Position numbers and translations under genes: made by a program
Shown here: in pieces, positions 1 through 64,000 of the stretch
Position numbering within the stretch: position 1 is the first letter of the stretch
How the letters are laid out: each line of letters begins with the position of its first letter
The notes under the pieces: generated by a model
The model's database searches: none
What the model saw: only the letters and a program-made list of their open reading frames with translations
What the model was told of the DNA's origin: nothing
Assembly: GCA_000091205.1 (NCBI GenBank)
Contig: AP006499.2
Source: Cyanidioschyzon merolae
Taxonomy: Eukaryota
Length of the DNA: 64,000 bases
Reading direction: 5' to 3' (one strand)

Positions 1-1018
1 CGCAAGGCGGTTTCGCATAATCCACTGGAAGCGATCTCCACGATGACTAAAGACCGAGTCCGAGGCACTTTTCTATGCGAAGAGAAGAGACAGGAGCTCC
101 TGGGGGCATACCCCGTGTAACATATCTCGCTGATGTCGCATGCCGTTCCGTTGATGGCCACCAAAATAGGAGGTTTTTTTCTCGACCGGAATTGCTTATC
201 TTACGAGACATGTTGCGTGAGCTTCCGTCATGAGCTTGTGCACAAGCCTCCGATAGACGACGTTGGGTCTCCCTTCATCTTCTGTTGGCTGGCGAGAATT
301 GCTGCACCATCGAATCGCTTTGTAAGAGAAAATCGATAAGTTGGAGGATGTGTGATTTGAGCGTGCTTCATGTCAGTAAAGCAGAAGCATGCGGACGTGT
401 GCATACGCATTGGATGAACCATTCGGCTCTTTTAAGGATCTTTTTTTTGAGGGTGTCGCCGAATCCGGTTCATCCCAGGCACGGTACGCGTTCCAGCGCC
501 ACTGCGTCGGGCGGAGCCACACTGGGGATACGATCGAGCATACGAAAACGACGTATGCGTCCGCAATCCCTTACTGCTTCACTGCGCACGCCACTGCTGT
601 AGACTAAAAATACGTATGGAGAAAAGTCGAAATGCAGCCCGAGAGCCAGCAGTTCCGTTTTCCATGATGATCCTCTGCTCCCGTTCGTGAAAGCGCAGTC
701 TGCTTCGCCGCAGCCTGTGCCGCACGACACACCGATGGCGCTGTCGCGATCCTTTCATGAGGCTGTGCCGATGCCGCTCCAAAAAGCGCAACGCACTACC
801 CATGCCTTCGTTCTACCACGATTGCAGGGGCGTTGATAAGGCACTCTTGTGGCGACCGGCACTGGGTGCAATACAAACGCACGAGCGCTGCCACTCGGCG
901 CCTTGTCTTCTGGTGCAGCAACCCGCCCGATCCTTGTTCGGCAGCGGCACAGCGCCGGTGGTGCAAACGAGGCGCTCATCGCATCCTATTCGGACTGGTG
1001 TGCGTGCTTCGATCCGTC

Positions 1019-2254
1019 ATGAGTCAGGAAGCGTTGTTTCGTGACTTGCAGCTCATCCAGCGTCTCAATCATATGACGCCACTGTGGATTTTAGAAGACC
1101 CCAGCACCTTCACGTACGCGGGGTTTGTGCCTATCAAGACTGCGTCGCGGGAGAATCGCGCTTGCTTCTTGCGCGTACAGTGTCCAAAAGGACCCGCCGA
1201 CCTGTGTGACGCCTCATATGCGCTTGAAAGTTGGGCAGAAAACCTCATTTCATATTATGGCCTCGATGGCGCCCTGCGAAAGCGGTTAGAGCGAGCGCAC
1301 GACCTAGCAGAGTTCGTTGCTGAGGTCCAGGACCTGCTCGAGCGCTGCGCAGATGGGCGTGCAGCGGTTCCACGAACGCCGGTACCACCACCGGCACCTA
1401 CAGTGGCAGGTAGCACGTTGTTGGCGACGCTACCGGACCCTTTTTTCTACCGGAGACTGTGTACGGATCTGAAGCATATCGGATGGTCTTGCCTGCGGCA
1501 TCTGGCGATGGATTTTGAGTCTGTCACATTGCAGGCTATAGACACGGGCGGGCGCCTCCACGAGCTCCAGATCCTCGACCTCATGCGCGAGCAACCAACT
1601 TGCATAGCAGCGCTGCCATGGCGTCCAACGGCAATTTGCAGACCTGCATCCGAAGACGGACGCTTATTTATCTCGATCTATGAGACCTATCGTCGATTCC
1701 GCAGTATGCTCGATGAACTTGAGCCTTACTTCCGCGTACTGGATGACTTTGATGCGCACACCTGGGTTCTCGAGCCGGAGCATCCAACGTATGCGGTGTC
1801 GTCAAGGCGTCTGAACCTGGCGCCACAATGCTCACTAGTCGTGGAAATCGACCCAGCAGATCCATGCCGCCTCCCGAATGTTCGTTTCTTTGGTAGCGAA
1901 CAGCGGATCGAGGCCATGCGGAATCGTTTCTTTGAGCGCCGAGCACTCTGGGACTCGTCCGCGCGGACTCCGCGAGAGAACCTACAAGTCGTGCTCATGA
2001 TGGCCTTGCCGCCGCGTCCAGCGGATATGATGCAGAACGCAAAAGACAACGAGTGCGGTATTTGCTATACGTATGAGCTGGAGGGTGAGGGCATCCCCGA
2101 TTGGGCGTGCGATGCGGCATCATGCGGGCGACCGTATCACCGCAGCTGCCTGCGCACCTGGCTTGCAAGTATTCCGGAGACACGGCAGCTGTTCCAAATG
2201 TATCATGGCTCTTGTCCGTACTGTGGCGAACCGATTCAGGTGAGCAAGATCTGA
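1019..2254 (+). CDS. FANCL: FANCL-like E3 ubiquitin ligase (C-terminal PHD/RING finger of the Fanconi anaemia core-complex ligase)
   Basis: ORF 833..2254. The track start is TTG. The first in-frame ATG is at 1019 (MSQEALFRDLQ). The last 65 aa, CGICYTYELEGEGIPDWACDAASCGRPYHRSCLRTWLASIPETRQLFQMYHGSCPYCGEPIQVSKI, match the FANCL C-terminal zinc finger pattern CGICY..(D)..C.N..CG.PFH..CL.EWL........F....G.CPYC..PI almost position for position. TGA stop. Confidence 0.65.
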   Translation: MSQEALFRDLQLIQRLNHMTPLWILEDPSTFTYAGFVPIKTASRENRACFLRVQCPKGPADLCDASYALESWAENLISYYGLDGALRKRLERAHDLAEFVAEVQDLLERCADGRAAVPRTPVPPPAPTVAGSTLLATLPDPFFYRRLCTDLKHIGWSCLRHLAMDFESVTLQAIDTGGRLHELQILDLMREQPTCIAALPWRPTAICRPASEDGRLFISIYETYRRFRSMLDELEPYFRVLDDFDAHTWVLEPEHPTYAVSSRRLNLAPQCSLVVEIDPADPCRLPNVRFFGSEQRIEAMRNRFFERRALWDSSARTPRENLQVVLMMALPPRPADMMQNAKDNECGICYTYELEGEGIPDWACDAASCGRPYHRSCLRTWLASIPETRQLFQMYHGSCPYCGEPIQVSKI

Positions 2255-3784
2255 ACGTATCGCTCAAGGACTGGGCGTAGACGTTAAAGCTGACGCATCG
2301 CCCTCGCCGATAGGCACCGATTTCTTCCACGAATCTGATCACAAGTTACGCTGATCATGCTGCATATGCGTTGCAAAGTGGATAAAGATGCGCATTCGAA
2401 CTGTGGCTTTGAAACGCTCTCAGCGACAAGCACGGGAGCGTCGTCAAGATCCCGCCATTCCAGACGCATTGCTGAACGAGCACTGAACATGCTGCATCGC
2501 GCCATACACGAATGCAATTCGTTCAGAGCACATGGCACGAATCACGAAGCGATTTTTCTCCGGATCAATCTAGCTGGGTAGCGAGATAAGGTGAGCACCT
2601 GATGAGACGCGACACACACGCTTGGAATAGGTGCGCTCGAAACTACACCGGTGTTGGGTGCCAACCGCGTCTGCAGGTCGCATCACAGTCGCTCGTCTGC
2701 CACGGACGTCCACGAAACCCCGACAAGTCTGGAACCTTCAAGCAAGTCTATGATCCGGTTCGGGTCCAGGATCCGTTCAACAAACTGCTGCTTGTAGCGG
2801 GGCGCCTATGATCCAGCATTCGAACCCGGATCCGATGAGGGCGGGCGCTTTCCACGCAGCCCGAAGACGCGGTTCATCACGGCATGCTCTTGGTAGCCGA
2901 GTTCGTGCATCCGTCGGCGAGCTGCTCGATAAATTGACGATCGTGCTGTATCCACATATCATGGTGGCTAGTGTGCTGCCAAGTAACGTGTTCAAGCGAT
3001 CACGCAGACTGTTCAGCTGTGATCATCGTCGAACGACGCTATTCCACGACAGACGGGATGCCTACCGGACGCATGTCATCCGCTGTGATGAACGTGGACG
3101 CAAACCGCGCGCGTTTGACAGCGTGTCTCTGAAGTGAACGGTGCTGTCCGGTTATCACAAAAAGTTCGACGTCTCGATCATCGTATTCAGGTCTCTGCAG
3201 AGAAGTCCGGGATTTGTGGATCCGTTGCACCACGAGGAGCTCGCTCATCATTGCGAGCGCCACGCGCCCGCGATGCTTTGTCCAACGCAAGATCGCTGGC
3301 GAGGAAACACTGCCGAAGAATCACAGCGTACTCGCTGCACGAGGGCCGTTACGGTCAGGTGCTGAGGACCCAGAAGCGCCCATGCGGAACGCAATAGAGC
3401 AAGGCAACTCCGCCAGGCTGCGCCTGGAAAGCGATGCGCTATCACCGACAATCGGGCGAAGTTTGCAGCTCGGTCCCCGAAACGTCTGAATGCGTCAACT
3501 GGCTAGACCAGCAGCTTGACCACGGAGCAAACGGAGCACCGCGGTTTGCTCGCGTTCGGATACCCCGTGACAAGCTCGTACATTCCAGACGCCAGAGCAC
3601 GACAGCAGGCAACAGGGCGTGCGGCGCAAGCGATGCGCTCAGCTTCACCGCGCTGTTCTCGATCGCTCGACTTGTGATCGACAGCCGACTACTTCCACAG
3701 GGAATGCCCATCATGACAGTGCCGCTGGTACGCTTCGTACACATGCGCAGGTTTCTCGTTCACAACGAATACCATAAACCGCGC

Positions 3785-4768
3785 TCACAACGCACTGCGC
3801 TCTGTCTCGAGTCTGAGCAGAACGCGCACCGGACGATGATCCGACAGATCATAGCGCTCAATATCCGGCCACTGATCCGCTTCCAATTCAGGCGGCAATA
3901 ACTGAGCACTTTGAAAGATCTTCTCCGAGGCCCAGTCCAAAAAAACATGATCGCAACAGATCTGCTTACCGTCGTGCGTCAGGTGCGTCACAGAGCGCTG
4001 AGGTAAGCGGCAGCGGACGTACATATTGGACTCCAGGTAGCGAAGAACGGGATCCTCAGCACCGAGGGTATTCCAGTCGCCACAGAGCACAACGACTCGA
4101 TGGCAAGGAGGAATCTCCTCACGAGCCTGTGCCGTCATATGATGCACAGTTCGAACCTGGTGCTTCCGCAGAGCGTTGTCCCAGATATGATGTGGATACG
4201 TCAGATGTACATTCAGGACAAGAAGATGCATATGCGGGGCCCACGTGGGTCGAAGGTGCACCAGCAGGCCGATACGGTCACCGAGTGGGGTCAAAGTGAA
4301 GCATCGCCACTTTTCTACATGAAAGTCTGTGCGCCGAAAAAATACCGCCAGACCGTCTCGTTTGCTACCAGGACGCTTCGCTTTGATCCAGCGAAAGGTC
4401 TCCGCGGGAAACCGCGTTTGAAAGATCTCCTCATACGCAGGTTCGAACAGGTACTCTTGGAGACAAATGATGTCTCCTATGAGTTTTGGTTGCTCACGAA
4501 TGCCATCCTCGCGCTGTTGGACTGTGCAAGTGCCGTCCGCGAGGAACGTGCACGTTCTTTCTGCTCTCTGCTGCCAGCGTTGCGGCTGCGACCACTCCGG
4601 GCTCCCTCCACTGCACCCGCTGTTCTGAGAACGCTCACAGAGCGCTGGCGGACGCACAGCGTAACACGGAGCCAGTAGATTGAAAGTAACGATACTGAAC
4701 TGTAGAGGTTTTGGGTGACCTCTCAGTGTAAAGGCGGCGTCATGCGCGTGCTGCTGTTGGCTCGCCAT
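3785..4768 (-). CDS. endonuclease/exonuclease/phosphatase (EEP) family protein, CCR4/nocturnin/angel-like
   Basis: 327-aa ORF with an ATG start (MASQQQ). Motifs FSIVTFNLLAPCY near the N-terminus, VLCGDWN, and the C-terminal YDLSDHRPVRVLL (the SDH catalytic His of EEP enzymes). Convergent with FANCL. Confidence 0.6.
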   Translation of the reverse strand: MASQQQHAHDAAFTLRGHPKPLQFSIVTFNLLAPCYAVRPPALCERSQNSGCSGGSPEWSQPQRWQQRAERTCTFLADGTCTVQQREDGIREQPKLIGDIICLQEYLFEPAYEEIFQTRFPAETFRWIKAKRPGSKRDGLAVFFRRTDFHVEKWRCFTLTPLGDRIGLLVHLRPTWAPHMHLLVLNVHLTYPHHIWDNALRKHQVRTVHHMTAQAREEIPPCHRVVVLCGDWNTLGAEDPVLRYLESNMYVRCRLPQRSVTHLTHDGKQICCDHVFLDWASEKIFQSAQLLPPELEADQWPDIERYDLSDHRPVRVLLRLETERSAL

Positions 4769-4821
4769 TTCACTGGTTTGACGCGCCTTTCCAAAAAGCG
4801 TTTTTCAGGGCCAACACCTCA

Positions 4822-4845
4822 GCTGCTGCTGCTGCTGCTGCTGCA
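4822..4845. repeat. (CTG)7 trinucleotide repeat. A (GCC)6 tract follows at about 5253-5273
   Basis: cagctgctgctgctgctgctgctgcagag, then gtcgccgccgccgccgccgcctct. Both are intergenic, between the EEP gene and R1. Confidence 0.8.
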
Positions 4846-6242
4846 GAGATACTCGGTCAGCGCCAGCAGCGCCAGTATGTACTGTGGCTCGCACGTGCAG
4901 CAAAGGAAAAGTTTTGGCTTCACTGTAACCAGACAATACAACGACGCACATGGAATGGGAGATTCTAGCTGGGACCCTGTATGCCCCGGGCGCACGCTCG
5001 ACTTGAGCATTTGTCTCCAAGCAATGCTCGTAAGCGGGCAGTTGAACTCTATCGGAAACAGTAGAAAGCAGCAGTTTATAAAGTTCTCTATGCAGCGTCG
5101 GCAACGCGTCGAGACTATTCATGACACGAGAACTCCGCTGGAATCAACAGAAACCAGCTATTTCAAAAGTCCTCCGTACACACCCAAGATGCTGGTAGGC
5201 ATGCCCTCGTGCTTATCTTCCTCAGGAAAAGCGGTCCAGTGAATCGGACGGAGTCGCCGCCGCCGCCGCCGCCGCCTCTACTCAGGCTAGACCATGAACG
5301 AAACCGAACAGCGATCGACCGCGGCATTATCCGCACACAGCGTCCACTACTGTATCACAAATAAAAATAGCAAAGGTCGACGACGAGCTTCGCGGTTCAC
5401 TGTATACTGTCGCTTTTCGAAGCGTCGCTTACATAGGCTCGTCTGCTCATGCGGAGGAGCGTCATTGCATGCGTGCTCGTGCTTGCACACAAGGCTGTGC
5501 CTGAGGCGTCGCTCGGCATGGATATCAAGTTCCATCCTTCGTCTCGATTAGTGTCCAGTCGAGCTGCATACTCTTTGTGACAACCAGTCTCCAGGTCGTT
5601 GTAGACGCCACATCGAACGGAGCGTCTATGATGAGGTGCTCGAGCAATCGAAGCAGCAACATCCGGTAGAAACGTAAAGCCTGCAGTTTTCCCACAATAT
5701 CGACGATAAACCTTCGCATTAGCGCTCTCCGACCGCACTCAGTGTCGCTCACGAAACTCGAGGATATCGTGCTGCTGAGAAACGAACGCTGTTCGCCTTG
5801 CTTGCCACCCTATCGCACTCAGAGAAAAACAGCACTGCACGAACACACAGTTGCAGCAGAGGAAAGGCTGGCGCCCTCGTCGAACTGTCCCTTTCGGAAA
5901 CGCTCACTTGTGCGCCTGCTCTTGGCGCATGTTACGCTCAAACCGGAGAACAGCCCTTCGGGTTTCCTCCAGCCAGAACTTGACGTTCGGTACTCGGTAC
6001 TGCTGAGCAACGTACATACCTGTACAGGTACCCATTAGGAATACAAAAGTTACCGTGGCAATTGACATTGCGCACAGTGGACGATTTGTACTGCAAAACG
6101 TGTGTCCAGGTGCGAAACGAAACACGAAACTGCGAACGAAAAAACGGACGGGAGTGTTCTGCGCCAGCGCCGCGCCGATCGTGAAGCCCTCCGTACACTC
6201 GCCGCGAATCGCAGGCTATGCTCCTGCCTGATGGGAATGAAT

Positions 6243-7598
6243 CACGGAACTGCTCGATCTAATCATGTCTTGCGAATTTTTCCAAACTTGTATCGGTATG
6301 CAGCCTCGACTTTCCAAGTGCAGCGATACTAGTTTACGGGTTCATTTGTCGATTTTAGGATGATCGGTCGTGGTTTCGGTGTGGTGCATGCGACTATCTG
6401 GCGCTGGATCTCGCTAGGTGACTGGAATCAAGATCATTGGCGGCATTCGCGACTAAGGGCTCGTAACATAACCGACATGATCACAGCGTTCAGACGTGCA
6501 AGCCTCCAGGATTCTCCTTTTATTACGTGTTGTATACGCGAATCATAATCTTCATTCACGTTTCCGATCTTTCTGTTTCAAGGCAAGTTGGTTGTGCAGC
6601 AATGCGCTCCGCTGGATTGGCGATGAAGGGATCTCGACGTCGTCTCATTACGACTTGCAGAATATGTTATTTCAATCGCTCACTGGACTTGCAAACTCAA
6701 ATAAGCGATCCCTGGTCGAAAGACAAACACCCTAATCTTCGCGCCCGTCGACGAGACGGTATGCGGCACCAGCACCCTGATACCTCGCACGGGACAGGCT
6801 GCCAGAGGCTCCCGAGTCGCCTGTTCGCAAGCGCAGAAAAGCGCCCTGGACGCTGGGTTCAGTCGTCGCAGCGACCGCTGCCGGTGTAGCGCTCGTCACC
6901 GCTTTGCATGGAGTGAGCGTGCATCGCTCAATATACTTCGACTTGTCCTTCGAGCGGCGCTTTCCTTCGGGTAGTTGCTTCATCGTGGACAACATCGCGC
7001 TCCACGTACCGTCTACCGAGAGGAACAGCGTACGCTTCCATGTAAAACAGGCGGCGTGCTCCCCGAGAGGATCGCCCAGCACAAGCCCGTGATCGCTGCG
7101 TGCGACACTGGGCTCGGAAATGGAGCACGGCATCCAAGGCAGCCTTCTTCATTCGTCAAGGGCATGTACTGAGCGACGAGGCAAGCGTGCGCACGCCACT
7201 GGGTGCTTCTCCAGTGAGAACGTACGGCGTACGTGTGAGAGCACCTGATCACAGTTTCGTGTTACCGCTGCGAAGGACGCCACGAGTCTCTATGAAGACA
7301 AAATGAAAATCGCGAGCGAAGCAACGTTTCCAATTCCAGTCTGTGCATGGAATGCGTTGTCAACAGCGCGCAGCGACGGCTTCGGGGCCTGAACGCTGCC
7401 ATCACCATCGGTCGACTGCTGGCATCGAAGCAGGCGGGACACCAGAGACCAGCGTATATCAACATCTGATGCAAGAACTAGGAACAAGGACCCGTCGCAG
7501 AGGAGGCCCGCAAAGGCCGGTGTTGATGACGGGCGGAAGCGACGCTGACGTTCGATAGTACGTCCGAGTTGGAGGACCCGTTCCATGTTATTTTGCTA
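6243..7598. repeat. R-family dispersed repeat, copy R1 (1356 bp). It is about 99% identical to 23336..24691 and in the same orientation
   Basis: Identity is visible by eye from cacggaactgctcgatctaatcatgtcttgcgaattttt... through ...cgttcgatagtacgtccgagttggaggacccgttccat, with only scattered SNPs (gtatcggtatgc vs gtatcgatatgc, actagttt vs actggttt). The ORF track gives the same peptides at both loci. Confidence 0.9.
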
Positions 7599-7745
7599 TC
7601 GGTTGAGTATCTCCGAATCGGTTCCCTATGAAGCAACGACGTGCCCGGCATTGGCGGGATCTGGAGCACCAGATGCGCGCACGACTTCACTGCGTCATCG
7701 TATCCTACATATGGCGCGCTGCGGTGACGTCGAGGGTTCGCTGCA

Positions 7746-8492
7746 ATGAACTCGCAGAAAACGATAGATGAAGAGGAACTGCGTATCCCCCGGGATGATC
7801 CAAGTGAGTGGATCAGTTCAGGGTCTGTAGAAAGGTCGACAGTGCTTTTTATCTGGAGTTCGGCGCCCGCGGAAACGCTGGCGGCTAGTCGCAGTGTTTA
7901 TCGTGCGCTTCAGGCGCAGAGGCAACTGCAGCCGGAGCTACGACTGCTCTGTTTCGATTTGCATGAACAAAGATCAAAGCTCTCTAAGGTTCTTGAGACA
8001 TACAAGGTTGGTGCGGTGCCAACTGTGCTCGCGTTCCCGGCGCACGCGCATCAACCCAGCGACCGTGTCGAGGGTGTCTACCCGGCACGCGTTGGCGCGC
8101 TGGTAGAACAGCTGGTTCACAACTCGGCTGCGGCGGATACGAAGACGGTGCGGCAGCGGGTTGAGAAGATGATTAGCGAGCACCCGATACTGCTTTTTAT
8201 GAAAGGAACGCCTGAGCGGCCTCGGTGTGGGTTTAGTCAACAGATCGTGCAGCTTCTTGTGGGGGATCTCAAACTGCCACGTGCCAGTCTTGCCACATTT
8301 GACGTACTAACTGACGAGCAGGTCCGTCAAGAGGTGAAAGCATACAGTCAGTGGCCGACATTTCCCCAACTTTACGTACGAGGTGAGCTCATTGGCGGCC
8401 TTGATGTCTGCCGCGAAATGGCACAATCTGGCGAACTCGCGGCATTACTGGCATCCGCGACGCGCGATGAACACGGAACAACTGGTCCTTGA
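7746..8492 (+). CDS. monothiol (CGFS) glutaredoxin with an N-terminal thioredoxin-like domain (Grx3/PICOT architecture)
   Basis: ATG at 7746. The C-terminal domain LLFMKGTPERPRCGFSQQIVQLL...WPTFPQLYVRGELIGGLDVCREM carries the CGFS active site and the Grx fold motifs (TFPQLYV, GGLD). The first ~120 aa are thioredoxin-like with no CxxC. Confidence 0.75.
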   Translation: MNSQKTIDEEELRIPRDDPSEWISSGSVERSTVLFIWSSAPAETLAASRSVYRALQAQRQLQPELRLLCFDLHEQRSKLSKVLETYKVGAVPTVLAFPAHAHQPSDRVEGVYPARVGALVEQLVHNSAAADTKTVRQRVEKMISEHPILLFMKGTPERPRCGFSQQIVQLLVGDLKLPRASLATFDVLTDEQVRQEVKAYSQWPTFPQLYVRGELIGGLDVCREMAQSGELAALLASATRDEHGTTGP

Positions 8493-9524
8493 GGTTAGCG
8501 CTGCAGACAACGATTGTTTCAGCTATGGTTAGTATGGGCAGGGTTGCGCGTATGGTGACTCTGCGGACGAGTGCAGAGAAAGCGGACCTGAGTCCAAGAT
8601 TCCCGGACTCTGTGCACGAACGAAGCCAAAACCTTCGCGGAGCGGCCTCACTGGTGGACACTCGTGAACCGCATATTTTCTGAATCTTTTGACGGTATTG
8701 ACCACCTGGAAGATGACCGGCATCGCGTGAATCGATGCGCAGGATTCCATAGTATTTTTCCAGATAGAATACTGGGGCACGCAGATTCATACAGCTGGCA
8801 TCTCATGCAGCGTGCCTTAGGGTGATGTCGTGCAGTGCTACAAATTCCGAGTGCGTGCTGCGGAGATCTTCGTAAGCTGAAAGAGGCAACGCGATTTTGC
8901 TGGAACAGGGGTTCCATGGAAAATCGAGATATCGAGCACCTGCCCTGCCGATGATGGCACTGGCCCGCCTTGACGTGTTCTTGGAACACTGCGACGCCAT
9001 TTGATCAGGATTGCGTAAAGAACACGCTGGAGCTCTGAACCGCACTGATCGCTGCTGAAATATCGCCCTGGATTCTGGGTCTGTGGTTTCGGCCAGAACG
9101 ATCGTCGATGGAAAATTTTCCTCGTGATACTACCCCAGAAGCAGTCTTAAATGCAGAACCCTGATGCCTGGGCTAACTGTACAAGCGCGCCTTTCATTTT
9201 TGTTCCTTCGTCCCGCTCGTATTCAACGAATGGAGTCTATTCCGTGGACCGAAGAGAGATGGTGGGAAATTTTATACTATCATAACGTACTTGCGAAGAA
9301 TGGCATTCACTCTACAAGTCACTCATTCCGCGATCATCAGTGGGTTATTGAGCAAAGCTGCTCGTCGTCCTTGTTCTCGTCGTCGTGCTCTTATCACGGA
9401 TTCTGTTCTACTCTGTGCCCATCGTCACCTACTCGTCAATCTTTTTAACTCGATATGTTTTCTTAAAAATAGCATAACAGAATCCATGGGATGTGAAGTG
9501 TCCACACCGTTGATATGAACCGCG

Positions 9525-11453
9525 ATGAACGTACATGAATGGACAAAGAAGTACGCACACTGTCATAGGAGACCGTCACGCAGTGAACTACTCAATATCC
9601 ATCTAGTATTAGAACGCGAATGCGTATCCCAGGAGGCAGGCGGCATCGTTTCGCTCGAGGAGACCTCGTTCAGGGGAAACGGTAGCGCCGCACAGTGGTA
9701 CGCAAAGAGGGGCAAACCGCTGTTTGTAAAACAGGTACTCTCGAGCACTCCAACAACATTAGCCCTTGCGGATTTTCAATCGTAGAGTTACGACGAAATC
9801 GCCAAATGAGCAAGATCGTTCAGCACCACTCCATTAACTGAAGCACGCTTCATGGTGCCTGCTTCTCAAAGTCTTCTCGCTGCCCGTATGACACTGCCGC
9901 TTTCCAACACTCGAAAGCAGCCAGGGAGTGCGTGGCTCAGATCGACATTGACAAGCACTTCGTGCCAGCGTATTCTGCCTGGTTCAATACAAACCAATGT
10001 ATCTTCTCTGTTGTCATACGCCATTTTGATGTTCTAAGACGCATGGACGAATCGTTTGCAACCGTGGCGTCGCTCGTCATCAAGTCGTTGTGTACCTTTG
10101 CCAGCCGTGAACTACGGTGCTGCCCCTGTGCTCTTGCGGGGCAGCAATCGAAAAGATTTGCCTCGGTCAGTGGATATATGCTGGTGACGGCGACGGTGAC
10201 GAGCTTGTAGTTAAGGCGTAGTGGATATACAAAGACGAACGGAGAGCTTCGGTGATGCTGCCAAACTAGTACTTCTGAATTCCGCGAAGAAATCAGGTAT
10301 AGAGCATGTCGATTACATGCGTGTCGCCCCGGCACGTAGAGGAAGCAGGTTACTATTGCACTAGTCTCCGCGAGCAACAAGGAAGCGTTCTCACGACCTC
10401 GCGCAGAGCGCTGGCAGAGCTTGATGAAGATTTCTCGCTTAGAGGGAGGAAGTGGGAAGGGTTTTTAAAGAATGATAGAGGGCAACAGAGTATCGAGCTG
10501 CAAAGCCTTTGTCAAAAATTGGCATGTGTCGCGCGACGAGACTCATGTTCAGGTGTTCAGGATAGATGAAGAGCAAGACTTTATGATCAGTGTGGATCCC
10601 GGATTCAACAACTTAATCGCTGTAGCTGTCCCTCTACATCCAGAGGACAGAGCTGAAAATCTGAACGGCGTGAAGTTGTACCAGATCAACTTTTCCAGGC
10701 CTGGGTACCAACAAGAGTCGGGTATGGCAGACTCAAGGCGGCATACCAACAACTTGAATGATTGTGTCAGGACTGGTCTCGACGCTGTGTGCACCGTGTC
10801 GTGCAGCGTGCGCTGCTTTGCACGCTTCATTTAGAGAGTACATCAGCGTAAAAGTGGCTCGTGCGGACGATCTTTGGCTGGAGTATGCGACTTCGTGCTA
10901 TGACCGCCAATGGATTGGGGTTTACTGAGGCAGGGAACGTGCGTCCGCCAACGTCTTCAATGAGTTGGACAAAGAAATGACCGATACGTATTATCGTTTG
11001 GCGTCAGCCTATCACGCAAGACGTGCTGAGGCGCGAAAGGAGTGCATCTCTGATCCTTTGATGAGCGCGTTCAACGAGTGCACGAATCGATGCTGCACGA
11101 CTCGCGTCGATGAGTTCAGGACTGCATTCATGCATCAGGGGCGCGGCCGCACATTGGAGTAGGCAGAGAAGGGGCGCGTGAAGAAGAGACGGACGCACGA
11201 GGTGGTATGCGGTAAGCTGATCGAACGTCAGGTGACGAGGGAATCAAAATTGAGAGGCTTCCCATGTCGTACTTCCACCGGCAAGCATGCGCGCAGGCAC
11301 TCTCTGCACCAAAGCTTGAAAGCCTCGATCAACCTGCGAAATTGTTCCGTGCTTCCGGAGCGCCCAGCGCCTTTGTGTCGAGCAGATAATCGAGGGAATC
11401 GTTTATTGGTGAGGTCGGGGATTTTGCTGACACACACGGAATACTTTCGATAA
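9525..11453 (+). mobile_element. degenerate Fanzor/TnpB-like (IS200/IS605 OrfB, RuvC-fold) element, copy D. It is pseudogenised and split over 5 or more frames
   Basis: ORF 10472..10834 contains VQVFRIDEEQDFMISVDPGFNNLIAVAVP, the RuvC-I G-I-D-P-G block with Asp intact. ORF 11178..11453 contains KHARRHSLHQSLKASINLRNCSVLPERPAPLCRADNRGNRLL. That is a degenerate RuvC-III DFNAAINIRRCAxL...ANF block in which the Asp is replaced by Ser. ORFs 9525.., 9932.., 10306.. and 10965.. cover the N-terminal and linker regions in other frames. Confidence 0.6.
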
Positions 11454-11931
11454 AAACAGTCAATGGCTACGAGACGTGTCATTGGATTCCCGCCTGTGGC
11501 AAAGCACAAATGCAGCACAGTACGGTACGGTCAGCGGTCCATCAGGCTTGGAGTGCCGTCTAAATGCATGAGTATGGACCGGAAACGCTTTTCCTGGGCT
11601 ATCGGAGAACGTGAACGGTGTTCCATTATTCGATATTACAGAGTAAAGCACCATGCCAATCCACAGGCTATCTAATGAGTGAATTCATTATGCGACGCTG
11701 GTCAACTGGAAAGCAGCCCGCAAAGTCCGCCTCTGGTGCGAGGAGCCGTCAATTCAGACACAGAGCACTCGATTCAAAAATCTGGCAAAACTTTTTTCGG
11801 AACGATCCATCCACGAAAGATTGCTCGGAGCATGCAGCTTGTTGGCAATCGTCCTTCGCAGGAATCGGGGAAGCAGCGGCTGCATCCGGCAAATGCATTG
11901 CTACTGATTCGTTCCGAATCGCGCTTGACCT

Positions 11932-12852
11932 CTATCGATTCGCTTGGTACGTATGCCGCATTTGCTTCGTCTCCGGCGCTTGGAGATCTTGTGCGGAGGG
12001 AGAGCGTTTCAATCCTCTGGCAAAAGCACTTCGGATATCAAGGCCGGGTTTTTTTCCGGGCTCATCGCGTCGAGGCTCTATCAATGACGGACCTTCGTTC
12101 TTGACGGAAGACACTGTATTCGATACAGGGTGCCAAACGATTTGCTCAGTCGGCTGCAGACAACGATGCACCGCCACACGAGCAGGCACCTGCTCAACGT
12201 CGAGCCATGCCTGGAGCTGATCCTCGGTTTCCAAAAGTGCCGGCATGCGGTTATGCATCCACTGAATTTTGTCGCTGGCTGCGACAGTAAAAATCGCAAA
12301 TCGATTCATCTCTGTCTCCTCAACGAACAAGGCGGCCATAAACAACGGTCGGTCGATCATGTCGTGCGCGTTCCGAGGCGCCAAGTGGTCCTTGCTCTCT
12401 CTCTTTGTAACACCGTGATAGATAAAATAGGGTATTCGGGATGCTTTCGTCATTGTTTTGATTTTACCCACGTCCTGTTGCTCACCAGGGGCATCTGCAG
12501 CGCTCCACTCGTAAAACCCGTTCGCAATAACCACAGCGCGCTGACCTGCATCTAACGCTGACCGGAAGCTCGCCTTTTCAAGAGCAGTCTCCGCCCGCAC
12601 GTTGATGACGATTGGAGGGCTCTCACCCTTACCAAAAGTTCGCCCACGAATCGGAAACGCCCAGCGCATTGGTTGCAGAACACGCTCGCCTGAAACAGTG
12701 CGCAGCAGTGGTACCGTTTGCTGCGGAGCTACATTGTAGCGCGGCTGGTAGTGGTAGCGCTTTTCCTGGTCCTTCGCGTCAGCCCAGCGAGTTGTTCCAG
12801 CAACTCGTTCAAGCTGTTCTCGAGAGTAGTACAGCGCGAAGCGTCCGCACAT
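11932..12852 (-). CDS. SRAP-domain protein (HMCES / YedK family abasic-site DNA-protein crosslinking peptidase)
   Basis: 306-aa ORF with ATG start. It begins MCGRFALYY (catalytic Cys2 directly after the initiator Met), followed by the SRAP hallmarks YNVAPQQTVPLL and a conserved His in the C-terminal half. Confidence 0.75.
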   Translation of the reverse strand: MCGRFALYYSREQLERVAGTTRWADAKDQEKRYHYQPRYNVAPQQTVPLLRTVSGERVLQPMRWAFPIRGRTFGKGESPPIVINVRAETALEKASFRSALDAGQRAVVIANGFYEWSAADAPGEQQDVGKIKTMTKASRIPYFIYHGVTKRESKDHLAPRNAHDMIDRPLFMAALFVEETEMNRFAIFTVAASDKIQWMHNRMPALLETEDQLQAWLDVEQVPARVAVHRCLQPTEQIVWHPVSNTVSSVKNEGPSLIEPRRDEPGKKPGLDIRSAFARGLKRSPSAQDLQAPETKQMRHTYQANR

Positions 12853-12957
12853 GCACGCGAGCAGCGCTTTTTAAAAGCACTGCGAAGCAAGGCGCCTCCA
12901 GCACACGCCTAGGCACGAACGGAGACAGCGTCGCGGAGATACGCGCATCACACGGCT

Positions 12958-12995
12958 GTGCGTGCGTGCGTGCGTGCATGCGTGCGTGCACGCCA
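12958..12995. repeat. (GCGT)n / GCATGCGT alternating purine-pyrimidine microsatellite in the SRAP/ArgD intergenic region
   Basis: gcgtgcgtgcgtgcgtgcatgcgtgcgtgcacgcc. Related tracts occur at about 15046-15090 and, as the reverse complement (ACGC)8, at about 42186-42217. Confidence 0.85.
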
Positions 12996-13165
12996 GAACC
13001 CTGCCAGATCTCCAAATGGCGCAAGGCGCACGCTGCGCGGCCACCGCCGCCATAGCACTCAACGGATCGTATGGAATCGGGCAATACGCGGCAATACGCT
13101 TTCGCCATACACATCGCGCATTCACTCGCAAAGATCTTTGCAGTAACTGGCAATCCCTTGCAGCC

Positions 13166-14638
13166 ATGAGGACGATTCACGAGCGTAAGGATGGAACGTT
13201 TATGACACCTGCTTTCATCAGCAGCTCTCATGTATTCCTGTCGGATCCTTGCTTTTGGTCGAGTGGAAGGGTTTCAGGGAGACGGCACCGCAACGCAGTC
13301 TACTCGAAGCCCCAAAGTGGCACGGTCCGCCTGCCAACCCGCCTCGTGCTCGAAGACGCGCCGAGTCGGGAGAAGACTACCCAGTTTGATCGCGCTGAGT
13401 TTGATCGCTATGTTCAAAATACGTATGCGCGGTATCCGCTGACCCTGGTGAGTGGCCGCGGCTCAAAAGTCGTCGACGACAACGGGCGAACGTACATCGA
13501 CTGTGTGGCGGGAATCGCGACTTGCTCCCTAGGCCACGCAGATCCGAGGCTTGTTTCTGCAGTGTCGGACCAAATTCGTCGCCTACATCATGTGTCGAAC
13601 TTGTATTATACAGTAGAGCAGGCAAGTTTAGCCAAGTGGCTTGTTGAGCACTCCTGCGGCGACCGCGTGTTCTTCTGTAACTCGGGCGCTGAGGCCAACG
13701 AGGCAGCGCTCAAGCTGGTACGGAAGTACGCGCACACCCAACTCGGTTTGGATGTGCCGGTGGTGGTCACGGCGATGAACAGCTTCCACGGTCGAACGCT
13801 GGCGACCATCACTGCAACAGGTCAGCCGAAGTACCAGCGCGGCTTCGAACCGTTGATGCCGGGATTTCGATACGTTCCCTACAACGACGTAGCTGCACTG
13901 GAACGCGTTGTCAACGAGCTAGAGCAGATGCGGAACTCTTGGTGGCGACGGATCCAAGGTGCACCTCGAACTGGCTTGGCAGCGATTATGCTGGAGGCGT
14001 TGCAAGGCGAAGGGGGCGTCATGCCAGGAGACCGAGCCTTTTTCGCTGCTGCTCAGCGCATTTGTGAACGAACTGGTGCATTGCTGGTGCTCGATGAGGT
14101 ACAGGTTGGCATGGGGCGGACAGGTAAGCTCTTTGGCTTCGAGAATCTCTCCATACAGCCGGACATCTTCACGCTCGCCAAGGGACTTGGCGGCGGAATA
14201 CCTATCGGGGCCATGATCTGCAATGCCCGCTTGCGCGATATCCTGCAACCTGGCGAGCACGCCTCGACCTTTGGCGGGAATCCGCTGGCCTGTCGTGCGG
14301 GTCTCGTGGTCACTAGGGCGCTGGTCGAGGACAATGTGCTGGAGAATGTACGCGCTCGCGGCGCTCAGCTTCGTAACACGCTCGAGTCCCTGGCTCGTGC
14401 GTACCCTTCGGTGGTGCGCGAGACTCGTGGCTGGGGCCTCATTCAAGGACTAGAGTTTCACGAGCCGTGCTCACCACAATTTGTCCAAGCTGCGATGCGT
14501 GAGGGCGTCCTGCTAGTGCCAGCAGGCCCGCGTGTTGTTCGCTTCGTACCACCCCTGACGATAACGGAAAGCGAGCTCGAAGAAGCCATTCAGGCGACGC
14601 GGCGAGCTTTTCGAAATCTATTCGGATCCGAGTCCTGA
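13166..14638 (+). CDS. acetylornithine aminotransferase (class III PLP aminotransferase, ArgD/Arg8) with an N-terminal extension
   Basis: ORF 12962..14638. The conserved domain starts near FDRYVQNTYARYPLTLVSGRGSKVVDDNGRTYIDCVAGIATCSLGH and continues with CNSGAEANEAALKLVRKY, the LVLDEVQVGMGRTGKLF PLP-lysine region and STFGGNPLAC. The start is uncertain. The track start lies inside the (GCGT)n tract. In-frame ATGs are at 13016 and 13166. I chose 13166 (MRTIHERKDG). About 60-75 aa precede the conserved domain, which fits an organellar transit peptide. Confidence 0.75.
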   Translation: MRTIHERKDGTFMTPAFISSSHVFLSDPCFWSSGRVSGRRHRNAVYSKPQSGTVRLPTRLVLEDAPSREKTTQFDRAEFDRYVQNTYARYPLTLVSGRGSKVVDDNGRTYIDCVAGIATCSLGHADPRLVSAVSDQIRRLHHVSNLYYTVEQASLAKWLVEHSCGDRVFFCNSGAEANEAALKLVRKYAHTQLGLDVPVVVTAMNSFHGRTLATITATGQPKYQRGFEPLMPGFRYVPYNDVAALERVVNELEQMRNSWWRRIQGAPRTGLAAIMLEALQGEGGVMPGDRAFFAAAQRICERTGALLVLDEVQVGMGRTGKLFGFENLSIQPDIFTLAKGLGGGIPIGAMICNARLRDILQPGEHASTFGGNPLACRAGLVVTRALVEDNVLENVRARGAQLRNTLESLARAYPSVVRETRGWGLIQGLEFHEPCSPQFVQAAMREGVLLVPAGPRVVRFVPPLTITESELEEAIQATRRAFRNLFGSES

Positions 14639-16732
14639 ACTCCGGAATGGTTCGATTCAGTAGACGGGATATACCATTGTTCGCCGTCAGAGCTGCAGCG
14701 CGCTTCGTGGTGTACCAACGCCGACACCGGTGCGTCCCATGCGCGCGCGCAACGCAGCGCGCAGACTGCTATGCAAACGAGCAAACTCCCGATTCTGGGC
14801 CCGCAGCGTTTCGATCTCCCGGCAGAGCTGAGGGAGGATCCAGCGTTCGATGAACAGACACTCTGTACGATATCTCTGAGCGACCGCGCGCCAGTAGAAC
14901 AGCTCTGTAGAATTTGTTTGGCATCTCGAACAAGACAGCTCCATGGCGGATCCGTGTAAACCACCAGTTGCACTTTGGTCAAACGCCGTCGTCGAAACGC
15001 GTGTTGCTGCAACTGCGGCCTGCCGTCTGTGATGACACGGATCTGGATCCGTGAAGCATGCGTGCATGCGTGCACGCACGTATACGTACATAAATGTATA
15101 GATTCTGACGTGCGTGGCAGTCATCCATTCACAGATGCACCTGCACGCATACGTGCATACACGTACTCACTCATGCGTTCAAGCATGCCCGCCGCGCAAC
15201 ATTCCCCCAGTGCCTGTGCTCAAAACGAACCCATGTTGGTAAAGACAACATTCTTTGTCATTCGCTCTGTTTCGCCGGGGATCCTCGCACGTCACCTTTG
15301 CAAGAAACCGTCGATGTTTGACAGTGCCCACGAGACCATGTCTCTGGATGCTGCACCAGTAACCGCAGTGATGTTAACGTTGGCCAGTCGCCCGACAAAC
15401 CGCAGATGCGCTTCTCGGTTCGTCCGTACCGTACATTTCCGTTTCATGCGTGCAGCCTATCCCTTGCGTTATTGCCGGAGACGATCCTTTTTATCAGGAG
15501 AGCCGTTCGCATCCATTCACAAGCGCATGCCCAACGCAATCTGCGTTCGCGTTCTGTTCATGATGAACACGCGCTTCGGGCTGGGACCGCGCGGCGCCTG
15601 GGGGTTGCGCTTAACGTTCACGTTCTGCTAATCGCCGCTAATCGCAGGATTCGGACGGATGCGGGCACCACCATGGCAATGGAACATCGCTCGCTCGTCG
15701 TATACGGTAGCAAAACATCACCACTGAATTGCTTGCTTCGGAGCGAAAGAATTTGTTTTGACGTCCGAATTCGCCAGAAGGTGCCATTTAGAACATGTAA
15801 GCGACTATGTCACTGTAAACACCACGATACCACAAACCCTGTGAGATCCGAGCAAGTTCGCTGCCTCCTATACGTGTCTTTGGGTGCGCTCATGGCTCAT
15901 TGTCGGCCTCCGCGTGCAGGGCGGTCACAGAGCAAGATTCGAAGCAGCACCAGTGGCATTCGACTGAGCGTAACAAACCACGATATGCTTCCGTCCGTCC
16001 GGGAATGGTGAGGCTCTGGCCCCACTTCGCAATGCAAGGTGCAGGAAACCAACGGAGGAACGGAGCTCGCGCGCCAGCAAGAATTAGTTCTCCACATGAG
16101 CCTCCAGGCGTTCGCTGTGTTTTTTGTCGAGTCCATGGGACTTCGGCCACCGGTTGAAAGTATCGGGTGAAGGCAACGCTTAACGTGCACCATGATCGGA
16201 GATATCGTACATAATTTGGAGGTTTGCATCGTTTTCAAGCGGGTGCCTTTGAAGCGAGCGCTATCAACAGCCAGTAACGTGGCCAGCGGCAGCTCAGATA
16301 ATCTCCCGGGTGCCTGGTGCTGTTCGGGGAACCCACAGCACCGGGTTTCATCAGCACATTGTGGCCGTCGTCGAGAGACCAAGCAGCGGCACCAGTCCAG
16401 ACACGGCCGCAAGTAGCCGAGTCCGCGCTGCGCACACGCAACCGCACTCGTTCGGGCATTGACGGGCGACTCGGGATGCGTATGGCAACCAGCGAGCTCC
16501 TCCTCGGGCTGCGTACTTGCTTGCACTGTCAAAGAGTTCCCTCAGAGCGCCATGACATTTTGAAGACTGTGTGTATGTGAATGTGTGTGTGTGCTGAATG
16601 AGAGGCACGCATCGGTGGCCTCTCGGCGCACAAAGCAACCAAACGATGCATCCATGTTCTCGCCGCGAAGAGACGCGTCACCCAATGCAGCGCTATGATT
16701 GGGCATGTTTCAAAGACAACGCACTGACTGCT

Positions 16733-17476
16733 TCACCTCTGCTCTCTCGATAACTCCATGAGACGCTGAGTCGTTTGTGGAAAGGTTGGGCGCTCATCGT
16801 CAACTGCGATCCGAGTCGCCTCACCAGGCGATGCGCAGAAGAATGTCTGCCAAGGTTCTGGAAAGACTCGGAAAAGCAAACCATTTGGTAAGGGCTTCAA
16901 GTAGTATATGGGCTCAAATTGCTCAAGATAACGCTTGCGCAGGGCAGTTAGCCGTGGATAAAACAGAGGTGGATAGTAGTTGCTTCGGAGGCGGTCCATG
17001 TTTCCATTTAGGACGACGATGCTTGCGTCGGGATACAACAACGCTGGTCGCTCCAGTTGTAGCCATTCGTCTATGTTAAACCCGGGCTGGACGACGAACA
17101 CAAGTGCTGGCGCCTCGACCTGTTGCAGGAACGCCGGCCTCTCGTACAGCGGCAGTGCTGAGAGCGTGAACGTATGCTCACTGCTTCCATAGACTTTTTC
17201 CGCTATTTTGGCCTCGGCCACGTCCGGAAACACCAAGTGCAGGCGCTTGCGAAATGAAGCTGCGAAAGGTTTGATGATTTCCCGCGCGTGCGAAGTATTG
17301 GCGTCTAGGATCCTCGACAAGGCAGCTGTGGTGTCCCGAACTGCTGGAAAAGAAACTTCATAAAGCGCCGGCGAGCGCGTTTTGGTTTCAGTAGCCTTCG
17401 ACAGCGCATTCTGAACCTGCCTATGCAATGATGCAGTGTCCTTCGGTAAACTTGTGTATTGACAAACCAGAAACAT
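16733..17476 (-). CDS. conserved hypothetical protein (unrecognised family)
   Basis: 378-aa ORF 16733..17869 whose track start is GTG. The first ATG gives a 247-aa product, MFLVCQYTS...NIDEWLQLERPALLYPDASIVVLNGNMDRLRSNYYPPLFYPRLTALRKRYLEQFEPIYYLKP. The long clean frame and non-repetitive composition support a real gene. No family assigned. Confidence 0.35.
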   Translation of the reverse strand: MFLVCQYTSLPKDTASLHRQVQNALSKATETKTRSPALYEVSFPAVRDTTAALSRILDANTSHAREIIKPFAASFRKRLHLVFPDVAEAKIAEKVYGSSEHTFTLSALPLYERPAFLQQVEAPALVFVVQPGFNIDEWLQLERPALLYPDASIVVLNGNMDRLRSNYYPPLFYPRLTALRKRYLEQFEPIYYLKPLPNGLLFRVFPEPWQTFFCASPGEATRIAVDDERPTFPQTTQRLMELSREQR

Positions 17477-17979
17477 CAAGCGGCGGGAAACGCGTCCGCC
17501 ATGAAGCGCTCGAGGTTTGCGCGCTGCAGGCGCAGATCCAGCGCGTCGGGGCCAGGTGCGCTGCGGCCACGACACGTAGGTGTCCTTAAAATCTAATTTA
17601 ATACAATTGTATCCAATATCCCTTTCCACTGCGAATCGCCATGCGCCGCACCGTACACAACGGATGCAGGCCAATGACTGCGTATCGGTTACGCAGGGTA
17701 TCTCGAGCAGCGCGTGCTTCAACGCAAAGTGTGTTTCCCAGTACTTGGTGCCGTCTGAGGCACTCGAGCGTATAGTAGGTGCCCGCGAGACGCTGTATGC
17801 GCTGTGTTTCGTGGTGAAGGGCTGGTTAACGGCCTTGATAGACGTTCTCACTGTCTGCTGGTTTCGCACGAGCGCATCGAGTCGGCAGGTGGCCAGGAGC
17901 GCGGCAGCCGGAGCTTCACTCGCGAAGATGCAGCGCGGTTACCTGTTCTGGAGATAGGGGGACGTCCAGGAACAACAGA

Positions 17980-19536
17980 ATGTCGCGTATGGACCGGGCA
18001 GCGCCGCAGCTCGTCGGAGCACCAACGGAACAGTCACAAGGGGGCGACGGAGATTGGAAGAAGAATCTATCCGGCAAACTGCAAGAGGCGGGTCCTTGCT
18101 ATGCTCGACTTTTGGGCAGCTCTGAGCGATGCCTGTGGCACTATGAACTGCTGGGAACACCGGGCGCAGCTGCAACGGTCGTACTCCTCCCAGACCACCT
18201 GAACGGGGCAGCGGGGCTCCGTGCACTCGCCTCGGTCGTTGCTCGCTGCGGATATAGAGTTTTGCTTTTAGACTGGCCTGAGCATGTGCATACGGTGGAG
18301 GCTTTTATTAAGAGTCTCGAGAAGCTGCTGGAAGTCCTGGCTGCGGCGGATGCGGTATGTAGAAGCGCGCACTTTCTTGGTGTCGGCCTGGGGGCTCTTC
18401 TTGCGCTATCTTTCGCTCAGCATTGCCCAGACCTTGTTGCGTCTCTCATGCTTGCTGGGGTACTTTGGCGACGCCAGACTCTATCGAGACTGCTTTCGCC
18501 GTGGTCCTTGGCTGGTCGAGTTTGCGCAGCCAACAGCTTGCTACCTCGCTGCATTTTCGAGGAGCCTCTCCTCGAGTCTGGGCTGCTAACCTTTGCCAGT
18601 ACAACGGAGCGTCTCCAAATGCAGCTGCTCATAAGGGAACGCATACGGCAGTCGACCAGAGGAAGCCTCTGTACGCGCTTGTGCCTGATGCGCTCAGGCA
18701 AGGACCCAGGGACGATTCGCTTGCCCGAGTCACGAATATCGCTGATCACGTGTCTGCCGCGCAGTTGGGATGCGGTTTATTTTGCCTCTTCATCAGGTCT
18801 GGGTCGGTCACAGAACCTGCGTTGGCCCTTCACCGATACGAAACTCCAGCACAGGGTACTGCAGTCGCCGTGGGTGCAAAGCTACGAGGAGACAACCCCA
18901 GTCGACGGAACCCACGCTGGTGGCCTCCTGAGACGTGCTTTTTGTGCTTACTGGAGATCCTGGCGACTCGGCAGCGGCGACCGAGATTCTGCAGCGCATC
19001 CAGGACATGGACCTGACACAGCAGCGTTCTTGCTCCTGTTTCCCCGAGCCCGCCGTGCGTATCTGAAAGGCGCTTTTACGAACTATCCTTTCCTGTGGTC
19101 CGCAGATGCCTTTATTCTGCATGTGCTGGTGCATCTACGTCGCCAACTGGATCCACCGCAGCAGTTGCTTCTGCTGCAGCGGTACCGATCTCTCCCTTTG
19201 GGGCATCTTAATACGATACCAGAAAAAACGGATGCAGCTCCCATGAGACCACTGATGCACCAACAGACGAGCGTTTCAAACGCGAACGCGGAACCTAACC
19301 ACGACACGAGATCATCGGACTGGAACCACGAAGACTTTATCAGGATCGTCAGCCCCGCGTCAGCCACAACCTCCTGGGCGACCGTTTACGCTTCAGCTGG
19401 CTCGACGACGCTCACGGATGTCACCCAAGATATTTGGTCTGAGGATGCCAACGAGACAGAGGTTTCATCGAGCTGTGAGTCCACCTGCTCCACCACCAGT
19501 CGCGATGTACGCATCATGCGAGACGCTCTAGCGTAG
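17980..19536 (+). CDS. maspardin (SPG21/ACP33)-like alpha/beta-hydrolase-fold protein
   Basis: ATG at 17980. ATVVLLPDHLNGAAGLRALASVVARCGYRVLLLDWPEH...FIKSLEKLLEVL...AHFLGVGLGALLALSFAQHCPDLVASLMLAGVLW parallels maspardin IFLPPVSGTADVFF..GYRVIALQYPVYW..F..LLDHL...HLFGASLGGFLAQKFA...V.SLIL. RRAYLKGAFTNYPFLWSADAFILHVLVHL parallels [28 protein letters not shown]. The GxSxG serine is replaced (GVGLG). A low-complexity C-terminal extension brings it to 518 aa. Confidence 0.6.
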   Translation: MSRMDRAAPQLVGAPTEQSQGGDGDWKKNLSGKLQEAGPCYARLLGSSERCLWHYELLGTPGAAATVVLLPDHLNGAAGLRALASVVARCGYRVLLLDWPEHVHTVEAFIKSLEKLLEVLAAADAVCRSAHFLGVGLGALLALSFAQHCPDLVASLMLAGVLWRRQTLSRLLSPWSLAGRVCAANSLLPRCIFEEPLLESGLLTFASTTERLQMQLLIRERIRQSTRGSLCTRLCLMRSGKDPGTIRLPESRISLITCLPRSWDAVYFASSSGLGRSQNLRWPFTDTKLQHRVLQSPWVQSYEETTPVDGTHAGGLLRRAFCAYWRSWRLGSGDRDSAAHPGHGPDTAAFLLLFPRARRAYLKGAFTNYPFLWSADAFILHVLVHLRRQLDPPQQLLLLQRYRSLPLGHLNTIPEKTDAAPMRPLMHQQTSVSNANAEPNHDTRSSDWNHEDFIRIVSPASATTSWATVYASAGSTTLTDVTQDIWSEDANETEVSSSCESTCSTTSRDVRIMRDALA

Positions 19537-20973
19537 ATGTCTGGAAAGGACTCTGCTTTCACGTGCTTCTGTTTAGATGGCGACAACGATCCAAGCGGTC
19601 CCGCATAGCAAAATCCAGCTAAAGACGCTTCGCCCCTGTTTCATCGTCTAGATGGTGCATCTTGTGCTCGAATCCGAGCTGCTAGAGGTTTCGTCTTGAA
19701 GAAACGGAATCTGCTTCGGGGTTTAGCGCAGGATCCGAGAGCGCCCTTTGAAAGGGTGCGCGGTGCCCGTGATGGGCCTCATCGCTCATCTGTTCTCGGC
19801 AGACGATGCCGCGAAAGCAGCTTGAACCGGGAAGGTTCCCCGGGTAAGCACGCCATCCTCCAGAGCTCTTACGAAATACTCGAACAATTCCCGATACCTT
19901 TTCTCAAAGACATGTGATTTCGCTTGAATTGGTTATACCTGGAATGCCCTCAGTGTTTAAAGCGTACGCGTGTCGAGTCCTGTCGCAAGTACCAGCCCGG
20001 CCCCTGATATCGCAATCTGTTCCAGATGAATTGGGTCTGCATCCTGATGATGCACAGTCTTTCTGTGCTGGAGTGTATCCCTGGCGTCATGCCTGGATCA
20101 TAAGCGCATTCTAGTCCTGCAGAACAGTTCCATGGGCGGCAGTTTCTCTGGCACTGAGGCATTTCAGGTAGCCTGCGAGATGCCCCAACTGCTATTCCTT
20201 TTGCTGGAATCGAAACGCCGTGGAACAGTCTTTTTCGATTCATTCTGCAGGGAAGCTTGCTCGTAGTCGCTTCAGGGTGCACCAATACTGACGTCATGCG
20301 TAACCTGGCAGCGAATCACCCGAAAACATTTGAGTCACCAAAGCGTCTTTCTGTGTTCGAGCTCCAGTACGAACGGTGCGCTCTGGTAGCTCCAAACGTG
20401 ACACGAGTCCCTGGTGCTTCGCAGCGCCTCCGATAACTCGTTGACCGCAATAAACTATGTAACAGCGAGGAACGCGCCTCGCTTCGGAGGTATTCACAGA
20501 AGCAGCTCGAGGAGCCCCGGGTCCGGGTCCGGCTTTGCGATATCACGGCAACTGCATCGTGATCCTTGCCTCTACTCGAACACAACCCTTTTCCCAGGTA
20601 CGATTCAATGTAACTATCAAGACCTCGGTTGCGACCCAGACTTGAGTATGAAAGTGCCTGCGGGTGCAAGTATATGCGCCTGGTTGACGTTGTTCCCAGC
20701 GCACCGTACTGCCTCCTCGACAAAAGCGTGCTTCAAGGGTCTCGAGCCAAGTGCCGGTGGCGTCTCAGACTGGAGATAGCCATCGCGCTGTTAGGGATCC
20801 CGACTCAGACGCACCCAACCCAAAGCCTACAGACACCGAACTAGTGGCGCCCGAACGCAACAACGAGGATCTTTGGTACCTCGGGTCGACGCGCTTGCAC
20901 CGCCCAAGAGAGGGCCGCAAGCCTGGCAACTGCGTTTCTTCCCGTCTGTGCGCGATCAGGTTTCGAGCTGTGC

Positions 20974-23211
20974 ATGAGTACACTGCTGATACCAGCGTTT
21001 GCAATAGCAGTCGCAGGACTTGCTGCGCTTCGTTGGAATACAGCGAAACAGGTGCCGCATCAAGTCGGAAGGCGCCCGAACGGAGCGCTCCGTCTACCAT
21101 TAGGGGAAACGAACAACGGCGAAGCGAACGACAGGTCTGGTTCCCCGGTCTTATCTCGCCAGGACGCTCTTCAACAAGCGAGAGCCGAAGCAAGCGCCTA
21201 TGCAGCTCAAGAACCGGTTCAAGCGTTTGCACGAAAGGTTCGCAGTTTGCGACCGGAGGACCTTCTCGACCGCTTTGGCCCCAGTGCATCGCTGCACTTT
21301 GGCACAGCGGGTTTACGTGAACCCATGGGCCCTGGATACAACCTTTTGAATACAGTGGTTGTTGTTCGAGCGACTCGTGCGGTACTGGGGCACCTTGCCG
21401 ACACCCTGGGCTGGGAAGCGCTGCGAACGCGTGGCATCCTTATCGGCTATGATGCGAGGCAGCACTCGGAAACCTTTGCGCAAGCTGCTGCCGTGGTTTG
21501 TGCATCGCACCAGGTTGCCTTTGCTCTACTCGATCGTGTCGTGCCGACACCACTGGTTGCCTTCGGGGTGGTTCAACAACAACGCTGTGCTGGAATCATG
21601 ATCACGGCGAGTCACAATCCGAAGGAATACAACGGTTACAAACTCTATATGGAAAATGGCTTGCAGATCAGTGCAGCCGTTGCCAAACAGATTGAGGCTC
21701 GGATGCGGTCCGAGGCGTCCTCGCCCCGAGAACGACAGGCCGAGCTTCTTTTCGCGACCAAGGAGCTGGCCTCGTTACCTCGTCAGTCCGTGGAGACACT
21801 CTGGCAGGCCTACGAACAGCGCATTCGCCATGAACTTTATGCGCCGATGAGGTTCGATAGCGCTCGTCTTCAGATCGTCCATACTGCATTGCATGGTGTG
21901 GCCGACGATTACCTCAGGCGACTTTTTGCGGCCTTTGCATTACCGACCTATACGCCGACGGCGGCACAACAGAGCCCCGACGGTGATTTTCCAACGGTCC
22001 CGGTTCCGAACCCGGAAGAGGGTGCTGCAGTTCTGCGTCTGGCTATGCAGACTGCAGAGCAACTTTTGCGATCGAACAAGACGAATGCTGTGGTGGTTTT
22101 AGCGAATGACCCAGATGCAGATCGGTTGGCAGTGGCAGAACTAGCACCGCAAACAAATCCTCGGTGGCACATTTTCCACGGTGATGAAGTTGGTATCCTA
22201 TTTGCCTGGTGGATGCTGCAGCAGGTCGAGAAGCTTGGTAAGCAACGTGCTTCCACGGAAATGGTCTTCATCAACAGCGTTGTTTCCTCTCAGATGCTCG
22301 GAGCATTGGCTGAACACCAGCACAAGCTGCGCTGCCGCTGGATACAGCATTATCCCGGTTTCAAATGGCTTATGGAAGTGGCGGTAGCGCAAACGCGACC
22401 GCAACAGCAAGTGCTCCTTGTCTACGAGGAGGCGCTCGGCTATGCGCTCGGCGGCCTGCGTTCGGGTACGTTGCCGGTAAATGACAAGGACGGCATCGCC
22501 GCAGCGATCGTCGCAGCCCAGCTGGCTTACTTTTGCCACCAAAACAGGACTTACGGCTCGCTGCAGGGACTTCTCGAGAGCCTCTACCGCCAGTACGGTC
22601 TCTACCTCCAGCACTCTGGATATTTACGCTGTCGAGACTTTCGCACATTGACGCCTTTGTTTGAGCGCATTCGTCAACGCCTCGCGTCGGGCGAGCTGGT
22701 GCTCTTCACCGCCGACGATGGATGCGGAGGCGGCAAACCGTTACCGCCGCGACGGTACCAGATCCAAAGCGTCTATGACTGGACTCGCGGCTACTATTGC
22801 GCGTATGGCTGCGAGCCGGTGCCGCTGTCGCTACCGCCTCAACCCAAAACGCACTTTATGACGTTCTGCATCAGAGAGAGTGATGAACATAGGCTGAGCC
22901 TTCAGAGACAGCGGCGACAGCAGCCGAGGCAAACGCCTTCCGGAGACCGCTCGAGAACGCCATCGTCTCCGTCGACACCGATGAAGCCTGCGAGTCCTTC
23001 GCTCCCCGCAGACGCGGACCTACGAATAACTCTGCGGAACAGCGGCACAGAACGGAAACTTAAGTTCTACTCAGAGCTCCATGTAACTAGATACAGTCGC
23101 TTAGAAGACCGCGATGAACTGCGAAAGGCTCTTGATCGCGCAGTTCGCGCGTTCATCGAGGCGTTCCTGCAGCCAGGCCTACACGGCCTGGAGTATGGAA
23201 CAGATCGTTAA
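20974..23211 (+). CDS. phosphoglucomutase-2 / phosphopentomutase-like (alpha-D-phosphohexomutase family) with N-terminal extension and a low-complexity insertion near the C-terminus
   Basis: ATG at 20974. It carries FGTAGLREPMGPGYNLLN, the active-site loop ITASHNPKEYNGYKLYMENG (phosphoserine), and the C-terminal RNSGTERKLKFYSE (compare SGTEP-K-Y in PGM2). An S/P/R-rich insert (QRQRRQQPRQTPSGDRSRTPSSPSTP) sits inside domain 4. Confidence 0.75.
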   Translation: MSTLLIPAFAIAVAGLAALRWNTAKQVPHQVGRRPNGALRLPLGETNNGEANDRSGSPVLSRQDALQQARAEASAYAAQEPVQAFARKVRSLRPEDLLDRFGPSASLHFGTAGLREPMGPGYNLLNTVVVVRATRAVLGHLADTLGWEALRTRGILIGYDARQHSETFAQAAAVVCASHQVAFALLDRVVPTPLVAFGVVQQQRCAGIMITASHNPKEYNGYKLYMENGLQISAAVAKQIEARMRSEASSPRERQAELLFATKELASLPRQSVETLWQAYEQRIRHELYAPMRFDSARLQIVHTALHGVADDYLRRLFAAFALPTYTPTAAQQSPDGDFPTVPVPNPEEGAAVLRLAMQTAEQLLRSNKTNAVVVLANDPDADRLAVAELAPQTNPRWHIFHGDEVGILFAWWMLQQVEKLGKQRASTEMVFINSVVSSQMLGALAEHQHKLRCRWIQHYPGFKWLMEVAVAQTRPQQQVLLVYEEALGYALGGLRSGTLPVNDKDGIAAAIVAAQLAYFCHQNRTYGSLQGLLESLYRQYGLYLQHSGYLRCRDFRTLTPLFERIRQRLASGELVLFTADDGCGGGKPLPPRRYQIQSVYDWTRGYYCAYGCEPVPLSLPPQPKTHFMTFCIRESDEHRLSLQRQRRQQPRQTPSGDRSRTPSSPSTPMKPASPSLPADADLRITLRNSGTERKLKFYSELHVTRYSRLEDRDELRKALDRAVRAFIEAFLQPGLHGLEYGTDR

Positions 23212-23335
23212 AGCAGGAAAGTGCTCGAAACGTTCATAATTCATCTGGATATGTTTTTAGTCGCTTTAGTAGGTTTCCGCTGGGATCCGAGAAACGCACA
23301 CGCATACCCTACACTTGTGTCGGATTGAAATGGAG

Positions 23336-24691
23336 CACGGAACTGCTCGATCTAATCATGTCTTGCGAATTTTTCCAAACTTGTATCGATATGCAGCCTC
23401 GACTTTCCAAGTGCAGCGATACTGGTTTACGGGTTCATTTGTCGTTTTTAGGATGATCGGTCGTGGTTTCGGTGTGGTGCATGCGACTATCTGGCGCTGG
23501 ATCTCGCTAGGTGACTGGAATCAAGATCATTGGCGGCATTCGCGACTAAGGGCTCGTAACATAACCGACATGATCACAGCGTTCAGACGTGCAAGCCTCC
23601 AGGATTCTCCTTTTATTACGTGTTGTATACGCGAATCATAATTTTCATTCATGTTTCCGATCTTTCTGTTTCAAGGCAAGTTGGTTGTGCAGCAATGCGC
23701 TCCGCTGGATTGGCGATGAAGGGATCTCGACGTCGTCTCATTACGACTTGTAGAATATGTTATTTCAATCGCTCACTGGACTTGCAAACTCAAATAAGCG
23801 ATCCCTGGTTGAAAGACAAACACCCTAATCTTCGCGCCCGTCGACGAGACGGTATGCGGCACCAGCACCCTGATACCTCGCACGGGACAGGCTGCCAGAG
23901 GCTCCCGAGTCGCCTGTTCGCAAGCGCAGAAAAGCGCCCTGGACGCTGGGTTCAGTCGTCGCAGCGACCGCTGCCGGTGTAGCGCTCGTCACCGCTTTGC
24001 ATGGAGTGAGCGTGCATCGCTCAATATACTTCGACTTGTCCTTCGAGCTGCGCTTTCCTTCGGGTAGTTGCTTCATCGTGGACAACATCGCGCTCCACGT
24101 ACCGTCTACCGAAAGGAACAGCGTACGCTTCCATGTAAAACAGGCGGCGTGCTCCCCGAGAGGATCGCCCAGCACAAGCCCGTGATCGCTGCGTGCGACA
24201 CTGGGCTCGGAAATGGAGCACGGCATCCAAGGCAGCCTTCTTCATTCGTCAAGGGCATGTACTGAGCGACGAGGCAAGCGTGCGCACGCCACTGGGTGCT
24301 TCTCCAGTGAGAACGTACGGCGTACGTGTGAGAGCACCTGATCACAGTTTCGTGTTACCGCTGCGAAGGACGCCACGAGTCTCTATGAAGACAAAATGAA
24401 AATCGCGAGCGAAGCAACGTTTCCAATTCCAGTCTGTGCATGGAATGCGTTGTCAACAGCGCGCAGCGACGGCTTCGGGGCCTGAACGCTGCCATCACCA
24501 TCGGTCGACTGCTGGCATCGAAGCAGGCGGGACACCAGAGACCAGCGTATATCAACATCTGATGCAAGAACTAGGAACAAGGACCCGTCGCAGAGGAGGC
24601 CCGCAAAGGCCGGTGTTGATGACGGGCGGAAGCGACGCTGACGTTCGATAGTACGTCCGAGTTGGAGGACCCGTTCCATTTTATTTTGCAA
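23336..24691. repeat. R-family dispersed repeat, copy R2 (1356 bp). It is about 99% identical to 6243..7598 and in the same orientation
   Basis: See R1. The boundaries are where identity with the R1 flanks is lost (gaaatggag|cacggaactgctcg on the left and ccgttccattttattttgc|aaggggtacagc on the right). Confidence 0.9.
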
Positions 24692-25374
24692 GGGGTACAG
24701 CGCCGTCTGCTGAATACCATTGAAGACTTGAGCGAGCGTCACGCGATACTGTCGTGTGCAGTGGAAGACACTGAAAGCGCGCGGCATTGGACGAGCACCA
24801 CTTGCCTCCCACGGAACGCGTACGATTATTGCCGGCGATCGATGCTCCCTTCCATGTGTCTCGCTGGAGAAGCCAGAAGCGCGCAGAATCTACAGACCGT
24901 GGCAGTGCTGCATGCGGAGTACCCGTGGATAGCCACCTGCGTCACACGGTATCTTTGTACGACTGGAGCAGCGCGTTTTCTGGAGAACAGATCCGGTGCA
25001 ATGGTCTGGATGGTAAGCGATCTCGCAAGACCGAATCGTTACCGTATTGCAGACTCGGCCACAGGTATACGACGCTGCAAAGAACAACCTTTTTTCCGAG
25101 TTATCTGAATGCACATTGCACCAAGTTCGTACTCAAACAACGAGTCCTCTACACAAGATACTCGAAAGCAGCTCGCACATTAAACGTGAATGCTGAACCT
25201 CCGCGACTCGACATACTTGCAGTGCCTCCGAAACTACGGATACGCTCTCTGCATCATGTGCGAACTACCTCGGGAACGTTACGCACAGCAAACGTGTGCG
25301 CTGATTGACCAGCATTCGACATGCTTGCCGTGCTTCCAACACAAACTGTCGCGACACACGACGCTGCCCGGATA

Positions 25375-26823
25375 TCATAACCATGGTTCACCTGTGGCAA
25401 TGCGCACGACTGAGGATCGAAGCGGTGCCACCCTTTCAATGAACTGCATTCCTAGACCGCGAAAACTGCTTGCTAAAGTGGATCCGAGTCCTCGTGTTCG
25501 GGTCGGAAAGGCAAAAACGCGACGCAACGCAGAAAGCGTCACTAACATCGCCGTGTTCAGAGGCAACCTCTCTCGAGTATAGACAGCCAAGACGCTTGGA
25601 TCGCCGATATCCCGTCCCGTTTGCCATGCTTGTTTCAAAACACGAGCAAGCGTCTGCGCATCCGCAAGCCCCAGGTTTACGCCCTGTCCAGCGAGCGGAT
25701 GAACGACATGGGCGGCGTCACCCACTAAGACGACTCGATTGGCGTCGTATCCAGTAGCGCTCCCAAAGTGGAGTGGAAACGACCAACGATCTCTGCCATC
25801 CGTTCGACTCGGGATCAGTCGTTGAAAACTGGGCACTACGGGGAAGCTTCGCCTATCGATCGGGTACGAGCTCTGGCTCAAAAAGCGACGATACGGAGCG
25901 TGCTGGCCTCCATCGACATTCACTCGATGTAGCGCTGCATGCGTTGCATCGAGAAACTGCGAGGCGGAGGCCTCAGTCTCCAGCCAATCCGCTTCGGATT
26001 CATTCGTGGACCAGACGATATTGCTGTACATGCCATGCTGTCCCATGGGGAGAATTGCCAGCGGGCCTCTCGGGAGAAAACGTTGAATCGCCACCAGGTT
26101 GGGTTCGCGATTCTCTACAATAGCGACCACTGCCCGCTGATGGTATGAACGCCCTATCCAGGTTAGTTCGGTCTGGTGGCGGACTCTGGAGCGAGCGCCA
26201 TCAGCTGCAATCACCAGGGAAGCGGCCACAGCGAATGGTGGATGTTCCGCTTCAGAGAGATGCAACTGTGCCCAGGGATGGGATGCTGGCCAGGTCAGGG
26301 TATCGAAGCAGGCTCTGGACCAGCATATGGAACCGGAGACTGAACTGGTTCCATCTCGACCGCTGGCGTTGCCGGTGGGCTCCTTCTCGCCAGCGACTCG
26401 CTCTAGACACCGGTGAAGCGTCTCGAGCAGTGCGGTTTCTTCGACGATATATCCCAGCGCTGGTGGCTCGGTGGAGAGGCGCCCGACGCAATCCGCGGCA
26501 TCAAAAGTGATTTTCTCCTGCGCTGAGCGCCCATACGCGAACAGTGTTGGAAACGCGGTGATGGCCCCCTGCGGTAGGCGTTCCCATACGCCAAGCGACG
26601 CGAGAAACTTCTGCGAAGCCGGTGTGATCGCCACAGTGCGTAGTCCAGCTGCTGTGTCATTGATAGGTTGCCAAGCCGGTGCACGTCGCGGATCAACGAG
26701 AAGAATGCGCGCTCCTGGCTCGATGAGGTGCCGGTGCAACGCGAGTGCTAGCGTTGAGCCAACGACACCGGCCCCTACAATCGCCACGTCAGCCGAAGCG
26801 GTCGGTGAACCTGTTTCGGGCAT
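25375..26823 (-). CDS. FAD-dependent monooxygenase of the UbiH/UbiF/Coq6 family (ubiquinone biosynthesis hydroxylase-like)
   Basis: 500-aa ORF whose track start is TTG. The first ATG gives MPETGSPTASADVAIVGAGVVGSTLALAL (GxGxxG FAD-binding fingerprint 12 residues in). It also has ARILLVDP, a DG..S..R region, and the C-terminal VVLVGDAAHVVHPLAGQGVNLGLADAQTLA (GD...HP..GQG motif). Confidence 0.75.
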   Translation of the reverse strand: MPETGSPTASADVAIVGAGVVGSTLALALHRHLIEPGARILLVDPRRAPAWQPINDTAAGLRTVAITPASQKFLASLGVWERLPQGAITAFPTLFAYGRSAQEKITFDAADCVGRLSTEPPALGYIVEETALLETLHRCLERVAGEKEPTGNASGRDGTSSVSGSICWSRACFDTLTWPASHPWAQLHLSEAEHPPFAVAASLVIAADGARSRVRHQTELTWIGRSYHQRAVVAIVENREPNLVAIQRFLPRGPLAILPMGQHGMYSNIVWSTNESEADWLETEASASQFLDATHAALHRVNVDGGQHAPYRRFLSQSSYPIDRRSFPVVPSFQRLIPSRTDGRDRWSFPLHFGSATGYDANRVVLVGDAAHVVHPLAGQGVNLGLADAQTLARVLKQAWQTGRDIGDPSVLAVYTRERLPLNTAMLVTLSALRRVFAFPTRTRGLGSTLASSFRGLGMQFIERVAPLRSSVVRIATGEPWL

Positions 26824-27177
26824 GACCGCTTCTCGGAACGTAACCGGCGACACACGGCGAAACCAGGAGGCTTTCAAACTGGCCTAGAGAAGAACGCCTT
26901 CATACGCAGGTGCCCGATGAAAAAAGATTCGCACGCCCACACCCCTGGAAACAAACGTCTTTTAAAAGAAAAAAGTTGCTGCCAGTGGTACAGCAGTGGC
27001 AAACACGCCCTATACAAGAAGTCACCAACTGACTTGCAGACGCCTCCCAGTTTTTTTTCGACCGGCCGCCTACTACTGGTTTCAACTTTTTCTCATATAA
27101 TGCCACTTTGAGAGGTTGTCCAATAAAGTTCCCTCTTGTCGACTCTGAAGGTTTTTTCTCCATCGCCGCACATCTCC

Positions 27178-29287
27178 TTATACATTGATCGCGGCATGAA
27201 AGCCACGGTTCACAAACTCCATACGTTTCCTGCCATCTTTGGTTGTACTTGTCAATGCAAGTAGTCCACGAACTTTCGCCATCCTTTCCATATGCTCTTC
27301 CGTCAGCGGACCGTATTTTGCTATTTCCTCAGGGCTCCGCTGACACTTTTCCATCTCCACTCCCTGAAGTGTACAACCCAGCTAATGGTGTGTATAGGAC
27401 GTTCGGAACTCATCCATCGGTATTGTAACAAAACGCCGTGCACACTCTTTGAATGTTCTTGTCGTTGGAGCTGGCGTAGTCCCTTTTTGGGTCATCTAGC
27501 GCCCTGCTCCGTACGCCACTACCAGCCTCTGATTTTCATCCTCCTTCAAGGCGCTCAACGCATTGAAAAAATTCGCGAACGCCCGCTGCTTCCCGCATTA
27601 CATATTCATACGCAAACGAACCCACCGAGGCTTTGTATACTCCTCCCACAGCGCATCCCAATGGGCAACACGAACTTCCATGAATTTCCGAAAAGCTTCA
27701 AAGTCCGCTCTTCGGCTCGCTCAAAGCTTCCAGGTGATCCTTCATTCCTGCATTCCGTGTCTCGATTCTCTTCCTCGCATTCATGATTCCCGATTCTCGA
27801 TAGTATCTCGCTCACGAGAACCTCAAAAGACGCATATCTTTCTGACGTAAGTTGCCGTTGTTAGCAACTTCTGCACGCTTGGGTGCAGCGATGGTTACGA
27901 TATTCGTATTCCCAGGGTTCGTGCCAATGACAAAATCGTTATCCTCTACATCCTGCGTGGCAAGATACGCCTCCTTCTCATCTCCACGCTTCGTCACGGC
28001 CGCAGCCGAGGGCGGAACTCGACGATCTGCCTCCAAACGCCGATAGTGAACACACTTGGATACTTCACCGGTTTCGATCATCCTAGTGAATACCTTTTGT
28101 TTGCTCGTATTGAGAAGTTTGAAATTGAGGATATTCTTCCAGTACGTCTCACGGTTTTCGCCGGAGAATTCCCGCCTGCTGGCATTGACCTCCGGACTGG
28201 TCTCCCTCATGATGCCGTGAAGGATTCTGGAGTCGATAGTCACGAAATGTGGCTTGATGTTCCACAATGGAACTACGTTGAAACGCTTCCCCATTAGGGC
28301 AGCCTTCCGTCTCTTCCATTCTCCATTTCTCTCCTCTCTCAGCTTCATCTCTGCCTTGCGTTCGAGTTCTCGGTCCAAAAACACGAAATAGCGTAACATG
28401 AGGCGATAGTATCTTTCCTTATCTTTTTTCAACGCTGATATCTTTTCTGCTGGATTTGCCAGCCCCAGTACCGCACGATGCTCTTTAATAGCCGCACGGA
28501 TGACGGAATCTTTATTCTTTCTCCTGTGTGACGCCATCTCTCCGACGAATTCGGTCTCATCTTTATGTTGGCAATCGTTCGTGATGCCATCGATACTGGC
28601 CCATATCCCCTGGCAAGAGAGACCCCGGTGCAGCGCAAAGATGGAGCGTATCAGAAAGCATTCGAGGTTCAAGGTCATAGGGTCCCTCAGGTTCGTGAGG
28701 TACTTCATCGCCCCATGGCAGTAAATATTCCCGTCACCGCTGTATCGAGTACCCTCGCAGCGGCATTCCGCGAAGTTTTCCTGGAGGACATGCACTCGCT
28801 CATTTCTCCAAGACGTTTCCGCTGTGCCAACCATCAGGTGGCGAATAACGGTCTTGTCGAAAAATTCCACCCGCACCTCGACCGTTTTGATGTCCGTCAC
28901 GTCTTCGTTCATCTTCCTCACCAAATGCATTATTCTTGCAAAAGCCTTGCAATCGCTCATGCAGTAGTGCGCGATACGGTCTCTGAGATCCTCCCGCAAA
29001 TTTTGCTTCTACGGATTCATGATATGCTTGAGACGACAGGCTTTCGGTACTATTTCGACGTAGTGTCGTCTTTCCTCGAGCCATTGGCGTCGGGCCGCCT
29101 GCCTTAGCTTCTTCGTCTCATCCTGTTCCTCTCTGCTCTGCACTGTTTTTTCTTTGTTTCCGCCTGCCGGCGGTAATAGCCCTCTAGGATCCTCCACTTC
29201 CATGTCCAAACTTCCCTTTTTCATTTTTGAAAACGAATGCACTTTGAACTCCCCTGCTATAAACCCCGAAAACTCACTTGAATACAC
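27178..29287 (-). mobile_element. degenerate Fanzor/TnpB-like element, copy A. It has the longest surviving ORF (395 aa) but mutated catalytic sites
   Basis: ORF 27812..28999 ends ...[42 protein letters not shown]. That is the RuvC-I block with Asp replaced by Asn (GTNPG instead of G-I-D-P-G). ORF 27178..27360, MAKVRGLLALTSTTKDGRKRMEFVNRGFHAAINV, is the RuvC-III block with Asp replaced by Gly and an immediate stop. Frame breaks occur at about 29009/28999, 27812 and 27606-27360. The N-terminal ~350 aa aligns with the N-terminal fragments of copies B and C. Confidence 0.65.
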
Positions 29288-29699
29288 TCACTTGAGGGTT
29301 GAAACAAAACTGAAATAAAAGACTGTATTTTTCGACGACTTCAACATCGTCGCAGCTTGTACTTTAGAACGAGAAGTCAACGAATATTCAGGATCGCGTT
29401 TCGCTTCAACGGCGAGATGCGCGTCGTGTCCCATGTATACCAGGTATGGAGGTGCGTCTATCGACCGCGCTACATAGAACAAATAACAGAGACTAACGAT
29501 CAAGTATCAACGATATAGAGATTTATTCCCCCTCGATGATAAATGTGAAGAGAGGAAAAAGCTTTCAGTATTGTCGAAGGCCTACCCTCGAGGCGGAAGG
29601 TCCCGCGAGCCGGACAAGTCTGCCAAGCTTGCGCTCTGTGCGACTCTGCAGTTGCGGGTACTTTAGCGAGACCTAAGCTGAAACTCGTACGCAACGCAA

Positions 29700-29930
29700 T
29701 TCTTTCTGGTGCGAGGGGCAGCTAAGCTCCGTCTGGGCGTCGCCCTGGTCGCAGTGGTCTCCAAGTATATCGCTTCGCGCTGCCATAGGCAGCACGTCTA
29801 TCTGCGCAGCTTGCTTGCCCCCAGAATCATGATGCATCCCGATTAGGTATTGCGTGAACCACACCTCGAGCAGACGCCCTCCGTAGTACGGCAAAGCCGT
29901 TGTATCCCCATGTTGCATCTGCTCCAATGG
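29700..29930. repeat. ~230-bp segment related to 48190..48400 (about 75% identity, same orientation)
   Basis: ccgtctgggcgtcgccctggtcg...gtgaaccacacctcgagcagacgccctccgtagtacggcaaagccgt here, versus ggcgtctgggcatcgccctgacc...catgaaccacacctcgagctggcgccttccgtagtatggcgaaaccgc at 48.2-48.4 kb. Minus-strand ORFs 29673..29927 and 48032..48424 share PYYGGRLLEVWF / PYYGRRQLEVWF and QAAQIDV / QAAQIDL. It lies about 400 bp beyond the 5' end of Fanzor-like copy A. Confidence 0.7.
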
Positions 29931-30743
29931 TTTCGTCGTTATTGTGGGTGCTTAAAGCAGACACTCGGCGTTCCTTAGAACTCAAGGAACTACCAGCATA
30001 TCCAAAATGAAATATAAGTTATGGAACTTGAAGGTACGTTGCATCATGCTGGAAGCTTTCCCCACAGCCATGATCCATCCCGCAATCTGGGCCCCATGCG
30101 CAATGAAAGCGTTTTGCCATCAAAAAACGCGACCCGTACCGAACGTTCACGACATTTTTAAACGAATGCACAACTAGCTGCGAAGGCGCAATTCTTGTAT
30201 GCACTTGCTGTCCAGCGCAGCGACAGTTTGGAGCTACCAAGCGCTTGGACCTGGAAGCGTCTTCCGCATCTTTGCGATTTCGAGTGCACGGCAGAGCGGT
30301 GAAGGAAAAGCGTCTAGAACGAAGCTGCGTGTGAAACGCAAGCGTCCCAGCGTACGATGGTACCAGCGAGCGGCTCAGGAGGTCACTTTCAGGCCAAGGC
30401 GGTGTGATAGCTATCGACTCGAAAACGCTCGCAACTGTTCGAGACCCAGCGCCCTTTAAACTCGTGGTCGAAGCACTGGTGCTTTCTGCGTTTTCTGCTG
30501 TGCTGCCACTTGGCTGCTGTTCTCGTCAGTTAACTGGACCAGTTCGCCAAAGTACCAGGTTGTGGCACTGTGCTTGCAGCTGGGAGCGCGGATCGAATCG
30601 TCTGAACCACGTCACCAGCGGCACGCTCTTGTCCGTCTTGTTTATCTCGCGCGTCGTTGCGAGAGCTCGCGGAGTTGCATGGCACACGCTTTGATAGAGG
30701 TCTGGACTGGGGCGAGCGCATCCCCGCCGAGCATCTTCAACTA

Positions 30744-32345
30744 ATGGAGTCGCTGGAAGAAAACGACTCCGATTTCGAGAATGACGGGCGGGATCGGATG
30801 CCGTCTCGGCCAGAGCTGGCGAGCTGGCAGCCTCCAGCCCTTGAAACGGTCGCTGTTCTGGCTCGCCAGTTTGACACGGCGTTCCAGAGCGCGAATGCGT
30901 CAGCGCTCGAAGCTTGCGAACGAGCGCTGGTGGAGCGGGTCCCTCTGCAGTTGCTGCAACAGACCTGGTTGGAAAAGATATTTGATCGGCGAGCGGATGC
31001 CAGTCATGAGTGGACGTACGCGGACATACGCTTCGCGTTGCATTTAGCGTCCGCTGCAGGGCACCTGGAGCAGCGCATGCTGCGCACGCTTTTCGTAAGC
31101 GTGTTGGCAGAGACCGCCTCGGGAGAGGCGCCAGCGTCCGTGGGTCGCACAAGCGTCACAACCAACATCCCCAGACGGGTAGAAACACGAGCATTTGCGG
31201 CACTGTACCGGCATGTTGCGGAGGCGCTTTCAAAACCCAGTATGGACACAGAGGGAAGCTGGCTGACGCTGGTGCAACTGATTCCACATATCGATGGAGT
31301 GTCCGGGTCCGTGACATCTATGCATGTGGATGCGCTGGCGCTCTGCGTCGCACACGATGCCTGGAATCAGGCACTCGAGGTAGTCCTCGCGAGGATTACC
31401 CCTTTCTGGTACAAACCGCCATCTCCATTCATGGTATCCCTGAGCGACCTGGAGCGCTTTCTCTTCAGCGCGGCAACGACTCACTTCAAAACTGGCAACT
31501 ATCGAGCATCTTGGCGGTTACTGCATGAATTCTTGGCACTGCAGTGCACGCGACCAATGTCGAGGCGCAACGAGGCGGCAGACCCGGATACCAAACATCC
31601 ATCTCAACGGATCGCCCCTCTGGATACCGCAGTGACACTCTGCCGATGGCATGAACCGGTGATGCTAGACTCGAGTCACATTTGCGAAACCACGGCAGCA
31701 ATGCGTATTCGAGCTGCACAGCGGTACGTATGTTTGGAGCTTATTGTCTACGGCACCACGGAAGAGGCACTGCAATCGAGCCTGCCTATGGGCTCTGTGG
31801 AACGTTCGCCATCAACGACAGGGCGCTTTCTAGCACGATATCGGGCGCTTGCGCAGACCTTCGACGCGTGTAGTGCGGCCGGGTGCATCGCTCCCTTCGA
31901 TGCGTTCGTGCACCTGCATTTGGACTCTTTTCGAGCTGACACTCACGAGGAATGGATTCTGCAGACTCGCCGTGCCCTTGCACGTGTTCTCATGCTCAGC
32001 ACTGCGAGCGTCTACAAAACACTACCACTGCGAACGCTCAGTGAGCGCACCGGCTTGTCGCGTTCGGAGATCGCGCAAGTCATTCAGGATCTGCGTTCAG
32101 GGCGGTGCTGGAGCCAGAGCGCAGGTGCTTTATGGACTCGCTGGTTCACAACGCTCGTTACACTGGACGCGAATGGCGAGCGGGTTTCGTTCAGGCGGCA
32201 CGCTGATACAAGGACCGAGTCTGCTGGAGCTGTAGCGGTACCAGGGTCTTGCGGCATCTACCTGTCCCGTGCGATGTTGGTGGATGCTGGAGTGCATGCA
32301 GCGTGTGCAGCAGATTTCTCCCGCAAATGCGCTTGGTTTCCCTGA
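30744..32345 (+). CDS. hypothetical protein with a C-terminal PCI/winged-helix-like segment
   Basis: 562-aa ORF whose track start is TTG. First ATG at 30744. Largely helical-looking and non-repetitive. Near the C-terminus, ASVYKTLPLRTLSERTGLSRSEIAQVIQDLRSGRC resembles the winged-helix part of PCI domains (CSN/eIF3/lid subunits). Assignment is tentative. Confidence 0.35.
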   Translation: MESLEENDSDFENDGRDRMPSRPELASWQPPALETVAVLARQFDTAFQSANASALEACERALVERVPLQLLQQTWLEKIFDRRADASHEWTYADIRFALHLASAAGHLEQRMLRTLFVSVLAETASGEAPASVGRTSVTTNIPRRVETRAFAALYRHVAEALSKPSMDTEGSWLTLVQLIPHIDGVSGSVTSMHVDALALCVAHDAWNQALEVVLARITPFWYKPPSPFMVSLSDLERFLFSAATTHFKTGNYRASWRLLHEFLALQCTRPMSRRNEAADPDTKHPSQRIAPLDTAVTLCRWHEPVMLDSSHICETTAAMRIRAAQRYVCLELIVYGTTEEALQSSLPMGSVERSPSTTGRFLARYRALAQTFDACSAAGCIAPFDAFVHLHLDSFRADTHEEWILQTRRALARVLMLSTASVYKTLPLRTLSERTGLSRSEIAQVIQDLRSGRCWSQSAGALWTRWFTTLVTLDANGERVSFRRHADTRTESAGAVAVPGSCGIYLSRAMLVDAGVHAACAADFSRKCAWFP

Positions 32346-32652
32346 GTATCATCGTCGTCGTCATCCTCATGATGACAATCGGAGGCTGGAATGCCTCGGT
32401 CTATACCAAAACCTAATTCTATGACGTTCACCGTTTTCGAACGCCGTCGTCCACTGTTACGACACGACGAGAGTAGCTGCTCAGAAGCTCTCTGAAAAGC
32501 GGATCGATGCACAGGAAGTTGCAACGCACACGAATCCTGCACTGTGCGTTGCAGCGCATCGCGGAGACCCTTCATGACCTAAAAAGGATGATGAGCCCCG
32601 CGTCCAAGCGAATGTTCAGCTCGTGTACCGGTATTGCGCTATCTAGGGTCCG

Positions 32653-33687
32653 CTATCCGAACAATCGCCGTCGCTTGCGCGCACTGCGGGTATACGGCGC
32701 AAGCCTCCACTCATCATCAGCATCTTGTTGCTCGAGCGTTCCGAGACGTATGCGGAACAGTCCTAAATCGAAACGGGGACCCAGTTCGATGAGTGCTTGG
32801 TGCTGCTGGTGACCCTGGATTCGACCCGCACTCGATGAAGCGGTCGCAGTTCCCGCTTCTTCGTCGTCTGATGAATCATCCGCAGCGGCGGTGCGCCTCC
32901 TCTCAACAATGTAATGTCGGAAAGATAGAATACCATCATATCCCTTATCAATGAATGCTACAATACGCTTCGAGTCTGGCTTGGGAACGGGAAACAGAAA
33001 TCGAAGCATGTTCTTCACCCGCATGCCCAGTCTACTCTGAAAGCTGCCCTCGAAGATCACATGGGGATACGCTTCGCTGAGTGGCGGCAGCGCAGCGTCC
33101 GGGCTGTTTTGGTGTTCGTGTCGAAGCATCTCCGCTACATCGTGTCGCATGACGACATTGGAGAGTGCGAAGTACGCCGTCGGACCCAGCGGCAAATGAC
33201 ATACGATGAGCGCATCGGGTTCGCCGCGCGTCTCGTGCAGCAACACCAAGTCCGTGAGCTGTTGCGCTCTGCCGAGCTCGATCAGGTCCTTTAGGATGAG
33301 ATTGCCGCGGTTCAGCCGCTGAGCGTTCGGAAAGAGGAACCGGACCTCTTTCGCAAACTGGCATAAGCGACTCGAGGGGTTCCTCGAGGTCGTGATCACG
33401 ATCTTCGGATCCGCAACGCCCGCTGTGGCGTACTCGTCATCCAGCATCAACCGTGTTGTTGCTAGCATTCGTATCGGATGACGAAGTGCCTCCTCGGTTA
33501 TCTGGACTTTCTCGTCTGCGTCGCTCGTGTCTCGCCGAGCGGACGGCGTCGAGCTCGCACCACCAGGGCGAGCAAGTCCTGGGGGTCCGCGCTGGCGGCT
33601 CGTCTCCGCCCCTGCTGCCGCTATTTCGAGCGCTCTTCTGTAAAGGTACTCTCGACGCAAACGAGCTTGCCTCTTTAGTGATATCAT
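32653..33687 (-). CDS. IMP4: U3 snoRNP protein IMP4 (Brix-domain ribosome biogenesis factor)
   Basis: The track start is GTG. The first ATG gives MISLKRQARLRREYLYRRALE (IMP4 N-terminal signature). The Brix domain follows: DPKIVITTSRNPSSRLCQFAKEVRFLFPNAQRLNRG, LVLLHETRGEPDALIVCHLPLGPTAYFALSNVVMRHD, RLGMRVKNMLRFLFPVPKPDSKRIVAF, FRHY, GPRFDLGLFRIRLGTLEQ, and the C-terminal WRLAPYTRSARKRRRLFG. This is colinear with human IMP4. Confidence 0.85.
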   Translation of the reverse strand: MISLKRQARLRREYLYRRALEIAAAGAETSRQRGPPGLARPGGASSTPSARRDTSDADEKVQITEEALRHPIRMLATTRLMLDDEYATAGVADPKIVITTSRNPSSRLCQFAKEVRFLFPNAQRLNRGNLILKDLIELGRAQQLTDLVLLHETRGEPDALIVCHLPLGPTAYFALSNVVMRHDVAEMLRHEHQNSPDAALPPLSEAYPHVIFEGSFQSRLGMRVKNMLRFLFPVPKPDSKRIVAFIDKGYDGILSFRHYIVERRRTAAADDSSDDEEAGTATASSSAGRIQGHQQHQALIELGPRFDLGLFRIRLGTLEQQDADDEWRLAPYTRSARKRRRLFG

Positions 33688-34150
33688 TGAAGTGTTCGGT
33701 TCGTAGTTGACTGAGGTAAGATGCAGCACGCAGTGTGTTAGCGCGATGCGCTGCACAAACGCCCGTGACGCGCCCTAATACCACGCCGCTGGACTCAGAA
33801 GCGGCTGCAACGGTTCTTTTCCGTGCAGATCTCGAGTGTCTCTTTGCGGGTGGATTGTTTTTCGCTGCCTGTACAAGCGCTGGTGACAAGCGTTCCTTCA
33901 AGCGTCCTTATCGAGTTAAAGAAGCGGTTCGCAGGAGAGAAGTTGTGCAGCGACAGCGCAACGCAGTTGGAGCGCTTTACATGAGACATGATTGTATCTA
34001 AATGGAACAACAGAAACAAAAAATCCCTTGCCCCCAAGGCGTTGCCGTTCCTCCGCACTCTGTTCCTGCACGAGCGTAAGGTACCGCGTCCCAGCAGCAC
34101 GAAAACAACTGCAGCAGCTACTGGTGCCGCCACAACTTGTTGTTGCGTCC

Positions 34151-36103
34151 ATGGCAAACAGCCTCGGCCTACCAGCAGTACCGCTGGAGCCGCGTCTGGT
34201 GCCGGATGCTGCGACTTGGCTCTCGGAGCGCTTCTCCAATGACGATGAAGAGGAGGTGACGCGGCTCGAGGAAGCGGTGTGTCTGCAGCTGGCGGCGCTG
34301 CGAGCGTTGCGGGCACCCCTGCCCCAGGGCATTGCTGTGTACCGGTGTCGAGCGCCCGGTTCACCGTCACGAAGTGCTGACGCTTCCTCAAGTCGTGGAA
34401 CTCGCAGCGTGCGTAGAACTGTGCAGCTTCGCCAGCGGACGCGAAGCGCTTACCGGCAGGCCAGCGGCACTACAGCAGCGAACACTGGCTTGCGCACCAA
34501 CCTCGACACGAGTATTGGTGCCGTTGATGAACACATCAACGACGAGTTGATCGATAGTCAAGAACTCGAAGAAGCAAGCACCGGTGAAACAGAGCCGCGG
34601 CCGGCGCACCGAGCGACGACAGTTGCGCATCGAGTGTTTATTCCACCGCGTTACGTCCTCCCGCATCATGCGCTGATATACGAACACACGGACTGGTATC
34701 GAGAACGAGTGCGTCTGGCCATGGAAACAAACAGTGGCCAGTACGCCTCCGCTGAGGCAAGCTCGGGTCGCGCGCCTGCTCCGCGGGCGCTCACGGTGTT
34801 CCCGGCACCTGCTGGTCGCGACCGCGAAACAGACTCATCGCCCAGGAGACCACGCGAGCGTCGGTTTCGTACACGCTTTTCCGGCCAACGTGAGGGTATC
34901 CTCGAAGATGCACTTGCAACCATACTTTTCCGCGATGAACGCACGGGCGCGGGAACCCCTCCCGCTGCAGAGATGCCTCTGGATCGGCAGCTAGATCGAG
35001 GACCTGGCCTGCCTGACAGTGCCGAGAGACTGCCGGCTCCTTTGCTTGGCTATCGCGAAGAGGTTCGTTCTCATCAGCGACGCGCATATGCGCAGCGTGA
35101 AGCGTTCGGCAGCCCGCCAACGTCCATGGTCCTCAGTGACTGGCTAGAGAGCCGTCGTCGCGACGTCGCGGACCCAGGCAGTGTATCACCAGCCGACGCA
35201 ATGTCGCTGTGGAGCGCACCCCGCGCACCTCAGAGGCACATACCAGGCCGTGGCGACGCAGCGCTCGGCGTCTATCGAGAGCCACGCACGGGGCAGCGGA
35301 GCCTCCAGAGACGCTCGACAGAGGTGTTGTCCACGTCTGTGGATACGGGTCGCATTCGAGGCCCGATAACAGCGAACGAGTCGGCGCCAGAGCTTTTACA
35401 TTCACCGCCTTTCCGAGCTGGATCGATCGGTGACGATTCCTTTGATGCCGGGAGCCTGCGGCTGACTGCCCGAGGACCGAGTCGAGCGCGCCTCTCGGGG
35501 CATGTGGCATCACGCACTCGTGGACTCCCCGTAGATCACATTTCGCCAGCAGATGCGTCTCTGCCCTTAGACGAATCGTTACAGACAGATGAAACGAGCG
35601 GGCGCGTTCATGGACGCGCTGCGCTTCATCGCATGAGGCGTAGCGGTCGAGAGCTCGACGTATCCTCAGTCGCGGATACGTTCCATAGCACATCGGCAGG
35701 CAGCGCGAGCCACCACGCTTGGACGAGGGCGCCCATGGACACTGCACGTTCGACAAGCACAGCTTTTGCATCGCCGTTAACCCTGGAGCACAGAGATTCC
35801 GCAGGTAGCTCGCCGGGTGACTTTGTTGTGAACGATTGGATGTCTGCAGGGGATCGTTCCTCGCGCACCGACCAGAGCCGAGGCGGTTTCCGGACGGGAA
35901 CCGGGTCAGCCGGGGATACCACCACGATAGAAGCGCTTGGTGGTCGACGGCATCGCGGACCCAGGGATCTGGTTGTGCGCATAGAAGAAACGCTGCGCAC
36001 GCGAGCCTGGGAACGATCCACCTCTGCGGATGCATCAGCGCGAGCTTCGGGTACTGCCCGCGCTCAGGTTCGCAATGAACGGCGGCATCTGGATTCATCG
36101 TAA
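34151..36103 (+). CDS. possible low-complexity (S/R/A/P-rich) protein. It may be a spurious GC-rich ORF
   Basis: 703-aa ORF whose track start is TTG (first ATG at 34151). It is divergent from IMP4. A 400-aa ORF on the opposite strand (35133..36335) overlaps it and is equally low-complexity. Neither has a recognisable domain. Confidence 0.25.
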   Translation: MANSLGLPAVPLEPRLVPDAATWLSERFSNDDEEEVTRLEEAVCLQLAALRALRAPLPQGIAVYRCRAPGSPSRSADASSSRGTRSVRRTVQLRQRTRSAYRQASGTTAANTGLRTNLDTSIGAVDEHINDELIDSQELEEASTGETEPRPAHRATTVAHRVFIPPRYVLPHHALIYEHTDWYRERVRLAMETNSGQYASAEASSGRAPAPRALTVFPAPAGRDRETDSSPRRPRERRFRTRFSGQREGILEDALATILFRDERTGAGTPPAAEMPLDRQLDRGPGLPDSAERLPAPLLGYREEVRSHQRRAYAQREAFGSPPTSMVLSDWLESRRRDVADPGSVSPADAMSLWSAPRAPQRHIPGRGDAALGVYREPRTGQRSLQRRSTEVLSTSVDTGRIRGPITANESAPELLHSPPFRAGSIGDDSFDAGSLRLTARGPSRARLSGHVASRTRGLPVDHISPADASLPLDESLQTDETSGRVHGRAALHRMRRSGRELDVSSVADTFHSTSAGSASHHAWTRAPMDTARSTSTAFASPLTLEHRDSAGSSPGDFVVNDWMSAGDRSSRTDQSRGGFRTGTGSAGDTTTIEALGGRRHRGPRDLVVRIEETLRTRAWERSTSADASARASGTARAQVRNERRHLDSS

Positions 36104-36399
36104 AATGAATGATGCATCGTGGTAGTCGACGAGCTGACGCGTGAGAAAGACACTGGGAAGCTGTTTTGTAGGCGCAGGGCGACCCCGGTGGCGGCGCTCC
36201 GAGCGTCCGCGGCAGGCACGATGAATACGATGCACCGGTGCCCTTCAATCGATGTTGCCTGTAGATTTTAAAGAATGGCAATTTTAGGATTGGTAATGCG
36301 TAGCAGCATCTCGAAGGGAATGGTGGTGCTTTCATGGTTCACCGACGGCAACCGGGAATCCCTTGGATTCTCGTTACACCGGTGTCAGAATAAAATGCA

Positions 36400-37300
36400 A
36401 CGGATCGTTCAAATTGGGCGTACACTGTACGCCCTGGGTATCGTTCTAGTGTCATCGACACAGGCCTGTGGAGACTTTTTCATTTCTGAGACCGCTTCCT
36501 TCATCGCCCTCTTGTCTACGGCTCGAAATGAGGCGGGCTCTCCGGTCCTTCCTGCTCGGTTGTCGGCAATGGAAAGATGTTGAAGGCAGCGTTTCAAGTC
36601 CAGATTTCGCAGATTCGGACTGCTGCCAACGCAGTTCATGCAGAGGCGGAAGTTGCGCTCTACGCTTCGCTTGCCATTTTCACCTGATTGGTAGGGAGCC
36701 ATGGTATGCGCTTCGCAACGGTGACAGTAAAATGTACTCTTGTGTTCTGGTATGCCCATTATACGTTCTGCGTCGAGGAGCCTCCTGTGGTGCGTGAAGA
36801 CTTGCTCCATAGCTCGGTACATGACAGGTACCGAGGACTCGCATCGATGCCAGCTTCCGTTTCCGTACCGAGTCCTAGACGCTTTGATGACGGTAATCGT
36901 CTGGATGATCTCTTCGACAAGCTCTCCGTCTGCTGCACACGCAAGCGGATGCTGTACAATTGGATAGAGGATTTGTTCAACGCGACATTGCCCATTAGAG
37001 AACAAGTACCCGGAAGAAAATCCAGGCTGGAGAAACATTCGAGAAAATTTGAACCGTGTACACTCACCTCATGCAAAGCGGTGATGCGCTCTGCACAGGA
37101 AGCGATCGCTGTGATGCCTGCATTCCTAGTCCAAGGCCCTTTTCCATGGAAAAGGAGGCAATGGGTGCTTCTGAAAGCATTTCCCGTTGGATATTTCATG
37201 CTGCTGTTGCGCTCAGCTTCGTCGATAGCGATAAATAGAAAAAGGAGGGATTGGTCTTTCGGATAGAATCGACGTTGATTGGACGTGACAAGTTTCGTCA
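36400..37300. repeat. R-family repeat, diverged copy R3 (about 75% identity to the central part of R1, inverted orientation)
   Basis: Plus-strand ORF 36688..37266 (...REQVPGRKSRLEKHSRKFEPCTLTSCKAVMRSA...) aligns with minus-strand R1 ORF 6732..7133 (...MKQLPEGKRRSKDKSKYIERCTLTPCKAVTSAT...). The reverse complement of 37090-37140 aligns with R1 7038-7100 (ccatg.aaaa ... gatcgct). The boundaries are approximate. Confidence 0.6.
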
Positions 37301-37489
37301 ACTTCCGGCATGAGCTTGTGAGCAAGCCGATAAAGAACGACGTGGCATAATAATCTATGTAAATGCATTGTTCATGAAACAAAGAAAATGTCTCACGACC
37401 ATGAAGGTATATATACATACTGACGAGCAGACGCCTCCGAATCTTCTTTGATCGGCGGCTTGCCTTAGGTATCAGTTTCTCCCCATACA

Positions 37490-38771
37490 CTTCGAGACTG
37501 AGAAGCTGCCCTACAAAGTTTGCTCGCGTCAGCTCATCGGGTCTTGTCTCCAGAACCGCACATCGTATGATATTGATGGCGGCGTTGAAGTCTTTGTTCG
37601 CGAACTCCATGCGTTTGTTGCCGCTGTTTGAACTCATCAATGCAAGGGTTGCTAGAACCCGCGTCCTGTGTGCCACCTGCTGCTCTTTCAGCAATCCGTG
37701 CTTTTCCATCGCCGAAGCCCTCCGCTGTGTTCTCCCTATCTCGACCATCTGGTGTGTATAACCCAGCTCATGCCTTAGATTTTTCATTTCTCAAAATGAA
37801 TGGGCTTCTTTATGCCCGTAGCTAAGGACCTTCCCCGAGGAAGAAGGACATGTTCAAGAAAAACGACATATGCCTCGGCGTGCCATCGTGTGCTGAAAGC
37901 TTCGGCAATTCGCCCCGTGGAGCGATCATTGCGTTTCAGGACAGAATACACTCCTTCAATGGGGCTGAATCACGGAGCGTATGGAGGAATGGAAGGCAGC
38001 TCTACTCCCAGATAGTATCGGCAAAATCTGGAACTCAAGGGGAATGGTAAAATACTACGTTGTTCAATAGAAGGACGTTGCCGGACTTGAGGAAAAAATG
38101 TTCAACAATTCGACAAAGTGTTCGCTGCTATTGAATGAGCCTTCTCAACGAGCGAATATGAGGACGCCAAATGAATCCACTCCAGCTAGAACAGATGATG
38201 ATGTCCTCGTTCTCCTCGAGCTCGATCTTGTATACAATGAGCTCTATCTCCGAGAAAATAAACATATACGATTGGACCGTTTCGTCTGAAGCAGTTCTCA
38301 TCGGCTGAAAAACAAACCGACGTGCCTGTGCTTCACACGAATCGAGAGGTCCCATGCATGTTGTCGCTGCGATCTCGGTGGAAGATAGCCGTTTTCGTGA
38401 ACCAGGACTGGTTTTGTATGAATGTATCCCGAGTTTCCAGGATCACACGAGCAAGCTGGTGAGAAACAGAGACACCCGCAATAACTACTATTATCGCGTC
38501 GCTTTCCTTAAAGCAATCAAGTGGTCGTTTTTCTAACATGGCCGACAACAAAGTTTTTACCAGTACCTGTTTTTGGAGCAGAGCGCGCATACCTGTTTCT
38601 TTCAGTGTTCTCGACCATCCTAGTATAGTAGTATGACTGACCTGAAGAAGGAATGCAGCCCTCGTTACCATGATCAGTAAATAATATGTATCGTGCATGC
38701 ATTTCGTCTACGATCGAATCGATACAAAGCATAGAAATGTCGATCTCGTACGATACACTGCGAAGAGGCAT
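37490..38771 (-). mobile_element. degenerate Fanzor/TnpB-like element, copy B
   Basis: ORF 36759..37787 begins MKNLRHELGYTHQMVEIGRTQRRASAMEKHGLLKEQQVAHRTRVLATLALMSSNSGNKRMEFANKDFNAAINIIRCAVLETRPDELTRANFVGQLLSLEVYGEKLIPKASRRSKK. That is an intact RuvC-III D-x-N-A-A-x-N-I block plus the family C-terminal tail. The rest of that ORF is read-through into the inverted R3 repeat. Upstream fragments are ORF 38128..38355 (...IELIVYKIELEENEDIIICSSWSGF, the RuvC-I position with the Asp lost), 38333..38698 and 38517..38771 (N-terminal region). There is a stop two codons upstream of the 37787 ATG. Confidence 0.6.
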
Positions 38772-39018
38772 TTGATGACACGCAGCAGGCGCGAAACAAA
38801 ACTGACGTGAAAGACTATAACAATATGCATATAATTGCTACAATCTGCCTTTTTTGAGACAATCGCTCCTGAACGTCCCTGTGCGCTTACCAGCGAGCGT
38901 CAGCAGGCGCGCGCCTTGTACCCAGATCCGCCGTGGGGCGCCTGTCGGAGGTCGCCGCTACGCGACCGTATCTGCGAGCCACCACGCTGACCTGCACACT
39001 GCTGCATGCGTAGACGGT

Positions 39019-40806
39019 ATGAACAGTGGAAACGAGTACGCCAGAGTGAGTCCTGGCGCTACGAGTGCCCCAGACGCACAAAGTGGACTTGGCGTGACGA
39101 CTGCTGGTAGCGAGGTAACCATAAAGGCGTGGAAGCAGACGGCAGGCGAGCGCTGCGCCGTGGGAAACGCGCTCGTGGCTGCCCACGAGCCGCACTGCCC
39201 GGTCTGCCCCGAGCCGACGAACAAAATTGTGCCTCGTCGGAAGATGGTACCCAGCTCGATGGCTGTGCAGCCGCAGCCTTTTCCGCACCAAGTCGGGGGT
39301 CACGGTGCGCTGGCACTCCACGGCGCTGGGCTGGTCAAAAAACCCCTGGTAGAGCGAGAGCTGGCCTTTTACGAGTACGTTTGGGGTGATCTAGTCGACA
39401 TATTTGAGAGACTGGATGACACGAGTGAAGACGGGCTGAATTTGCGCAGGAAGCTGGTGGCCCCACACAGCCCACGAAAACTCGAACGACTGCTATCGTC
39501 AGAGACGCGGGGGCGTGCGCTCGCAAACTTGCGCGACAGGCTTCAGTACCGCCGAATGAAAGCGGAGCGTCGCTGCGCTTTATGTCGACAAAACGCACCG
39601 GTTGGTTGTGGCTCGAGCGCTGGCACCAACAAGCTCTGTACGATGCAGTTCTCTGACCTGGTGGTTCAGACGCTGCGCGAGTTCACCGCCCGCTACTATG
39701 GTATCGTTTCCCTCTACCGAGTACGCGGCGAATGGAGGTACACCCGCGAGCTCCCATCATCTAGTGCTATCGAACTCGAAGCCAATGACTCGAGTGACTC
39801 GGCGATAACAGGCCTGCCTGATGCCGCGGAGCGACGTTCTCCAGCCTCCTCCGAAGACACCAGTTCGGGACTCGTAGAGCTGTGGCATGCGGAAAACGGC
39901 AAGGCCCTGGACGTGAACCCGTGGGCGCGAGTCTGCTTCGAGCGCTCGTTTGCGTCCTATGCCTCGCACCGTGGGACACGGAGTCCTCGCGTCGGCACGA
40001 CCCCCGGGGCTGACGCGAACCACATGGACCCTGACCGAGGCGTCGTAGTGGAAACCGGCGTCACGAGCTCGGACCCAGACGATGCCGTGCAACATGATTT
40101 TTTAGTGCTCGAGGATCTGACGTTTCCTTTTCGTTACCCGTCAGTTCTGGACGTTAAGGTTGGTACGCGGGACTATGACGACGAGGCAACCGAGGAGAAA
40201 CGCCGTCGGCACATCGAAAAATGCCGGATGACGACGAGCGCTCGCTATGGCGTGCGGTTAACCGGTATGCAAGTATTCCAGCCAGAGCGACGCACCTACC
40301 TTTGCCATGATAAGTACCATGGCCGTCGCTTAAAGGATGAAGAGCAGCTGCAGGAGGAGCTGCAGCAGTACCTCGACAACGGCCAACGGAGTCGCGTTGC
40401 TGCCCTGCGCGCCGTTCAGGTTGCGAACGCCTTTCGACAACGCCTGGAAATACTGCGTGATTTCGTCGCCAGACAGGAAGAATGGCGGTTCTACAGCTCG
40501 AGCCTTTTATTTATCTACGAAGGAGACAGCGTTGAGGCACAAGACGCTCCTGTGCAGCCTGCAAGCGACGCGAACGCTGCGACTGCCTCCGAAGTGGCGT
40601 CCGCGTGCGCTGCCCGGAACGGCAGCAAAAGCGGAAACGCTACCTCCGTTTGCCTGAAAATGATTGACTTTGCCCATACCCAGCGGAGCAACTGCGATGA
40701 TGGCCCAAACGATGACGGCTATTTGCTCGGTATCGAAACCATGATTCGTTTATTTTTCAACGCGGCGCAACGATTCGCCGAGCGCGGAAACCAGTGGCAT
40801 CCGTAA
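39019..40806 (+). CDS. inositol polyphosphate kinase (IPK family, IPMK/IP6K-like)
   Basis: ORF 38854..40806, whose track start is TTG. In-frame ATGs are at 39019 and near 39295 (MVPSSMAVQP). IPK hallmarks are PFPHQVGGHGALALHGAGLVKKP (substrate/ATP region), PSVLDVKVGTR (PxxxDxKxG), SSLLFIYEGD (SSLL motif) and CLKMIDFAHT (IDF-A catalytic motif). Confidence 0.65.
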   Translation: MNSGNEYARVSPGATSAPDAQSGLGVTTAGSEVTIKAWKQTAGERCAVGNALVAAHEPHCPVCPEPTNKIVPRRKMVPSSMAVQPQPFPHQVGGHGALALHGAGLVKKPLVERELAFYEYVWGDLVDIFERLDDTSEDGLNLRRKLVAPHSPRKLERLLSSETRGRALANLRDRLQYRRMKAERRCALCRQNAPVGCGSSAGTNKLCTMQFSDLVVQTLREFTARYYGIVSLYRVRGEWRYTRELPSSSAIELEANDSSDSAITGLPDAAERRSPASSEDTSSGLVELWHAENGKALDVNPWARVCFERSFASYASHRGTRSPRVGTTPGADANHMDPDRGVVVETGVTSSDPDDAVQHDFLVLEDLTFPFRYPSVLDVKVGTRDYDDEATEEKRRRHIEKCRMTTSARYGVRLTGMQVFQPERRTYLCHDKYHGRRLKDEEQLQEELQQYLDNGQRSRVAALRAVQVANAFRQRLEILRDFVARQEEWRFYSSSLLFIYEGDSVEAQDAPVQPASDANAATASEVASACAARNGSKSGNATSVCLKMIDFAHTQRSNCDDGPNDDGYLLGIETMIRLFFNAAQRFAERGNQWHP

Positions 40807-41362
40807 CCGGGCAGCAGAATCACCGACCGTGATATTGTAGAGCGCTTTACTTTTTCGACATTGATGAGCAGCAACTGCTGCTCGACGCGCAGGTCTGCTT
40901 GCGAATACGGATGCACCTGACGACAACCGACAGCGGATGCCCGCAAAACCTCGTGCAAGCACGGCGGCGCCAACCCGCCGGGAAATGAGGCTCACAGCGT
41001 CAACAGTCGTTGCGCTGCTCGGTGCCCGCATCTTCGCTCTTGTCGAACTGGTGTGCACTGCACGGGGATACGAGGACAACCCGATGACAATGAGTACGTA
41101 GATGTTGGTCGATTCTGCACAGATAAACCTACCCGATCTCCTGGACGTATCACGCGCTCGATTCCCTGTCAGTGTCGTTGTTGCGCATCGCCACCGCATC
41201 GACCGAGGCCGACTCGCAAAGACGGCAGCGGCGGCGGCGGCGGTCGGGAACCCAGCAAGTCACGCTTCAGCATCGTGGTGACTGCGGCGTGCACATCGTT
41301 GCGCCTGGCCCACCGTTGGTACTACGACCTGCGTAGAAAACTCCGCTCTCCGCACTTTTTAC

Positions 41363-41914
<552 letters not shown>

Positions 41915-42185
41915 CTAGTCTGCGTGATATAAAACACTCGCTGTGAACTGAACAGCACGACCGCAGGCCTGCTCCCTCGGACGGCACTCGTTTAAGCAAG
42001 GCGCGCTCTGGGACCCGTCACAAACGTTCTGTTTGGCTACCGGTTACAGCGCTCGTTCGGCAGTAGCTTCCACGTGTGCGATTGGTCGGTTTACGCTGTC
42101 GTACAAGAAGCGCCTCTCGCTTGTCTTTGCAGGGGCTGCAGGCACTGTCGACGCAGAGCCGACAAACTGTGCACGGATCGAGAAG

Positions 42186-42216
<31 letters not shown>

Positions 42217-42217
42217 C
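42186..42217. repeat. (ACGC)8 microsatellite, the reverse complement of the (GCGT)n tract at 12958
   Basis: ggcacgcacgcacgcacgcacgcacgcacgcacc. It is followed at 42281-42300 by (GAC)6 and at 42350-42366 by a (GC)n tract. Confidence 0.85.
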
Positions 42218-42899
42218 CCAACGTGACAGCAAGGCAGCAGCGCTGCGCGCCCGCATCGTTGCCCGTCCGCAGTGACTCGGGCGTCGACGACGACGACGAC
42301 GGCGAAGAAACGGAACTCGAGTGCTGCGGGCGCGTGACGGCGGGAGCGCTGGGCGCGCGCGCGCGCTGAGATCATCTTGCCGGACTCGTCGTTTTCGACG
42401 TGCAGCAGTGAGGGTCTATCGATATATGTAGGTGGATTTGGGATTTTTGGGTCATCTTTTGGGGTGGTTCGCTTGACGCTTTGCGGTTGGAATGAAGTTA
42501 GGTTACCGTAAACGAGCTGATTCGCAGTGCCATGGAACAGGGTTCGAAAACGATCTGGTATTATGATGCAGTACACAAGGTGCACAGCGCCACGCTTCGC
42601 GTTGTTTTCCCGTGAATCATGCATTACACGAGCATTCTTCGAGATTTTTACGGCTGTGTTTCATGGAAACCCGTAGGCACAGTGATTCGGGCCGATGGAT
42701 TTACAAGAAAAACGTTCGGCCTCGTTTCTTGACGACTTGTTCACAAGCTCTTGTCGAATGTTCACTGAAATACGAAGGTAAAATAATCGACTCCGTTCGA
42801 GAGAAAAATCCAAGGCTCTATGTGGCCATGGATGAAGCGGCGTTCGATAGCAGCATGATGCCTCTTAGGGGCTATGCTGCCGGAGGCCCTGGTGTCTTC

Positions 42900-43520
42900 A
42901 GTTTTCATGGAACGGGGTCTTGGACCTCGACTTGAGTCATCGAAGCGATCGTTACCAGGGGAGCGCGCGTCACCGCTTCGCAAAAAAGGAGCATGAACGG
43001 ATCGAAATTACTCGATTTTTCCTCCAAACTGGATTTCTGTTTTCGCACTTGTTCCATCGCAGAAAACATTGCGCTCCATAAACCCTCAGTAGAATGGAAC
43101 AACGTGCGCCGGATTGTGCGATCGATAGAGAACTTGTCGGGGAATCGTCCAGAAAAAGCCCGTGATCGCTGGTACAGCGTCGAGGGCGTTATCGAAGGAG
43201 GGTATCGACCATCATCCGCTGTGCTCGTCAAGGGCATGTACCGAGTGATAAAGCGTGCCTTTATGCGCCATAGGCCGGTGCCCAGAGAAGTACATACGGT
43301 GGACATGTCGGAACGCATTCAAGTTTCGCGGCTGCGACAGATTCTATACAAAGAAGATAAAAACGAGAATCGAATCGTAGATTGCAACTTTTGCATCTGC
43401 ATGAAATGCGTAAACAACATACGGAAGCCGATTAGGTATGCCGGTAGCACTCGTATGAATATCCTTCGACTGCTGACAAAAGAGCAGGAGCAACGAGAGA
43501 ATCCGGCGGATTGAAAGCCC
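42900..43520. repeat. R-family repeat, diverged copy R4 (same orientation as R1/R2)
   Basis: Minus ORF 42905..43318 (...TRYMPLTSTADDG...RTLFHSTEGLWSAMFSAMEQV...FDPFMLLFCEAVTRAP) aligns with R1 ORFs 7013..7252 and 6732..7133 (AQYMPLTNEEG...RTLFLSVDGTWSAMLSTMKQL...IERCTLTPCKAVTSAT). Plus ORF 42993..43514 (NIALHKPSVEWNNVRR...PSSAVLVKGMY) aligns with R1 plus ORFs 6904.. and 6975.. (NIALHVPSTERNSVRF...PSSFVKGMY). The shared 16-mer aagcccgtgatcgctg is present. In R4 the two R1 frames are in one frame. Confidence 0.6.
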
Positions 43521-44470
43521 GGCATAAGAGAGAGGGGATGAAAACAGTCGTAGAAAAAGCCGGCAAACGCTGGTTCGATGACAATGTGAAGAGACCAATA
43601 CCCTTGCGCGTACACCCGAGTTAGCAAAGTGGACCGGTTCCATTCCATTCTGGAATGGGTGTATCTCAGTGCTCGCGTGTTGATGGCACTGGGAAGCGAC
43701 CCAACGTTCAATGTGTACGTCCGAGCTGGAACACCTCTTCCACGCTAGTCTGGCAAGAGAGTATCTCAGATTTCGCGTATTGCCAGAGTCGGAGCGGGCG
43801 TCCCGCGCACTACCGACGGCCCAGGGAATGCGCCTGATCACCGCATCGCAGCTACAGCTGGAGCCTGCAGCCTGATGCACAGAAGCGTGGCGCATCTGGA
43901 TCGCTACCCTGCGGCTACCGCTGCCATCGTTCTGCACCTGTGGTCCTATTGTCCATGCAGGGTACACCATTTACCACGCGACGACGGCTACTGGATACCG
44001 CGCCTACGGATGTGGCTGGCCCCCAGCCGACCACGCGTTGCATGTTGGCAGCCCGCTGTGGCATCGAAACCGCGGGTTCCGCGGCAAACGGCCGTGCCAA
44101 TGTCGCGCCCTGATCGGGCCTCGCACAGCCTGCACCAGTGTGCACGCTCCAGCACGGCGCCAGCACGGCACTTGACGTGTTCACCGGTAACCCGCCATTC
44201 AATGTTAAATGCAAATTTAGCTTATCTCGTCGTTCCATTTAGTATTTCAGCAGCACAAAACATACGAAACGCCCAGCGTCAACGCAAACGATCCCACGAC
44301 GCGATCCATGGAATGTTGTGTGCAGTGATGTGTACGCGTGAACACATGTCACGACCTAGCCAGCATCCGTCAACTGCGTACCAGGATTGAAGCTCGTCCG
44401 CGATTCGACGGACGTATTGGCATCCATAGAAACCCCGTGCGCGTTGCCGCTACTCACAGTGTCGCGAGGA

Positions 44471-47400
44471 TCACAATACAGTCGTCAACGTCGACGATGG
44501 CGCCACGGACACTGCGACGCCAGCCTCGCGCACACGCATCGTTCCGGGTGACGTAACCGCACGTGCGGTGCTTGCGTCCTTTCCGGTACTTGGGTCCAGG
44601 CGCAGCGCACGATACCGACCCTGACAACGAATGAGAAGACGCCTCCCATTCGAGGATGCATCCATCCAGGCCGCGCACGCACGCATCACCACGAGCTCGT
44701 GATCGCCCGCATCGACGAGTGCGTGCACCTCCGCGGCGAGCACCGCCGCCGCATCGCCGATTGCCGCACGAACGCTCTGCGTTACCGCTGGAGGCACCGC
44801 AGTCGCGGCGGACGCGGTACCCGTACGGAGCTCCGTGTCGAAGCGCACCTCGGCGACATATGTGCCGTCGTCGAAGCGTGACGTCAAGGCAGGTATGCCG
44901 CCGCCCTGTCGTGCATTCAGAATCTGGATACCAATGGTGACAGGCGCAGCAGGCGGCGTGCTTGTCGAGTAGGCCTCGCGGAGGCACCGCGCGAACGCTG
45001 CATCGCGTTGTATGTTGCACGACAGGAATGCAGCCGTGCGAGACGATGCGCTGCAGCGGAGCGATGTGACGCAGAGCCACTGCACGCTGCAGTCGGGGCG
45101 CTGCAGCGTCAGCACCGCAACCGCTTTGGGTAGGGCGCTTGCAAAGCGCCTGAGCTCCTCGGCTCGTTCAGCGGGTTCGCTTGCAGGTGCTCGGGGTACA
45201 CAACGCAGCTCGATCGTTCCGAGCTGATTCTGGAAATAGAGCAGCAGCCGCATCGGGTCTGGTGTGCCGAACGTCAGCTGCTGAACCTCGGCTACCACGA
45301 GATATTCGCCGAATTCTGGTGTCAGTGGATGCGTACGACGGACGTTGACCTGTAGCGCTGGTGCGCTAGGCAGCGCATCGCGTTCCAAGTTCAGGTCCGT
45401 GAGGTGCACCAACGAGCCGCAGGCCTGGGAAGCGCCGCGCATTCGGGCGAGCGCGAAGATTCGCTCGACCAGTGGCTGATGCGCATTCGTTAGAAGGTAC
45501 AGGGACAGCGCATCGGGTAAACCAATGTGACCGTGAGCGCTCAGCGCGACGTCTTCATGGATAGGCTTCTCGTCGCCACTGCAGGTATCTGCGGGTTGCG
45601 TGCACGACCTCACGTCATCGACAACCATGTGAAAAGAAACGCACGGCGGTGAAAGCGAACAGACTGCAACCGTGTCGACGAGTGCAATTCCGAGCGTATT
45701 CGTTGATGGCAGCGCTGCGACGACAAGAAATAGGACACGCGGTAGGAGCGCTGCTGCCGCTGAGCAGGCCATGAAACCGGTCTTCAACTCGGGTAGGATG
45801 CGCGGGCTTGCCGCACGCGGTGTGCTCTCTATGCGCGGCCCCTTTTCGAATTCAGACCGCATCAGAACGGCAACCGAGGGTAATGGCTGAAACGGAGGCA
45901 CATAAAAGACGCTTCGCTCGCTTTTCGCCGCGTTCTTGGAGTATATCTGCCTCGTGACCAGACAGTATGCAAGAACTTGTGGGTGCCCTTGCAACCATTC
46001 AGCCGCGTCCGATGCCTTCTGAAACGTCATTGCTGCGGTGGCCAGAGCGTCCGCTGTGGCTGCATCCTTTGCAAGCACCGTCGCCGACGCTATCGAATCC
46101 TTGGTGGCCCGCTGGACGCGTCTCGTGAGCGGGCACAATATATGATAGAAGCCGAAACGCTCCATCTGGTAGTAATCTCCAGACGTAGCGAGTCCGAAGC
46201 CTTCATCACTGTCTTCGAATGCCAGCGAAAAGGCTGCATCCTTGAGGCACGGTATCCACGTCCGCGCTCCGTGTTTCCATCCGGAAAACAGTTGCTCTAG
46301 CGGTGGCGGGCGAATCACCAGCGTTCGCCACGGGCGACCACTGGGATGTCGTCCCCAGGCCCTAATTTCGCTACCCCAGTCCAGAAATGCTCCAACAAGT
46401 TGATAAGCGCCCTCCGGCGAATCAGCGGATACTGCTGCGCTCTCCGCACCAGAGACACTCGATTCAAGGCCGCCAGCCGCCGGCGATATCCTATTCTCTA
46501 GCGATTTTCCATTATTATCTGTTGCTGGTGCTGCTGCAGGAGCAACAAGTTCGCTAGATTGTAGCTTTGATTGATCGTCCAGCCGCAGACGCTCTGCTCC
46601 AAAGCGCTCTCGCAAAGTCCTGTCAATCTGATCAATGATCCAGCCTTTCAGCATCCCATCCAGATCGATACACACACCGCTGCGCGTCAGCACAAGCGCA
46701 CCGGGGTGTCCCGGGCGCGGTGCTTGCAACCGCACGAGCTCAGACCATCCGACCTTTTCCCAATCAAGTTGAAAACGCTCTTCCTTGGGGGGGGCGCTGC
46801 AGAGCACTGCTGCGCAGCGTCGCCCTGAAACCACGCCACAGCGCACCGCATGTCGGATCGAAACGCCCACCAGTGACCCGATGCAAACGATGCGCCTCTG
46901 CCAACAATGCGTACAAAATTGTACCAACTTCGACAGCCTTTTTCGGATGCGCGCTGCTGCACGCTGCGCTCAGCTCCGAGTCGGGATTCCACCGATTCGC
47001 GATGCGTTCGCAAGCGTGCATGTGGGCGCGCAAGCACGCGTGCACTGCGCGTAAGAGCGACTCGGGAACGCAAGCGTCCATCACGCATTCGGGTGCAGCG
47101 GACGATGCACCCAAAGCCGCCCAGTGCATCTGAAGTTGCAATGCGATTCCGAACGCCTTGCCTGAAAACACGACAAGCACGCGATCTTGGTAAGCTTGCT
47201 GGACAACGGAATCGAGCGATAGATCGAGCGGCGACGGGGGCGCGCCGATGCCGCCCGCCGCCGCTCCCTCGTTCGTGGCATCTGATGTAGCATCGAACCG
47301 ACACCAGGCGTCATCGTGGGCGTTAAGCACCTCCTGGTGCACCGCTGCGCCATCTTCCGCAACGAGGTCCGCTGAGGAATCCTCCATACTATACGCTGCC

Positions 47401-47528
47401 TTGGGCTGACGCTCATCGTGCAAGTCATCAATGCCAGACGCGGTGGACAACGAATCATAGGCGCCGGCAGAGCGCTCTTCGTTAACTTCGAGATATCCGC
47501 CTTCCGGTACTGAGAAGAGACAACCCAT
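44471..47528 (-). CDS. ApbE-like FAD:protein FMN transferase domain fused to a ~490-aa C-terminal region of unknown function. There is a frame break near 46764-46927
   Basis: ORF 46764..47543 (track start TTG; first ATG at 47528 gives MGCLFSVPEG) carries the ApbE N-terminal motifs (RIANRWNPDSELSAAC ~ S-x-[FY]-x-P-x-S-E-[LI]-S-x-[LI]-N, and GGRFDPTCGALWRGF ~ G-x-F-D-P-T-[VI]-G-x-L-x-x-L-W). ORF 44471..46927 continues in another frame with IDLDGMLKGWIIDQI (~D-L-G-G-I-A-K-G) and SGDYYQMERFGFYHILCPLTRR (~S-G-x-Y-E-R...H-H-I-x-D-P-x-T-G). The two overlap over 46764-46927, which implies a +1/-1 shift, a short intron or a sequencing error. Confidence 0.5.
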
Positions 47529-48189
47529 GACCGCCAAGCTCAAGCCCTAAAACGAAACTCTTGTTCAAGAGTCTCTCGCAAAGCGAGCACTAATCACGCT
47601 GCAAACCACCAACACACATGCACGATCTATGTCTTTGTCAACTGAACGAAGCTCCATGCCAGGGCGAGCCACGTGTACGAGGACTGCGAGCGCGACGCCG
47701 CACGTCCGTCCGCCGCTCGAACACGACATGCGGCACGCGTGCGAAACGACGCCTGGCACCGGCTGCAAACACGCGATCGCCACGCGCGGCACACGCTGGG
47801 AATCGCTTCCGAGAGCAGTGCATGGTGATTATGGGCGTTTGTTACCATGAAGTTCAGAAAGGTGGAGATTCGTGATTCTAGCTCTGCGATTCGTCGAACA
47901 GTGCCCAGTGCGCAGCGCGCACGATGGGGCAACGCCGGCTGTCATCAGCGCCTCGAAGCAATTGAACAGCAGCTCGAAGGCACGACGAGTAGAAACTGAC
48001 CATTTACTAGGAACGAAGGGAGAGTGCTTCGTTATCCATGCGCGGCAAGGGATGAGAGGTGGTAGATTTTTGCGTGAATAGGAAACTTTACTTGGTGGGC
48101 GTAAGCTCCCGCGATCCGGGCTCGTACGCGGTGCGTACCCGCAGTGGCGAGTGCGTTGGCGACGCCCGAGCAGTTCGTCCGCAACCCAG

Positions 48190-48400
48190 TGTTTTCTGGG
48201 ACGAGGAGAAAGGTGCCTGGCGTCTGGGCATCGCCCTGACCTCTATCGTCCTGTAGCGTGTCGTTTCGTGCTATCTCGAGCACTAGGTCTATTTGAGCGG
48301 CCTGCGGGATCCCGGGATAACGAAGCAATTCGAACACGAGTCTCATGAACCACACCTCGAGCTGGCGCCTTCCGTAGTATGGCGAAACCGCTCCGTATTC
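48190..48400. repeat. ~210-bp segment related to 29700..29930
   Basis: See 29700..29930. Minus ORF 48032..48424 carries PYYGRRQLEVWF...QAAQIDLVLEIARNDTLQDDRGQGDAQT, parallel to PYYGGRLLEVWF...QAAQIDVLPMAARSDILGDHCDQGDAQT. Confidence 0.65.
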
Positions 48401-49266
48401 TTGCTGTGTCCGTAGCGGTGCCACAGGTGCTACTGGGAGCGCTCAAGCCAAGCTCGGCGCACGATAAAACGTACGAAAAGAAGTATCTCCGAGAGGAAGT
48501 ATGCGAAATCGAACTGGGAGGTCTGGGGCCGTATAATGGTCGCTTTCCAGAATACGAATATCCATCGCGCAATCGAGGATCTCTGGTCGGTGGAAACGTT
48601 ACGCTTATCGAGAACATCAACGGCCGCACGTCGCTCAGGCGAGCAGTGTTTCCCAGTGTGCTGCTCATCCTGCGCTGGCAGCGTCACCGGTGCACGCAAC
48701 GCGCACGTGCAGTTGCTGGACGCCAAGAACGCCCAGAGCGTGCCCTGAAGCGGACAAGGTATCTAACAGGCCTCACACTGTCCAGAACAGTTGTAAAAAG
48801 CCGTTGGCCATGCCCACGCGTACCAATCCCCTGCTCCTGATACGAGCAGACGCGGACCGAGCGACACACAGTCGGCACAGCGCGCTGCGCTGTAGCCTGG
48901 TCCGAAACTTGAACCCTGGTGTCGGTCGGCGGCCAAACTGGCTAAGCTGCAGCGTTCGAGTCGGGTACCACGGCAACGATCTGCAACGAGCTCGACGGAC
49001 CGCAGAGGCTCCTGCATCATCTCTAGAGCCGGCGCGAGCGGGCAGGCAAGCGAGCTCGTGCGTGCACTCGACAGACGGTGCTCGCTGAAACGGCGTGACA
49101 CCTCGAAGGCACCTAGCGCACGCGCCGTACGAACTCGTTCACCATCGTGCGGCAGTGACGTCATGCATTGGATGTAGACCAGATCGCAGACCTCGACATA
49201 CGCTGCGCTCAATGTGATCCTTCAATCTCTCAAGCTCGAGCATGCGCGTGCGAACAAGCACCAGAC

Positions 49267-51921
49267 TCACAGAATCATGTACTGTGAATAGACCAGATCG
49301 CGAACGTCAAAGTACTCTGCGCTGAGTGATCCTTCAATCACCAAATCGTGCTGACGCTTCCGAACGAGCACAATACTCGGAGGCCGATCGTTCTCGACGC
49401 AAAGCGCCCCACCGGCAAACTCCGCCGGCATCAACGATTTGGTCATGATTTCCTTCAAATCGGAAAGTCGCAAATCTCCGACGAAAACATTAAGGTGTCC
49501 GACCTGCGTCCTTTCTGTTACGAGCGCGAACGTCGTCGTGTTAGCCGTGCGATCGCCATCGACTAGCGCTGTCGCTGCAGAGGCTGCGTCTGTTGTCTTC
49601 GCTGCCAACCAGGCTGCATCGACTCCGGACTCCGTGCCTTCGGGGAGCTGCTGCTCCTGCTCCGTCTGTCGCTCGACGGATACCAGGCGTAGCTGGCCGT
49701 CGGGATCGGTCTGGATATAGCCATCAAACCAGGCCAGTTCGTAATCCTGCATCCGCCGCCAGAAGCAACGTCGCAGCAGTGAATCATCGAGTTTGATCCG
49801 GTATACCGACGTGTCCGACGAGACATCGACCATCTCGCGCGCACGTGGCGCGTATAAACGCGTAAAGTTCTTCTTGCCCAGGTACTCGGTGAGCGCAGCC
49901 GTTTCGCGCTCGCTTCCGTGAATGATAATCACTCGCTGAGGTGCCATACTGACGATAAGTTGACGCAAGGAACGGCCATCAGCAAGCCCGGCCATATCAA
50001 AGTTGCGAACCGCGCACCGAATCGTTAGGTCATTGACGACATAGCGAACGAGTTTCGTGGGCAACGTTTCCAGCGCTCGACTCGTTGTCGAATCCGCAAC
50101 AGCCGCATCGTTGTCGTGGGCGGAGCTCCGGAAACGATCGCGACGGTGATAACTCCCCGGAGCATCAGCCGATGTTCTCTCTGGTCGCACAGACGGGGAC
50201 ACAGATGGCGACGGAGCTGTCGCCATGCGCTCGTCGTGGAACCCGTCGATGTTGTCAGTTTTGTGCGGCTCGAGGTCCATCGGCTCACCTTGGTCAGGCG
50301 CATGACGACTGAATGCGTTGTCCGCGCTCTTCGCGAGGCCCTCAAACGCGTCACCGTCGATGGTGCGGTCACCGGGGTCCTCTCCGATCATGTACCTAGC
50401 AGGATCGATGACCTCCCCGTACGCATCGTGGGGCGGTGGCTCGGGCTCCACATGCGGTAGCAGCAGACCAGCCTGAACGAGAGCTTGGTACCGCTGATTC
50501 ACATCATCCTCTTCCTCATCTTCGGCGACTCCGGGAAAATCCGGACCAAGCGCCTCATGGAGCTGGGCTGCATCACCAGCAACAAGCGCCTCGCCGAGCG
50601 GGCCCGAGCTAACGACCCGACCGCCACGCAACTTCTCGGCGACGGCCGTCGGAGCTACCATCGGCATCTCAGCGCTTTCCAGAGCAACTTCTGCTCCGAC
50701 AAAACGGGCTTTCTCTTGCTCCCGTTGCCATCGCTCAAGCTCCTCGCCCTGGAGTGGAACCCGCTCAGCATACGTGAGCGGTTCACGCACACGCAGTTTC
50801 TCCTTCTCCACTGCCAAGCGAAAGGCAAACGTGCCCGACTCGAGGCGATCGCTCATCAGCACCATAGCGCGTGGATCCGCTGCAATCCGTTGTAAGAATA
50901 GAACACGCGAGAATCCATAGTCAAGCGACGGCAACGGTGCCATGACGACTTTGGGACTCGGCAAGGCATCGGCCTGATCCAGCCCGTGAACAACCTGCAC
51001 GTGTCGCAAGCGGAAAGGATTCTCGCGCCTGCTATCAAAGGCACTCACCACCGCGTCGCTCATCCATTCAATCAGTGATTTGGCAAATTCAATGGTGTGG
51101 ATACCAACGTGTTGTGCAAACACCACCGGATAGAGCGCAGCAACATCCGGGTGTGCAGTCCAGAATTCATCAGCGGCTACCAAGAGCTCCAGACAACGAC
51201 CAGCAGAGTCCACAGGCATGAGCACGTCCCCGCCTCCGCGTAGCGTTTCGACAACTGCCTCCCACAGGTCTGTTTCTTTCTTCTGGGATGGAGCAGTGAG
51301 TACGCCGCTTGCGCCCACAATGAGGTGGCTCGGTTTGGTGATCAACTGCGGCGTGGAGGCGCAGCCGTTCAGCAGGCGCTCCCTCCGATGGTTGACATCC
51401 ACACAGTAAACGATCTCTTCGGACTCTTTCTGGAATTTCCATATCGCACCACCGAGTAGGTGTCCCGCGGGATACGCCGTAGCGAAAACGTTCTGAGCGA
51501 GCTCAATGACTTGCTGGTACTTAACAGGGCGCATCCGTTCGAAGGCTTCATCGACGTCATCGAGGGTGAAGGTTTCAAAGTCTTCACCGTAGTACCGGTG
51601 CTGGTGTGCGTCGTAAAGAAACATCTGCCCTAGGATCTGCACTGGTGTTGTTGCATAGATGGGTACGCTCGCTGGGAGGCCGAGCTTCCCCACGAGGTAC
51701 GGCAGCGCACCCAAGTGAGCCAAGTCGGGATGCGTCAGGAAAACCGCATCAATACCACGAGTAATGACCGGCCGAAGTGGTTCCAGAAGAGCAACATCAA
51801 AGCGATCGTTCCACCCGCAGTCCAGGAGAAAAACCCCGTCGTCGATCTCGAGCACTGTGCAGAGCGGCGGTGCGGACGTGTGCGCTCCGTACAAAGGCGT
51901 TACGCGTATCGATGAAGCCAT
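49267..51921 (-). CDS. CPSF2: cleavage and polyadenylation specificity factor subunit 2 (CPSF-100)
   Basis: 884 aa, ATG start. The N-terminal metallo-beta-lactamase fold has a degenerate zinc motif (LLDCGWNDRFDVALLEPL...IDAVFLTHPDLAHLGALPYLVGKLGL...IYATTPVQILGQMFLYDAHQ versus human LLDCGWDEHF...[26 protein letters not shown]...IYATIPVYKMGQMFMYD). HPDLAH stands in place of the HxHxDH of CPSF-73. There are beta-CASP and acidic/low-complexity insertions, and the conserved C-terminus VRDLVYSQYMIL matches IRDLLYEQYAIV. Confidence 0.9.
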   Translation of the reverse strand: MASSIRVTPLYGAHTSAPPLCTVLEIDDGVFLLDCGWNDRFDVALLEPLRPVITRGIDAVFLTHPDLAHLGALPYLVGKLGLPASVPIYATTPVQILGQMFLYDAHQHRYYGEDFETFTLDDVDEAFERMRPVKYQQVIELAQNVFATAYPAGHLLGGAIWKFQKESEEIVYCVDVNHRRERLLNGCASTPQLITKPSHLIVGASGVLTAPSQKKETDLWEAVVETLRGGGDVLMPVDSAGRCLELLVAADEFWTAHPDVAALYPVVFAQHVGIHTIEFAKSLIEWMSDAVVSAFDSRRENPFRLRHVQVVHGLDQADALPSPKVVMAPLPSLDYGFSRVLFLQRIAADPRAMVLMSDRLESGTFAFRLAVEKEKLRVREPLTYAERVPLQGEELERWQREQEKARFVGAEVALESAEMPMVAPTAVAEKLRGGRVVSSGPLGEALVAGDAAQLHEALGPDFPGVAEDEEEDDVNQRYQALVQAGLLLPHVEPEPPPHDAYGEVIDPARYMIGEDPGDRTIDGDAFEGLAKSADNAFSRHAPDQGEPMDLEPHKTDNIDGFHDERMATAPSPSVSPSVRPERTSADAPGSYHRRDRFRSSAHDNDAAVADSTTSRALETLPTKLVRYVVNDLTIRCAVRNFDMAGLADGRSLRQLIVSMAPQRVIIIHGSERETAALTEYLGKKNFTRLYAPRAREMVDVSSDTSVYRIKLDDSLLRRCFWRRMQDYELAWFDGYIQTDPDGQLRLVSVERQTEQEQQLPEGTESGVDAAWLAAKTTDAASAATALVDGDRTANTTTFALVTERTQVGHLNVFVGDLRLSDLKEIMTKSLMPAEFAGGALCVENDRPPSIVLVRKRQHDLVIEGSLSAEYFDVRDLVYSQYMIL

Positions 51922-53665
51922 GAGTTTTAACAGTTAGACTAGCGCATGAGAACGTTTCCGCGTTGACTCTGCAGACAAACGCCCAGGTATCACCGTCAAC
52001 AGGCACCTCCGGGGCGCTAAGACGCAGGTTCGCTCCCAGGTTCTGCTCTCTCAGAAGGGCTAGCGTAACGCCGCTTCGTTTGCTGGCTCGTGACGGCTCC
52101 AGCGCGCCGCACCTGCAGGTACACGAAACCGTTCACAGTGCTGAAGATTACGCTTTTCCAGGTGCAACGCTCTTTGAGGTTGAACAGTCTTGTGATCCGC
52201 TCGTTTAGACGAATACACGCGAGCACGCGTCGAGATGTTCGAAGTTGTCCAACAGTGGATTGTTCTCGCGATGGGCAACGGCCTTGATACGAGACGCTGC
52301 AGAGGATACGACATTGGGTGCATGGGGTTCCCGAAGGAACGCATATTCGTTGTTGATGGAACCTGAGTGGTTTAGAGCTGACTGGTGGTTCTTTAGCCGG
52401 ACACCGATAACATTCGCATTGTTGGGGAACCCTGGTCAGTGCGACCCGATCTCCGACTTCAAAATACGTACGTTGCAGATTTCCGAGGTCAATGAAGCAA
52501 TGTCTGACGCAAGTAAACGGGTCATCTACATAGTCTACAGCAGTGTGTAGCGTTGCGGCGCACGCGGCTGGCCCTACGGAGTCAACGAAGGTGTTTGGAG
52601 CGGCAAGGCCACTGCGCGCGGTTGCTTGTGGTCGACCTACTGTTCTGAGAGCGTGCACTAGACATCGAAACCAGTACGATGAACGCAAGTCCGGCGATGC
52701 CAGGTTCCCGCAAAGTATTCGTAAGTTTCGAATCGATCCGTGCGTACACGAAACAGGTGCGTAGCGGGCATGTACGCTGTCCTGGGGTTGCTGAAACTCG
52801 CTTGTGTTTTCCGAGCGTATTGTCGACCCCGGTCAGCCACCGGTCGAAGTTTATTGTTCGAGAATGGACTGTGAGGTCCTGGCAGGACTCGGACGTGTCT
52901 GGTGAAGCGCATCACGTTTCGCGAAAGCAAGTCATATCAAGGGGTCTACGCTATATACGTCCTGGCAACAAGGCTACGGAATATCTGTAAGAGACTCGTG
53001 CATGCGTTCCGCCTAGACCTTTCCGCTGCCCGATGAGGAGCCGCCTCATGCTGAATTCTTCTGTTCCTAAAACAAGACTGAGTCGTAGTGGGTTTACCAC
53101 CCGTGATTTGCCCTAGAACATGCTACGAGAGCGCACGTCTCCGCGAGAGCCAAACCATGAGCATATATGCATCTTGCAGACGCTTTCAGGTCGCAGCTGG
53201 TGATTTCAAATCATAGCTCTGGTTATGGGGCATCTCATATCAACCAGTACCTCCCGGGGCCGGGTCCTCTGATCACGCGATGCACAAACACGTCGGATCC
53301 GTTCGATAGGAACCAAGGGGAGATGCTGATGGTCAGCACAGATGCTCCTCCATTCGAGCGCACAATCGCTGTTATCTTCGCAGCCAGCACCTGCCCATAC
53401 GTAAGGCCTGCTAAGAAACATGGTGCCCGAACACGCGTCGCTTCGTTTCCTAGGCATAAACGCTTGCCGTAAACCGGATCAACATGCACCTCCAGAATCA
53501 ACGAGCCGCCAGTACCTATTCGATGCACTCGCGTCCCGAGTCGGGCCAGCAGCGCGCTCCGTGCAGGTGTTTCCGTGACAACGCCATGAGAGACTAACCG
53601 CCGAGACCGTGGCCTCAGAACGCGACTGCCATTGCCGGGGCATGTGGATGCTCGAACGTCGGTAT

Positions 53666-54361
53666 TCAAAAGGTCATGCGATGCGGATATTGGCCCTTGG
53701 TCAGCGTGAACCGGCTCGAAAGGTATTCGCGGAGCAAAGGAATTCCTTCAACAGCTTTCATCACCTGTCCGTCGATCTGCTTCTGTAGGTTCTTCTTTTC
53801 CTCCGGGAGGCACTGTTTTACAGTCGATTCGCCACCGGAACCGTCCGCGCCGCGCAAGCGGGCTTTCTTTCGCTCCTCGCGAGCCTTGCGAGCACCCTTT
53901 GTGAACCACGTATCGTCAACGGAGCTCGTATCGATACCACTTATATCCACCCGCGTTTTCGTCGCAATCACATAAACCTGATTAACTCGTCGAAGCGGTA
54001 CGCCGTTCAGTGCAAACGGTCCCGTAACCAGCAGGAGGCCAGAGTGCTCCAACTGCCGCAGAAACACCACCCGTTTCCCTCGAAACCGCCCAGCCAACAT
54101 GATAAGAACCGTTCCAGGCTGTATCGAGTTGCGCAACCGCGTGCGCTGCTTCTGGGAACGCTTCTTTGCGCTGGTATGCAGCCGACGCACCCGCGCATCA
54201 ACTGGATAAAAGCTTGGTTTCCGCTTCGGTGCGCGCTCAGAAGGCTTCAGCTCGATGACATTCCCTGTGCCGGAAATGATGGCCGCCTGTTCTTTGATCG
54301 CAGCCTGCAGTGCTGCATCACGTTCGGCACGTTCGGAGGAACCTTTTGTGAAGACGCTCAT
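53666..54361 (-). CDS. RPL6: 60S ribosomal protein L6 (eL6)
   Basis: The ORF runs to 54403, but the product starts at the internal ATG giving MSVFTKGSSERAERDAALQAAIKEQ. It is lysine/arginine-rich and has the KOW-like core PGTVLIMLAGRFRGKRVVFLRQLEHSGLLLVTGPFALNGVPLRRVNQVYVIATKTRVDISG and the eL6 C-terminus SSRFTLTKGQYPHRMTF. Confidence 0.85.
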   Translation of the reverse strand: MSVFTKGSSERAERDAALQAAIKEQAAIISGTGNVIELKPSERAPKRKPSFYPVDARVRRLHTSAKKRSQKQRTRLRNSIQPGTVLIMLAGRFRGKRVVFLRQLEHSGLLLVTGPFALNGVPLRRVNQVYVIATKTRVDISGIDTSSVDDTWFTKGARKAREERKKARLRGADGSGGESTVKQCLPEEKKNLQKQIDGQVMKAVEGIPLLREYLSSRFTLTKGQYPHRMTF

Positions 54362-56030
54362 GCCGAAGTGTAGACTCCTTTTCGGACTCTGCTCGAGGCA
54401 CAATACTCCTAAACGAGGAGGTCACAGATAATCCGCGTGCGAACATTCCCGGCCTCGGCGGCTGCGTCCGATCGGCGAAGAGGAAATCCCTTAAATAGGC
54501 GAAGGTAAATTCCATATTACATGGCGCGTCCAACTTTAGCCCATTTTCCGCCGTAGAAAGACGCAGGATCGAGCCAGGCTCATTCGAATACGCAAATGCA
54601 GCCGGGAACCACAGAAGAGGCCTCGAATGCTCTCCAGATGCTTCAAAGCTCCATGAGCCGAAGCGCAGACTTCCCGTTGGTCGTCCTGGTTCGATCAGTC
54701 TTACGATGCTTGTCCTCTGGGAGACGCACCAACCGTCAATGGTTGTTTCGGCGCTTGAAGCCGCAATGCCATACTCGTCGTGTGGAAACAGAGCGCTTTT
54801 CGTCTTCCTGACGGAAGCCTGCCTGAGACTTGCACCCATCTGTGAAGTCAACGAAGCGACTTCGAGCCGCACCAGTTGAAGTTGCCCGCAGGAGGAAGCG
54901 GAGGATACCACACGCCCAAACGTTTAGCGTTCAGAGGTCCGTAACGAGGCATGAACTCTGGATACACCTTGAGCATATCGCAGCTGCCGGGCACAGTTGC
55001 TGGTGCTGGTTCGGACAAAACGAGCGATGACGCTGGACGCGTGGCTCGCCGTTTACGAGGATCAAAACTGAACATGTGTTGGCGAGGGGCGTTAACCATG
55101 TGCGAACCCGCGTACCCTGATCTTCCGAGACTCGCGATGCCCCAGCTTAGCCAGGCGCACTCCGTCGCCCATGTTCCCGAAATAGTGTCGCATGCGGGCG
55201 TCTCTTTGGTCTCTGAGATCGGAGGAGTCTAATTGCGTGCGAGGATAATCGACAGGGATGTGGCTTCAGATCAAGTGCCAACGAGCGGCAAGCTCCAGTT
55301 AAGAGACGAATCTTCATGAGCGCCGAGCCGACTGCCACGGACATGTAGCACCGCTTTGCAAACAGAGGGATAATCGGGAATGATGCTCTTGTGCACAGAA
55401 TTCTCTATCGTGCAACGATACCGCTAATGGTGTTGCGAATACGACCATGGTCAGTCGCTTCTGCTCTGGAGACCGAAGCTCAGGCCCGCGCTTCGTGCGG
55501 CAAACCCTCGTCTGCCGAACGATACACTGTCCTGAGCTCATTGGAAGTATCGGTGGCGTCGCAGCAGAGCTGGGTAGAATCTCGTGCATGTCGGGCGGGG
55601 AGCGGGCCTCATCAAACGGATCCAGGAAACACCAACAATGGACATGATTGTCCCTATACTCAATCTAGATGGACGCGGATGCATGCGATGACGCGTGATT
55701 CGCAGACATAAACTGGAATGTCATAAGACATAAATATACAAAACTACCAAGAGTCCGAGAGCGCGCTTCTGCGCCCCGTAGCGCTAGACGCAACGTGCGG
55801 CACATATTCGAACGCGGTTGCGCTTTCGGACACGTATCCACCAGGTGTGCCCGAGAGATCCTGCGTACTTCTTTTGTCGCAAACAGAGCGAAGAAGCGTC
55901 TACTGTCACCGAAGGCACGCAGTTGGCGGAACCTGGTGTGCAAGCGTCAGCGTGCTGTCACTCTTGGACCAGAGAAGCAGTGCTGTTGACGAGCGCTGGT
56001 GTTTCGGGGTCACCTGCTCCGGGAGCCGCC

Positions 56031-59000
56031 ATGTCGGCGGCTGTGCACTACAAGTTCCGCTCTGCGAAACACTTTGGTCGGGTGCAGTTTGAGGGGGACT
56101 TTATTCAGCTCGCAGAGCTAAAAGTAGCCATTGTGGAGCAAGAAAAACTGCAGTTTGGCGAGGACTTTGACTTACAAGTAGTTGACGCACAAACCCAGGA
56201 AGAGTACTACGACGAAGAAACCTTGATACCGAAGAACACTTCGGTTATCGTGAAACGAGTGCCTGCTGGCCAGAAGCAGGGCATATTGAGTCAGATCGCA
56301 CTCGCAAGGAAAAATGAGCGCTTCGCTGAGATTCTCGACCGCTCAACCGGCGGCACGGGTGCCACAGCGGGCGCTATTGCTGCAGCTGCACGGCAGGTGC
56401 TTGCTGGCAACCTGGGACCCAGCACAACCGCGAACACAGGCATGACGGGCAGTGAACCTGTCCGGCTCCGTCGAGGTGACGAAGACACGCGCCTTGCCTC
56501 CGTGGCCCTCGCAGCTGGCGCAGGAGACTCGGGCCCGAATCCACGAAACATCCAGCGTCCAGGCGGCCGCGTAACGGCCTCGGGAGCGATGGATGGGCCA
56601 CCGCCGGGTGCGCAGCCACCGCCAGGTTATATCTGTCACCGCTGCGGAGAGCCAGGCCATTATATCCAACACTGCACGGCAAACCTGGAAGGCGATGTGA
56701 ATATCATTCGTGTGAAGCGACCAACTGGCATTCCGCGGAGCATGCTAAAAACGATTGATGCACCTGTAGATGGAGGGACCGAGCTTCAGCTTCCAGGTGG
56801 TAAATTCGTGACCCTAGCCACAGACGATCGTGAGTTCAGCAAAGAACCCCTGGCGGTGCGAATGGCGCGCCTTGCGGAAGCACGAGCGGGGGCACGCGAG
56901 GACAATACCATCGCTTCCGACGTTACGACGATACAAGGATCCGAGACGAAGCAACCAGTGCCCATGGATAAAAAGGAATCGGAAACAACTCGTCGCCAAG
57001 TTGCTGCTTCCGATGCGCCATCGGAGAGCGCGGCGTCATCGCCGCGAGGCTCCACGCCAACAGACTCGGTGGAAAACGCTCAGCTGTTACCAGCAGATAT
57101 ACGCCCCGATTTACCCTACTTCCCGTTACCAGGAATGGATCAGAAGGAACATTTCTTTGGGACAGGCGAACTGCCCACCGCGCGTGAGTTCCAGGAAGTA
57201 ATCTGGGGTATTATTTTGATGAATAGGGATCAGCATCCAGAACTTGGGCATGACATGGAGACGGGAACTCAACGCGATGTGACGCGGGATTCGGCGGCAG
57301 CGCTCCAGCCTGAGCCCAGATCCATGGAAAGCGCTGAAGCGCCGAGCACGACAAATGAGCGTGCTGTATCAGCACAGCCGCGGCCGCGGATGACTGCTTC
57401 TGCAGAAGGAGAAAGCTACCAGGAGCGCCGGCCGCAGGCGCACGAACGAAAGACACCCACGCATGTGCAGGATGTATCCAAGCGTTCTCCAACATCTGAA
57501 GCACAAAACGTACCCGAACGAGGCGACAGAGATCCCGACAAATCAGCGCCTCGAAGTGGAAGCGTCGCCAATGCGCGTCCGATACCCTCCAGCTTCAAAT
57601 CCACAGAGACCGCGAATCATCATCTAGACGCAGAAAGGCCAAGACCAGGGCGTCGATCGTCGGCGCTCCAGGTGACGTCGATGGAACCCTCAGGTGCACC
57701 ATTTGGCGAAATCGAGTACTCGCGTGTGTCGACCAAGAATCAGCGCTTGCTACCGCCGGATCGGAAGGCTACTGAAAGCGCTCAAGCAACAGCCCCGAAC
57801 TACGGAAATTCATTGCCGAGGAAACAAGCTGCCTTTGCCCGCAGTGGAAAGATGACTGGGAATACCACGAGACCGGGGCTGCCTCTTGCGCCGCTCCAAA
57901 CGCAGCAGCAGCAGCAGCACCAGCAGCAGCAGCAGCACCAGCAGCGACAGACGCATGTGCAACGCTTTCAGGCTGCAAACCAACACGGCAACGAGGCAGC
58001 GAGCGTGGATAAACAGCACCCCTTGGACAGAGGTCAGCATGCCATGCAGAGAACGGAGCCTGCGCGAGAACGTCGACAACCTACTGTTGCAGCCGCCGAC
58101 AGGAATGCGGTATCGCGAGGCGTTCCGACTTCGAGGGCGACCTCTTCTGGTGTCACAGCAACGGGCTCTACCGCGCCCGTTCGTACCAAAATGCCGCCAC
58201 GAATGCCGCATCAGAGACCAGATGAGGATACGCTGGGTCACAGGCATCATGCAGCGTCGGACACGGAGCAAAAACCTGCCCAGTTGAACGCAAACCTCTC
58301 TCAGCCGCAACCGCTGAGCGTGTCGCGTGCTCGAGAGCGATCAGGTCTGGGAAAAAGCGCTCGGCACTCGCCGGCACCCGTGGCACCTGCTCTGCATGGA
58401 ACAACCCGAAAGCACCCGCGGGCTAGCGACTCGTCACCAGGAACCGAGACGCGCGACTCAAGACCGATTCCAGTTTTTGCTCGTCTGGGCACGAGAGCAG
58501 AAGCTGCAGCGTCTACGCGCGCCCCAGCCTCTGTGCCCCAGCGGAGCACTACCGGGAGCATCGGGTCCGCGGAACGGAGGACGGTGCCGCCAGCGCATCC
58601 GCCTCCTGCAGACGCGTCGCAGCTCAAAGGCAAAAACTCCTCCCCGATGAATCAACAAGGCGAATATCTACACCGAGCGAGTGTACGCGCACCACCAAAG
58701 GTTCCGGAAAAGCGTCCGGCAGCGACAGCAGCTGTTGGCGACGACAAGCGCTCCCGGAACACGCCGAGCTCAGCCGAGCGGGCCGCCGCTAACGTCTTTG
58801 AACGATTAGGACCAGCGATACCGGTGCCTCCTCGTCTTGCTGGGCGTATTTCGAGCGGAAAAGTCAGCGACGGTGAACGCGGAGCGAACGCCTCTACCGG
58901 TGCATCTGGTGTGGTCGCCAACGACGCCTCGAAAACGAAAACGAACCTACGGGCAGTGCACGCGAAGCAGAGCGTCCCTATGACACAGCAAAAAACACCC

Positions 59001-59072
59001 GTGCCGACATATTCCTCGAGTGAAACAGGTTCAAGTCGTGCCCGGAACAGGGCTGCAAACTTGCCGTGGTAA
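56031..59072 (+). CDS. RBBP6/Mpe1-like protein. It has an N-terminal DWNN ubiquitin-like domain, a CCHC zinc knuckle, and a ~850-aa disordered tail with poly-Gln. No RING recognised
   Basis: The ORF opens at 55818, but the product starts at ATG 56031. MSAAVHYKFRSAKHFGRVQFEGDFIQLAELKVAIVEQEKLQFGEDFDLQVVDAQTQEEYYDEETLIPKNTSVIVKRVPA is colinear with the RBBP6 DWNN domain (MSCVHYKFSSKLNYDTVTFDGLHISLCDLKKQIMGREKL...DLQITNAQTKEEYTDDNALIPKNSSVIVRRIP). The zinc knuckle is CHRCGEPGHYIQHC. The remainder is S/P/R/A/Q-rich with QTQQQQQHQQQQQHQQRQ from the (CAG)n tract at 57897-57950. Confidence 0.7.
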   Translation: MSAAVHYKFRSAKHFGRVQFEGDFIQLAELKVAIVEQEKLQFGEDFDLQVVDAQTQEEYYDEETLIPKNTSVIVKRVPAGQKQGILSQIALARKNERFAEILDRSTGGTGATAGAIAAAARQVLAGNLGPSTTANTGMTGSEPVRLRRGDEDTRLASVALAAGAGDSGPNPRNIQRPGGRVTASGAMDGPPPGAQPPPGYICHRCGEPGHYIQHCTANLEGDVNIIRVKRPTGIPRSMLKTIDAPVDGGTELQLPGGKFVTLATDDREFSKEPLAVRMARLAEARAGAREDNTIASDVTTIQGSETKQPVPMDKKESETTRRQVAASDAPSESAASSPRGSTPTDSVENAQLLPADIRPDLPYFPLPGMDQKEHFFGTGELPTAREFQEVIWGIILMNRDQHPELGHDMETGTQRDVTRDSAAALQPEPRSMESAEAPSTTNERAVSAQPRPRMTASAEGESYQERRPQAHERKTPTHVQDVSKRSPTSEAQNVPERGDRDPDKSAPRSGSVANARPIPSSFKSTETANHHLDAERPRPGRRSSALQVTSMEPSGAPFGEIEYSRVSTKNQRLLPPDRKATESAQATAPNYGNSLPRKQAAFARSGKMTGNTTRPGLPLAPLQTQQQQQHQQQQQHQQRQTHVQRFQAANQHGNEAASVDKQHPLDRGQHAMQRTEPARERRQPTVAAADRNAVSRGVPTSRATSSGVTATGSTAPVRTKMPPRMPHQRPDEDTLGHRHHAASDTEQKPAQLNANLSQPQPLSVSRARERSGLGKSARHSPAPVAPALHGTTRKHPRASDSSPGTETRDSRPIPVFARLGTRAEAAASTRAPASVPQRSTTGSIGSAERRTVPPAHPPPADASQLKGKNSSPMNQQGEYLHRASVRAPPKVPEKRPAATAAVGDDKRSRNTPSSAERAAANVFERLGPAIPVPPRLAGRISSGKVSDGERGANASTGASGVVANDASKTKTNLRAVHAKQSVPMTQQKTPVPTYSSSETGSSRARNRAANLPW

Positions 59073-59149
59073 ACACAGCAACTGAATATGTTGGCGATGG
59101 TGTACCAGGAAGCGAAAACGTATCGCGAACATGGGGTAAATGAATATCC

Positions 59150-60070
59150 ACCCGGAGACATGTGCCTGCCTTTTTCGACCGGGCTCCTGCTGTCGGCTTT
59201 CGTTTTCTCCTTGCACACTTCGAACATCAGAGGCGGTGCGACGAAGTTAGGTTTCGTCAGCTCTGCGTGTCTCGTCTTGAGCGCTGCACATCTCCTGATA
59301 TTGATAGCAGCGTTGAAGTCTCGGTTCGCAGACTCCATGCGTGCAGTGCCTCTGGAGCTACTCACTCATGCAAGGAATGGTACAACTCGCGCCCTGTGTG
59401 CCACTACAGTCTCGTGATCGTCTCGTCGATGAAACACCTTTGCTCTCCGATTTCCCCTCATCTTCATCGTCAGTTGCTCTTCTTCGCTCGACGGTCGCAC
59501 AGAAGAGGATGTTTTCCGGTTTTATCGGATAGCCAGCGATGTCGGTCCTTCAGAATCCCCGAATTCCATGCTCATACCTTTCCCTTCTATTTTTATTTCT
59601 TCAAAAAAACACAGTTGTTTATGCCCTCAGATGAGGACCCTCCCGGAAGGAGACGGTCTTGCAGAAGAACGACGAAATGTGCCCTGGTATCACCGTGTGG
59701 TGAACGCTTCAGCGCTTGGCGCAGTGGCGCAATCACTAGGTTTCGTCATAGAAACGCCTGCTCTTCATAGGACTGAACCACCGAATGTACGGAGGAATAA
59801 AAAGCCGCTCTACCCTGACAGAATCAGCGATAGATCGAACGCAAGTGGAATGGAGAAATACCACAATATCCAACGGAAAGACGTCGTCAGACCTCAGGGA
59901 AAAGTCTTCAATTGTTCGATAAAATGGTTCGTGCTGTTGTATGAGCCTTCTCTACGAGCGAAACTGAGGTCGCCGAATGGTTCCACTCCCGCACGAACAG
60001 GTGGTGTCCTTGTTATCTACGAATTCGTTCGTTGAGAATATCAGTTTTTGGCGCTGATCGCATACGCTTC
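59150..60070 (-). mobile_element. degenerate Fanzor/TnpB-like element, copy C. It has an internal deletion and an in-frame stop, and abuts or overlaps the 3' end of the RBBP6-like gene
   Basis: Reverse-strand translation of 59520->59300 in one frame gives ...MKMRGNRRAKVFHRRDDHETVVAHRARVVPFLA*VSSSRGTARMESANRDFNAAINIRRCAALKTRHAELTKPNFVAPPLMFEVCKEKTKADSRS. A TGA interrupts the conserved block (the ORF-track 'M' at 59365 is the GTG that follows it). Upstream fragments in other frames (59880-60070) align with the N-terminal region of copy A (FVREWNHSATSVSLVEKAHTTARTILS ~ FVGEMASHRRKNKDSVIRAAIKEHRAVLG; VFPLDIVVFLHSTCVRSIA ~ [19 protein letters not shown]). The RuvC-I/II region is missing, a deletion of about 500 nt relative to copy A. 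Confidence 0.6.
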
Positions 60071-60761
60071 TTTCTTTCAGTATTCCTCAACTACCTGAGT
60101 TCGTATGGTATGGCTGACGTAAATGATGCATGCAGTCCTCCTTGCACTATTCAGTAAAAATATATCTCTGATAGACGATTCAATTACGATCCACACAGTA
60201 CATTGCATCGTGAGTCCGATCTCCTGCTCTGCACTGCGAAAAAAGCATTCGTTGACACGCAGGAACGTCGGAACGGAATTGACTTGAACAAATTCGCAGC
60301 TGAACATCAGCACCGATGCGCTGAGGTGAAGTGCCGCACAATGCAAAGTCGAGTGTCAGCGCTTGGCAGACGCAGTACTAGCTGCCGCAACGACCACAGG
60401 TTCTCGAGTTCGTGTCTGTGTGTCTGTGTGTGTGTGTCGGTAACCGTGACGTTCGAAACCTTCCGGAACACGCTCGCCGCAACGTGTTTCGAGTTCGTCG
60501 TCCCGTACTGACGTTTTCTGACGACAGAGTAGCGAGCTGGCGTTGACGTTTTGTTCGTGCCGTTTGGAAAGCGGCACCGGAAGCCGAGCCTTCCCCACGA
60601 CGCCCAGTTCCGCTGCGTGTTGTTGCGGTTCCGCGTAGCAGCTCGTTGAACGAGAAAACTGGGGTAGGGGCGCGTCAACGAGCACAGAGGTGGGTCAGGT
60701 TTCGCTTGTGAATAGCCGCACGCAGCCTGCACAACGTCTGCAGGTCGAGTGAACCGTCATT

Positions 60762-61646
60762 ATGGCTCATGAACCGTTAGAACCTACTGTAATCCAAGAG
60801 GATCATACAGTGAGCGTTCCTGTCGCGGAACAAGTGACACTGCGAGTTTTACCAGAGTGGGAGCAGATCTTTCCACCACCGACACTACGCTCTGCGAAAG
60901 AGAGCGACGCGCTCTCCGCCCTGGCTTCGATTCGTCTCTGTGTCTCCTTGGATAGCACTATCTCCGACCTTGAGGAGCAAGTCAGGCGCGCATATCTCCC
61001 CCGCTGCTGTGCGTGCCTGTCGCTTCCTGAAGAGCGCATCCATGAGGCCCTCGAGAGCGCACACATCCGCTATACCGCATCTGTATTAGATCCGCAGTGT
61101 ACACTCCGAGCGCTCCGTTTGGCATCTGGGACCACGCTACGGTGGTTACGAATCCATGACCCGGAATCGCCAGAGGCATCCGCGGCAGCGGTGCAGTTGC
61201 AGACAAGCGCTCCGCAGCAGCGGCGACGAAGAACAACCGTTCAGCGCTTGGAGCCGAATACTGGCTTGACCAGCGGCGGCGCTCGTGTTCTCGTATTTGG
61301 AGAGCACTTTCCCCCGGTAGCCAGAGTTCGTTTTGGACGGGTGGTGGTGAGCGCAAACCGCATCTCTGCGCAGTGCCTATCGTGTATAGCCCCAGCACAT
61401 GAGCCGGGTGTAGTTTGCGTCGAGGTAAGTACCAGGGCGACGACTGCTTCGGAGCAGGATGCGTGGACGCATGATCGCGTCACCTATACTTATGTGGGAT
61501 ACGAACGTCTGTCCATGATCCTTGCGGTGCATGCCGCGGAACGAAGAGCCGCTACCGCCCTCACTGAGACCCAGTCGCCGTGCAGAAGCTCGAGCGAACC
61601 CCTCTCCTGGCTGCGTCGCGACCCCGACGATGAAGACCGTCGTTGA
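60762..61646 (+). CDS. hypothetical protein with a C-terminal IPT/TIG-like beta-sandwich segment
   Basis: 294 aa, ATG start. VQRLEPNTGLTSGGARVLVFGEHFPPVARVRFGRVVVSANRISAQCLSCIAPAHEPGVVCVEVS matches the IPT/TIG pattern (I..i.P..G...GGT.i.I.G.nF......V.FG..........l.C..P....G.V.v.V). Assignment is tentative. Confidence 0.35.
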   Translation: MAHEPLEPTVIQEDHTVSVPVAEQVTLRVLPEWEQIFPPPTLRSAKESDALSALASIRLCVSLDSTISDLEEQVRRAYLPRCCACLSLPEERIHEALESAHIRYTASVLDPQCTLRALRLASGTTLRWLRIHDPESPEASAAAVQLQTSAPQQRRRRTTVQRLEPNTGLTSGGARVLVFGEHFPPVARVRFGRVVVSANRISAQCLSCIAPAHEPGVVCVEVSTRATTASEQDAWTHDRVTYTYVGYERLSMILAVHAAERRAATALTETQSPCRSSSEPLSWLRRDPDDEDRR

Positions 61647-63497
61647 GCTACCCGGAACTGTGCATTTTCTCTCCACATGAGTCTCGGATGTGTACACGTC
61701 TCACCGGTAATGAGATCTAGATCTCCAGGTCCGAGCGCAAATACTAGCCGCATCCAAGCGAAGTAGTCGACGCGTAATGTTTACGAAAGGCGCATGCATT
61801 CATTCGTTCGCTAACGCATGGGCCGGTCGAGTCGCTATAGATCTGGGAGGCTTGCGTTTTCTCTGCAAATATCCAGAAATTCCATGATACCTGTGTTACC
61901 CGCGCGGGCATCTCCTGTGGTAGCGGTACGTGCTTGGCCGTATCGCGCCGCAGACAAGTTGCACAATCGAAAGCAGACTCAGGCAAACTGATCCAAACGA
62001 CACGAGGATCATCGACAGGGTAGTGCCGGGCGTTGGCCGCATCCCTGTTACGGAAATCGGTACCTGGTTCTGCCCAGTATCGAGTGCTGGACAGGTGCGT
62101 CTGGTAGACACGGACGTTTCTCTCGACAAAGCGCTGCAATCATACATCGGCAGTGATGTCGAAAGCGTAAACCACGCACACCACCGTCTGGCGCGGTGGT
62201 ATGGCGAAATCACGTTCAATGACAGAGACGTTACTGCGGGTGCTTCGTGCGTTGAACGCTCTCCGGGCATGTTTCTCGAGACAGCAAACAAGTCGATGTC
62301 GTATGCACGGGGCGCAGTGCTGGAGCTGCTGGTGCCAGCACCTGAACGGAACACACAAACGATTCGTTTCCATTTTGCACTGGGCAGACGCTGGGCTGCA
62401 GGTGCCATAAAAGTGACTGTGCAGTAATGGCAAGCACGCGTCCCGACTGCAGGGTGTGTGCTGTGCATGGGACACGGCCTTGTTCCATGTTCCCGGATGA
62501 ACAATTTAAAACCAGTTCCGATTCGTGTCTCTTGTGGTGTCCCGAAGCCGGAGATGCGACTCCGCCGAACATACGTCACCCACGGAAATTTTGCAGTGAG
62601 AATGCTCCTATGCTACGCAGTCGCTGCACTGTGGCCGCTGCAACGCTTCAACCAAGTGATGCCGCATACCGGCACCCTGAACACTTCCAGAAGCTTGAAC
62701 CTGATGCATATCTGTCCAGGTGGATGCGGATGTACGTTGCCTGGTCCATTACCTGGCACCCTCGACAACGTGTTCGCCCTGAGCCGCTCCATTTCGCATC
62801 CATAGTAGCTGGTAGTGCGCTTAGGCACCCATGAATATGTTCCCTGAAGACAGCGCGGTGCGGGAAAGCACACGTGCCTACCATACGGGCGTCTGTTTTG
62901 ATCAGCCATACCTTAGAGGTAAACAGGAAGCCACTTGGTGTTCAGTGCTGGTGCTCACGGTGAGCGGCACCCGTGCTCTTTTTTCATCATGCATGCCCCA
63001 GGGATTCTAGTTGTACGAGGCCACCTCACACGTGGGGTGTCTGTTTCGTGGCGAAATGGTGTTTACCTTGACCGTGTATATGGTAGCGTATGGTTCTGCG
63101 GTTGCCGCCGGCGATGCCCAACGTCAAAAACGCTTGCAGCAGCAGAGAACGGTTTTTTCGCGACTTGCTCCCAGGACCAAAGGCACTCGAAGACGTACCG
63201 TAGACGGCAGCGATGATCACGCGAAACCACGGCATCAGGAAGCGTAGGTGTAGGGTTGCCAGTGTCCGGGCGAGCGCTTTGGACTTGAAACCTGCATCTG
63301 CTCATGAACGTAACCGTTCGCTATGAAACAATGCAACAGGATTCCTCGGCAAATTCCAAGTCGGACTGGTGGCATAGCACACGTTCTTGGAGCGAGAAGC
63401 GTGTCCTCGGAACAATGCTGCTGTTGTTGTTGATGATGATACGCTTGCAAACCTCGTTGCAGACCTGGACGATTTGCTTGCGCTACTAACGAGCTCT

Positions 63498-64000
63498 TTA
63501 CGAATCCTTTTGTAGACGCTGCTTGGCGGCGCTGGCATGCGCGTCCAACCGCTCTGCAGCGGCAATTTTCTCAGCAGCTGCGGCGACTTCCCGCGCTGTC
63601 GACTTGTCCAAAGCAATAACGCTGGTGATTTTCACAAAATCCCATACGTTGATGGGGCTCGCATAACGGGCACTACCACCGGTCGGCATCACATGACTCG
63701 GGCCGGCCACATAGTCGCCGAGAACCTCACCAGAACTCTCTCCGACAAAAATGCCACCGGCGTGATGGATCCGAGAGACCAGGTCCCACGGCTGGTTGAC
63801 ACTCAAGGAGACGTGTTCTGCAGCAAAGTCGCTGCAGAGCTTCGCACATGCTTCGAGATCATCGCACACGACGAGTCCGCCCTGGCGTTGAATCGCGTGC
63901 TGGGCACGCTGCCTTGCAGCAGCCGTCGGTAACGAAGCAAGTTGTCGATGGAGCGCTTCGCGAACCTTTTCAGCAAACGTCCGCGTTGGCGTCAAGAGGA
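63498..64000 (-). CDS. histidinol dehydrogenase (HisD), C-terminal portion. The 5' part lies beyond the window end
   Basis: Minus-strand ORF open to the window edge. ...VVCDDLEACAKLCSDFAAEHVSLSVNQPWDLVSRIHHAGGIFVGESSGEVLGDYVAGPSHVMPTGGSARYASPINVWDFVKITSVIALDKS...ERLDAHASAAKQRL matches the HisD C-terminal zinc/substrate-binding region (IAPEHL...NAGAIFLG..SPE..GDY.AGPNHVLPT.G.ARF.S.L.V.DF.K...). Confidence 0.7.
   Translation of the reverse strand, partial: LLTPTRTFAEKVREALHRQLASLPTAAARQRAQHAIQRQGGLVVCDDLEACAKLCSDFAAEHVSLSVNQPWDLVSRIHHAGGIFVGESSGEVLGDYVAGPSHVMPTGGSARYASPINVWDFVKITSVIALDKSTAREVAAAAEKIAAAERLDAHASAAKQRLQKDS

Follow-up and report, generated by a model that had tools for sequence, protein, structure and literature searches.

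Ectopic gene conversion between dispersed repeats is known for the Ty elements of yeast, the Alu and L1 elements of primates and duplicated genes, where its signature consists of paralogues too alike for their age, identity that is contained within the region of homology, diverged edges, and polymorphisms found in both paralogues. In Cyanidioschyzon merolae, homologous recombination is highly efficient, and gene targeting by such recombination is routine (e.g., PMC3764038). Tc1/mariner elements, for their part, are known to reinsert nearby. Among transposable elements, the closest described systems are PUl-1 and PUl-4 of Pythium ultimum, which combine a TA duplication and 24–33-bp inverted repeats with a mariner-type transposase and a TnpB/Fanzor C-terminal motif (Bao and Jurka, 2013; PMC3627910), and CMe-1A (TE-N2_CMe) of C. 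merolae itself, which probably corresponds to the "WSV486-like interspersed repeat" (Nozaki, 2007, PMC1955436; Bao and Jurka, 2013).

The window analyzed here, a stretch of 64,000 nucleotides, belongs to chromosome 17 of C. merolae 10D, and its Grx and PGM2-like ORFs are identical at every residue to BAM81985.1 and BAM81990.1, respectively. Comparison of the window with itself (BLASTN) yields a direct, gapless alignment of 1367 bp between positions 6230–7596 and 23323–24689, with 14 mismatches (98.98% identity) and an offset of 17,093 bp, so that the two direct repeats at ~99% identity and 17 kb apart that an earlier note on this DNA had reported are indeed there. Four of the 14 mismatches fall within the first 13 bp, which leaves a clean tract, the presumed gene-conversion tract, at 6243–7596 on the plus strand of the first copy (hereafter A1), with its counterpart at 23336–24689 on the plus strand of the second copy (A2). 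Within 6244–7596, there are 10 mismatches in 1353 nt, and the longest run free of mismatches, 567 bp, occupies 7021–7586. The copies are separated by six syntenic host genes (Grx, SRAP, an ArgD-like gene, DUF1995, a 518-aa maspardin-like ORF and a PGM2-like gene), rather than by four intact ones as first counted. The flanks of A1 and A2 show no homology in any combination, with all scores inside the shuffle range, which upholds the view that the repeat is a discrete element and not part of a larger segmental duplication. The earlier dismissal of an LTR pair likewise stands: TG…CA ends and a 4–6-bp target duplication are lacking, the ends being CAC…GTG with TA flanks, and there are no retroelement genes between the copies.

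Repeats carry a general risk of misassembly, and a single real copy placed twice would mimic such a pair. This is, however, extremely improbable here: 14 sites distinguish the copies, whose ends are also unlike, the 10D genome is a finished, "100% complete" assembly (PMC1955436), and independent contigs tie each copy to its own flanks. In particular, both copies are found on a metagenome contig of 100,263 bp (Ga0078972_1001189, loci L007 and L008), at a spacing of 17.1 kb and with ~99% identity to the window, and each copy is joined to its own unique flanks in this contig as well as in many shorter ones, so that the check for an assembly artefact called for at the outset comes out in favor of two genuine copies.

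The pair is not the whole family. Sensitive BLASTN combined with nhmmer finds five copies of one dispersed family inside the window (A1–A5), i.e., three more at ~60% identity than previously noticed, and BLASTN and nhmmer detect three to four further copies on other contigs. With termini aligned across the copies, A1 (6219–7607, plus strand, 1389 bp; nhmmer match 6226–7608) and A2 (23312–24695, plus strand, 1384 bp; nhmmer match 23319–24701) are complete but dead elements of the Tc1/mariner-IS630 type. The other three are old: A3 (36377–37399, minus strand) is without the first ~330 nt of the family model and ~59–62% identical to A1, A4 (42322–43661, plus strand) is ~56–60% identical to A1, and A5 (2–672, minus strand) is a left half truncated by the window start (all by BLASTN/nhmmer). 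Compared with A1 and A2 and with one another, A3–A5 are only 55–61% identical, and across the window copies and those on other contigs, pairs other than A1/A2 show 53–61% identity. A4 is followed by a second copy of its last ~90 nt (43677–43765). A scan of one metagenome collection with a 133-aa ORF of the element retrieved the A1 and A2 sites and no others; a third, 99%-identical "master" copy may nevertheless exist elsewhere in the genome.

All the family copies seen are dead relics. An intact transposase ORF is absent from all eight copies examined, in which the longest stop-free stretch on the plus strand, of 219 codons, is in a frame different from that of the transposase remnant, and no insertion polymorphism was seen among the sampled strains. 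The similarity between members is at the DNA level, in agreement with the earlier assessment: tblastx gives similar scores in each of the six frames, and codon periodicity is absent from the substitutions. Since the decay of dead copies is neutral, this codon-phase test says nothing on the ancestral ORF.

The family ends are inverted repeats of ~30 bp that start with CAC (consensus CACYGGTGTCRGAWTAAAATGGAAC). The best-preserved left end is that of A2 (23312–23343, plus strand; CACTTGTGTCGGATTGAAATGGAGCACGGAAC), identified by its inverted match to the right ends of A3 and A4: it agrees with the reverse complement of the A3 right end at 23 of 30 positions (z = 6.4, the score being reached by 0 of 300 shuffles) and with the A4 right end at z = 3.6. 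The inverted repeat within A1 itself is weak (z ~2.5), and the A1 ends also align with those of the family. Alignment of the termini places the right inverted repeats at 7578–7607 in A1, where the part past 7596 is un-homogenised, and at 24671–24695 in A2 (both minus strand). TA dinucleotides border both elements, at 6217–6218 and 7608–7609 for A1 and at 23310–23311 and 24696–24697 for A2. The left TA of A1, a putative target-site duplication, has the same offset as the TA of A2 and those at the left ends of two further copies, A6 and A7, and the right ends of A3 and A4 also read GGTG followed by TA (36375–36376 and 43662–43663, respectively); the duplication is read from the element flanks, the pre-insertion sites in relatives being unalignable. 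The true ends lie 24 nt (left) and 6–11 nt (right) beyond the edges of the ~99% tract, and at these edges themselves there is neither a target duplication nor an inverted repeat. Thus, contrary to the earlier note, which had seen no terminal inverted repeats or target-site duplications, the elements at 6219–7607 and 23312–24695 have both, with TA on each side; these features were overlooked owing to their position immediately beyond the ~99% tract.

The frameshift-corrected consensus of eight copies matches the Pfam profile DDE_3 with 41.2 bits (cut-off, 28.6 bits; E = 2e-10; profile positions 3–143 of 146) and, weakly, HTH_33; an earlier four-copy consensus matched DDE_3 with E = 2.3e-4 and the NCBIfam model "IS630 family transposase" with E = 2.4e-4. 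The family consensus also aligns with the mariner transposase of PUl-1 over the DE…DN region (E = 5e-6). The DDE_3 match is a property of the reconstructed consensus, with single copies, A1 included, falling below the threshold; accordingly, no Pfam match is found in the six-frame translation of A1 itself, and a PDB profile search with the transposase remnant returned nothing. The decayed, frameshifted DDE_3 remnant occupies 6732–7020 on the plus strand of A1, with the first D in …APVDET… and the second D in …FIVDNIALH…, and its counterpart in A2 is at 23825–24113 (plus strand). The coding capacity that had been left open is thus that of a decayed IS630/Tc1-type DDE transposase, encoded by the consensus on the plus strand. 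Given the CAC-starting inverted ends of ~30 bp, the TA flanks and the DDE_3 match of the consensus, the family is a 1.39-kb relic of the IS630/Tc1/mariner superfamily. This settles the identity of the repeat as a dead Tc1/mariner-type element. It also provides C. merolae, whose class II elements have so far been described only loosely, with a TA-flanked DDE_3 family of which the ends are defined.

Other assignments were rejected. Two minus-strand ORFs (98 and 133 aa, in one frame with two stops between them) have a weak codon score and no homologue by word-based search, and the 63 similar short ORFs retrieved by an exhaustive search are antisense readings of family copies; a conserved "ATG" at the right end is part of the inverted repeat. 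No RNA genes were detected with Rfam at the gathering and E-value thresholds or by a tRNA search, and inspection of the termini by eye found no Helitron ends, LTR ends or poly(A) tail. An insertion of organelle DNA was ruled out on G+C content, and the 20 "families" of Rudenko and Korotkov are statistical repeats that offer no help (PMC11050394).

Both sites are empty in the relatives compared, Cyanidiococcus yangmingshanensis (L009) and a second species (L004/L010). The gap between the Exo_endo_phos and Grx genes is 1656 bp in the former and 1637 bp in the latter vs. 2978 bp here, and the gap between the PGM and FAD genes is 819 bp in the relatives vs. 2163 bp here. No element homology is present in the corresponding gaps of these relatives, whose intergenic DNA is unalignable with the window, so that the exact empty sites are not reconstructable. 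A1 and A2 are probably separate ancient insertions of one non-autonomous DNA transposon of the IS630/Tc1/mariner superfamily, which would have occurred in the lineage of C. merolae itself, after the split from the sister species sampled.

The differences between A1 and A2 are concentrated at the ends. In the outer, un-homogenised part of the left inverted repeat (6219–6243 in A1, plus strand), A1 and A2 match at 15 of 25 nt, so that these 25 nt hold as many mismatches (10) as the inner 1353 nt (Fisher p = 8e-14). The corresponding Jukes-Cantor distances are 0.57 and 0.0074, compared with ~0.6 across the family. The right outer ends differ by indels, with 21 nt (A1) vs. 16 nt (A2) following CCGTTCCAT. 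We propose, with a probability of roughly 0.7, that the near-identity of A1 and A2 results from ectopic gene conversion between two old insertions. While the other family copies drifted to ~55–61% identity, the interiors of A1 and A2 would have been kept or made alike by non-reciprocal homologous recombination, whereby a break in either copy would be repaired with the other as the template, and the conversion tract would start and stop inside the shared homology. Old divergence would persist in the outermost ~25 nt (left) and ~6–11 nt (right) because the tract must end inside homology. A point against this model is that identity changes sharply, not gradually, from ~99% to ~60% at the tract edge. 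Since conversion requires high identity, this model requires regular exchange between A1 and A2 since their insertion, and conversion was probably recurrent rather than a single event; a single long patch anchored on the short conserved terminal motifs is a mechanistically less common alternative.

The earlier note had attributed the near-identity to very recent transposition or gene conversion, and it is the second part of this statement that is favored. An active or trans-mobilised copy that inserted 17 kb away by "local hopping", with the 1% difference accrued since, would account for the 99% identical interior, for a discrete element with TA flanks and for the two sites that are empty in the sister species. 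However, a transposase moves the element end to end, so that the new copy would share its ends, whereas the outer left ends of A1 and A2 and the indel-bearing right ends are diverged like those of unrelated members. Recent transposition is further at odds with the dead state of all eight examined copies, which provide no intact transposase ORF, and with the presence of both copies in every sampled strain, at a distance of ~1% from 10D; we consider it quite unlikely.

The same ends bear on a one-off templated patch, in which a break in ordinary intergenic DNA would have been repaired with 1.35 kb copied from the other site, so that only one of the loci would be a true insertion. This view is favored by the lack of flank homology and by the limits of the ~99% tract, which show no duplication, and the 9/13 match at the left edge can be read as junction microhomology. 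Nevertheless, ends of the family type lie outside the tract at both loci: the left end of A2 matches the right ends of A3 and A4 as an inverted repeat (z of 6.4 and 3.6), the ends of A1 align with the family, and TA occurs at the expected offsets at both loci. Therefore, a family member was present at each locus before the interior was homogenised, and a templated patch is quite improbable.

Natural strains provide hints in the same direction. The copy-specific edges are unchanged across more than 10 contigs of other strains and are therefore old; for example, the outer left edge sequence of A1 is identical in copy 1 of another strain (L008). Inside the element, polymorphism among the copies is seen at sites 6550, 6559 and 7587. 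Site 7587 is polymorphic (G/T) in copy 1, T being the state fixed in copy 2, and, because this site is only 10 nt from the copy-1-specific flank, the combination must exist in real reads. In L005, the left edge is that of copy 2 but gives way to copy-1 states between 6235 and 6240. In the 100-kb contig, the copies are identical inside and have eight common states unlike either 10D copy, a pattern that in a short-read assembly might also stem from repeat collapse. Short-read metagenome assemblies can merge repeat copies, and only the edge-linked sites, namely 7587 and, in L005, 6240 and 6242, are safe in this respect. Taken together, the polymorphisms hint at continuing natural exchange.

The strain data also bear on functional constraint, i.e., purifying selection on copies recruited to a function, such as that of a non-coding RNA or of a regulatory module next to Grx and PGM2. 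Both copies occupy short intergenic regions near genes, A1 and A2 do not differ at all over the right 567 bp, and C. merolae repeats have been reported to be transcribed (PMC1955436). Yet there is no Rfam match, and the element differs between strains by ~0.6–0.8%, much like its flanks, despite the 99% identity between the loci, a combination not expected from selection on two independent loci. Furthermore, the other family copies decayed freely, and constraint leaves the strain-specific states common to both copies unexplained, so that we assign it a very small chance.

As the earlier note suggested, the pair is a plausible substrate for deletion or circle formation. With the 1.35-kb direct repeats around them, the six genes might be deleted, duplicated or released as a circle, a point of relevance to strain engineering and to the interpretation of structural variation among natural populations of Cyanidioschyzon. 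One 17.2-kb metagenome contig (Ga0209012_1002258) connects copy 2, on its PGM2 side, with the Grx side of copy 1. This contig might represent a genuine circle or tandem duplication of 17.1 kb that arose by crossing-over between the relics in a natural population, but an assembler loop can yield such a junction as well.

Downstream of the transposase remnant, A1 contains a second decayed segment that resembles the C-terminus of TnpB/Fanzor (7257–7421, plus strand; SCYRCEG…CMEC…RGLNAAITIGRLL), with a counterpart at 24350–24514 (plus strand) in A2; in the consensus, this segment reads ITVKCHRCEG…CMKC…NRDFNAAINILR. The motif sought was that of Fanzor1/TnpB, [TS][TS]-x-x-C4 zinc finger-x(5,50)-RD. 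The consensus scores 15.5–18.5 bits against the Pfam profile Cas12f1-like_TNB (E = 0.002–0.02), below the cut-off of 26.3, and is identical to the Fanzor1 C-terminus of CMe-1 at 22 of 72 residues (E = 1e-4). Neither an upstream RuvC-I aspartate nor a full-length (>600 aa) Fanzor ORF is present, the space before the zinc ribbon being filled by the DDE_3 remnant. The family might descend from a mariner-type element of red algae with a gene for Fanzor1, a TnpB-like, RNA-guided nuclease, in which case an internal deletion would have joined the last part of the transposase to that of Fanzor. Should this be so, the remnant would be the first clue to the transposase superfamily that moved the unclassified Fanzor1 elements (CMe-1A) of C. 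merolae. Jointly, this descent and a real circle or tandem duplication behind the 17.2-kb contig are rather doubtful.

The family resembles non-autonomous or dead IS630/Tc1/mariner (ITm) elements in its size of ~1.39 kb, TA flanks, inverted repeats of ~30 bp, and a single plus-strand ORF remnant with the DDE_3 catalytic core and a weak HTH_33 signal, but every family copy seen here is heavily decayed. Ordinary Tc1/mariner transposases are, moreover, without the zinc ribbon and the "RDFNAAINI" segment that directly follow the transposase remnant here. With PUl-1 and PUl-4, the family has the TA duplication, the inverted repeats and the mariner type of transposase in common, and its consensus aligns with the PUl-1 transposase and, with a Pfam match below the cut-off, the Fanzor1 C-terminus. 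PUl-1 and PUl-4 are 3.4–3.8 kb long with two full ORFs, whereas the family described here is 1.39 kb long and retains, of a Fanzor-like protein, no more than the last ~100–150 residues, a remainder of the kind expected from an internal deletion. CMe-1A shares the genome, the intergenic habitat and a similar age (its copies are ~80% identical to their consensus) with this family, and a full-length copy is present in the window at 26956–30121 (BLASTN and tblastx with the 3169-bp consensus). Nevertheless, the DNA match between the two is limited to ~29–66 nt around the NRDFNAAINI motif, and CMe-1A is reported to have neither inverted repeats nor a target duplication, both of which are found here.

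With respect to the process, ectopic gene conversion of this type is an ordinary event, of which A1 and A2 would be a neat example. Identity alone overstates how recent transposon activity was, given that, where the genome is compact and homologous recombination efficient, as in C. merolae, conversion can make ancient relics look newborn. Whereas the cases described elsewhere involve Ty, Alu and L1 elements or duplicated genes, the presumed partners in this case are dead DNA-transposon relics, located 17 kb apart in the very compact, haploid, recombination-proficient genome of an alga.

The window self-comparison returned one long high-identity pair, in which 6230-7596 (copy 1, A1) aligns with 23323-24689 (copy 2, A2) in direct orientation at a spacing of 17,093 bp, with 98.98% identity over 1367 bp, 14 mismatches and no gaps, bearing out the pair at about 99% reported in the earlier note. 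Four of the mismatches fall within the first 13 bp of the alignment, and 6244-7596 contains 10 in 1353 nt. The flanks of the two copies have no homology, their local alignment scores lying inside the range of shuffled controls, and each copy has its own TA-flanked ends; the reading of the repeat as a discrete element is correct. The genome of Cyanidioschyzon merolae 10D, whose chromosome 17 contains the window, has been described as '100% complete' (PMC1955436), and the ORFs of the window for the glutaredoxin Grx and the PGM2-like protein are identical to BAM81985.1 and BAM81990.1, respectively. Given that an independent metagenome contig of 100,263 bp, whose strain differs by about 1%, has both copies in the same arrangement, and that many shorter metagenome contigs tie each copy to its own flanks, the repeat is real, and an assembly artefact, one of the cases that the earlier note had raised against it, is excluded.

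Neither a tRNA search nor Rfam gave a family match for the repeat, the six-frame translation of copy 1 had no match in Pfam, and no long ORF was found in the repeat. Two minus-strand ORFs of 98 and 133 aa share one frame, with two stops between them; their codon score is weak, and a word-indexed protein search found no homologue of either. More sensitive BLASTN (word 7, +1/-1) detected three further relatives in the window, namely A3 (36377-37399, reverse strand), in which the first ~330 nt of the family model are missing, A4 (42322-43661, same strand), behind which its last 90 nt occur once more, and A5 (2-672, reverse strand), which is cut off by the window start. Directly after A4, 43677-43765 repeats the final ~90 nt of the element (model positions 1270-1358), so that the right end is partly duplicated in tandem. 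A profile search confirmed A1-A5 and nothing else in the window, and found no family A copy in the syntenic regions of two sister species (~62 kb).

When the antisense 133-aa ORF served as the query of an exhaustive protein search, 63 short ORFs resembling it were recovered from public data, and one of the clusters contains CMT320C (BAM83284.1) on chromosome 20, which is annotated as a C. merolae 'hypothetical protein'; family A, to which all these copies belong, is therefore dispersed across the genome. This cluster (P0279) groups CMT320C with antisense ORFs of family A relics; CMT320C is 36% identical to the 133-aa antisense ORF of A1, and its gene model, located within a dead transposon, is probably spurious. 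These matches led to three or four additional copies. All copies of the family are riddled with stops, and the pairwise identity between them is 53-61%, with the sole exception of A1 and A2 (99%).

The plus-strand ORF of a four-copy consensus matched Pfam DDE_3 (E 2.3e-4) and the NCBIfam 'IS630 family transposase' (E 2.4e-4). With an eight-copy consensus, in which one evident frameshift was corrected before the Pfam search, the DDE_3 match reached 41.2 bits (E 2e-10; profile positions 3-143 of 146), above the Pfam cut-off of 28.6 bits, and was preceded by a weak HTH_33 signal. Pythium PUl-1 has a mariner-type transposase to which the consensus can also be aligned, over the '…IDE…' and '…DN..H…' motifs (E 5e-6). 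Terminal inverted repeats and target-site duplications had not been obvious by eye; however, alignment of the termini of all copies revealed a ~30-bp inverted repeat that starts with CAC right after TA (A2 left end versus A3 right end, 23/30 matches, z = 6.4, 0/300 shuffles at that score). The flanking TA is present on both sides of A1 (6217-18 and 7608-09) and A2 (23310-11 and 24696-97); it also adjoins A3 and A4 on the right, and A6 and A7, two copies on other contigs, on the left. The size of 1.39 kb, the flanking TA, the inverted repeats and a DDE_3 core together identify family A as an IS630/Tc1/mariner element.

The elements run from 6219 to 7607 and from 23312 to 24695, so that the 99% tract (6243-7596) lies inside the element. 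A1 and A2 agree at only 15 of the 25 outermost positions of the left inverted repeat, compared with 10 mismatches in the inner 1353 nt (Fisher's exact test, p = 8e-14); the Jukes-Cantor distance is 0.57 in the outer part, which is the family-wide divergence (~0.6), versus 0.0074 in the inner part. At the right end, the distance from the conserved CCGTTCCAT to the flanking TA is 21 nt in A1 versus 16 nt in A2, and the sequences differ past 7596. These copy-specific edges are unchanged in more than 10 contigs of other strains. Since a transposase acts on the inverted-repeat ends and mobilises the entire element, a new transposition would give ends as identical as the interior. Old ends combined with a young interior fit conversion, because the tract must start and stop within shared homology; this pattern is the expected outcome when two copies already in place undergo non-reciprocal homologous recombination. 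Of the two origins proposed in the earlier note, very recent transposition or gene conversion, the evidence favours the second. Recent transposition as the source of the 99% pair conflicts with the divergence of the ends, with the lack of an intact copy among the eight examined and with the finding that all sampled strains have both copies. The best explanation for the near-identity of A1 and A2 is that two ancient insertions underwent gene conversion.

Cyanidiococcus yangmingshanensis and a second related species have no element at either site: once the element is subtracted, the C. merolae intergenic lengths agree with theirs to within 25 bp (PGM2 site) or ~45 bp (Grx site). Given these empty sites, and the family-type ends and TA flanks that each locus has of its own, A1 and A2 were independent old insertions. 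The same ends and flanks contradict the idea that one locus received a one-off templated patch where no element had been. Nor is the pair explained by selection that keeps the copies alike for a co-opted function, as this leaves unaccounted for the between-locus identity alongside ordinary between-strain divergence. The main weakness of gene conversion is that it requires the copies to have kept, over their whole history, enough similarity for recombination. A1 is located between Grx and a ~53-codon minus-strand ORF (5908-6068), where the relatives have a ~150-bp divergent promoter region. The product of this ORF, which presumably resembles STMP1-type short mitochondrial membrane proteins, is 92% identical to its Cyanidiococcus counterpart and 89% to that of the second species, at 77-81% nucleotide identity versus 71-79% in neighbouring genes; the codon score is gene-like, and no gene is called at the matching position in Cyanidiococcus.

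There are signs of continuing exchange. Position 7587 of copy 1 is G in strain 10D and four other contigs and T, the state fixed in copy 2, in two metagenome contigs (L006 and L008); since copy-1-specific sequence is only 10 nt away, this combination is present in real reads and does not result from assembly mis-joining. In the 100-kb contig, the interiors of the two copies show no difference from each other and have in common eight states found in neither 10D copy, a classic sign of concerted evolution, on which we place little weight because short-read assemblers can collapse repeats. The 10D tract has 0 differences in the right 567 bp versus nine in the left 790 bp, a contrast of marginal significance that fits a more recent conversion tract on the right side. 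Another contig, Ga0209012_1002258 (L005), is 17,230 bp long, i.e., one 17,093-bp repeat period plus 137 bp, and, as read over 1-7884 (7.9 kb), links the PGM2 side (left flank) of copy 2, across a single element, with the Grx side (right flank) of copy 1. Its left edge is a hybrid, of copy-2 type at the end and changing to copy-1 states between 6235 and 6240, with three private SNPs at 6253, 6255 and 6257. This contig is either a real 17.1-kb circle or tandem duplication, or else an assembler loop through the collapsed repeat; the assembly of other samples (L006 and L016) is broken at the repeat instead.

Other repeats are present in the window. CMe-1A, a C. merolae repeat that bears Fanzor1 and that we take to be the 'WSV486-like' repeat of Nozaki, is present as a full-length copy at 26956-30121 (minus strand; 83% identity to the 3169-bp published consensus over its whole length), and the host-gene-like minus-strand ORF at 27812-28999 is 70.6% identical to residues 71-465 of its Fanzor1 protein, CMe-1. 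A stand-alone copy of the CMe-1A 5' 635 bp (TE-N2_CMe) at 47982-48600 (68.6% identity to the consensus) accounts for the repeat pair 29592-30113/48098-48600. A third repeat family, B (37384-38811, 59114-60288 and 27028-27387; ~63-67% mutual identity) is in part ~70% identical to the CMe-1A 3' end (nt 2736-3092), has ORFs with no match in Pfam, and includes one copy that abuts the truncated end of A3. The Grx-SRAP intergenic region (8492-11932), 3.4 kb in the window versus ~0.8 kb in sister species, has lower G+C and no ORF of at least 150 codons; within it, 10778-11172 weakly matches CMe-1A nt 2382-2772, and the region probably holds another decayed Fanzor-type insertion. The only long inverted-repeat pair reported by the repeat finder consists of the microsatellites (GTGC)8 (12958-12989) and (GCAC)8 (42186-42217).

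Family A is not CMe-1A, a candidate that we rejected because the published consensus matches the family only at a short TnpB/Fanzor motif. On the 3' side of the transposase remnant, the family A consensus reads '…KCHRCEG…CMKC…NRDFNAAINILR', the zinc-ribbon and RuvC-III signature of TnpB/Fanzor; this segment scores below the Pfam cut-off (E 0.002-0.02) and matches the C-terminus of CMe-1 with E 1e-4, suggestive of a possible Fanzor-like tail. Mariner-type elements with Fanzor1 are already known (PMC3627910), and it is reasonable, though unproven, that family A arose from such an element by deletion. The A1/A2 element itself, a dead TA-flanked Tc1/mariner-IS630 relic, is of a known kind, and so is the proposed process, gene conversion.

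Follow-up and report, generated by a model that had tools for sequence, protein, structure and literature searches.

Four loci (A-D) in the window, a 64-kb stretch of DNA from the red alga Cyanidioschyzon merolae 10D that was analysed as a whole, are dead copies of the C. merolae Fanzor1 element family CMe-1A, whose protein is CMe-1; we put the probability of this assignment at about 95%. Fanzor proteins are eukaryotic relatives of bacterial TnpB. None of the four copies is able to make a protein, and all are neutral debris within intergenic DNA (Table 1).

CMe-1A was described by Bao and Jurka (2013, Mob DNA 4:12; PMC3627910; Repbase) as a 3169-bp consensus without terminal inverted repeats (TIRs), encoding a 734-aa product named Fanzor1 CMe-1. 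About 150 genomic copies, showing some 80% identity with the consensus, were reported, and no other Fanzor family was given for C. merolae in that survey (PMC3627910). Since the family was already published in 2013, the identification of the four loci as Fanzor/TnpB-like relics in an earlier note, made from the sequence alone, is right but not new. The suggestion of the same note that an intact copy may exist elsewhere in the genome agrees with the published account, in which some CMe-1A copies still encode an intact Fanzor1 (PMC3627910).

Table 1 Pieces of the CMe-1A family in the window, with the evidence used to place them.
Locus	Feature	Positions	Strand	Evidence
A	C-terminal-half Fanzor1 relic, ~CMe-1 residues 340-705	10349-11420	+	tblastn, profile HMM
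B	Full-length CMe-1A element	26956-30121	-	blastn and global alignment to consensus
B	5' non-coding part (0.9 kb), including TE-N2_CMe-like module	29210-30121	-	
B	Fanzor1 pseudogene	about 27013-29209	-	
C	Internally deleted derivative	37419-38811	-	blastn, tblastn, C/D alignment
D	Internally deleted derivative related to C	59195-60288	-	blastn, local alignment, C/D alignment
E	Solo non-coding 5' module of CMe-1A (TE-N2_CMe-like)	48082-48600	-	blastn

Similarity among the loci and to CMe-1A

The protein-level similarity among the four loci that had been noticed earlier was recovered in two ways. When the translated frames of the loci were used as tblastn queries against the window, cross-matches were confined to A, B, C and D (E values down to 1e-20). 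A profile HMM built from 88 family representatives and run against all 2075 six-frame fragments of the window likewise gave matches at these four loci only, and the matches were colinear. At the DNA level, the ~80% identity across most of the 3169-bp consensus that marks membership of CMe-1A was found for B only. C and D fall short of it, matching the 3' coding end at 72% over 359 bp (C, consensus positions 2736-3092, blastn) and at 75% over 143 bp (D, positions 2841-2983, blastn), plus the start-codon region; A showed no blastn match to the consensus and is related to it at the protein level only.

Locus B shares the ORF, the 5' non-coding region and the 3' end with the CMe-1A consensus, to which it is 83.1% identical over positions 2-3169 (blastn) and 83.9% identical over 3152 aligned bases in a global alignment (K2P 0.18). 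The element is present where the earlier note had placed it, but is longer than the interval given there and carries a non-coding 5' part. Its ORF is broken by ten lesions (four indels that break the frame and six in-frame stops), and two catalytic residues are lost, RuvC-I D->N (GTNPG) and RuvC-III D->G. B covers positions 3-601 of the family profile (E 6e-69 and others), and its reconstructed protein has 32 close relatives at E<=1e-137. The claim that the copies can be aligned over the whole protein length holds for B, but not for A (~340-705), C (~611-711) or D (~1-52 plus ~640-713).

Locus A, much older than B, is a fragment of the nuclease half only. It is split over three frames, is 26-35% identical to CMe-1 by tblastn (26-36% over all protein comparisons), and covers positions 289-604 of the family profile in colinear fragments (E 2e-10, 2e-9 and 8.5e-6). 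The RuvC-I aspartate (SVDPG) and the DEF glutamate (RVDEFRT) are kept, and the RuvC-III aspartate is replaced by serine (HQSLKASINL). The start of this locus, previously set at 9.5 kb, has to be moved, as nothing significant was found at 9525-10350 and the detectable remnant begins downstream of it. The lack of any DNA-level match to CMe-1A means that A could belong to a lineage of its own and need not be an old CMe-1A copy.

Loci C and D are ~70% identical to each other in DNA across three aligned blocks. Common to both is a 5' region, at least about 450 bp long and 70% identical between them, that differs from that of CMe-1A and has no convincing match to it. In C, this region is followed by the start-codon area and then by Fanzor1 codons ~611-711 (37473-37772), 59% identical to the corresponding CMe-1 residues (tblastn) and covering profile positions 535-609 (E 1e-11); the 3' UTR stops where the repeat R3 starts. 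In D, the 5' region leads into the start codon and ~52 N-terminal codons (59405-59600), which align locally to consensus positions 886-1062 (z=12 against shuffles), followed by codons ~640-713 (59195-59413; profile positions 565-598, E 8e-7); its 3' end adjoins the stop codon of a 1084-aa host gene. Both copies keep the RuvC-III aspartate and lack RuvC-I and RuvC-II, and in D a TGA lies at 59366-59368, just upstream of the RuvC-III block. The peptides quoted in the earlier note were found as RMEFVNRGFHAAINV in B, RMEFANKDFNAAINI in C and RMESANRDFNAAINI in D, and the losses it had listed (two catalytic substitutions in one copy, a D->S change in another, a missing RuvC-I and a TGA near the conserved block) all recur among the lesions given above.

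Origin of the diverged copies

It is highly improbable that the shared blocks derive from a family of host proteins, or from a nuclease gene that was domesticated, and not from a mobile element. Fanzor-derived ORFs can be long-lived, and the coding capacity of CMe-1A has been kept unexpectedly long (PMC3627910), which might speak for a host gene. Nevertheless, all four copies in the window carry stops, frameshifts or large deletions, and they lie between genes in both orientations, at a density of four per 64 kb. Besides the ~150 genomic copies (PMC3627910), we found 71 loci of the family in metagenomes, in differing contexts and with a long frame kept at only about 2 of them, which argues for mobile, multi-copy carriage.

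Within a mobile family, a tentative case can be made that A, C and D stem from one or two extra, older Fanzor1 lineages that were not listed in the 2013 survey; we regard this as possible but less likely than decay from CMe-1A. The low protein identity of A together with its missing DNA similarity, the just 54-59% identity of the coding parts of C and D to CMe-1, and the distinct 5' region of C and D are in its favour. However, every comparison places A, C and D closest to CMe-1 and its near relatives, and neutral decay alone could give the observed identities; moreover, in metagenomic relatives, CMe-1A-like elements have interchangeable 5' regions, so that a differing 5' module does not define a separate Fanzor lineage. 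It appears unlikely that C and D represent a non-autonomous family of deletion derivatives that a full-length element mobilised in trans, as opposed to copies that lost their middle after insertion. Their shape, with both ends kept and the interior of the ORF lost, is the usual one of non-autonomous DNA elements, their 5' and 3' parts are common at about 70% identity, and a short non-coding relative with about 70 copies, TE-N2_CMe, is on record (PMC3627910). Yet the breakpoints differ, C joining the start-codon area to codon ~611 and D resuming at ~640 after ~52 codons, so that two independent deletions fit better than one amplified deleted progenitor, although two copies are too few for a decision. 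In the favoured assignment of all four loci to the CMe-1A family, C and D are two related copies in which different internal deletions removed nearly the whole ORF.

Nuclease domain and catalytic residues

PDB searches with the single CMe-1 sequence or with a 32-sequence profile gave only noise, and hence a deeper profile of 88 sequences was needed. It matched PpFz1 (9CF0, E 9.6e-21), SpuFz1 (8GKH, E 1.2e-12) and GtFz1 (9CER, E 1.3e-7), with significant similarity over the WED/RuvC half and only partial alignment of the N-terminal half of CMe-1. A check of the RuvC-I/II/III register, proposed in the earlier note, came out in its favour: the DPG, DEF-R-T and NRD-NAA-N blocks of the family profile align to the Fanzor1 blocks DPG (RuvC-I), DE[FY]xT[ST] (shifted RuvC-II Glu) and NRDxxAxxN (RuvC-III), and an upstream F-x-G-x-I-x-TDG-V-S block aligns as well. 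The shifted RuvC-II glutamate, in the motif DE[FY]xTS, is typical of Fanzor1. The wider family counts 1232 representatives at E<=1e-3; both among the 88 and among 68 representatives, D484 and E656 show no variation, and conservation of D725 is 90% or higher.

A search with Pfam models, also proposed earlier, was successful in part. No TnpB model matched any of eight window ORFs or five close homologues, and the relative P0001 reached only 12 bits against PF07282 (E 0.23; cut-off 26.3), but 11 of the 68 family representatives matched this Cas12f1-like TNB model (best E 5.4e-6). As the window ORFs and P0001 stay below the PF01385 and PF07282 thresholds and some more distant relatives match PF07282, the protein is a TnpB homologue filed under Fanzor1, a link that is seen through the family profile and not through single sequences. 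An AlphaFold2 model of P0001 from the shallow 32-sequence alignment was unusable (pLDDT 34).

SpuFz1, PpFz1 and GtFz1 have a CxxC...CxxC ribbon between RuvC-II and RuvC-III, whereas the canonical CxxC...CxxC zinc ribbon is absent in CMe-1, B and P0001. The C4 zinc ribbon at this place is characteristic and part of the Bao-Jurka motif, but has been lost in some TnpB/Cas12 lineages. CMe-1 has H-H-x3-C-x10-C instead: the segment reads TSYTHHELGC-x10-C...GLLALVSTT, and only GLLWC is kept in the wider family. With bacterial TnpB (IS200/IS605 and IS607 OrfB) and Cas12f, the family shares the order of the RuvC triad and the RDxNAAxNI signature, and the CMe-1 element, like IS200/IS605, lacks TIRs, with hairpins located close to its two ends. 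In contrast, CMe-1 is about twice the length of TnpB, its RuvC-II glutamate is in the shifted Fanzor1 position, and no TnpA-like transposase is associated with its element. An active element would be expected to specify a ~734-aa protein with a TnpB-type RuvC nuclease as its C-terminal half, in which the D of DPG, the E of DEF-R-T and the D of NRD-NAA-N would be the catalytic residues; by analogy with SpuFz1 and other tested Fanzors, the protein would bind an omega-RNA guide whose transcript arises at the element's own 3' end, and would cleave DNA that matches it.

Element ends, 5' modules and other repeats

Locus E is 70.7% identical to consensus positions 10-541 (blastn, E 1e-67), and no Fanzor coding sequence was detected there by the family profile HMM. 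The 5' 635 bp of CMe-1A are 95% identical to TE-N2_CMe, a separate element (PMC3627910). Metagenomic relatives suggest, as leads only, that the conserved core starts at about position 645 of the consensus, and that at least 2 nt (TT) beyond the published 3' end still belong to the element.

A terminal hairpin at the 3' end, present in the 3' UTR of B, is strand-specific (sense -19.0 vs antisense -12.3 kcal/mol, p=2e-7). RNAalifold gave no consensus structure on 49, and then on 33, aligned 3' ends, and scans of the window for Rfam families and tRNAs were both negative. We also considered covariation of the T/G-rich DNA past the published 3' end with the upstream hairpin arm; as the flank-swap test gave no support for locus-specific covariation (p 0.06-0.08 with 14, 20 and 30 nt), it is kept as a lead only, and if this 3'-arm lead is right, the hairpin of B may reach ~26932. 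Taken jointly, these observations would be compatible with a small core, from ~645 to a few nt past the published 3' end, with an omega-RNA-like 3' end and swappable 5' modules, a speculative reading to which we assign a low probability. On this reading, the sense strand would close with a terminal hairpin that is long and G-U-rich, with unique DNA after it, the layout to be expected of an omega-RNA scaffold and the guide behind it, and the attached 5' modules would be TE-N2-like in either orientation, or others.

The statement that the window holds nothing else of mobile origin proved incorrect, as a second interspersed repeat family (R), unclassified, is present in five copies. A CxxC...CxxC...R-G-L-N-A-A-I pattern made R a candidate for another TnpB-like gene, which was rejected (E~6 with the Fanzor profile); the motifs upstream in R are closer in appearance to those of a DDE transposase. 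Pfam and PDB searches did not classify R, two large protein searches returned self matches only, and a comparison with a Pythium mariner transposase failed to classify it. Elsewhere in the window, the ORF at 11932-12852 on the minus strand is identical to C. merolae XP_005538022.1.

The discovery value of these results is limited, since the Fanzor1 elements of C. merolae were catalogued in 2013 and the biochemistry of Fanzor was established in 2023. Their value for annotation is that 64 kb of this genome carries five pieces of one element family (A-E), and that apparent ORFs as long as 395 aa at these loci should not be called genes. Intact relatives (e.g. L001 and P0001) and the 3' end leads are starting points for a native Fanzor1 in a tractable alga. 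If the speculative core-and-module reading were true and an intact copy still expresses both protein and RNA, C. merolae, with its very small, genetically tractable red-algal genome, would offer a testable native Fanzor1 of a clade that has lost the zinc ribbon; in that case, one or more additional, older waves of this system would be recorded in A, C and D.

Relics of a published transposon family

The window carries long, intron-free housekeeping ORFs and a G+C content of 52-62%, as its source is Cyanidioschyzon merolae, and its 306-aa ORF is identical to XP_005538022.1 from the 1.23-Mb chromosome of C. merolae 10D. One Fanzor1 family, CMe-1, is described from this organism, borne by the element CMe-1A (consensus 3169 bp, product 734 aa, ~150 copies, each ~80% identical to the consensus), which has no TIRs and a TSD that was not determined; some intact copies are still present, and a separate ~70-copy element, TE-N2_CMe, shares 95% identity with its 5′ 635 bp (Bao & Jurka 2013, PMC3627910). 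The consensus from the supplement of that paper was mapped onto the window, and the Fanzor relics found here are members of this family, already published in 2013.

The translated intervals of four loci, A to D, matched one another (tblastn, E as low as 1e-20) but no other part of the window, in agreement with the protein similarity reported in an earlier note, and the peptides quoted there are present. Full-length alignment of the blocks, also claimed there, applies to B and fails for A, C and D. In locus B, which is 83.9% identical to the consensus (K2P 0.18), six in-frame stops and four frame-breaking indels interrupt the ORF, and one of the indels falls at the start codon; its RuvC-I Asp is replaced by Asn and its RuvC-III Asp by Gly, while the Glu of the DEF motif is kept. 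Locus A did not match the consensus at the DNA level and covers CMe-1 residues ~340-705 at 26-36% protein identity; the proposed start at 9525 is not supported. Its reading frame is broken across three frames, its RuvC-I Asp and DEF Glu are kept, and its RuvC-III Asp is changed to Ser.

C and D share ~70% DNA identity over ~900 bp and have the same layout: a common 5′ region that does not resemble the one in CMe-1A leads into the start-codon area, after which only the ORF's end remains. They might possibly be mobilised non-autonomous derivatives. Their deletion breakpoints are unlike, however: in C the start-codon area is joined directly to codon ~611, whereas D keeps ~52 N-terminal codons (59405-59600 against consensus 886-1062, z=12 against shuffles) and resumes coding at codon ~640, with a TGA at 59366-59368. 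C and D are therefore probably independent deletions. The 237-aa ORF that opens in D and extends, antisense, into the 1084-aa host gene at its 3′ end is an artefact of D abutting that gene and no real gene.

Features of the window and of metagenomic loci (L numbers) with CMe-1A-like elements
Feature	Coordinates	Strand	Consensus position	DNA identity
Locus B	26956-30121	-	2-3169	83%
Locus C	37419-37772		2736-3092	72%
Locus D	59256-59395		2841-2983	75%
Locus E, non-coding 5′ module	48082-48600	-	10-541	71%
R copy	~1-264	-		
R copy, near-identical pair	6230-7596	+		
R copy, near-identical pair	23323-24689	+		
R copy R3	~36409-37418	-		
R copy	~42612-43514	+		
306-aa ORF	11932-12852	-		
342-aa ORF	36759-37787			
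Host gene, 1084 aa	55818-59072	+		
237-aa ORF	58652-59365	-		
TE-N2_CMe-like sequence near cores	L019 3698-4047; L032 1859-2503; L031 1313-1622; L013 1099-1535			
TE-N2_CMe-like sequence near cores	L015/L016; L022; L030			
Tandem ~75-80-bp unit, examples	L010 3698-3999; L014 3680-3905			

Assignment to Fanzor1

Searched singly, the window ORFs had no match in Pfam. The frame-corrected B pseudo-protein (753 aa) retrieved 32 close relatives from hot-spring metagenomes (E<=1e-137), the best being P0001, an intact-looking protein of 752 aa. A PDB search with the single sequence or the shallow 32-sequence profile found nothing, and an AlphaFold model from the 32-sequence alignment was useless (pLDDT 34). 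With P0001 as the query, an exhaustive HMMER search retrieved, at E<=1e-3, 1232 representatives, of which many were full-length and 28-42% identical, and 88 of the 1232 were used to build a family profile. This profile matched the Fanzor1 proteins of Parasitella parasitica (9CF0, E 9.6e-21), Spizellomyces punctatus (8GKH, E 1.2e-12) and Guillardia theta (9CER, E 1.3e-7); the FTGTIxTDGVS, DPGR, DEFRT and NRDxNAAxN blocks align with the corresponding blocks of the solved proteins. Across the aligned family, RuvC-I Asp and DEF Glu never vary, and at least 90% of sequences keep the RuvC-III Asp. Pfam PF07282 (Cas12f1-like TNB) was reached by 11 of 68 representatives (best E 5.4e-6). Textbook Fanzor1 proteins carry a zinc ribbon, CxxC...CxxC, from RuvC-II to RuvC-III; it is missing from CMe-1 and its close relatives, where the segment reads TSYTHHELGC...C...GLLALVSTT.

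Against all six-frame fragments of the window, the profile matched A, B, C and D only, each colinearly. These results support the Fanzor/TnpB interpretation of the earlier note; the profile ties A-D to Fanzor1, and therefore the lack of any such match, which that note held would speak against its own reading, did not occur.

A second repeat family

The statement that nothing else in the window is mobile is contradicted by R, a family of interspersed repeats with five copies, whose DNA shows no relation to CMe-1A and whose proteins are 36-44% identical to one another. Two of the copies, 17 kb apart in direct orientation and with unrelated flanks, share 98.98% identity over 1367 bp, an indication of transposition, duplication or gene conversion in recent times; this pair contrasts with the old Fanzor relics of the same window. 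A search of the pair for TIRs gave nothing convincing, only a 7/8 match of CACGGAAC at the left end to GTTCCATG ~12 bp inside the right end. By eye, R has DDE-like motifs (AIDEA / AMDEAAF, then after ~85 aa IVDNIALH / IAENIALHKPS) and a C-terminal CxxC...CxxC. Searches of Pfam, PDB and databases returned nothing beyond these same ORFs in further assemblies of Cyanidioschyzon, and every attempt at classification failed.

R3 begins exactly where C, on the same strand, loses homology to the CMe-1A 3′ UTR. Truncation of one element by the other, or insertion of one in the other, is probable; reading through both produces the chimeric 342-aa ORF. A further R copy adjoins a CMe-1A-like element in metagenomic locus L049 (1137-1548). 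Four Fanzor relics in 64 kb is several times the mean density that would follow from ~150 copies in a genome of 16.5 Mb. This excess, along with the five copies of R and a piece resembling TE-N2, suggests that the window belongs to a repeat-rich part of the chromosome.

Element anatomy and expected activity

The anatomy of CMe-1A-like elements was drawn from 71 metagenomic loci, and all readings from them are leads only. In most copies the common sequence begins only at about consensus position 645. What precedes it varies: a TE-N2-like module (facing either way), some other module that recurs, or unique DNA. The published 5′ 640 bp thus has the look of a module that can be exchanged for others. 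TE-N2_CMe-like sequence recurs directly upstream or ~55 bp downstream of cores, in either orientation, which suggests a common insertion target or insertion of the two elements beside each other. Just 5′ of RuvC-I, an in-frame unit of ~75-80 bp (consensus 2117-2196) within the Fanzor1 ORF encodes an acidic linker, KHEEKKEA.PATQEVQDNDFVV; its tandem copy number ranges from one to five, and is one in the C. merolae consensus and in B. A frame of at least 700 codons is kept in only ~2 of 72 loci, and thus the family is mostly dead in the relatives too.

The 3′ UTR folds as a terminal hairpin. The two bases past the published 3′ end are T in 31/36 and 32/36 non-redundant copies, and the following ~10 bases, T/G-rich, extend the hairpin, which is more stable with its own flank than with distal 14-mers (-8.7 vs -5.8 kcal/mol, p=1e-4) and on the sense than on the antisense strand (-19.0 vs -12.3 kcal/mol, p=2e-7). 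Flanks swapped between loci stabilised it almost equally (p about 0.07) and RNAalifold gave no consensus structure for the 3′ ends; hence neither covariation nor an omega-RNA is claimed there.

Sequence comparison shows the CMe-1 family to be homologous to the RNA-guided Fanzor1 nucleases, with the catalytic triad conserved. None of the window copies is now able to bind omega-RNA and cut DNA. By analogy with SpuFz1 and other Fanzors, CMe-1 in intact form would be expected to bind an omega-RNA that the 3′ end of its own element supplies and, with it, cut matching DNA.

Follow-up and report, generated by a model that had tools for sequence, protein, structure and literature searches.

Between a glutaredoxin gene and a gene of the SRAP family, in a stretch of 64,000 nucleotides of Cyanidioschyzon merolae contig AP006499.2 (the window), a preliminary description had placed a single degenerate gene of the TnpB/OrfB type. 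The gene was given as 9525-11453 on the plus strand, broken into five or more frames, and was regarded as the fourth copy, D, of an element that is present in the same window as copies A, B and C. The locus raises the questions whether D is one gene or more, whether it belongs to the family of the other copies, and whether anything in it still works.

The surroundings are as described. Both neighbours were found by Pfam: a glutaredoxin-domain gene on the left (7746-8492, plus strand; PF00462, E 2e-14) and an SRAP/HMCES-like gene on the right (11932-12852, minus strand; PF02586, E 3e-44), the latter convergent with D. They are separated by a spacer of 3.4 kb with a G+C content of 0.49-0.51, which is below that of the surroundings. 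The three open reading frames reported for D are present at 10472-10834 (with the VDPG peptide), 10965-11162 (Cys-rich) and 11178-11453 (with KASINL). Exact-protein look-ups of the two flanking genes found no record, and a metagenome scan with the SRAP gene returned same-species loci (99 %) and distant bacterial SRAPs only, with no empty site among them.

Identity and anatomy of the Fanzor1 remnant

In tblastx comparisons, positions 10827-11297 of D paired with 27696-27226 of copy A (35 % identity over 157 residues), and the VDPG stretch of D (10568-10645) paired with the TNPG stretch of A. Reconstructed copy A recovered 195 relatives in metagenomes at E ≤ 0.001; the intact relatives among the matches listed, the best 120 of the 195, carry the motifs GADPGNTN, VDEFRTS and NRDFNAAIN. 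The family profile matched D in two segments, 10568-10801 (27.7 bits) and 10821-11411 (106 bits). For the whole D region the score was 113.6 bits, a level far from the 2.5 bits that 100 shuffles under six-frame translation never exceeded. An exhaustive profile search yielded 1429 relatives, from which a 67-sequence alignment was made, and hhalign matched the reconstructed D protein to this profile with 99.9 % probability (E 1.7e-32). The reading as a degenerate TnpB/OrfB-type gene remnant was thereby borne out by family profile and hhalign, and the gene is of the Fanzor1 kind. Pfam was of little help: individual ORF fragments of A to D gave no useful match and intact family members no match, while the precomputed annotation of the latter is PF26935 (DUF8286).

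Searched against the PDB, the 67-sequence profile retrieved the Fanzor1 structures of Parasitella (PpFz1, 9cf0, E 2e-21), Spizellomyces (SpuFz1, 8gkh, E 2e-13) and Guillardia (GtFz1, 9cer, E 5e-7). Single sequences and shallow profiles of close homologues matched nothing in the PDB, so that the deeper profile was needed. An AF2 model of one family member, built on the 67-sequence alignment, reached a pLDDT of 83; an earlier model from 20 close sequences had a pLDDT of 34 and was unusable. With the better model, Fanzor1 structures took the first seven places in Foldseek (E 1e-13 to 9e-10), ahead of TnpB and Cas12. By profile comparison, D is homologous to the characterised Fanzor1 proteins, through a link that is transitive via the 67-sequence profile and not direct. 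P0121, a protein of 699 amino acids from a brine metagenome, proved to be the best relative of D (phmmer 186 bits), and a second protein, P0019, scored 163 bits. A homologue search of a large protein collection with the reconstructed D protein gave no match, which, in view of these two scores, looks like a miss of the word index for distant relatives; it argues that the collection searched holds no close relative of D.

A frame-aware alignment showed that 10373-11420 of D corresponds to the C-terminal half of the protein, residues 343-693 of P0121. The remnant runs on the plus strand in two frames. The first (10373-10804) covers residues 343-489, which take in RuvC-I and the last part of the WED-like region. 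After a single +1 frameshift at 10805, the second (10806-11420) covers residues 497-693, as found by profile match, frame-aware alignment and hhalign alike, and it stays open until a stop at 11451-11453. Three in-frame stops interrupt the remnant (10466-10468, 10926-10928 and 11160-11162). The Fanzor part thus occupies two frames and not five or more; two other frameshifts, at 9850 and 10071, lie in a separate transposase gene, which explains most of the impression of five frames.

All three catalytic motifs of the nuclease can be located. Two residues show no variation across the 67-sequence alignment, the RuvC-I Asp and the DEFRT Glu, and at RuvC-III 66 of 66 sequences have the Asp. The peptide VDPGFNN of D (10592-10612) aligns with the RuvC-I motif GADPGNTN; its Asp codon (10595-10597), within VDPG, is intact and falls on the invariant D318 column. 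As had been described, no other copy in the window has this Asp: A has an Asn (TNPG), and B and C are without a RuvC-I segment. At the canonical RuvC-II site, the AYGAG strand of the family, D reads ASAYHARR (11001-11024, plus strand) and has no Glu. The relocated catalytic Glu is carried by RVDEFRTAF (11103-11129, plus strand), where its codon (11112-11114) is intact in a column that is Glu in 67 of 67 sequences. D thus has the rearranged RuvC-II feature. In the family this Glu sits about 30-45 residues past the AYGAG strand, which fits the "rearranged" RuvC-II site with an alternative Glu downstream described for Fanzors (PMC10530073). HQSLKASINL (11307-11336) aligns with the RuvC-III motif NRDFNAAINI, and here the degeneracy noticed earlier is real: the codon at 11313-11315 encodes Ser in place of the Asp. 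It follows that VDPG and KASINL fall on RuvC-I and RuvC-III of the profile, as proposed, at the protein and profile level only; an alignment of D to A, B or C at the nucleotide level does not exist.

The Cys-rich peptide of D, CISDPLMSAFNECTNRCC (11043-11096, plus strand), had been taken for the remnant of a zinc ribbon. Its counterpart in the family, by the frame-aware alignment and by hhalign, is KGTTPAPTTRTYKECARRF, which places it inside the RuvC domain, past the AYGAG strand and before the DEFRT Glu, so this interpretation was abandoned. Column statistics showed that neither D nor its clade of 67 members has a CxxC…CxxC ribbon between this Glu and RuvC-III; one lone Cys is conserved in 48 of the 67 sequences.

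The upstream transposase pseudogene and the limits of the element

The start of the gene at 9525 did not hold. Four different Fanzor N-termini scored no better against the DNA upstream of 10373 than against shuffled DNA, and no N-terminal similarity above the shuffle level was found. One candidate, 9974-10131 against residues 267-316 of P0121, reached a score of 51, which is in the shuffle range, lay inside the transposase remnant and was rejected. The content of this region was identified through the best relative. On the brine-metagenome contig L081, a DDE_3 gene is located directly upstream of the P0121 Fanzor1 gene on the same strand. With the L081 transposase as query, tblastn matched the window at 9252-10090 (E 7.6e-27), and the frame-aware alignment with D reached a score of 341, where shuffles gave at most 54. 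The 5'-terminal 40 % of the interval assigned to the Fanzor gene is accordingly not its N-terminus; it belongs to a pseudogene, probably of a DDE_3 transposase of the Tc1/mariner/IS630 type (9235-10080, plus strand), which corresponds to residues 1-280 of the 302-amino-acid relative.

The pseudogene has about five frameshifts (9272, 9340, 9359, 9850 and 10071) and three in-frame stops. In place of the catalytic triad D, D, E it has E, D, Q, with the E in SLEETSF (9651-9671), the D in PYDTAAF (9884-9904) and the Q in NTNQCIF (9986-10006). In Pfam the reconstructed transposase of D scored 17.7 bits for DDE_3 (cut-off 28.6); the intact L081 transposase reached 83 bits for DDE_3 and 25.5 bits for HTH_Tnp_Tc3_2 (cut-off 31.5). 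Copies B (38727-37825) and C (60013-59634) were matched by the L081 transposase as well. The peptide 'IELEENEDIIICSSWSGF' of copy B, to which a Fanzor segment of D had been aligned before, sits within the transposase remnant of B, and that alignment was spurious.

The extent of the element could be estimated on the left side. A 5' leader (9177-9234, plus strand) precedes the transposase start; it contains a block that is conserved in the leaders of B and C and is our best estimate of the left part of D. An nhmmer profile of the leader gave 68 bits at 9177-9284, a circular result, as D is one of the three sequences in the profile; outside its own sequences the profile had one weak match, inside copy A (29327-29250, E 0.003). 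Terminal inverted repeats (TIRs) and a target-site duplication, which had been proposed as a check on D, were searched for and not found: no inverted match from one end zone to the other scored above 18, below the 95th percentile of shuffles (22), and neither TIRs nor TA duplications exceeded chance for D, A, B or C. In the absence of TIRs, TA duplication and defined ends, it is the transposase remnant that assigns D to Tc1/mariner. An Rfam search of D gave no match, and the 3' end (11300-11540) had no RNA folding signal (z 0.20).

Transposase and Fanzor1 remnant are separated by a spacer (10081-10372, plus strand) with no detectable similarity to the Fanzor N-termini or to the consensus of CMe-1A, the Fanzor family reported from C. 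merolae. The spacer is the presumed site of an internal deletion, which probably took the roughly 1 kb that specified Fanzor residues 1-342. In principle the N-terminal half could instead be too divergent to be recognised, a possibility raised by the lack of a close relative of D in the protein collections searched. Taken together, D is very probably a fossil Tc1/mariner-type (DDE_3) transposon with a downstream Fanzor1 gene on the same strand, and represents a separate, dead lineage.

Relation to CMe-1A and the other copies

The CMe-1A consensus of C. merolae, 3169 bp long, was given in the supplement of Bao & Jurka 2013 (PMC3627910), with copies about 80 % identical to it. That survey listed only one Fanzor family for C. 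merolae and left the classification of CMe-1A "unknown" (PMC3627910). Copy A of the window represents CMe-1A at full length (consensus 2-3169 against 30121-26956, 83.1 % identity) with three real frameshifts and four stops; its RuvC-I Asp is changed to Asn and its RuvC-III Asp to Gly. Copies B and C are 72 % and 75 % identical to the consensus, and all that remains of their Fanzor genes is the final 118 and 89 codons, respectively.

The view of D as a more mutated fourth copy of this family is understandable, since A to D all match the same protein profile and a distance tree placed D, on a long branch, within the clade that holds the CMe-1 family and P0121. We consider it improbable, though somewhat less so than the other alternatives. 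A blastn search with the CMe-1A consensus at word size 9 matched A, B, C and 48082-48600 and nothing in 8400-12000, so that D is without the nucleotide similarity that the other copies have. The protein identity of D to the CMe-1 relatives and to P0121 is just 33-36 %, and its best relative is the brine-metagenome protein and not CMe-1. The number of stops also speaks against a decayed CMe-1A copy: when CMe-1 was left to decay neutrally to 36 % identity in a simple, substitution-only simulation, the 200 runs accumulated 12 stops on average and at least 4, compared with 3 in D. Most of the divergence of D thus arose under coding constraint. Judged from these comparisons, D is a distinct Fanzor1 lineage, which appears to have diverged from CMe-1 while it was still a working gene and to have died later.

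The transposase provides a further connection among the copies. D, B and C each pair a DDE_3 transposase with a Fanzor1 gene, and B and C connect the transposase to the start region and the 3' end of CMe-1A; this linkage makes Tc1/mariner (DDE_3) a plausible superfamily for CMe-1A. No transposase was found upstream of the intact CMe-1-type loci L082 and L083. Going further, the Fanzor1 genes of Cyanidioschyzon may originally have been cargo of Tc1/mariner DDE_3 elements, with D as a second, unlisted lineage and CMe-1A as a transposase-less derivative mobilised in trans; this tentative scenario has, in our estimate, slightly less than an even chance of being correct.

Decay, comparison with related elements and significance

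Three metagenome contigs of the same species carry D without indels at 99.2 % identity. In the Fanzor part (10364-11411) the SNP density was 9.5-11.5 per kb, as in intergenic DNA, and the SNPs were distributed over codon positions 1, 2 and 3 as 5, 3 and 4, thus purifying selection on this part left no sign in the codon positions of the SNPs from the three contigs. On these data D is best read as neutral fossil intergenic DNA that is fixed in the species. A functional or domesticated D, expressed via introns, by programmed frameshifting or as a truncated RuvC-only protein, would be compatible with the preserved RuvC-I Asp and relocated Glu, with only three stops and one shift over 350 codons and with the fixation of the element; it is nevertheless very unlikely. 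The stops sit at conserved residues within aligned blocks, e.g., LYGGKKR against VY*GRER, and are therefore not intronic, and C. merolae is known to be almost free of introns. The RuvC-III Asp is replaced by Ser, the entire N-terminal half for RNA and DNA binding is missing, and the SNPs lack a third-position bias at a density equal to that of intergenic DNA. That translated intergenic DNA produced the similarity by chance or through its composition has nothing in its favour except the low identity (about 35 %) and can practically be dismissed, as the shuffle controls refute it, the match is collinear over 350 residues including all three catalytic motifs, and an independent collinear transposase match lies upstream.

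With D understood as a fossil transposon, its former life cycle can be sketched from related systems. Were such an element alive, its DDE transposase would excise it and reinsert it elsewhere, and a guide RNA from the 3' end of the element would load Fanzor1, which would then cut matching DNA. Other Fanzor1 proteins have been shown to cleave DNA. To judge from the analogous TnpB, such cutting may help the element to persist, and D may once have had an RNA-guided function of this kind. In D the whole machinery is broken: the transposase is frameshifted, with two of its three catalytic residues changed; the Fanzor1 gene seems to have lost about 340 N-terminal codons, the rest bearing its frameshift and stops without the RuvC-III Asp; and termini and a guide-RNA structure are not recognisable.

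With the Fanzor1 proteins SpuFz1, PpFz1 and GtFz1, D has in common the GxDPG motif of RuvC-I, the Gly/Ala at the canonical RuvC-II site together with the relocated Glu in DE(F/Y)RTS, and a RuvC-III motif of the RDxNAAxNI type. In contrast to them, D is a pseudogene without the N-terminal half or the RuvC-III Asp, and no guide RNA is recognisable in it. SpuFz and PpFz carry a CxxC…CxxC zinc ribbon, which the whole clade of D lacks. An association of Mariner/Tc1 elements with Fanzor has been reported (PMC10530073), and PUl-1 and PUl-2, two mariner elements from Pythium ultimum, consist of a transposase followed by Fanzor1 (PMC3627910, supplement). Gene order and strand in PUl-1, PUl-2 and L081/P0121, DDE transposase then Fanzor1, are as in D, and the mariner/Tc1 carriers of Fanzor1 have a transposase spacing of the DD35E type, also as in D. 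PUl-1 and PUl-2 have TIRs of 24-33 bp and TA duplications, whereas none are detectable in D; unlike in these elements and in L081/P0121, both genes of D are broken and the Fanzor gene is truncated. CMe-1A occurs in the same genome, belongs to the same protein superfamily in a neighbouring clade and, like D, is without detectable TIRs, but its consensus has no transposase, whereas D carries the DDE_3 remnant. Bacterial TnpB of IS200/IS605 and IS607 has the same RuvC fold (Foldseek 8h1j, rank 8) and, as in D, is a nuclease carried as transposon cargo. The partner of TnpB is TnpA and that of D a DDE transposase; D differs further in the rearranged RuvC-II Glu and in its eukaryotic host.

The presence of Fanzor1 in C. 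merolae and its occurrence on mariner-type elements are already known. D matters little outside annotation and implies no new mechanism. For the annotation, there are two genes at D, not one, and they belong to a different lineage and not to a fourth copy, so that with D this genome, which has one reported family, gains a further Fanzor1 lineage, now extinct. Modestly new is the DDE_3-Fanzor1 link in D, B and C, which suggests a superfamily for the unclassified CMe-1A.

Copy A and other repeats in the window

Copy A (26956-30121, minus strand) is a full-length CMe-1A element, the Fanzor1 element of C. merolae, with 83.1 % identity to the published 3169-bp C. merolae consensus, a match that points to C. 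merolae or a close relative as the source of the DNA. Its Fanzor1 ORF is interrupted by three frameshifts and four stops, and the catalytic aspartates of RuvC-I and RuvC-III are replaced by Asn and Gly, respectively. A CMe-1A fragment at 48082-48600 (minus strand) had 71 % identity to the first 540 bp of the element; the first part of CMe-1A is common to the short element TE-N2_CMe (Bao & Jurka 2013, PMC3627910). Another dispersed repeat family, not related to Fanzor or transposase sequences, occurs at 36900-37240, 6766-7080, 23859-24173, 42816-43140 and 1-280 (DNA identity ~66-71 %, tblastx ≤85 bits), and one member directly adjoins copy B.

Protein features of the Fanzor1 clade

The solved Fanzor1 proteins SpuFz and PpFz possess a CxxC…CxxC zinc ribbon, whereas this motif was absent across the whole Fanzor1 clade of D and CMe-1 in an alignment of 67 relatives (A3) between the DEFRT Glu, the relocated RuvC-II catalytic glutamate, and RuvC-III. 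A single conserved Cys was present in this interval in 48 of the 67 sequences, and the CMe-1 proteins have HH…C…C in place of the ribbon. Directly preceding the RuvC-I strand, the CMe-1 family proteins P0282, P0005 and P0002 carry tandem repeats of ~22 residues (KHEEKKEA…QEV.DND..V) in varying copy number; copy A has one unit only.

SNP distribution at D

Comparison of D, the decayed DDE_3 transposase and Fanzor1 relic between the glutaredoxin gene and the convergent SRAP gene, with three same-species metagenome contigs revealed clustered SNPs: the stretch around the RuvC-I region (10546-10882) had up to 11 SNP positions in 340 nt, but the 3' part of D and the spacer to SRAP (10883-11931) only 2 in 1050 nt. 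A haplotype or conversion tract could account for this clustering, as could constraint on the 3' region of SRAP, or it may have arisen by chance.

Composite structure of copies B and C

A conserved block of ~110 nt lies directly upstream of the transposase start in D (9177-9284), B (38708-38820) and C (60184-60299), and the CMe-1A leader of copy A matched it weakly at 29250-29327 (nhmmer E 0.003). Copies B (37419-38820, minus strand) and C (59149-60299, minus strand) are members of a composite element, ~70 % identical to each other, with the same order of leader, DDE_3 transposase remnant (48.7 bits in B, above the Pfam cut-off), short CMe-1A piece and Fanzor 3' remainder. The short piece matches CMe-1A around the Fanzor start codon, e.g., 59616-59543 of copy C corresponds to consensus positions 869-938, while the Fanzor gene is reduced to its final 90-120 codons, joined to the CMe-1A 3' end. 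This composite structure suggests that CMe-1A may be a derivative of a Tc1/mariner-type element without transposase.

Follow-up and report, generated by a model that had tools for sequence, protein, structure and literature searches.

The element copy that lies just upstream of the COQ6 gene in the 64-kb stretch of Cyanidioschyzon merolae DNA analysed here (the window; 64,000 nucleotides), referred to below as copy A, is very probably an old, immobile and non-functional copy of CMe-1A, left by the neutral decay of a known Fanzor1 transposon. On its sequence, it is a member of an element family of C. merolae that has been known since 2013. The ancestral element would have carried a single-exon Fanzor1 protein of 734 amino acids with a D-E-D active site; after insertion, copy A would have drifted neutrally, losing its start codon, acquiring five stops in frame together with one 8-bp deletion and two small insertions, and having two of its three catalytic residues replaced (D431N and D672G). 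Copy A is presumably without expression, and a gene in this state would not be expected to support any RNA-guided DNA cleavage.

The published 3169-bp CMe-1A consensus (Bao & Jurka 2013, supplementary file 2, PMC3627910) can be aligned with copy A over its whole length, at 83.1% identity and with 517 substitutions and 11 indel events. Copy A occupies positions 26956..30122 on the minus strand, as do all features described below, window positions 30122-26956 matching consensus positions 1-3169, and is larger than the span 27178-29287 originally given for it. Homology between copy A and about 80 other copies breaks off at the same two ends, and the transposon context is retained, since both the 905-bp 5' non-coding part and the 3' end are present. 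By coordinate mapping to the consensus, a TE-N2_CMe-like non-coding module, the first 635 bp of the consensus, lies at 29482..30122; the 5' 635 bp of CMe-1A have been reported to equal TE-N2_CMe (Bao & Jurka 2013, PMC3627910). What is left of the Fanzor1 coding sequence, 734 codons in the consensus (906-3110), was aligned codon by codon and lies at 27010..29209. The family was described as comprising about 150 copies of about 3 kb, each about 80% identical to the consensus and without terminal inverted repeats, some of them still intact (Bao & Jurka 2013, Mobile DNA 4:12, PMC3627910). In agreement with this description, no terminal inverted repeats were found between the two ends of copy A; a search for target-site duplications at copy A also found none.

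The host was checked through the adjoining COQ6 protein, which is 100% identical to XP_005538027.1 of C. merolae 10D, and 233 related stretches were found in metagenomes. Other fragments of the CMe-1A family occur elsewhere in the 64-kb window, in which no tRNA genes were found. No protein matching the copy A reading frame was found in NCBI or UniRef, and none is annotated in the reference proteome. The GC content of copy A is 49.5%, against 52.3% for the consensus, and the substitution spectrum is biased from GC to AT (174 versus 113 transitions). Repeat-induced point mutation of the fungal type was considered as a source of this bias and rejected: the bias is moderate, transversions are numerous (230, beside 287 transitions), and the organism is a red alga.

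Measured against the uninterrupted consensus, the coding sequence of copy A has lost its start codon, carries five in-frame stops and three frameshifting indels, and shows the two catalytic replacements, and every break can be traced to a point mutation or a small indel. The original ATG now reads TTG (29207-29209), while the original TAG stop is kept (27010-27012). The first in-frame stop, TAC>TAG at codon 67 (29009..29011), is common to all alleles examined, and the second, AGA>TGA at codon 466 (27812..27814), closes a long open stretch; downstream of this TGA the same frame runs on as family sequence, ARYYRESGIMNARK. The initial annotation had read these two sites as frame breaks at 29009/28999 and, with a one-base offset, at 27812/27815, but both are in-frame stops, and the 69-aa ORF starting with GTG (27606..27815) that had been taken for the next frame is spurious. 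Three further stops follow: TAC>TAA at codon 540 (27598..27600), which is polymorphic, being present in the window and in contig L084 but replaced by TAT in contigs L001 and L083; TGG>TAG at codon 574 (27496..27498), missing only in L083, where a foreign tract replaces the region; and GAG>TAG at codon 612 (27382..27384).

The true changes of frame are three in number. An 8-bp deletion (consensus 2396-2403; junction at 27719..27720) is common to all alleles, a 1-bp insertion at 27059 affects the C-terminal tail, and a 2-bp insertion at 27181..27184, private to the window's strain, throws the tail out of frame and creates a stop after INV. The earlier account of which breaks are frameshifts was partly wrong. 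A stop does come directly after the RuvC-III block, where the frame carrying MEFVNRGFHAAINV ends at 27178, but the C-terminal tail is not lost with it, as had been supposed: it is present and reads on in another frame (IRRCAAMEKKPSESTRGNFIGQPLKV and onward) because of the insertion at 27181-27184, and in the three other alleles sampled, which are without this insertion, INVRRCAAMEK and the residues beyond it are in frame. The lesions are unevenly spread: seven of the eight fall within the final third of the coding sequence, and the 1188-nt open block is free of them.

The catalytic triad, which is D-E-D in the family consensus and in most paralogues, reads N-E-G in copy A. Alignment to the consensus shows the RuvC-I Asp replaced through GAC>AAC (D431N, 27917..27919) and the RuvC-III Asp replaced through GAC>GGC (D672G, 27202..27204; in the window, L001, L083 and L084), while the RuvC-II Glu is retained as GAG (E603, 27409..27411); two codons after D672G there is a further replacement, N674H (27196-27198). 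The corresponding motifs are GTNPG and NRGFHAAINV in copy A and GADPG and NRDFNA in the other copies, so that both Asp replacements, already suspected from the motifs themselves, are private to copy A; the Asn at position 431 is present in every one of the 11 alleles covering the site. Across 65 diverse relatives the D, E and D columns are invariant or nearly so, the RuvC-I column being invariant, and in a profile-to-PDB alignment they fall on SpuFz1 D383, E541 and D606, a numbering checked by residue count with an MBP offset of 394. These three residues are the Mg2+ ligands and catalytic residues of SpuFz1 (PMC10432273, PMC11423790). The Asn and Gly of copy A therefore stand at catalytic columns of a characterised Fanzor (D383 and D606), and not at non-catalytic ones.

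The feature that had drawn attention to copy A is the stop-free stretch of 395 codons at 27812..28999, which spans the N-terminal two-thirds of the protein, the RuvC-I strand included, and ends in RFS and a stop past the GTNPG motif. An ORF lister that allows bacterial starts returns it as the uninterrupted 395-aa frame described initially, from 28999 to 27812; counted from the first ATG, at 28960, it is 382 aa long. If eight lesions fall at random, a single pre-chosen copy has 395 or more open codons in a row with P = 0.026, so that for such a copy the uneven spread of lesions tells against neutral decay; under the same model, one or more of about 150 copies would have such a run with a probability of about 0.97. 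Open runs of at least 395 aa are found in 14 of 35 distinct full-length paralogues, the median being 309 aa. With all 517 substitutions unconstrained, the block should contain 6.7 stops, and it contains none. The force of this figure is reduced, since much of the divergence had arisen before insertion: a downstream dN of 0.076 limits the neutral divergence after insertion to less than half of the total, and on a rough rescaling one would expect about 1.5 to 2.8 stops. The long open stretch is a chance survivor, the longest gap between lesions, and has not been kept by selection; a working protein would not be expected from it.

A different account of the same stretch is that copy A is a domesticated, catalytically dead derivative, from which the N-terminal fragment of 382 or 395 aa is expressed in a role independent of nuclease activity, such as omega RNA or DNA binding or dominant-negative regulation of intact CMe-1 copies. 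We consider this very unlikely, even though the open stretch is the longest segment of copy A and the lesions cluster outside it, and although gene callers predict the block as a protein in several metagenomes. The fragment would be without most of the RuvC domain and the whole target nucleic-acid-binding (TNB) region, the upstream 66 codons are cut off from it by a stop, equally long open runs occur in 40% of the decayed paralogues, and the reference proteome holds no annotated protein for it. In its most specific form, in which the 382-aa fragment would be expressed in C. merolae as a repressor, encoded by host or element, that sequesters, for example, omega RNA or the ends of the few intact CMe-1A copies, the proposal is likewise highly improbable; if it were true, the contrast between no stops in 1.19 kb and seven lesions in the following 0.8 kb would not be due to chance.

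Substitution patterns also weigh against a selected function for the block. Relative to the consensus, dN/dS is 0.64 in the block and 0.21 in the fragmented part downstream, so that the block is the less conserved of the two. Among four alleles the block has accumulated 21 nonsynonymous and two synonymous changes, and about 21 of its 382 amino-acid sites are variable, against 9 of 482 in COQ6 (counted from alignment summaries), an amino-acid polymorphism about three times that of COQ6. Between two strains the block taken alone has 11 nonsynonymous changes and one synonymous change, which is compatible with neutrality (P = 0.23), and its nonsynonymous rate is 1.18%, as compared with 0.49% in four neighbouring ORFs, two with and two without a Pfam match (a 2.4-fold difference); the synonymous rate of these four ORFs is 0.60%. 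The neighbouring ORFs have a pN/pS of 0.80 at 0.85% divergence, and their comparison with the block has little power (Fisher P = 0.24). The two-strain dN/dS of the block is thus inseparable from that of its neighbours, and reliance must therefore be placed on the comparison of rates, on the additional alleles and on the segregating lesions. Within the limited power available at this divergence, the dN/dS test on the 395-aa block gives no sign of constraint.

The additional alleles come from the same locus in other strains. All alleles other than the window's are from metagenome assemblies, and chimeric assembly could explain some of the differences, among them the L083 tract (27375-27577), which may otherwise be a product of ectopic gene conversion. 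Ten of the 11 other alleles keep the block open, as the domestication proposal would have it, but in L083 a 1-bp deletion at 28174 breaks it and leaves a 293-aa product (P0336). L001 has a TGA of its own at 27610-12, the foreign tract of L083 replaces the stops at 27496 and 27382, and the rest of the coding sequence is broken in all alleles. New disabling lesions thus differ from allele to allele, the deletion within the block among them, and decay is continuing in population alleles. Of the two outcomes that the initial annotation had entertained, neutral decay is upheld by the lesions, the segregating alleles and the 21 to 2 ratio of changes; domestication finds no such backing in a gene with five stops, three frameshifting indels, no start codon and an allele frameshifted in the block itself.

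It is extremely unlikely that copy A is a still-functional gene whose breaks are repaired by small introns across 27360-27812, by stop-codon readthrough or by programmed frameshifting. The segments in their different frames do together cover the whole family protein in order, as such repair would require. The intron rescue raised initially is nevertheless to be rejected: the consensus ORF consists of one exon, and a simple mutation explains each of the breaks; intact relatives, too, are single uninterrupted ORFs. C. merolae has very few introns. Eight separate recoding events would be needed, the lesions to be recoded differ between strains, and the repaired product would still be without two catalytic Asp residues.

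That the stops and frameshifts are sequencing or assembly errors in the window and that the copy is really intact is scarcely credible: no sequence other than the window's has the 2-bp insertion at 27181-84, but the stops at 29009, 27812, 27496 and 27382, the 8-bp deletion and D431N recur in the independent contigs L001, L083 and L084, from three samples, except where the L083 tract has replaced the stops at 27496 and 27382, D672G is found in all three contigs (its site is covered in L083 because that contig ends only at about 27121), and the insertion at 27059, which lies beyond the end of the L083 contig, recurs in the other two, L001 and L084.

Neutral decay of a CMe-1A copy being by far the preferred reading, the locus upstream of COQ6 should be labelled not as a gene but as the remnant of a CMe-1A (Fanzor1) transposon, or as a pseudogene. 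The result has little import beyond correct annotation, apart from providing a residue-level record of how a Fanzor1 copy decays, through D>N and D>G replacements, stops and small indels, with lesions segregating among natural strains. Candidates for active red-algal Fanzors are to be sought not in copy A but among intact P0001-like relatives with D-E-D.

The assignment of the family to Fanzor1 required a broad alignment. Nothing useful came from Pfam and PDB searches, whether the query was an ORF piece, a frame-repaired copy A or a narrow-family profile, and Fanzor1 structures were reached only by a profile built from 65 distant relatives (PpFz1, E = 9e-19; SpuFz1, 8e-12; GtFz1, 6e-6); the TnpB-type Pfam model PF07282 matches the CMe-1 family marginally. 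An AlphaFold2 model was made of P0001, one of the intact relatives that keep D-E-D, rather than of copy A (pLDDT 81.5, pTM 0.79; an earlier model on a shallow 46-sequence alignment, with pLDDT 36.7, was discarded). In a Foldseek search of the PDB with this model the top seven matches are all Fanzor1, the best being SpuFz1 (E = 3e-16, TM 0.71 on the target). The predicted fold of P0001 thus agrees with the WED/REC/RuvC/TNB architecture of Fanzor1. Profile matches and predicted fold together confirm that the CMe-1 family is to be grouped with the Fanzor1 nucleases of solved structure, and with the published family description they bear out the Fanzor/TnpB-type RuvC identity first proposed from the motifs. 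By homology and fold, the intact ancestor was probably an omega-RNA-guided RuvC endonuclease. A search for Rfam families gave no match, and when the last 115 nt at the 3' end of 20 copies are folded together, only a weak consensus structure (-6 kcal/mol) results, in which there is hardly any covariation.

Among known systems, the bacterial TnpB proteins (IS200/IS605, IS607) and the Cas12 nucleases share the RuvC core fold with CMe-1 and give weaker but specific Foldseek matches (8H1J, Cas12f, Cas12o, Cas-phi), but they are far more distant, CMe-1 being eukaryotic and having the large N-terminal domains of Fanzor1. The Fanzor1 proteins SpuFz1 (PDB 8GKH, 9CEU-9CEZ) and those of P. parasitica and G. 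theta are homologous to the family by profile (E values given above) and by fold, although sequence identity is only about 14% and the TNB region of the CMe-1 family, unlike that of these proteins, shows no obvious zinc ribbon of the CxxC...CxxC type. Inverted repeats of 30 nt are present in SpuFz1 elements (PMC10432273), whereas none flank the CMe-1 element. Fanzor1 proteins tolerate Asn as the third catalytic residue, or even benefit from it (GtFz1 N658; SpuFz1 D606N), a pattern from which copy A departs in having Gly at the third position and Asn at the first. The closest likeness is to CMe-1A itself as described by Bao & Jurka (2013), with which copy A shares about 905 bp of 5' non-coding sequence, a single 734-codon Fanzor1 ORF, a 3' tail of about 60 bp, the absence of terminal inverted repeats, the host and a divergence near the reported identity of about 80%; there is no categorical difference between the two, this copy being a disabled one.

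Copy A is a full-length, dead copy of the already described CMe-1A Fanzor1 transposon, and it is in neutral decay. The published family has about 150 members that each share about 80% identity with a consensus of roughly 3 kb (3169 bp), which codes in a single exon for a 734-aa Fanzor1; some intact copies persist, the element is without terminal inverted repeats (TIRs), its 5' 635 bp are common to TE-N2_CMe, and target-site duplications were left undetermined in that study (Bao and Jurka 2013, PMC3627910). When the consensus in the supplementary file of that paper is aligned to copy A, positions 1-3169 correspond end to end to window 30122-26956, with 83.1% identity, 517 substitutions and 11 indel events, and the boundaries are the points at which homology to about 80 other copies stops. 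TIRs were looked for at the ends of copy A and none was found. The adjoining gene is COQ6 (25378-26823, minus strand), whose protein matches C. merolae 10D XP_005538027.1 at 100% identity; the window therefore belongs to C. merolae, either strain 10D or one that this gene does not distinguish from it. The GC content of copy A is 49.5%, against 52.3% for the consensus, with a substitution spectrum biased from GC to AT, and this low value is consistent with a drop in GC seen at this place in the window.

The non-coding 3' end of the element (26956-27012) contains, past the ORF stop codon, a conserved CACTACTGTACAC motif flanked by GC-rich arms, which a 5-bp deletion has shortened in copy A, and then a T-rich run. 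RNAalifold support for a structure in this interval is weak, as is the consensus structure computed from 20 copies over their 3'-terminal 115 nt, which bears on a putative omega RNA; the window contains no match to Rfam families and no tRNA genes. The motif region may serve as an omega RNA end or as a transposition signal. In many copies, among them copy A (window 26950-26955) and copies in the metagenome stretches L003-L082 (3' flanks), TTTGTT or a close variant directly follows the last consensus base (...GAAAGGCG/TTTGTT), and this shared hexamer may reflect a true element end about 6 nt further out or a target-site preference.

The initial annotation was essentially right about the reading frame, motifs and catalytic columns of copy A: the 395-aa ORF (27812..28999, minus strand; hereafter the block) appears in the ORF listing, and the strings GTNPG and NRGFHAAINV are real in the three-frame translation. 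The frame breaks are also present, but their placement and type required correction. Shorter minus-strand ORFs are listed at 29009..29287, 27606..27815 and 27178..27360. In the three-frame minus-strand translation, the first frame extends from about 29287 to about 27700 across two in-frame stops, MNP*KQN (29009-29011) and RFS*ARYYRESGIMNARK (27812-27814), the second of which had been read as a one-base offset. The second frame carries the family sequence onward (ADFEAFRKFMEV ... NRGFHAAINV*) with three further in-frame stops inside, and the 69-aa GTG-started ORF at 27606..27815, formerly taken as the next frame, is spurious. The C-terminal tail (IRRCAAMEKKPSESTRGNFIGQPLKV...), once thought lost, is back in the first frame after INV*, so that it has been shifted in frame and not deleted.

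Alignment to the consensus, whose residue and codon numbering is used here, resolves these breaks into individual minus-strand lesions: loss of the start codon (ATG>TTG, 29207-29209); stops at codons 67 (TAC>TAG, 29009-29011), 466 (AGA>TGA, 27812-27814), 540 (TAC>TAA, 27598-27600), 574 (TGG>TAG, 27496-27498) and 612 (GAG>TAG, 27382-27384); and frameshifts from an 8-bp deletion (27719/27720), a 2-bp insertion (27181-27184) and a 1-bp insertion (27059). Of the three catalytic residues, two are replaced, D431N (GAC>AAC, 27917-27919) and D672G (GAC>GGC, 27202-27204), and E603 (27409-27411) is retained; N674H (27196-27198) lies close to the second replacement. Both aspartate replacements are private to copy A, since the remaining copies have GADPG in the first motif and NRDFNA, or in a few cases NRNFNA or NREFNA, in the other.

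The length of the block had left room for a domesticated, catalytically dead derivative as well as for decay. Random placement of eight lesions produces such an open run with P = 0.026 in one pre-chosen copy; across about 150 copies, the probability that one or more would carry it is about 0.97. When 35 distinct full-length paralogues are compared (97% clusters, a set biased toward better-scoring copies), the median length of their longest open runs is 309 aa, 14 of them have a run of at least 395 aa, and 2 look intact. Were every substitution post-insertional, the block should contain 6.7 stops; since a downstream dN of 0.076 limits the divergence accumulated after insertion to less than half of the total, rough scaling lowers this expectation to about 1.5 to 2.8, and the absence of stops is therefore unremarkable. 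Measured against the consensus, the block has a dN/dS of 0.64, compared with 0.75 for the part upstream and 0.21 for the part downstream, so that in protein terms it is the “preserved” block that is less conserved. The 395-aa ORF has no matching protein in NCBI or UniRef.

Syntenic metagenome contigs supply alleles of the locus, namely L001 (14.3 kb, 99.15% identical to the window) and two more, L083 and L084. All of these contigs share the older lesions and the two aspartate replacements with the window, apart from two stops replaced in a tract of L083, and newer lesions are also found: a TGA private to L001 (27610-27612), the TAA at 27598, confined to the window and L084 among the four alleles compared, the 2-bp insertion, confined to the window (the other alleles continue in frame as INVRRCAAMEK...), and a 1-bp deletion at 28174 in L083 that disrupts the block and yields the 293-aa product P0336. 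Across the four DNA alleles the block has accumulated 21 nonsynonymous and 2 synonymous changes. Between window and L001 its nonsynonymous rate is 1.18%, against 0.49% of nonsynonymous and 0.60% of synonymous sites in four neighbouring ORFs (COQ6-like, Brix and two without a Pfam match), and in twelve protein alleles, as counted from alignment summaries, about 21 of 382 sites vary in the block vs 9 of 482 in COQ6. The neighbouring ORFs have 23 nonsynonymous and 10 synonymous changes (window 24681-38959 vs L001), a pN/pS of 0.80 at shallow divergence, so that the ratio test alone has little power (Fisher P = 0.24); this value is unusually high for conserved genes and may stem from very recent divergence or metagenome assembly errors. 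Neutral decay is supported by the lesions relative to the consensus, the 21 to 2 count and the new lesions among alleles; domestication is left unsupported by that same count, the block dN/dS and the L083 frameshift. Rescue by splicing is likewise unsupported, the consensus being single-exon and the breaks being stops and small indels.

Differences between strains are grouped in tracts and reach 28 per kb at 27-28 kb, the 3' third of copy A, vs 4-7 per kb elsewhere. The L083 tract of about 200 bp (window 27375-27577, within L083 4860-5110 = window 27350-27600) is 86% identical to the window and 93% identical to the paralogues L028 and L075, and restores two codons that the other alleles have as stops; ectopic gene conversion among decayed copies would explain the tract, as would chimerism in the metagenome assembly.

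Other repeats are present in the window. At 48082-48600 (minus strand), 519 bp match the first 541 bp of the consensus at 70.7% without a Fanzor ORF, and this is probably a solo element of the type of TE-N2_CMe, the 5' module that also exists as a family of its own, with about 70 copies (Bao and Jurka, PMC3627910). Copy B (10361-11399, plus strand) is also a Fanzor1-like remnant, far more diverged, with profile E values of 5e-18 and 9e-26 and about 35% amino-acid identity to CMe-1 proteins. It keeps VDPG and VDEFRT, but its RuvC-III has degenerated to HQSLKAS and stops interrupt it internally; blastn of the CMe-1A consensus does not recover it, and it may belong to another, older Fanzor family, where a single one has been reported from this genome. 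A 342-aa ORF (36759-37787, minus strand), called as a gene in L001, overlaps copy C (37419-37772). This ORF begins within the 3' portion of a CMe-1A-like element, so that about 120 residues at its N-terminus correspond to the RuvC-III block and tail of Fanzor (NKDFNAAINIIRCAVLETRP...), and it has the appearance of a transposon fragment read through by chance. A dispersed repeat family occurs at 6766-7440, 23859-24533 and ~36545-37210, with about 63% mutual identity (via L001 1751-2416).

Single-sequence searches of Pfam and PDB sequences gave no match, and a search of 5.8 billion proteins gave 46 relatives, almost exclusively from JGI metagenomes. The protein P0001 (752 aa; GADPG, VDEFRTS, NRDFNAAINI) is an intact relative, and P0002 (382 aa) is an orthologue of the block, 97% identical. 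In several relatives, tandem units of about 25 aa (VQDNDLVVDA.KHEE.KEA...) occur in 2 to 5 copies just upstream of the RuvC-I strand (L002 ~7100-7440, P0001 residues ~375-470), with one unit each in copy A (window ~27925-27998) and the consensus; this segment, of low AlphaFold confidence, is an expandable linker. The AlphaFold2 model of P0001 rose from pLDDT 36.7 with a shallow alignment to pLDDT 81.5 (pTM 0.79) with a 65-sequence alignment, and its best seven PDB matches in Foldseek are all Fanzor1 structures, SpuFz1 first (E = 3e-16, target TM 0.71), with Cas12 and TnpB ranking after them.

An exhaustive profile search gave 1502 representatives at E <= 0.001, and among 65 aligned diverse full-length relatives (P0001 numbering) D484, G486 and E656 are invariant and R724, D725, N727, A729 and N731 nearly so. 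The 65-sequence profile matches the Fz1 structures of Parasitella parasitica (E = 9.4e-19), Spizellomyces punctatus (E = 8.4e-12) and Guillardia theta (E = 6.4e-6). In the profile alignment the family D, E and D fall on residues 777, 935 and 1000 of chain 8gkh_P, which minus the MBP offset of 394 are SpuFz1 D383, E541 and D606, the Mg2+ ligands of Saito et al. (PMC10432273) and the catalytic residues of Xu et al. (PMC11423790). The Asn and Gly of copy A thus stand on catalytic columns, and the alternative that they occupy non-catalytic ones fails against the Fanzor1 structures. Fanzor1 tolerates Asn at the third catalytic position, as in GtFz1 N658 and SpuFz1 D606N (Xu et al., PMC11423790); copy A differs from both, with Gly occupying the third catalytic position and Asn the first.

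Follow-up and report, generated by a model that had tools for sequence, protein, structure and literature searches.

A repeat family beside a Fanzor1 relic in Cyanidioschyzon merolae DNA as a probable deletion derivative of a transposase-Fanzor1 transposon

Among the described elements that carry Fanzor1 proteins, PUl-1 and PGv-1 are Tc/mariner elements with a Mariner-type transposase as well as Fanzor1, and elements of this type have 24-33-nt repeats and TA duplications, with the transposase gene followed by that of Fanzor (Bao and Jurka, 2013, PMC3627910). In the same study, CMe-1/CMe-1A was reported as a Fanzor1 family of Cyanidioschyzon merolae with about 150 copies and a 3169-bp consensus, and CMe-1A was left unclassified, neither terminal repeats nor target duplications having been found. 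The C-terminal signature of Fanzor1 was summarized there as [TS][TS]-x-x-C4 zinc finger-x(5,50)-RD (PMC3627910).

The window, that is, the whole stretch of 64,000 nucleotides of C. merolae DNA analysed here, has a G+C content of 55% and is densely occupied on both strands by intron-free eukaryotic genes (ARF1, Brix, DWNN and others). Positions 24681-38959 have a colinear counterpart, 99.15% identical, on the hot-spring metagenome contig L001. The window also contains copies of a repeat family, R, and relics of Fanzor sequences, A to D, which can be compared with the described systems. As in PUl-1, a transposase is followed by Fanzor1 on one strand, intact on the metagenome contigs L038 and L045 and as relics in R, B, C and D, and, as in PUl-1 and PGv-1, the terminal inverted repeats of about 24-33 nt have TA ends. 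Unlike PUl-1 and PGv-1, to which it is likened by structure, R keeps only the N-terminal part of the transposase and the C-terminal part of Fanzor, in a red-alga-like genome and with a distinct Fanzor lineage. With regard to CMe-1, relic A is a full copy, while in its close relatives (L045 and relics B, C and D) the Fanzor follows immediately after a DDE_3 transposase; the Fanzor of the R lineage keeps a C4 zinc ribbon, whereas CMe-1 has none.

R copies in the window

The R copies were located by self-BLAST, protein-level matches and end alignments, as follows.

1 to about 335, minus strand: R0, the fifth R copy, truncated at position 1 of the window and overlooked in the first reading
6217..7606, plus strand: R1, full-length; left repeat 6217-6243, right repeat 7580-7606
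23310..24699, plus strand: R2, full-length, with its own diverged outer repeat halves
36375..37345, minus strand: R3, degenerate, with a DDE_3 transposase relic in its 5' part and a Fanzor1 C-terminal relic in its 3' part
42729..43663, plus strand: R4, left end gone; transposase relic from about 42729, Fanzor tail 43290-43511, right repeat 43637-43663
43669..43775, plus strand: an old duplication, in tandem, of the final ~105 nt of R4, with a decayed right repeat and the identical 6-nt flank TCTCAG

A full-length R is about 1.39 kb long. R1 (6230-7596) and R2 (23323-24689) are 99% identical over 1367 nt, and this block (about 6238-7597 in R1) ends inside the terminal repeats, the outer halves of which are diverged. 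Of the two options in the preliminary description, recent activity or recent conversion of R1 and R2, it is conversion that is supported, since the 99% block stops within terminal repeats with diverged edges. Young R1-like copies were not found elsewhere, all the others being about 65% identical.

R3 lies where it had been placed, at about 36.4-37.3 kb and inverted relative to R1, which both self-BLAST and the protein-level matches confirm. Its blastn match to R1 (36545-37210, inverted) has a nucleotide identity of 63.3%, and that of R4 (42849-43109) is 65.0%, so that the 70-75% originally estimated for these two copies is too high. The left ~410 nt, comprising the left repeat and the HTH region, are gone from R3, with no upstream homology to other R copies, and R4 likewise has no left ~400 nt. 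The remaining parts of R3 are the following.

36375..36401, minus strand: right terminal inverted repeat, …GTTGCATTTTATTCTGACACCGGTGTA, with 3 mismatches to the 27-nt family consensus
36519..36753, minus strand: Fanzor-derived tail, from the translation and the family tail consensus
36885..37352, minus strand: transposase-derived frame, …IAIDEAERNSS…GNVALNKSS…, in which the first two catalytic-Asp motifs of DDE_3 are present but decayed

In the translation, IAIDEAERNSS corresponds to 37200-37232, EHKSTFYCHRC…RNFRLCMNCV (the TNB zinc ribbon) to about 36628-36753 and, after a frameshift, …NAAFNI… (the RuvC-III motif) to about 36579-36596. Positions 138-226 of the transposase profile match R3 at 36969-37235 (E 2.8e-7), and residues 1-238 of the R consensus match it at 36568-37333.

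R4 is indeed an R copy, and its boundaries, given before as about 42.9-43.5 kb, are corrected to 42729-43663; the duplicate beside it was also recovered by blastn, R1 7520-7585 matching 43677-43742. The weak Fanzor-like remnant that had been proposed next to R4 was not confirmed. The peptide concerned, GMEPVHFANSGVRARVL, is encoded by 43596-43646 on the minus strand, inside R4 and overlapping its right repeat (43637-43663), and thus comes from reading the right terminal repeat of R4 itself in antisense. The ORF 43344..43970 matches antisense R sequence only, and the Fanzor family profile gave no match at the peptide site even when filters were disabled and matches were accepted to E 10. Of the two R/Fanzor juxtapositions cited for the window, that of R3 is real and that of R4 is spurious.

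Composition of R and its intact relatives

When R is read in three frames, transposase-like motifs (vaiDEa.f…GYA..G…DNiAlHk) are followed downstream by E-x-x-[ST]-T-x-x-C-x-x-C … LCM.CV … NAA.NI. The 5' two-thirds of R is a decayed DDE_3 (IS630/Tc1/mariner) transposase, and the 3' third is a Fanzor1 C-terminus with the zinc ribbon and the NAA.NI motif. With the R consensus protein as query, 79 loci were retrieved from metagenomes, and 345 proteins, nearly all of them short pseudogene ORFs, were found when in-frame R fragments served as the profile in an exhaustive search. The sole match of a word-indexed protein search with the R alignment was the window's own ORF, and neither Pfam nor PDB gave a useful match to single sequences, whether these were window ORFs or the frame-corrected translations of relic A, R3 and R4.

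The intact proteins P0133 and P0122, matched by the R profile, hit Pfam DDE_3 at 3e-29 and 4e-18 and have IS630/Tc3-type HTH domains, while the R members P0073 and P0079 match PF13358 at 3.6e-4 and 0.011. The transposase profile matches R1, R2, R3 and R4 in the window, on R1 with both the HTH (positions 20-74) and the core (positions 166-234). The strong DDE_3 match rules out R as one short TnpB-like protein. The reading of the peptide PVKGMYRAMKQ as the transposase's third catalytic motif was rejected, since the peptide is a far better match to the Fanzor ORF. The region of the third catalytic residue is in fact replaced by Fanzor sequence, and every R copy inspected has stop codons or frameshifts and is broken into short ORFs. 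Therefore, R is non-autonomous; all the copies seen are old pseudogenes, about 65% identical to each other.

The consensus of the R tail, based on 35 fragments, reads …PVIVRYGTGRGNGGGH.GEPSVPVKGMYRAMKQAF…EHLTTVKCHRC…DRNFRLCMKCV… in its first half and …NRDLNAAINILRLL…ERPAYLKP at its end, with NRDLNAAINI included in the family consensus, and it has the published Fanzor/TnpB C-terminal signature (PMC3627910). Among the tail members, the top Pfam family is PF07282 (Cas12f1-like TNB), matched by three of the 35 (best E 8e-6), and the tail is colinear with the CMe-1 family profile in hhalign (E 0.007). Neither the Fanzor-family profile nor the R-tail profile retrieved a Fanzor or a TnpB from the PDB sequences. 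The N-terminal ~590 residues of Fanzor, including RuvC-I, are absent from R, which therefore cannot encode a nuclease.

An intact element of the parental type is present on metagenome contig L038 and its twin L040, where ORF1 and ORF2 are separated by a 126-nt gap. ORF1 of L038 is a 329-aa DDE_3 transposase (E 4e-28), and ORF2 is a 786-aa Fanzor with GLDPGRVN (RuvC-I), VWEHLTTRKCHRC, DRNFRICEHC and LRNRDFNAAINIL. Both contigs have the element bounded by 27-28-nt inverted repeats, TACAACCGTG…GGAAC // GTTCC…GGTGTA. The R consensus aligns with residues 145-275 of ORF1 (E 9e-27), and the R tail profile with residues 590-667 (3e-24) and 715-770 (1.4e-14) of ORF2. From the matches to ORF1 (145 to ~250) and ORF2 (590-770), R corresponds to the two-gene element minus a middle part of ~2.1 kb, and the sizes agree, a 3.6 kb element minus about 2.1 kb giving the observed 1.39-kb R. 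The breakpoint can be placed to about 25 codons, where two frames are both kept open, in different copies.

The ends of R lead to the same element type. The consensuses of its left and right 27-nt repeats, TACACCCGTGTCAGATTAAAATGGAAC and TACACCCATGTCAGAATAAAATGGAAC, derived from 19 aligned left ends and 28 aligned right ends, are identical at 25 of 27 positions and resemble the repeats of L038; they were not detected when R1 by itself was scanned for inverted repeats. The homology between R copies starts with TA-CAC… and ends with …GTG-TA, as it does in L038, and the TA may belong to the repeat or be a target duplication. It should be borne in mind that L038 comes from a different metagenome and shares only about 37-44% protein identity with the R lineage, so that the deletion is deduced by comparison and not observed; an intact R-lineage element was not found in the window's own organism.

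Internally deleted DNA transposons of this kind are familiar. In Ds, derived from Ac, and in deleted mariner/Tc1 copies, the ends are kept and the middle is lost, with the transposase provided in trans, and one deleted master can give rise to many copies that share one breakpoint. Unlike deletions of the Ds/Ac type, that of R spans two genes and leaves a chimeric transposase-Fanzor frame.

Fanzor relics and the junction between B and R3

Four relics with Fanzor sequence were delimited in the window; the fourth, D, a decayed full composite, had been overlooked in the first reading.

26956..30121, minus strand: relic A, an entire copy of CMe-1A, with 83% identity to the 3169-bp consensus along its full length
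37385..38820, minus strand: relic B; transposase N-terminal relic 38432-38689 and CMe-1-like Fanzor1 tail 37443-37775
59045..60288, minus strand: relic C, a B-type derivative; transposase relic 59763-59930 and CMe-1-like tail, with no R adjoining
9267..11450, plus strand: relic D; transposase relic 9267-10048 directly upstream of Fanzor relic 10340-11450

Relic A matches the Fanzor family profile at E = 9e-163, and its frame-corrected translation has 61 homologs with the motifs GADPGNTN, VDEFRTSYTHH and NRDFNAAINI; the published CMe-1 protein has the same motifs and is of the same family. The structure model of the Fanzor-relic family is poor (pLDDT 54.9). With this low-confidence model, Fanzors take the first six places among the PDB fold matches (GtFz at E 2.5e-3, SpuFz, PpFz), at TM-scores of 0.15-0.28, and the next match, at E 1.2, is separated from them by over an order of magnitude in E-value.

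The boundaries of the relic B unit were taken from its paralogs L044, L048 and L004. Its transposase part matches positions 14-100 of the transposase profile (E 2.8e-4) and its tail positions 602-691 of the Fanzor profile (E 8.5e-25). At the nucleotide level, the tail (37419-37772) is 72% identical to positions 2736-3092 of the CMe-1A consensus over 359 bp, the tails of B and C being 72-75% identical to the 3' part of that consensus. By these sequence matches, relics B and C appear to be deletion derivatives like R, but of a sister, CMe-1-like lineage. The Fanzor 3' fragment in R is of a different Fanzor1 lineage from that in B. An intact relative of the CMe-1-like lineage is found on contig L045, where a 301-aa DDE_3 transposase is followed by a 702-aa CMe-1-type Fanzor (profile E 6e-231). 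The Fanzor stop on this contig is at 3313 and a second transposase is predicted from near 3300, so that gene order, or an arrangement in tandem arrays, may be less simple in this group than supposed. No transposase remnant was found in six frames of the CMe-1A consensus; hence the link of CMe-1 to a transposase is drawn from its relatives and not from CMe-1A proper.

R3 and relic B are co-oriented, head-to-tail. The copy-B peptide LSLEVYGEKLIPKASRRSKK occupies 37443-37502, with R homology on the same strand from about 100 nt farther down, in keeping with the ~200 nt allowed for in the preliminary description; from the last Fanzor profile residue of B to the first R3 consensus residue the distance is 170 nt. 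The 342-aa ORF 36759..37787, regarded there as mostly read-through into R3, does consist of the Fanzor tail of B read into R3, and its part from 37352 to 36885 is in R3's true transposase frame, the ancestral coding frame of that copy. No left terminal repeat was detected at the junction, local alignments being no better than shuffles (P 0.38 and 0.22).

The junction is not confined to this locus. The window and L004/L013 share a single 1854-nt alignment, at 68% identity, that covers B, the junction and the initial 400 nt of R, and the order of B and R is identical in L048, with further loss in R. The flanks of L004 and L048 are unrelated to the host genes of the window, by which they are ruled out as orthologs; the three loci are therefore paralogs. 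These alignments indicate that the juxtaposition of B and R was formed once, and that the pair was afterwards copied together, so that it is now present at three loci or more. The orientation of R3 had been held to argue against a fixed composite. However, it is opposite only with respect to R1, while R3 and B run in the same direction and the composite has been copied.

A census was made of 45 distinct R copies, after removal of duplicate contigs, with expectations from the background at 1-10 kb (about 0.63 CMe-1-type relics per 10 kb around R copies). Within 1 kb of these copies, 6 CMe-1-type relics were observed and 5.2 were expected, divided by distance as follows.

Less than 250 nt from R: observed 4, expected 1.33, P 0.046, uncorrected
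250-1000 nt from R: observed 2, expected 3.9, not significant

Three of the four closest relics are B-type tails followed by R on the same strand. The proposed enrichment of R beside Fanzor-like sequences was accordingly not seen, the excess at close range being mainly one composite, and apart from that composite there is no sign of mutual attraction between R and CMe-1-type relics.

Origin of R and of its neighbourhood with B

Taken together, R is very probably a non-autonomous deletion derivative of a Tc1/mariner transposon that carried a transposase and Fanzor1, with B and C as analogous derivatives and with the B-R pair formed once and then copied. The parent would have had two genes in one orientation, transposase and then Fanzor1, between 27-nt inverted repeats ending in TA, and presumably moved by cut-and-paste at TA sites. 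Loss of ~2.1 kb would have left both transposon ends in place and fused two coding pieces. One is the N-terminal part of the transposase, which includes the HTH and two catalytic-Asp motifs, the first and the second, and stops shortly beyond DNIAFHK; the other is the C-terminal ~195 residues of Fanzor, which run from PVIVRYGTGRGNGGGH and include the zinc ribbon and NRD.NAAINI. The deleted copy could then have spread with transposase supplied in trans. One R may have landed beside the right end of a B element, or may have lost its left end against it, and the pair may later have been duplicated, either through transposition that used hybrid ends or in a segmental duplication. The earlier suggestion that R is a non-autonomous partner thus stands in part: R is non-autonomous and linked to Fanzor, but not as a partner of the neighbouring relic, since it has a Fanzor fragment of its own, from another lineage.

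Could R and the Fanzor relics simply be unrelated repeats that pile up in tolerated intergenic gaps, so that their adjacency is due to chance? The agreement of observed and expected counts within 1 kb would fit with this, as would the facts that most R copies have no adjacent relic and that relics A and C have no R alongside. However, R itself holds both transposase and Fanzor sequence, so the element types are related, and the junction of B and R3 was inherited across three paralogous loci and is not a set of independent events. Unrelated repeats are therefore an improbable explanation, although the first meeting of B and R was probably a matter of chance. The order at the junction, a Fanzor tail and then a transposase, might otherwise be what is left of a natural unit, in tandem or of two genes, like that on L045, where the second transposase starts at the Fanzor stop; a Fanzor tail followed by R on one strand does recur. 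Against this, the tail of B (CMe-1-like, with no zinc ribbon) and R3 (with a zinc ribbon) are of different lineages, the repeats of R and L038 enclose transposase followed by Fanzor and not the reverse, and R3 is without the HTH region expected of a native downstream gene, all of which makes a natural unit very improbable.

The retained sequence of R has also been considered in terms of function. R might encode, or have encoded, a fusion of the DNA-binding and partial catalytic domains of the transposase with the zinc-ribbon tail of Fanzor, maintained by selection, for example as a regulator or repressor of transposition. L009, L023 and L005 are among the copies that read the whole consensus in one frame with no frameshift, and the architecture is common to all copies. 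However, stop codons break every copy inspected, constraint is not apparent among copies that are ~65% identical, and descent from one deleted master copy explains the common architecture, so that such a fusion protein is scarcely credible. It is also conceivable, though we consider it a long shot, that B/C and R retain the last ~90-195 Fanzor codons and the right end as a scaffold of guide RNA needed in cis, and that the hybrid of B and R, the left and right ends of which would be of different lineages, was mobilised as a chimera. RNAalifold on 28 aligned 3' ends of decayed R copies found no conserved pairs, an Rfam search of the window gave nothing relevant, and the tail of R as a guide-RNA module is speculation. 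If true, Fanzor supplied in trans could still act on the non-autonomous R and B/C copies.

With R as a deletion derivative, the repeat next to the Fanzor relic would be debris of the same element type, by which the apparent puzzle of their neighbourhood is removed. The presence of Fanzor1 inside mariner-type transposons is known, and R3 beside B is ordinary transposon debris and no new partnership. The accepted working of Fanzor/TnpB systems is unchanged. For CMe-1, which was unclassified in 2013, close relatives are now seen with a DDE_3 (mariner/IS630-type) transposase immediately in front of them. In red-alga-like genomes, a second Fanzor1 lineage survives only as ~1.4-kb deletion derivatives with 27-nt terminal repeats, while metagenome contigs hold intact two-gene elements of both lineages, with Fanzors of 786 and 702 aa.

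Identity between the two full-length R copies

R is a probable internal-deletion derivative of a Tc1/mariner-type element of about 1.39 kb that carries the relics of a DDE_3 transposase and of a Fanzor1 C-terminus between 27-nt terminal inverted repeats. Its two full-length copies in the window are as follows.

6217-7606, plus strand, R1
23310-24699, plus strand, R2

The 99% identity between R1 and R2 is confined to about 6238-7597 (R1 coordinates). Towards the outside of the terminal repeats the two copies differ (the left ends read TATGCTCCTGCCTGATGGGAATGAA and TACACTTGTGTCGGATTGAAATGGA, respectively), and the outer half of each is still similar to the R family consensus. The remaining R copies are all about 65% identical. 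Since the identity of the pair ends within the terminal repeats and the other copies are so diverged, homogenisation by gene conversion of two old insertions 17 kb apart fits these observations, and a young active subfamily is disfavoured.

Other relics and repeats in the window

CMe-1A belongs to the published Fanzor1 family of C. merolae. A complete and a solo partial copy of it are listed below, together with a decayed two-gene element and a repeat adjoining R4, a diverged R copy.

9267-10048, plus strand, transposase relic directly 5' of relic D
10340-11450, plus strand, Fanzor relic D
26956-30121, minus strand, relic A, a complete CMe-1A copy
29648-29899, second site listed with the solo CMe-1A 5' piece
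43669-43775, plus strand, tandem repeat of the R4 3' end, directly after R4
48082-48600, minus strand, solo copy of the CMe-1A 5' end, ~540 nt at 71% identity

The region 9267-11450 is a full two-gene element, now decayed, which is missing from the list in the preliminary description. In relic A, the N-terminal ORF is open over 395 aa and the RuvC-I motif reads GTNPGN versus GADPGN in relatives, and the C-terminal half contains four stops and one frameshift. The solo 5' copy at 48082-48600 corresponds to TE-N2_CMe, which was described as a separate short element in 2013 (PMC3627910). The repeat at 43669-43775 comprises the last ~105 nt of R4, with a decayed right repeat and the identical 6-nt flank TCTCAG, and is an old local duplication of the R4 end.

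Immediately downstream of R3, another diverged R copy, the G+C content reaches the window maximum of 62% (33992-36103). Here there are a 703-aa Arg/Ser/Ala-rich ORF, for which no Pfam match is recorded, and, on the other strand, a 400-aa ORF. In addition, 12958-12989 and 42186-42217 have a 32-nt stretch in common, inverted and 97% identical, which at 42.2 kb reads as a short ACGC-type repeat (peptide THARTHARTHA).

Related elements in metagenome contigs

L009/L012:10001-12842, R copy and nearly full CMe-1-type Fanzor relic, tail to tail
L045:1-4090, intact transposase (112-1017) and intact CMe-1-type Fanzor (1205-3313)
L038:23-3637 and L040, 3.6-kb element with 27-28-nt repeats, 329-aa DDE_3 transposase and 786-aa Fanzor

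In L009/L012, 133 nt separate the 3' ends of the R copy and the Fanzor relic, and this tail-to-tail order is unlike that in the window, where the tail of Fanzor relic B is followed by R3 on the same strand. L045 also carries a second, frameshifted transposase, predicted to start no more than about 10 nt from the Fanzor stop. Elements arrayed in tandem, or a unit built differently, may account for this arrangement. The element in L038 and L040 is apparently intact, and its Fanzor, compared with R, has ~47 residues inserted in the zinc ribbon between the first and the second cysteine pair. It is a candidate for an active element.
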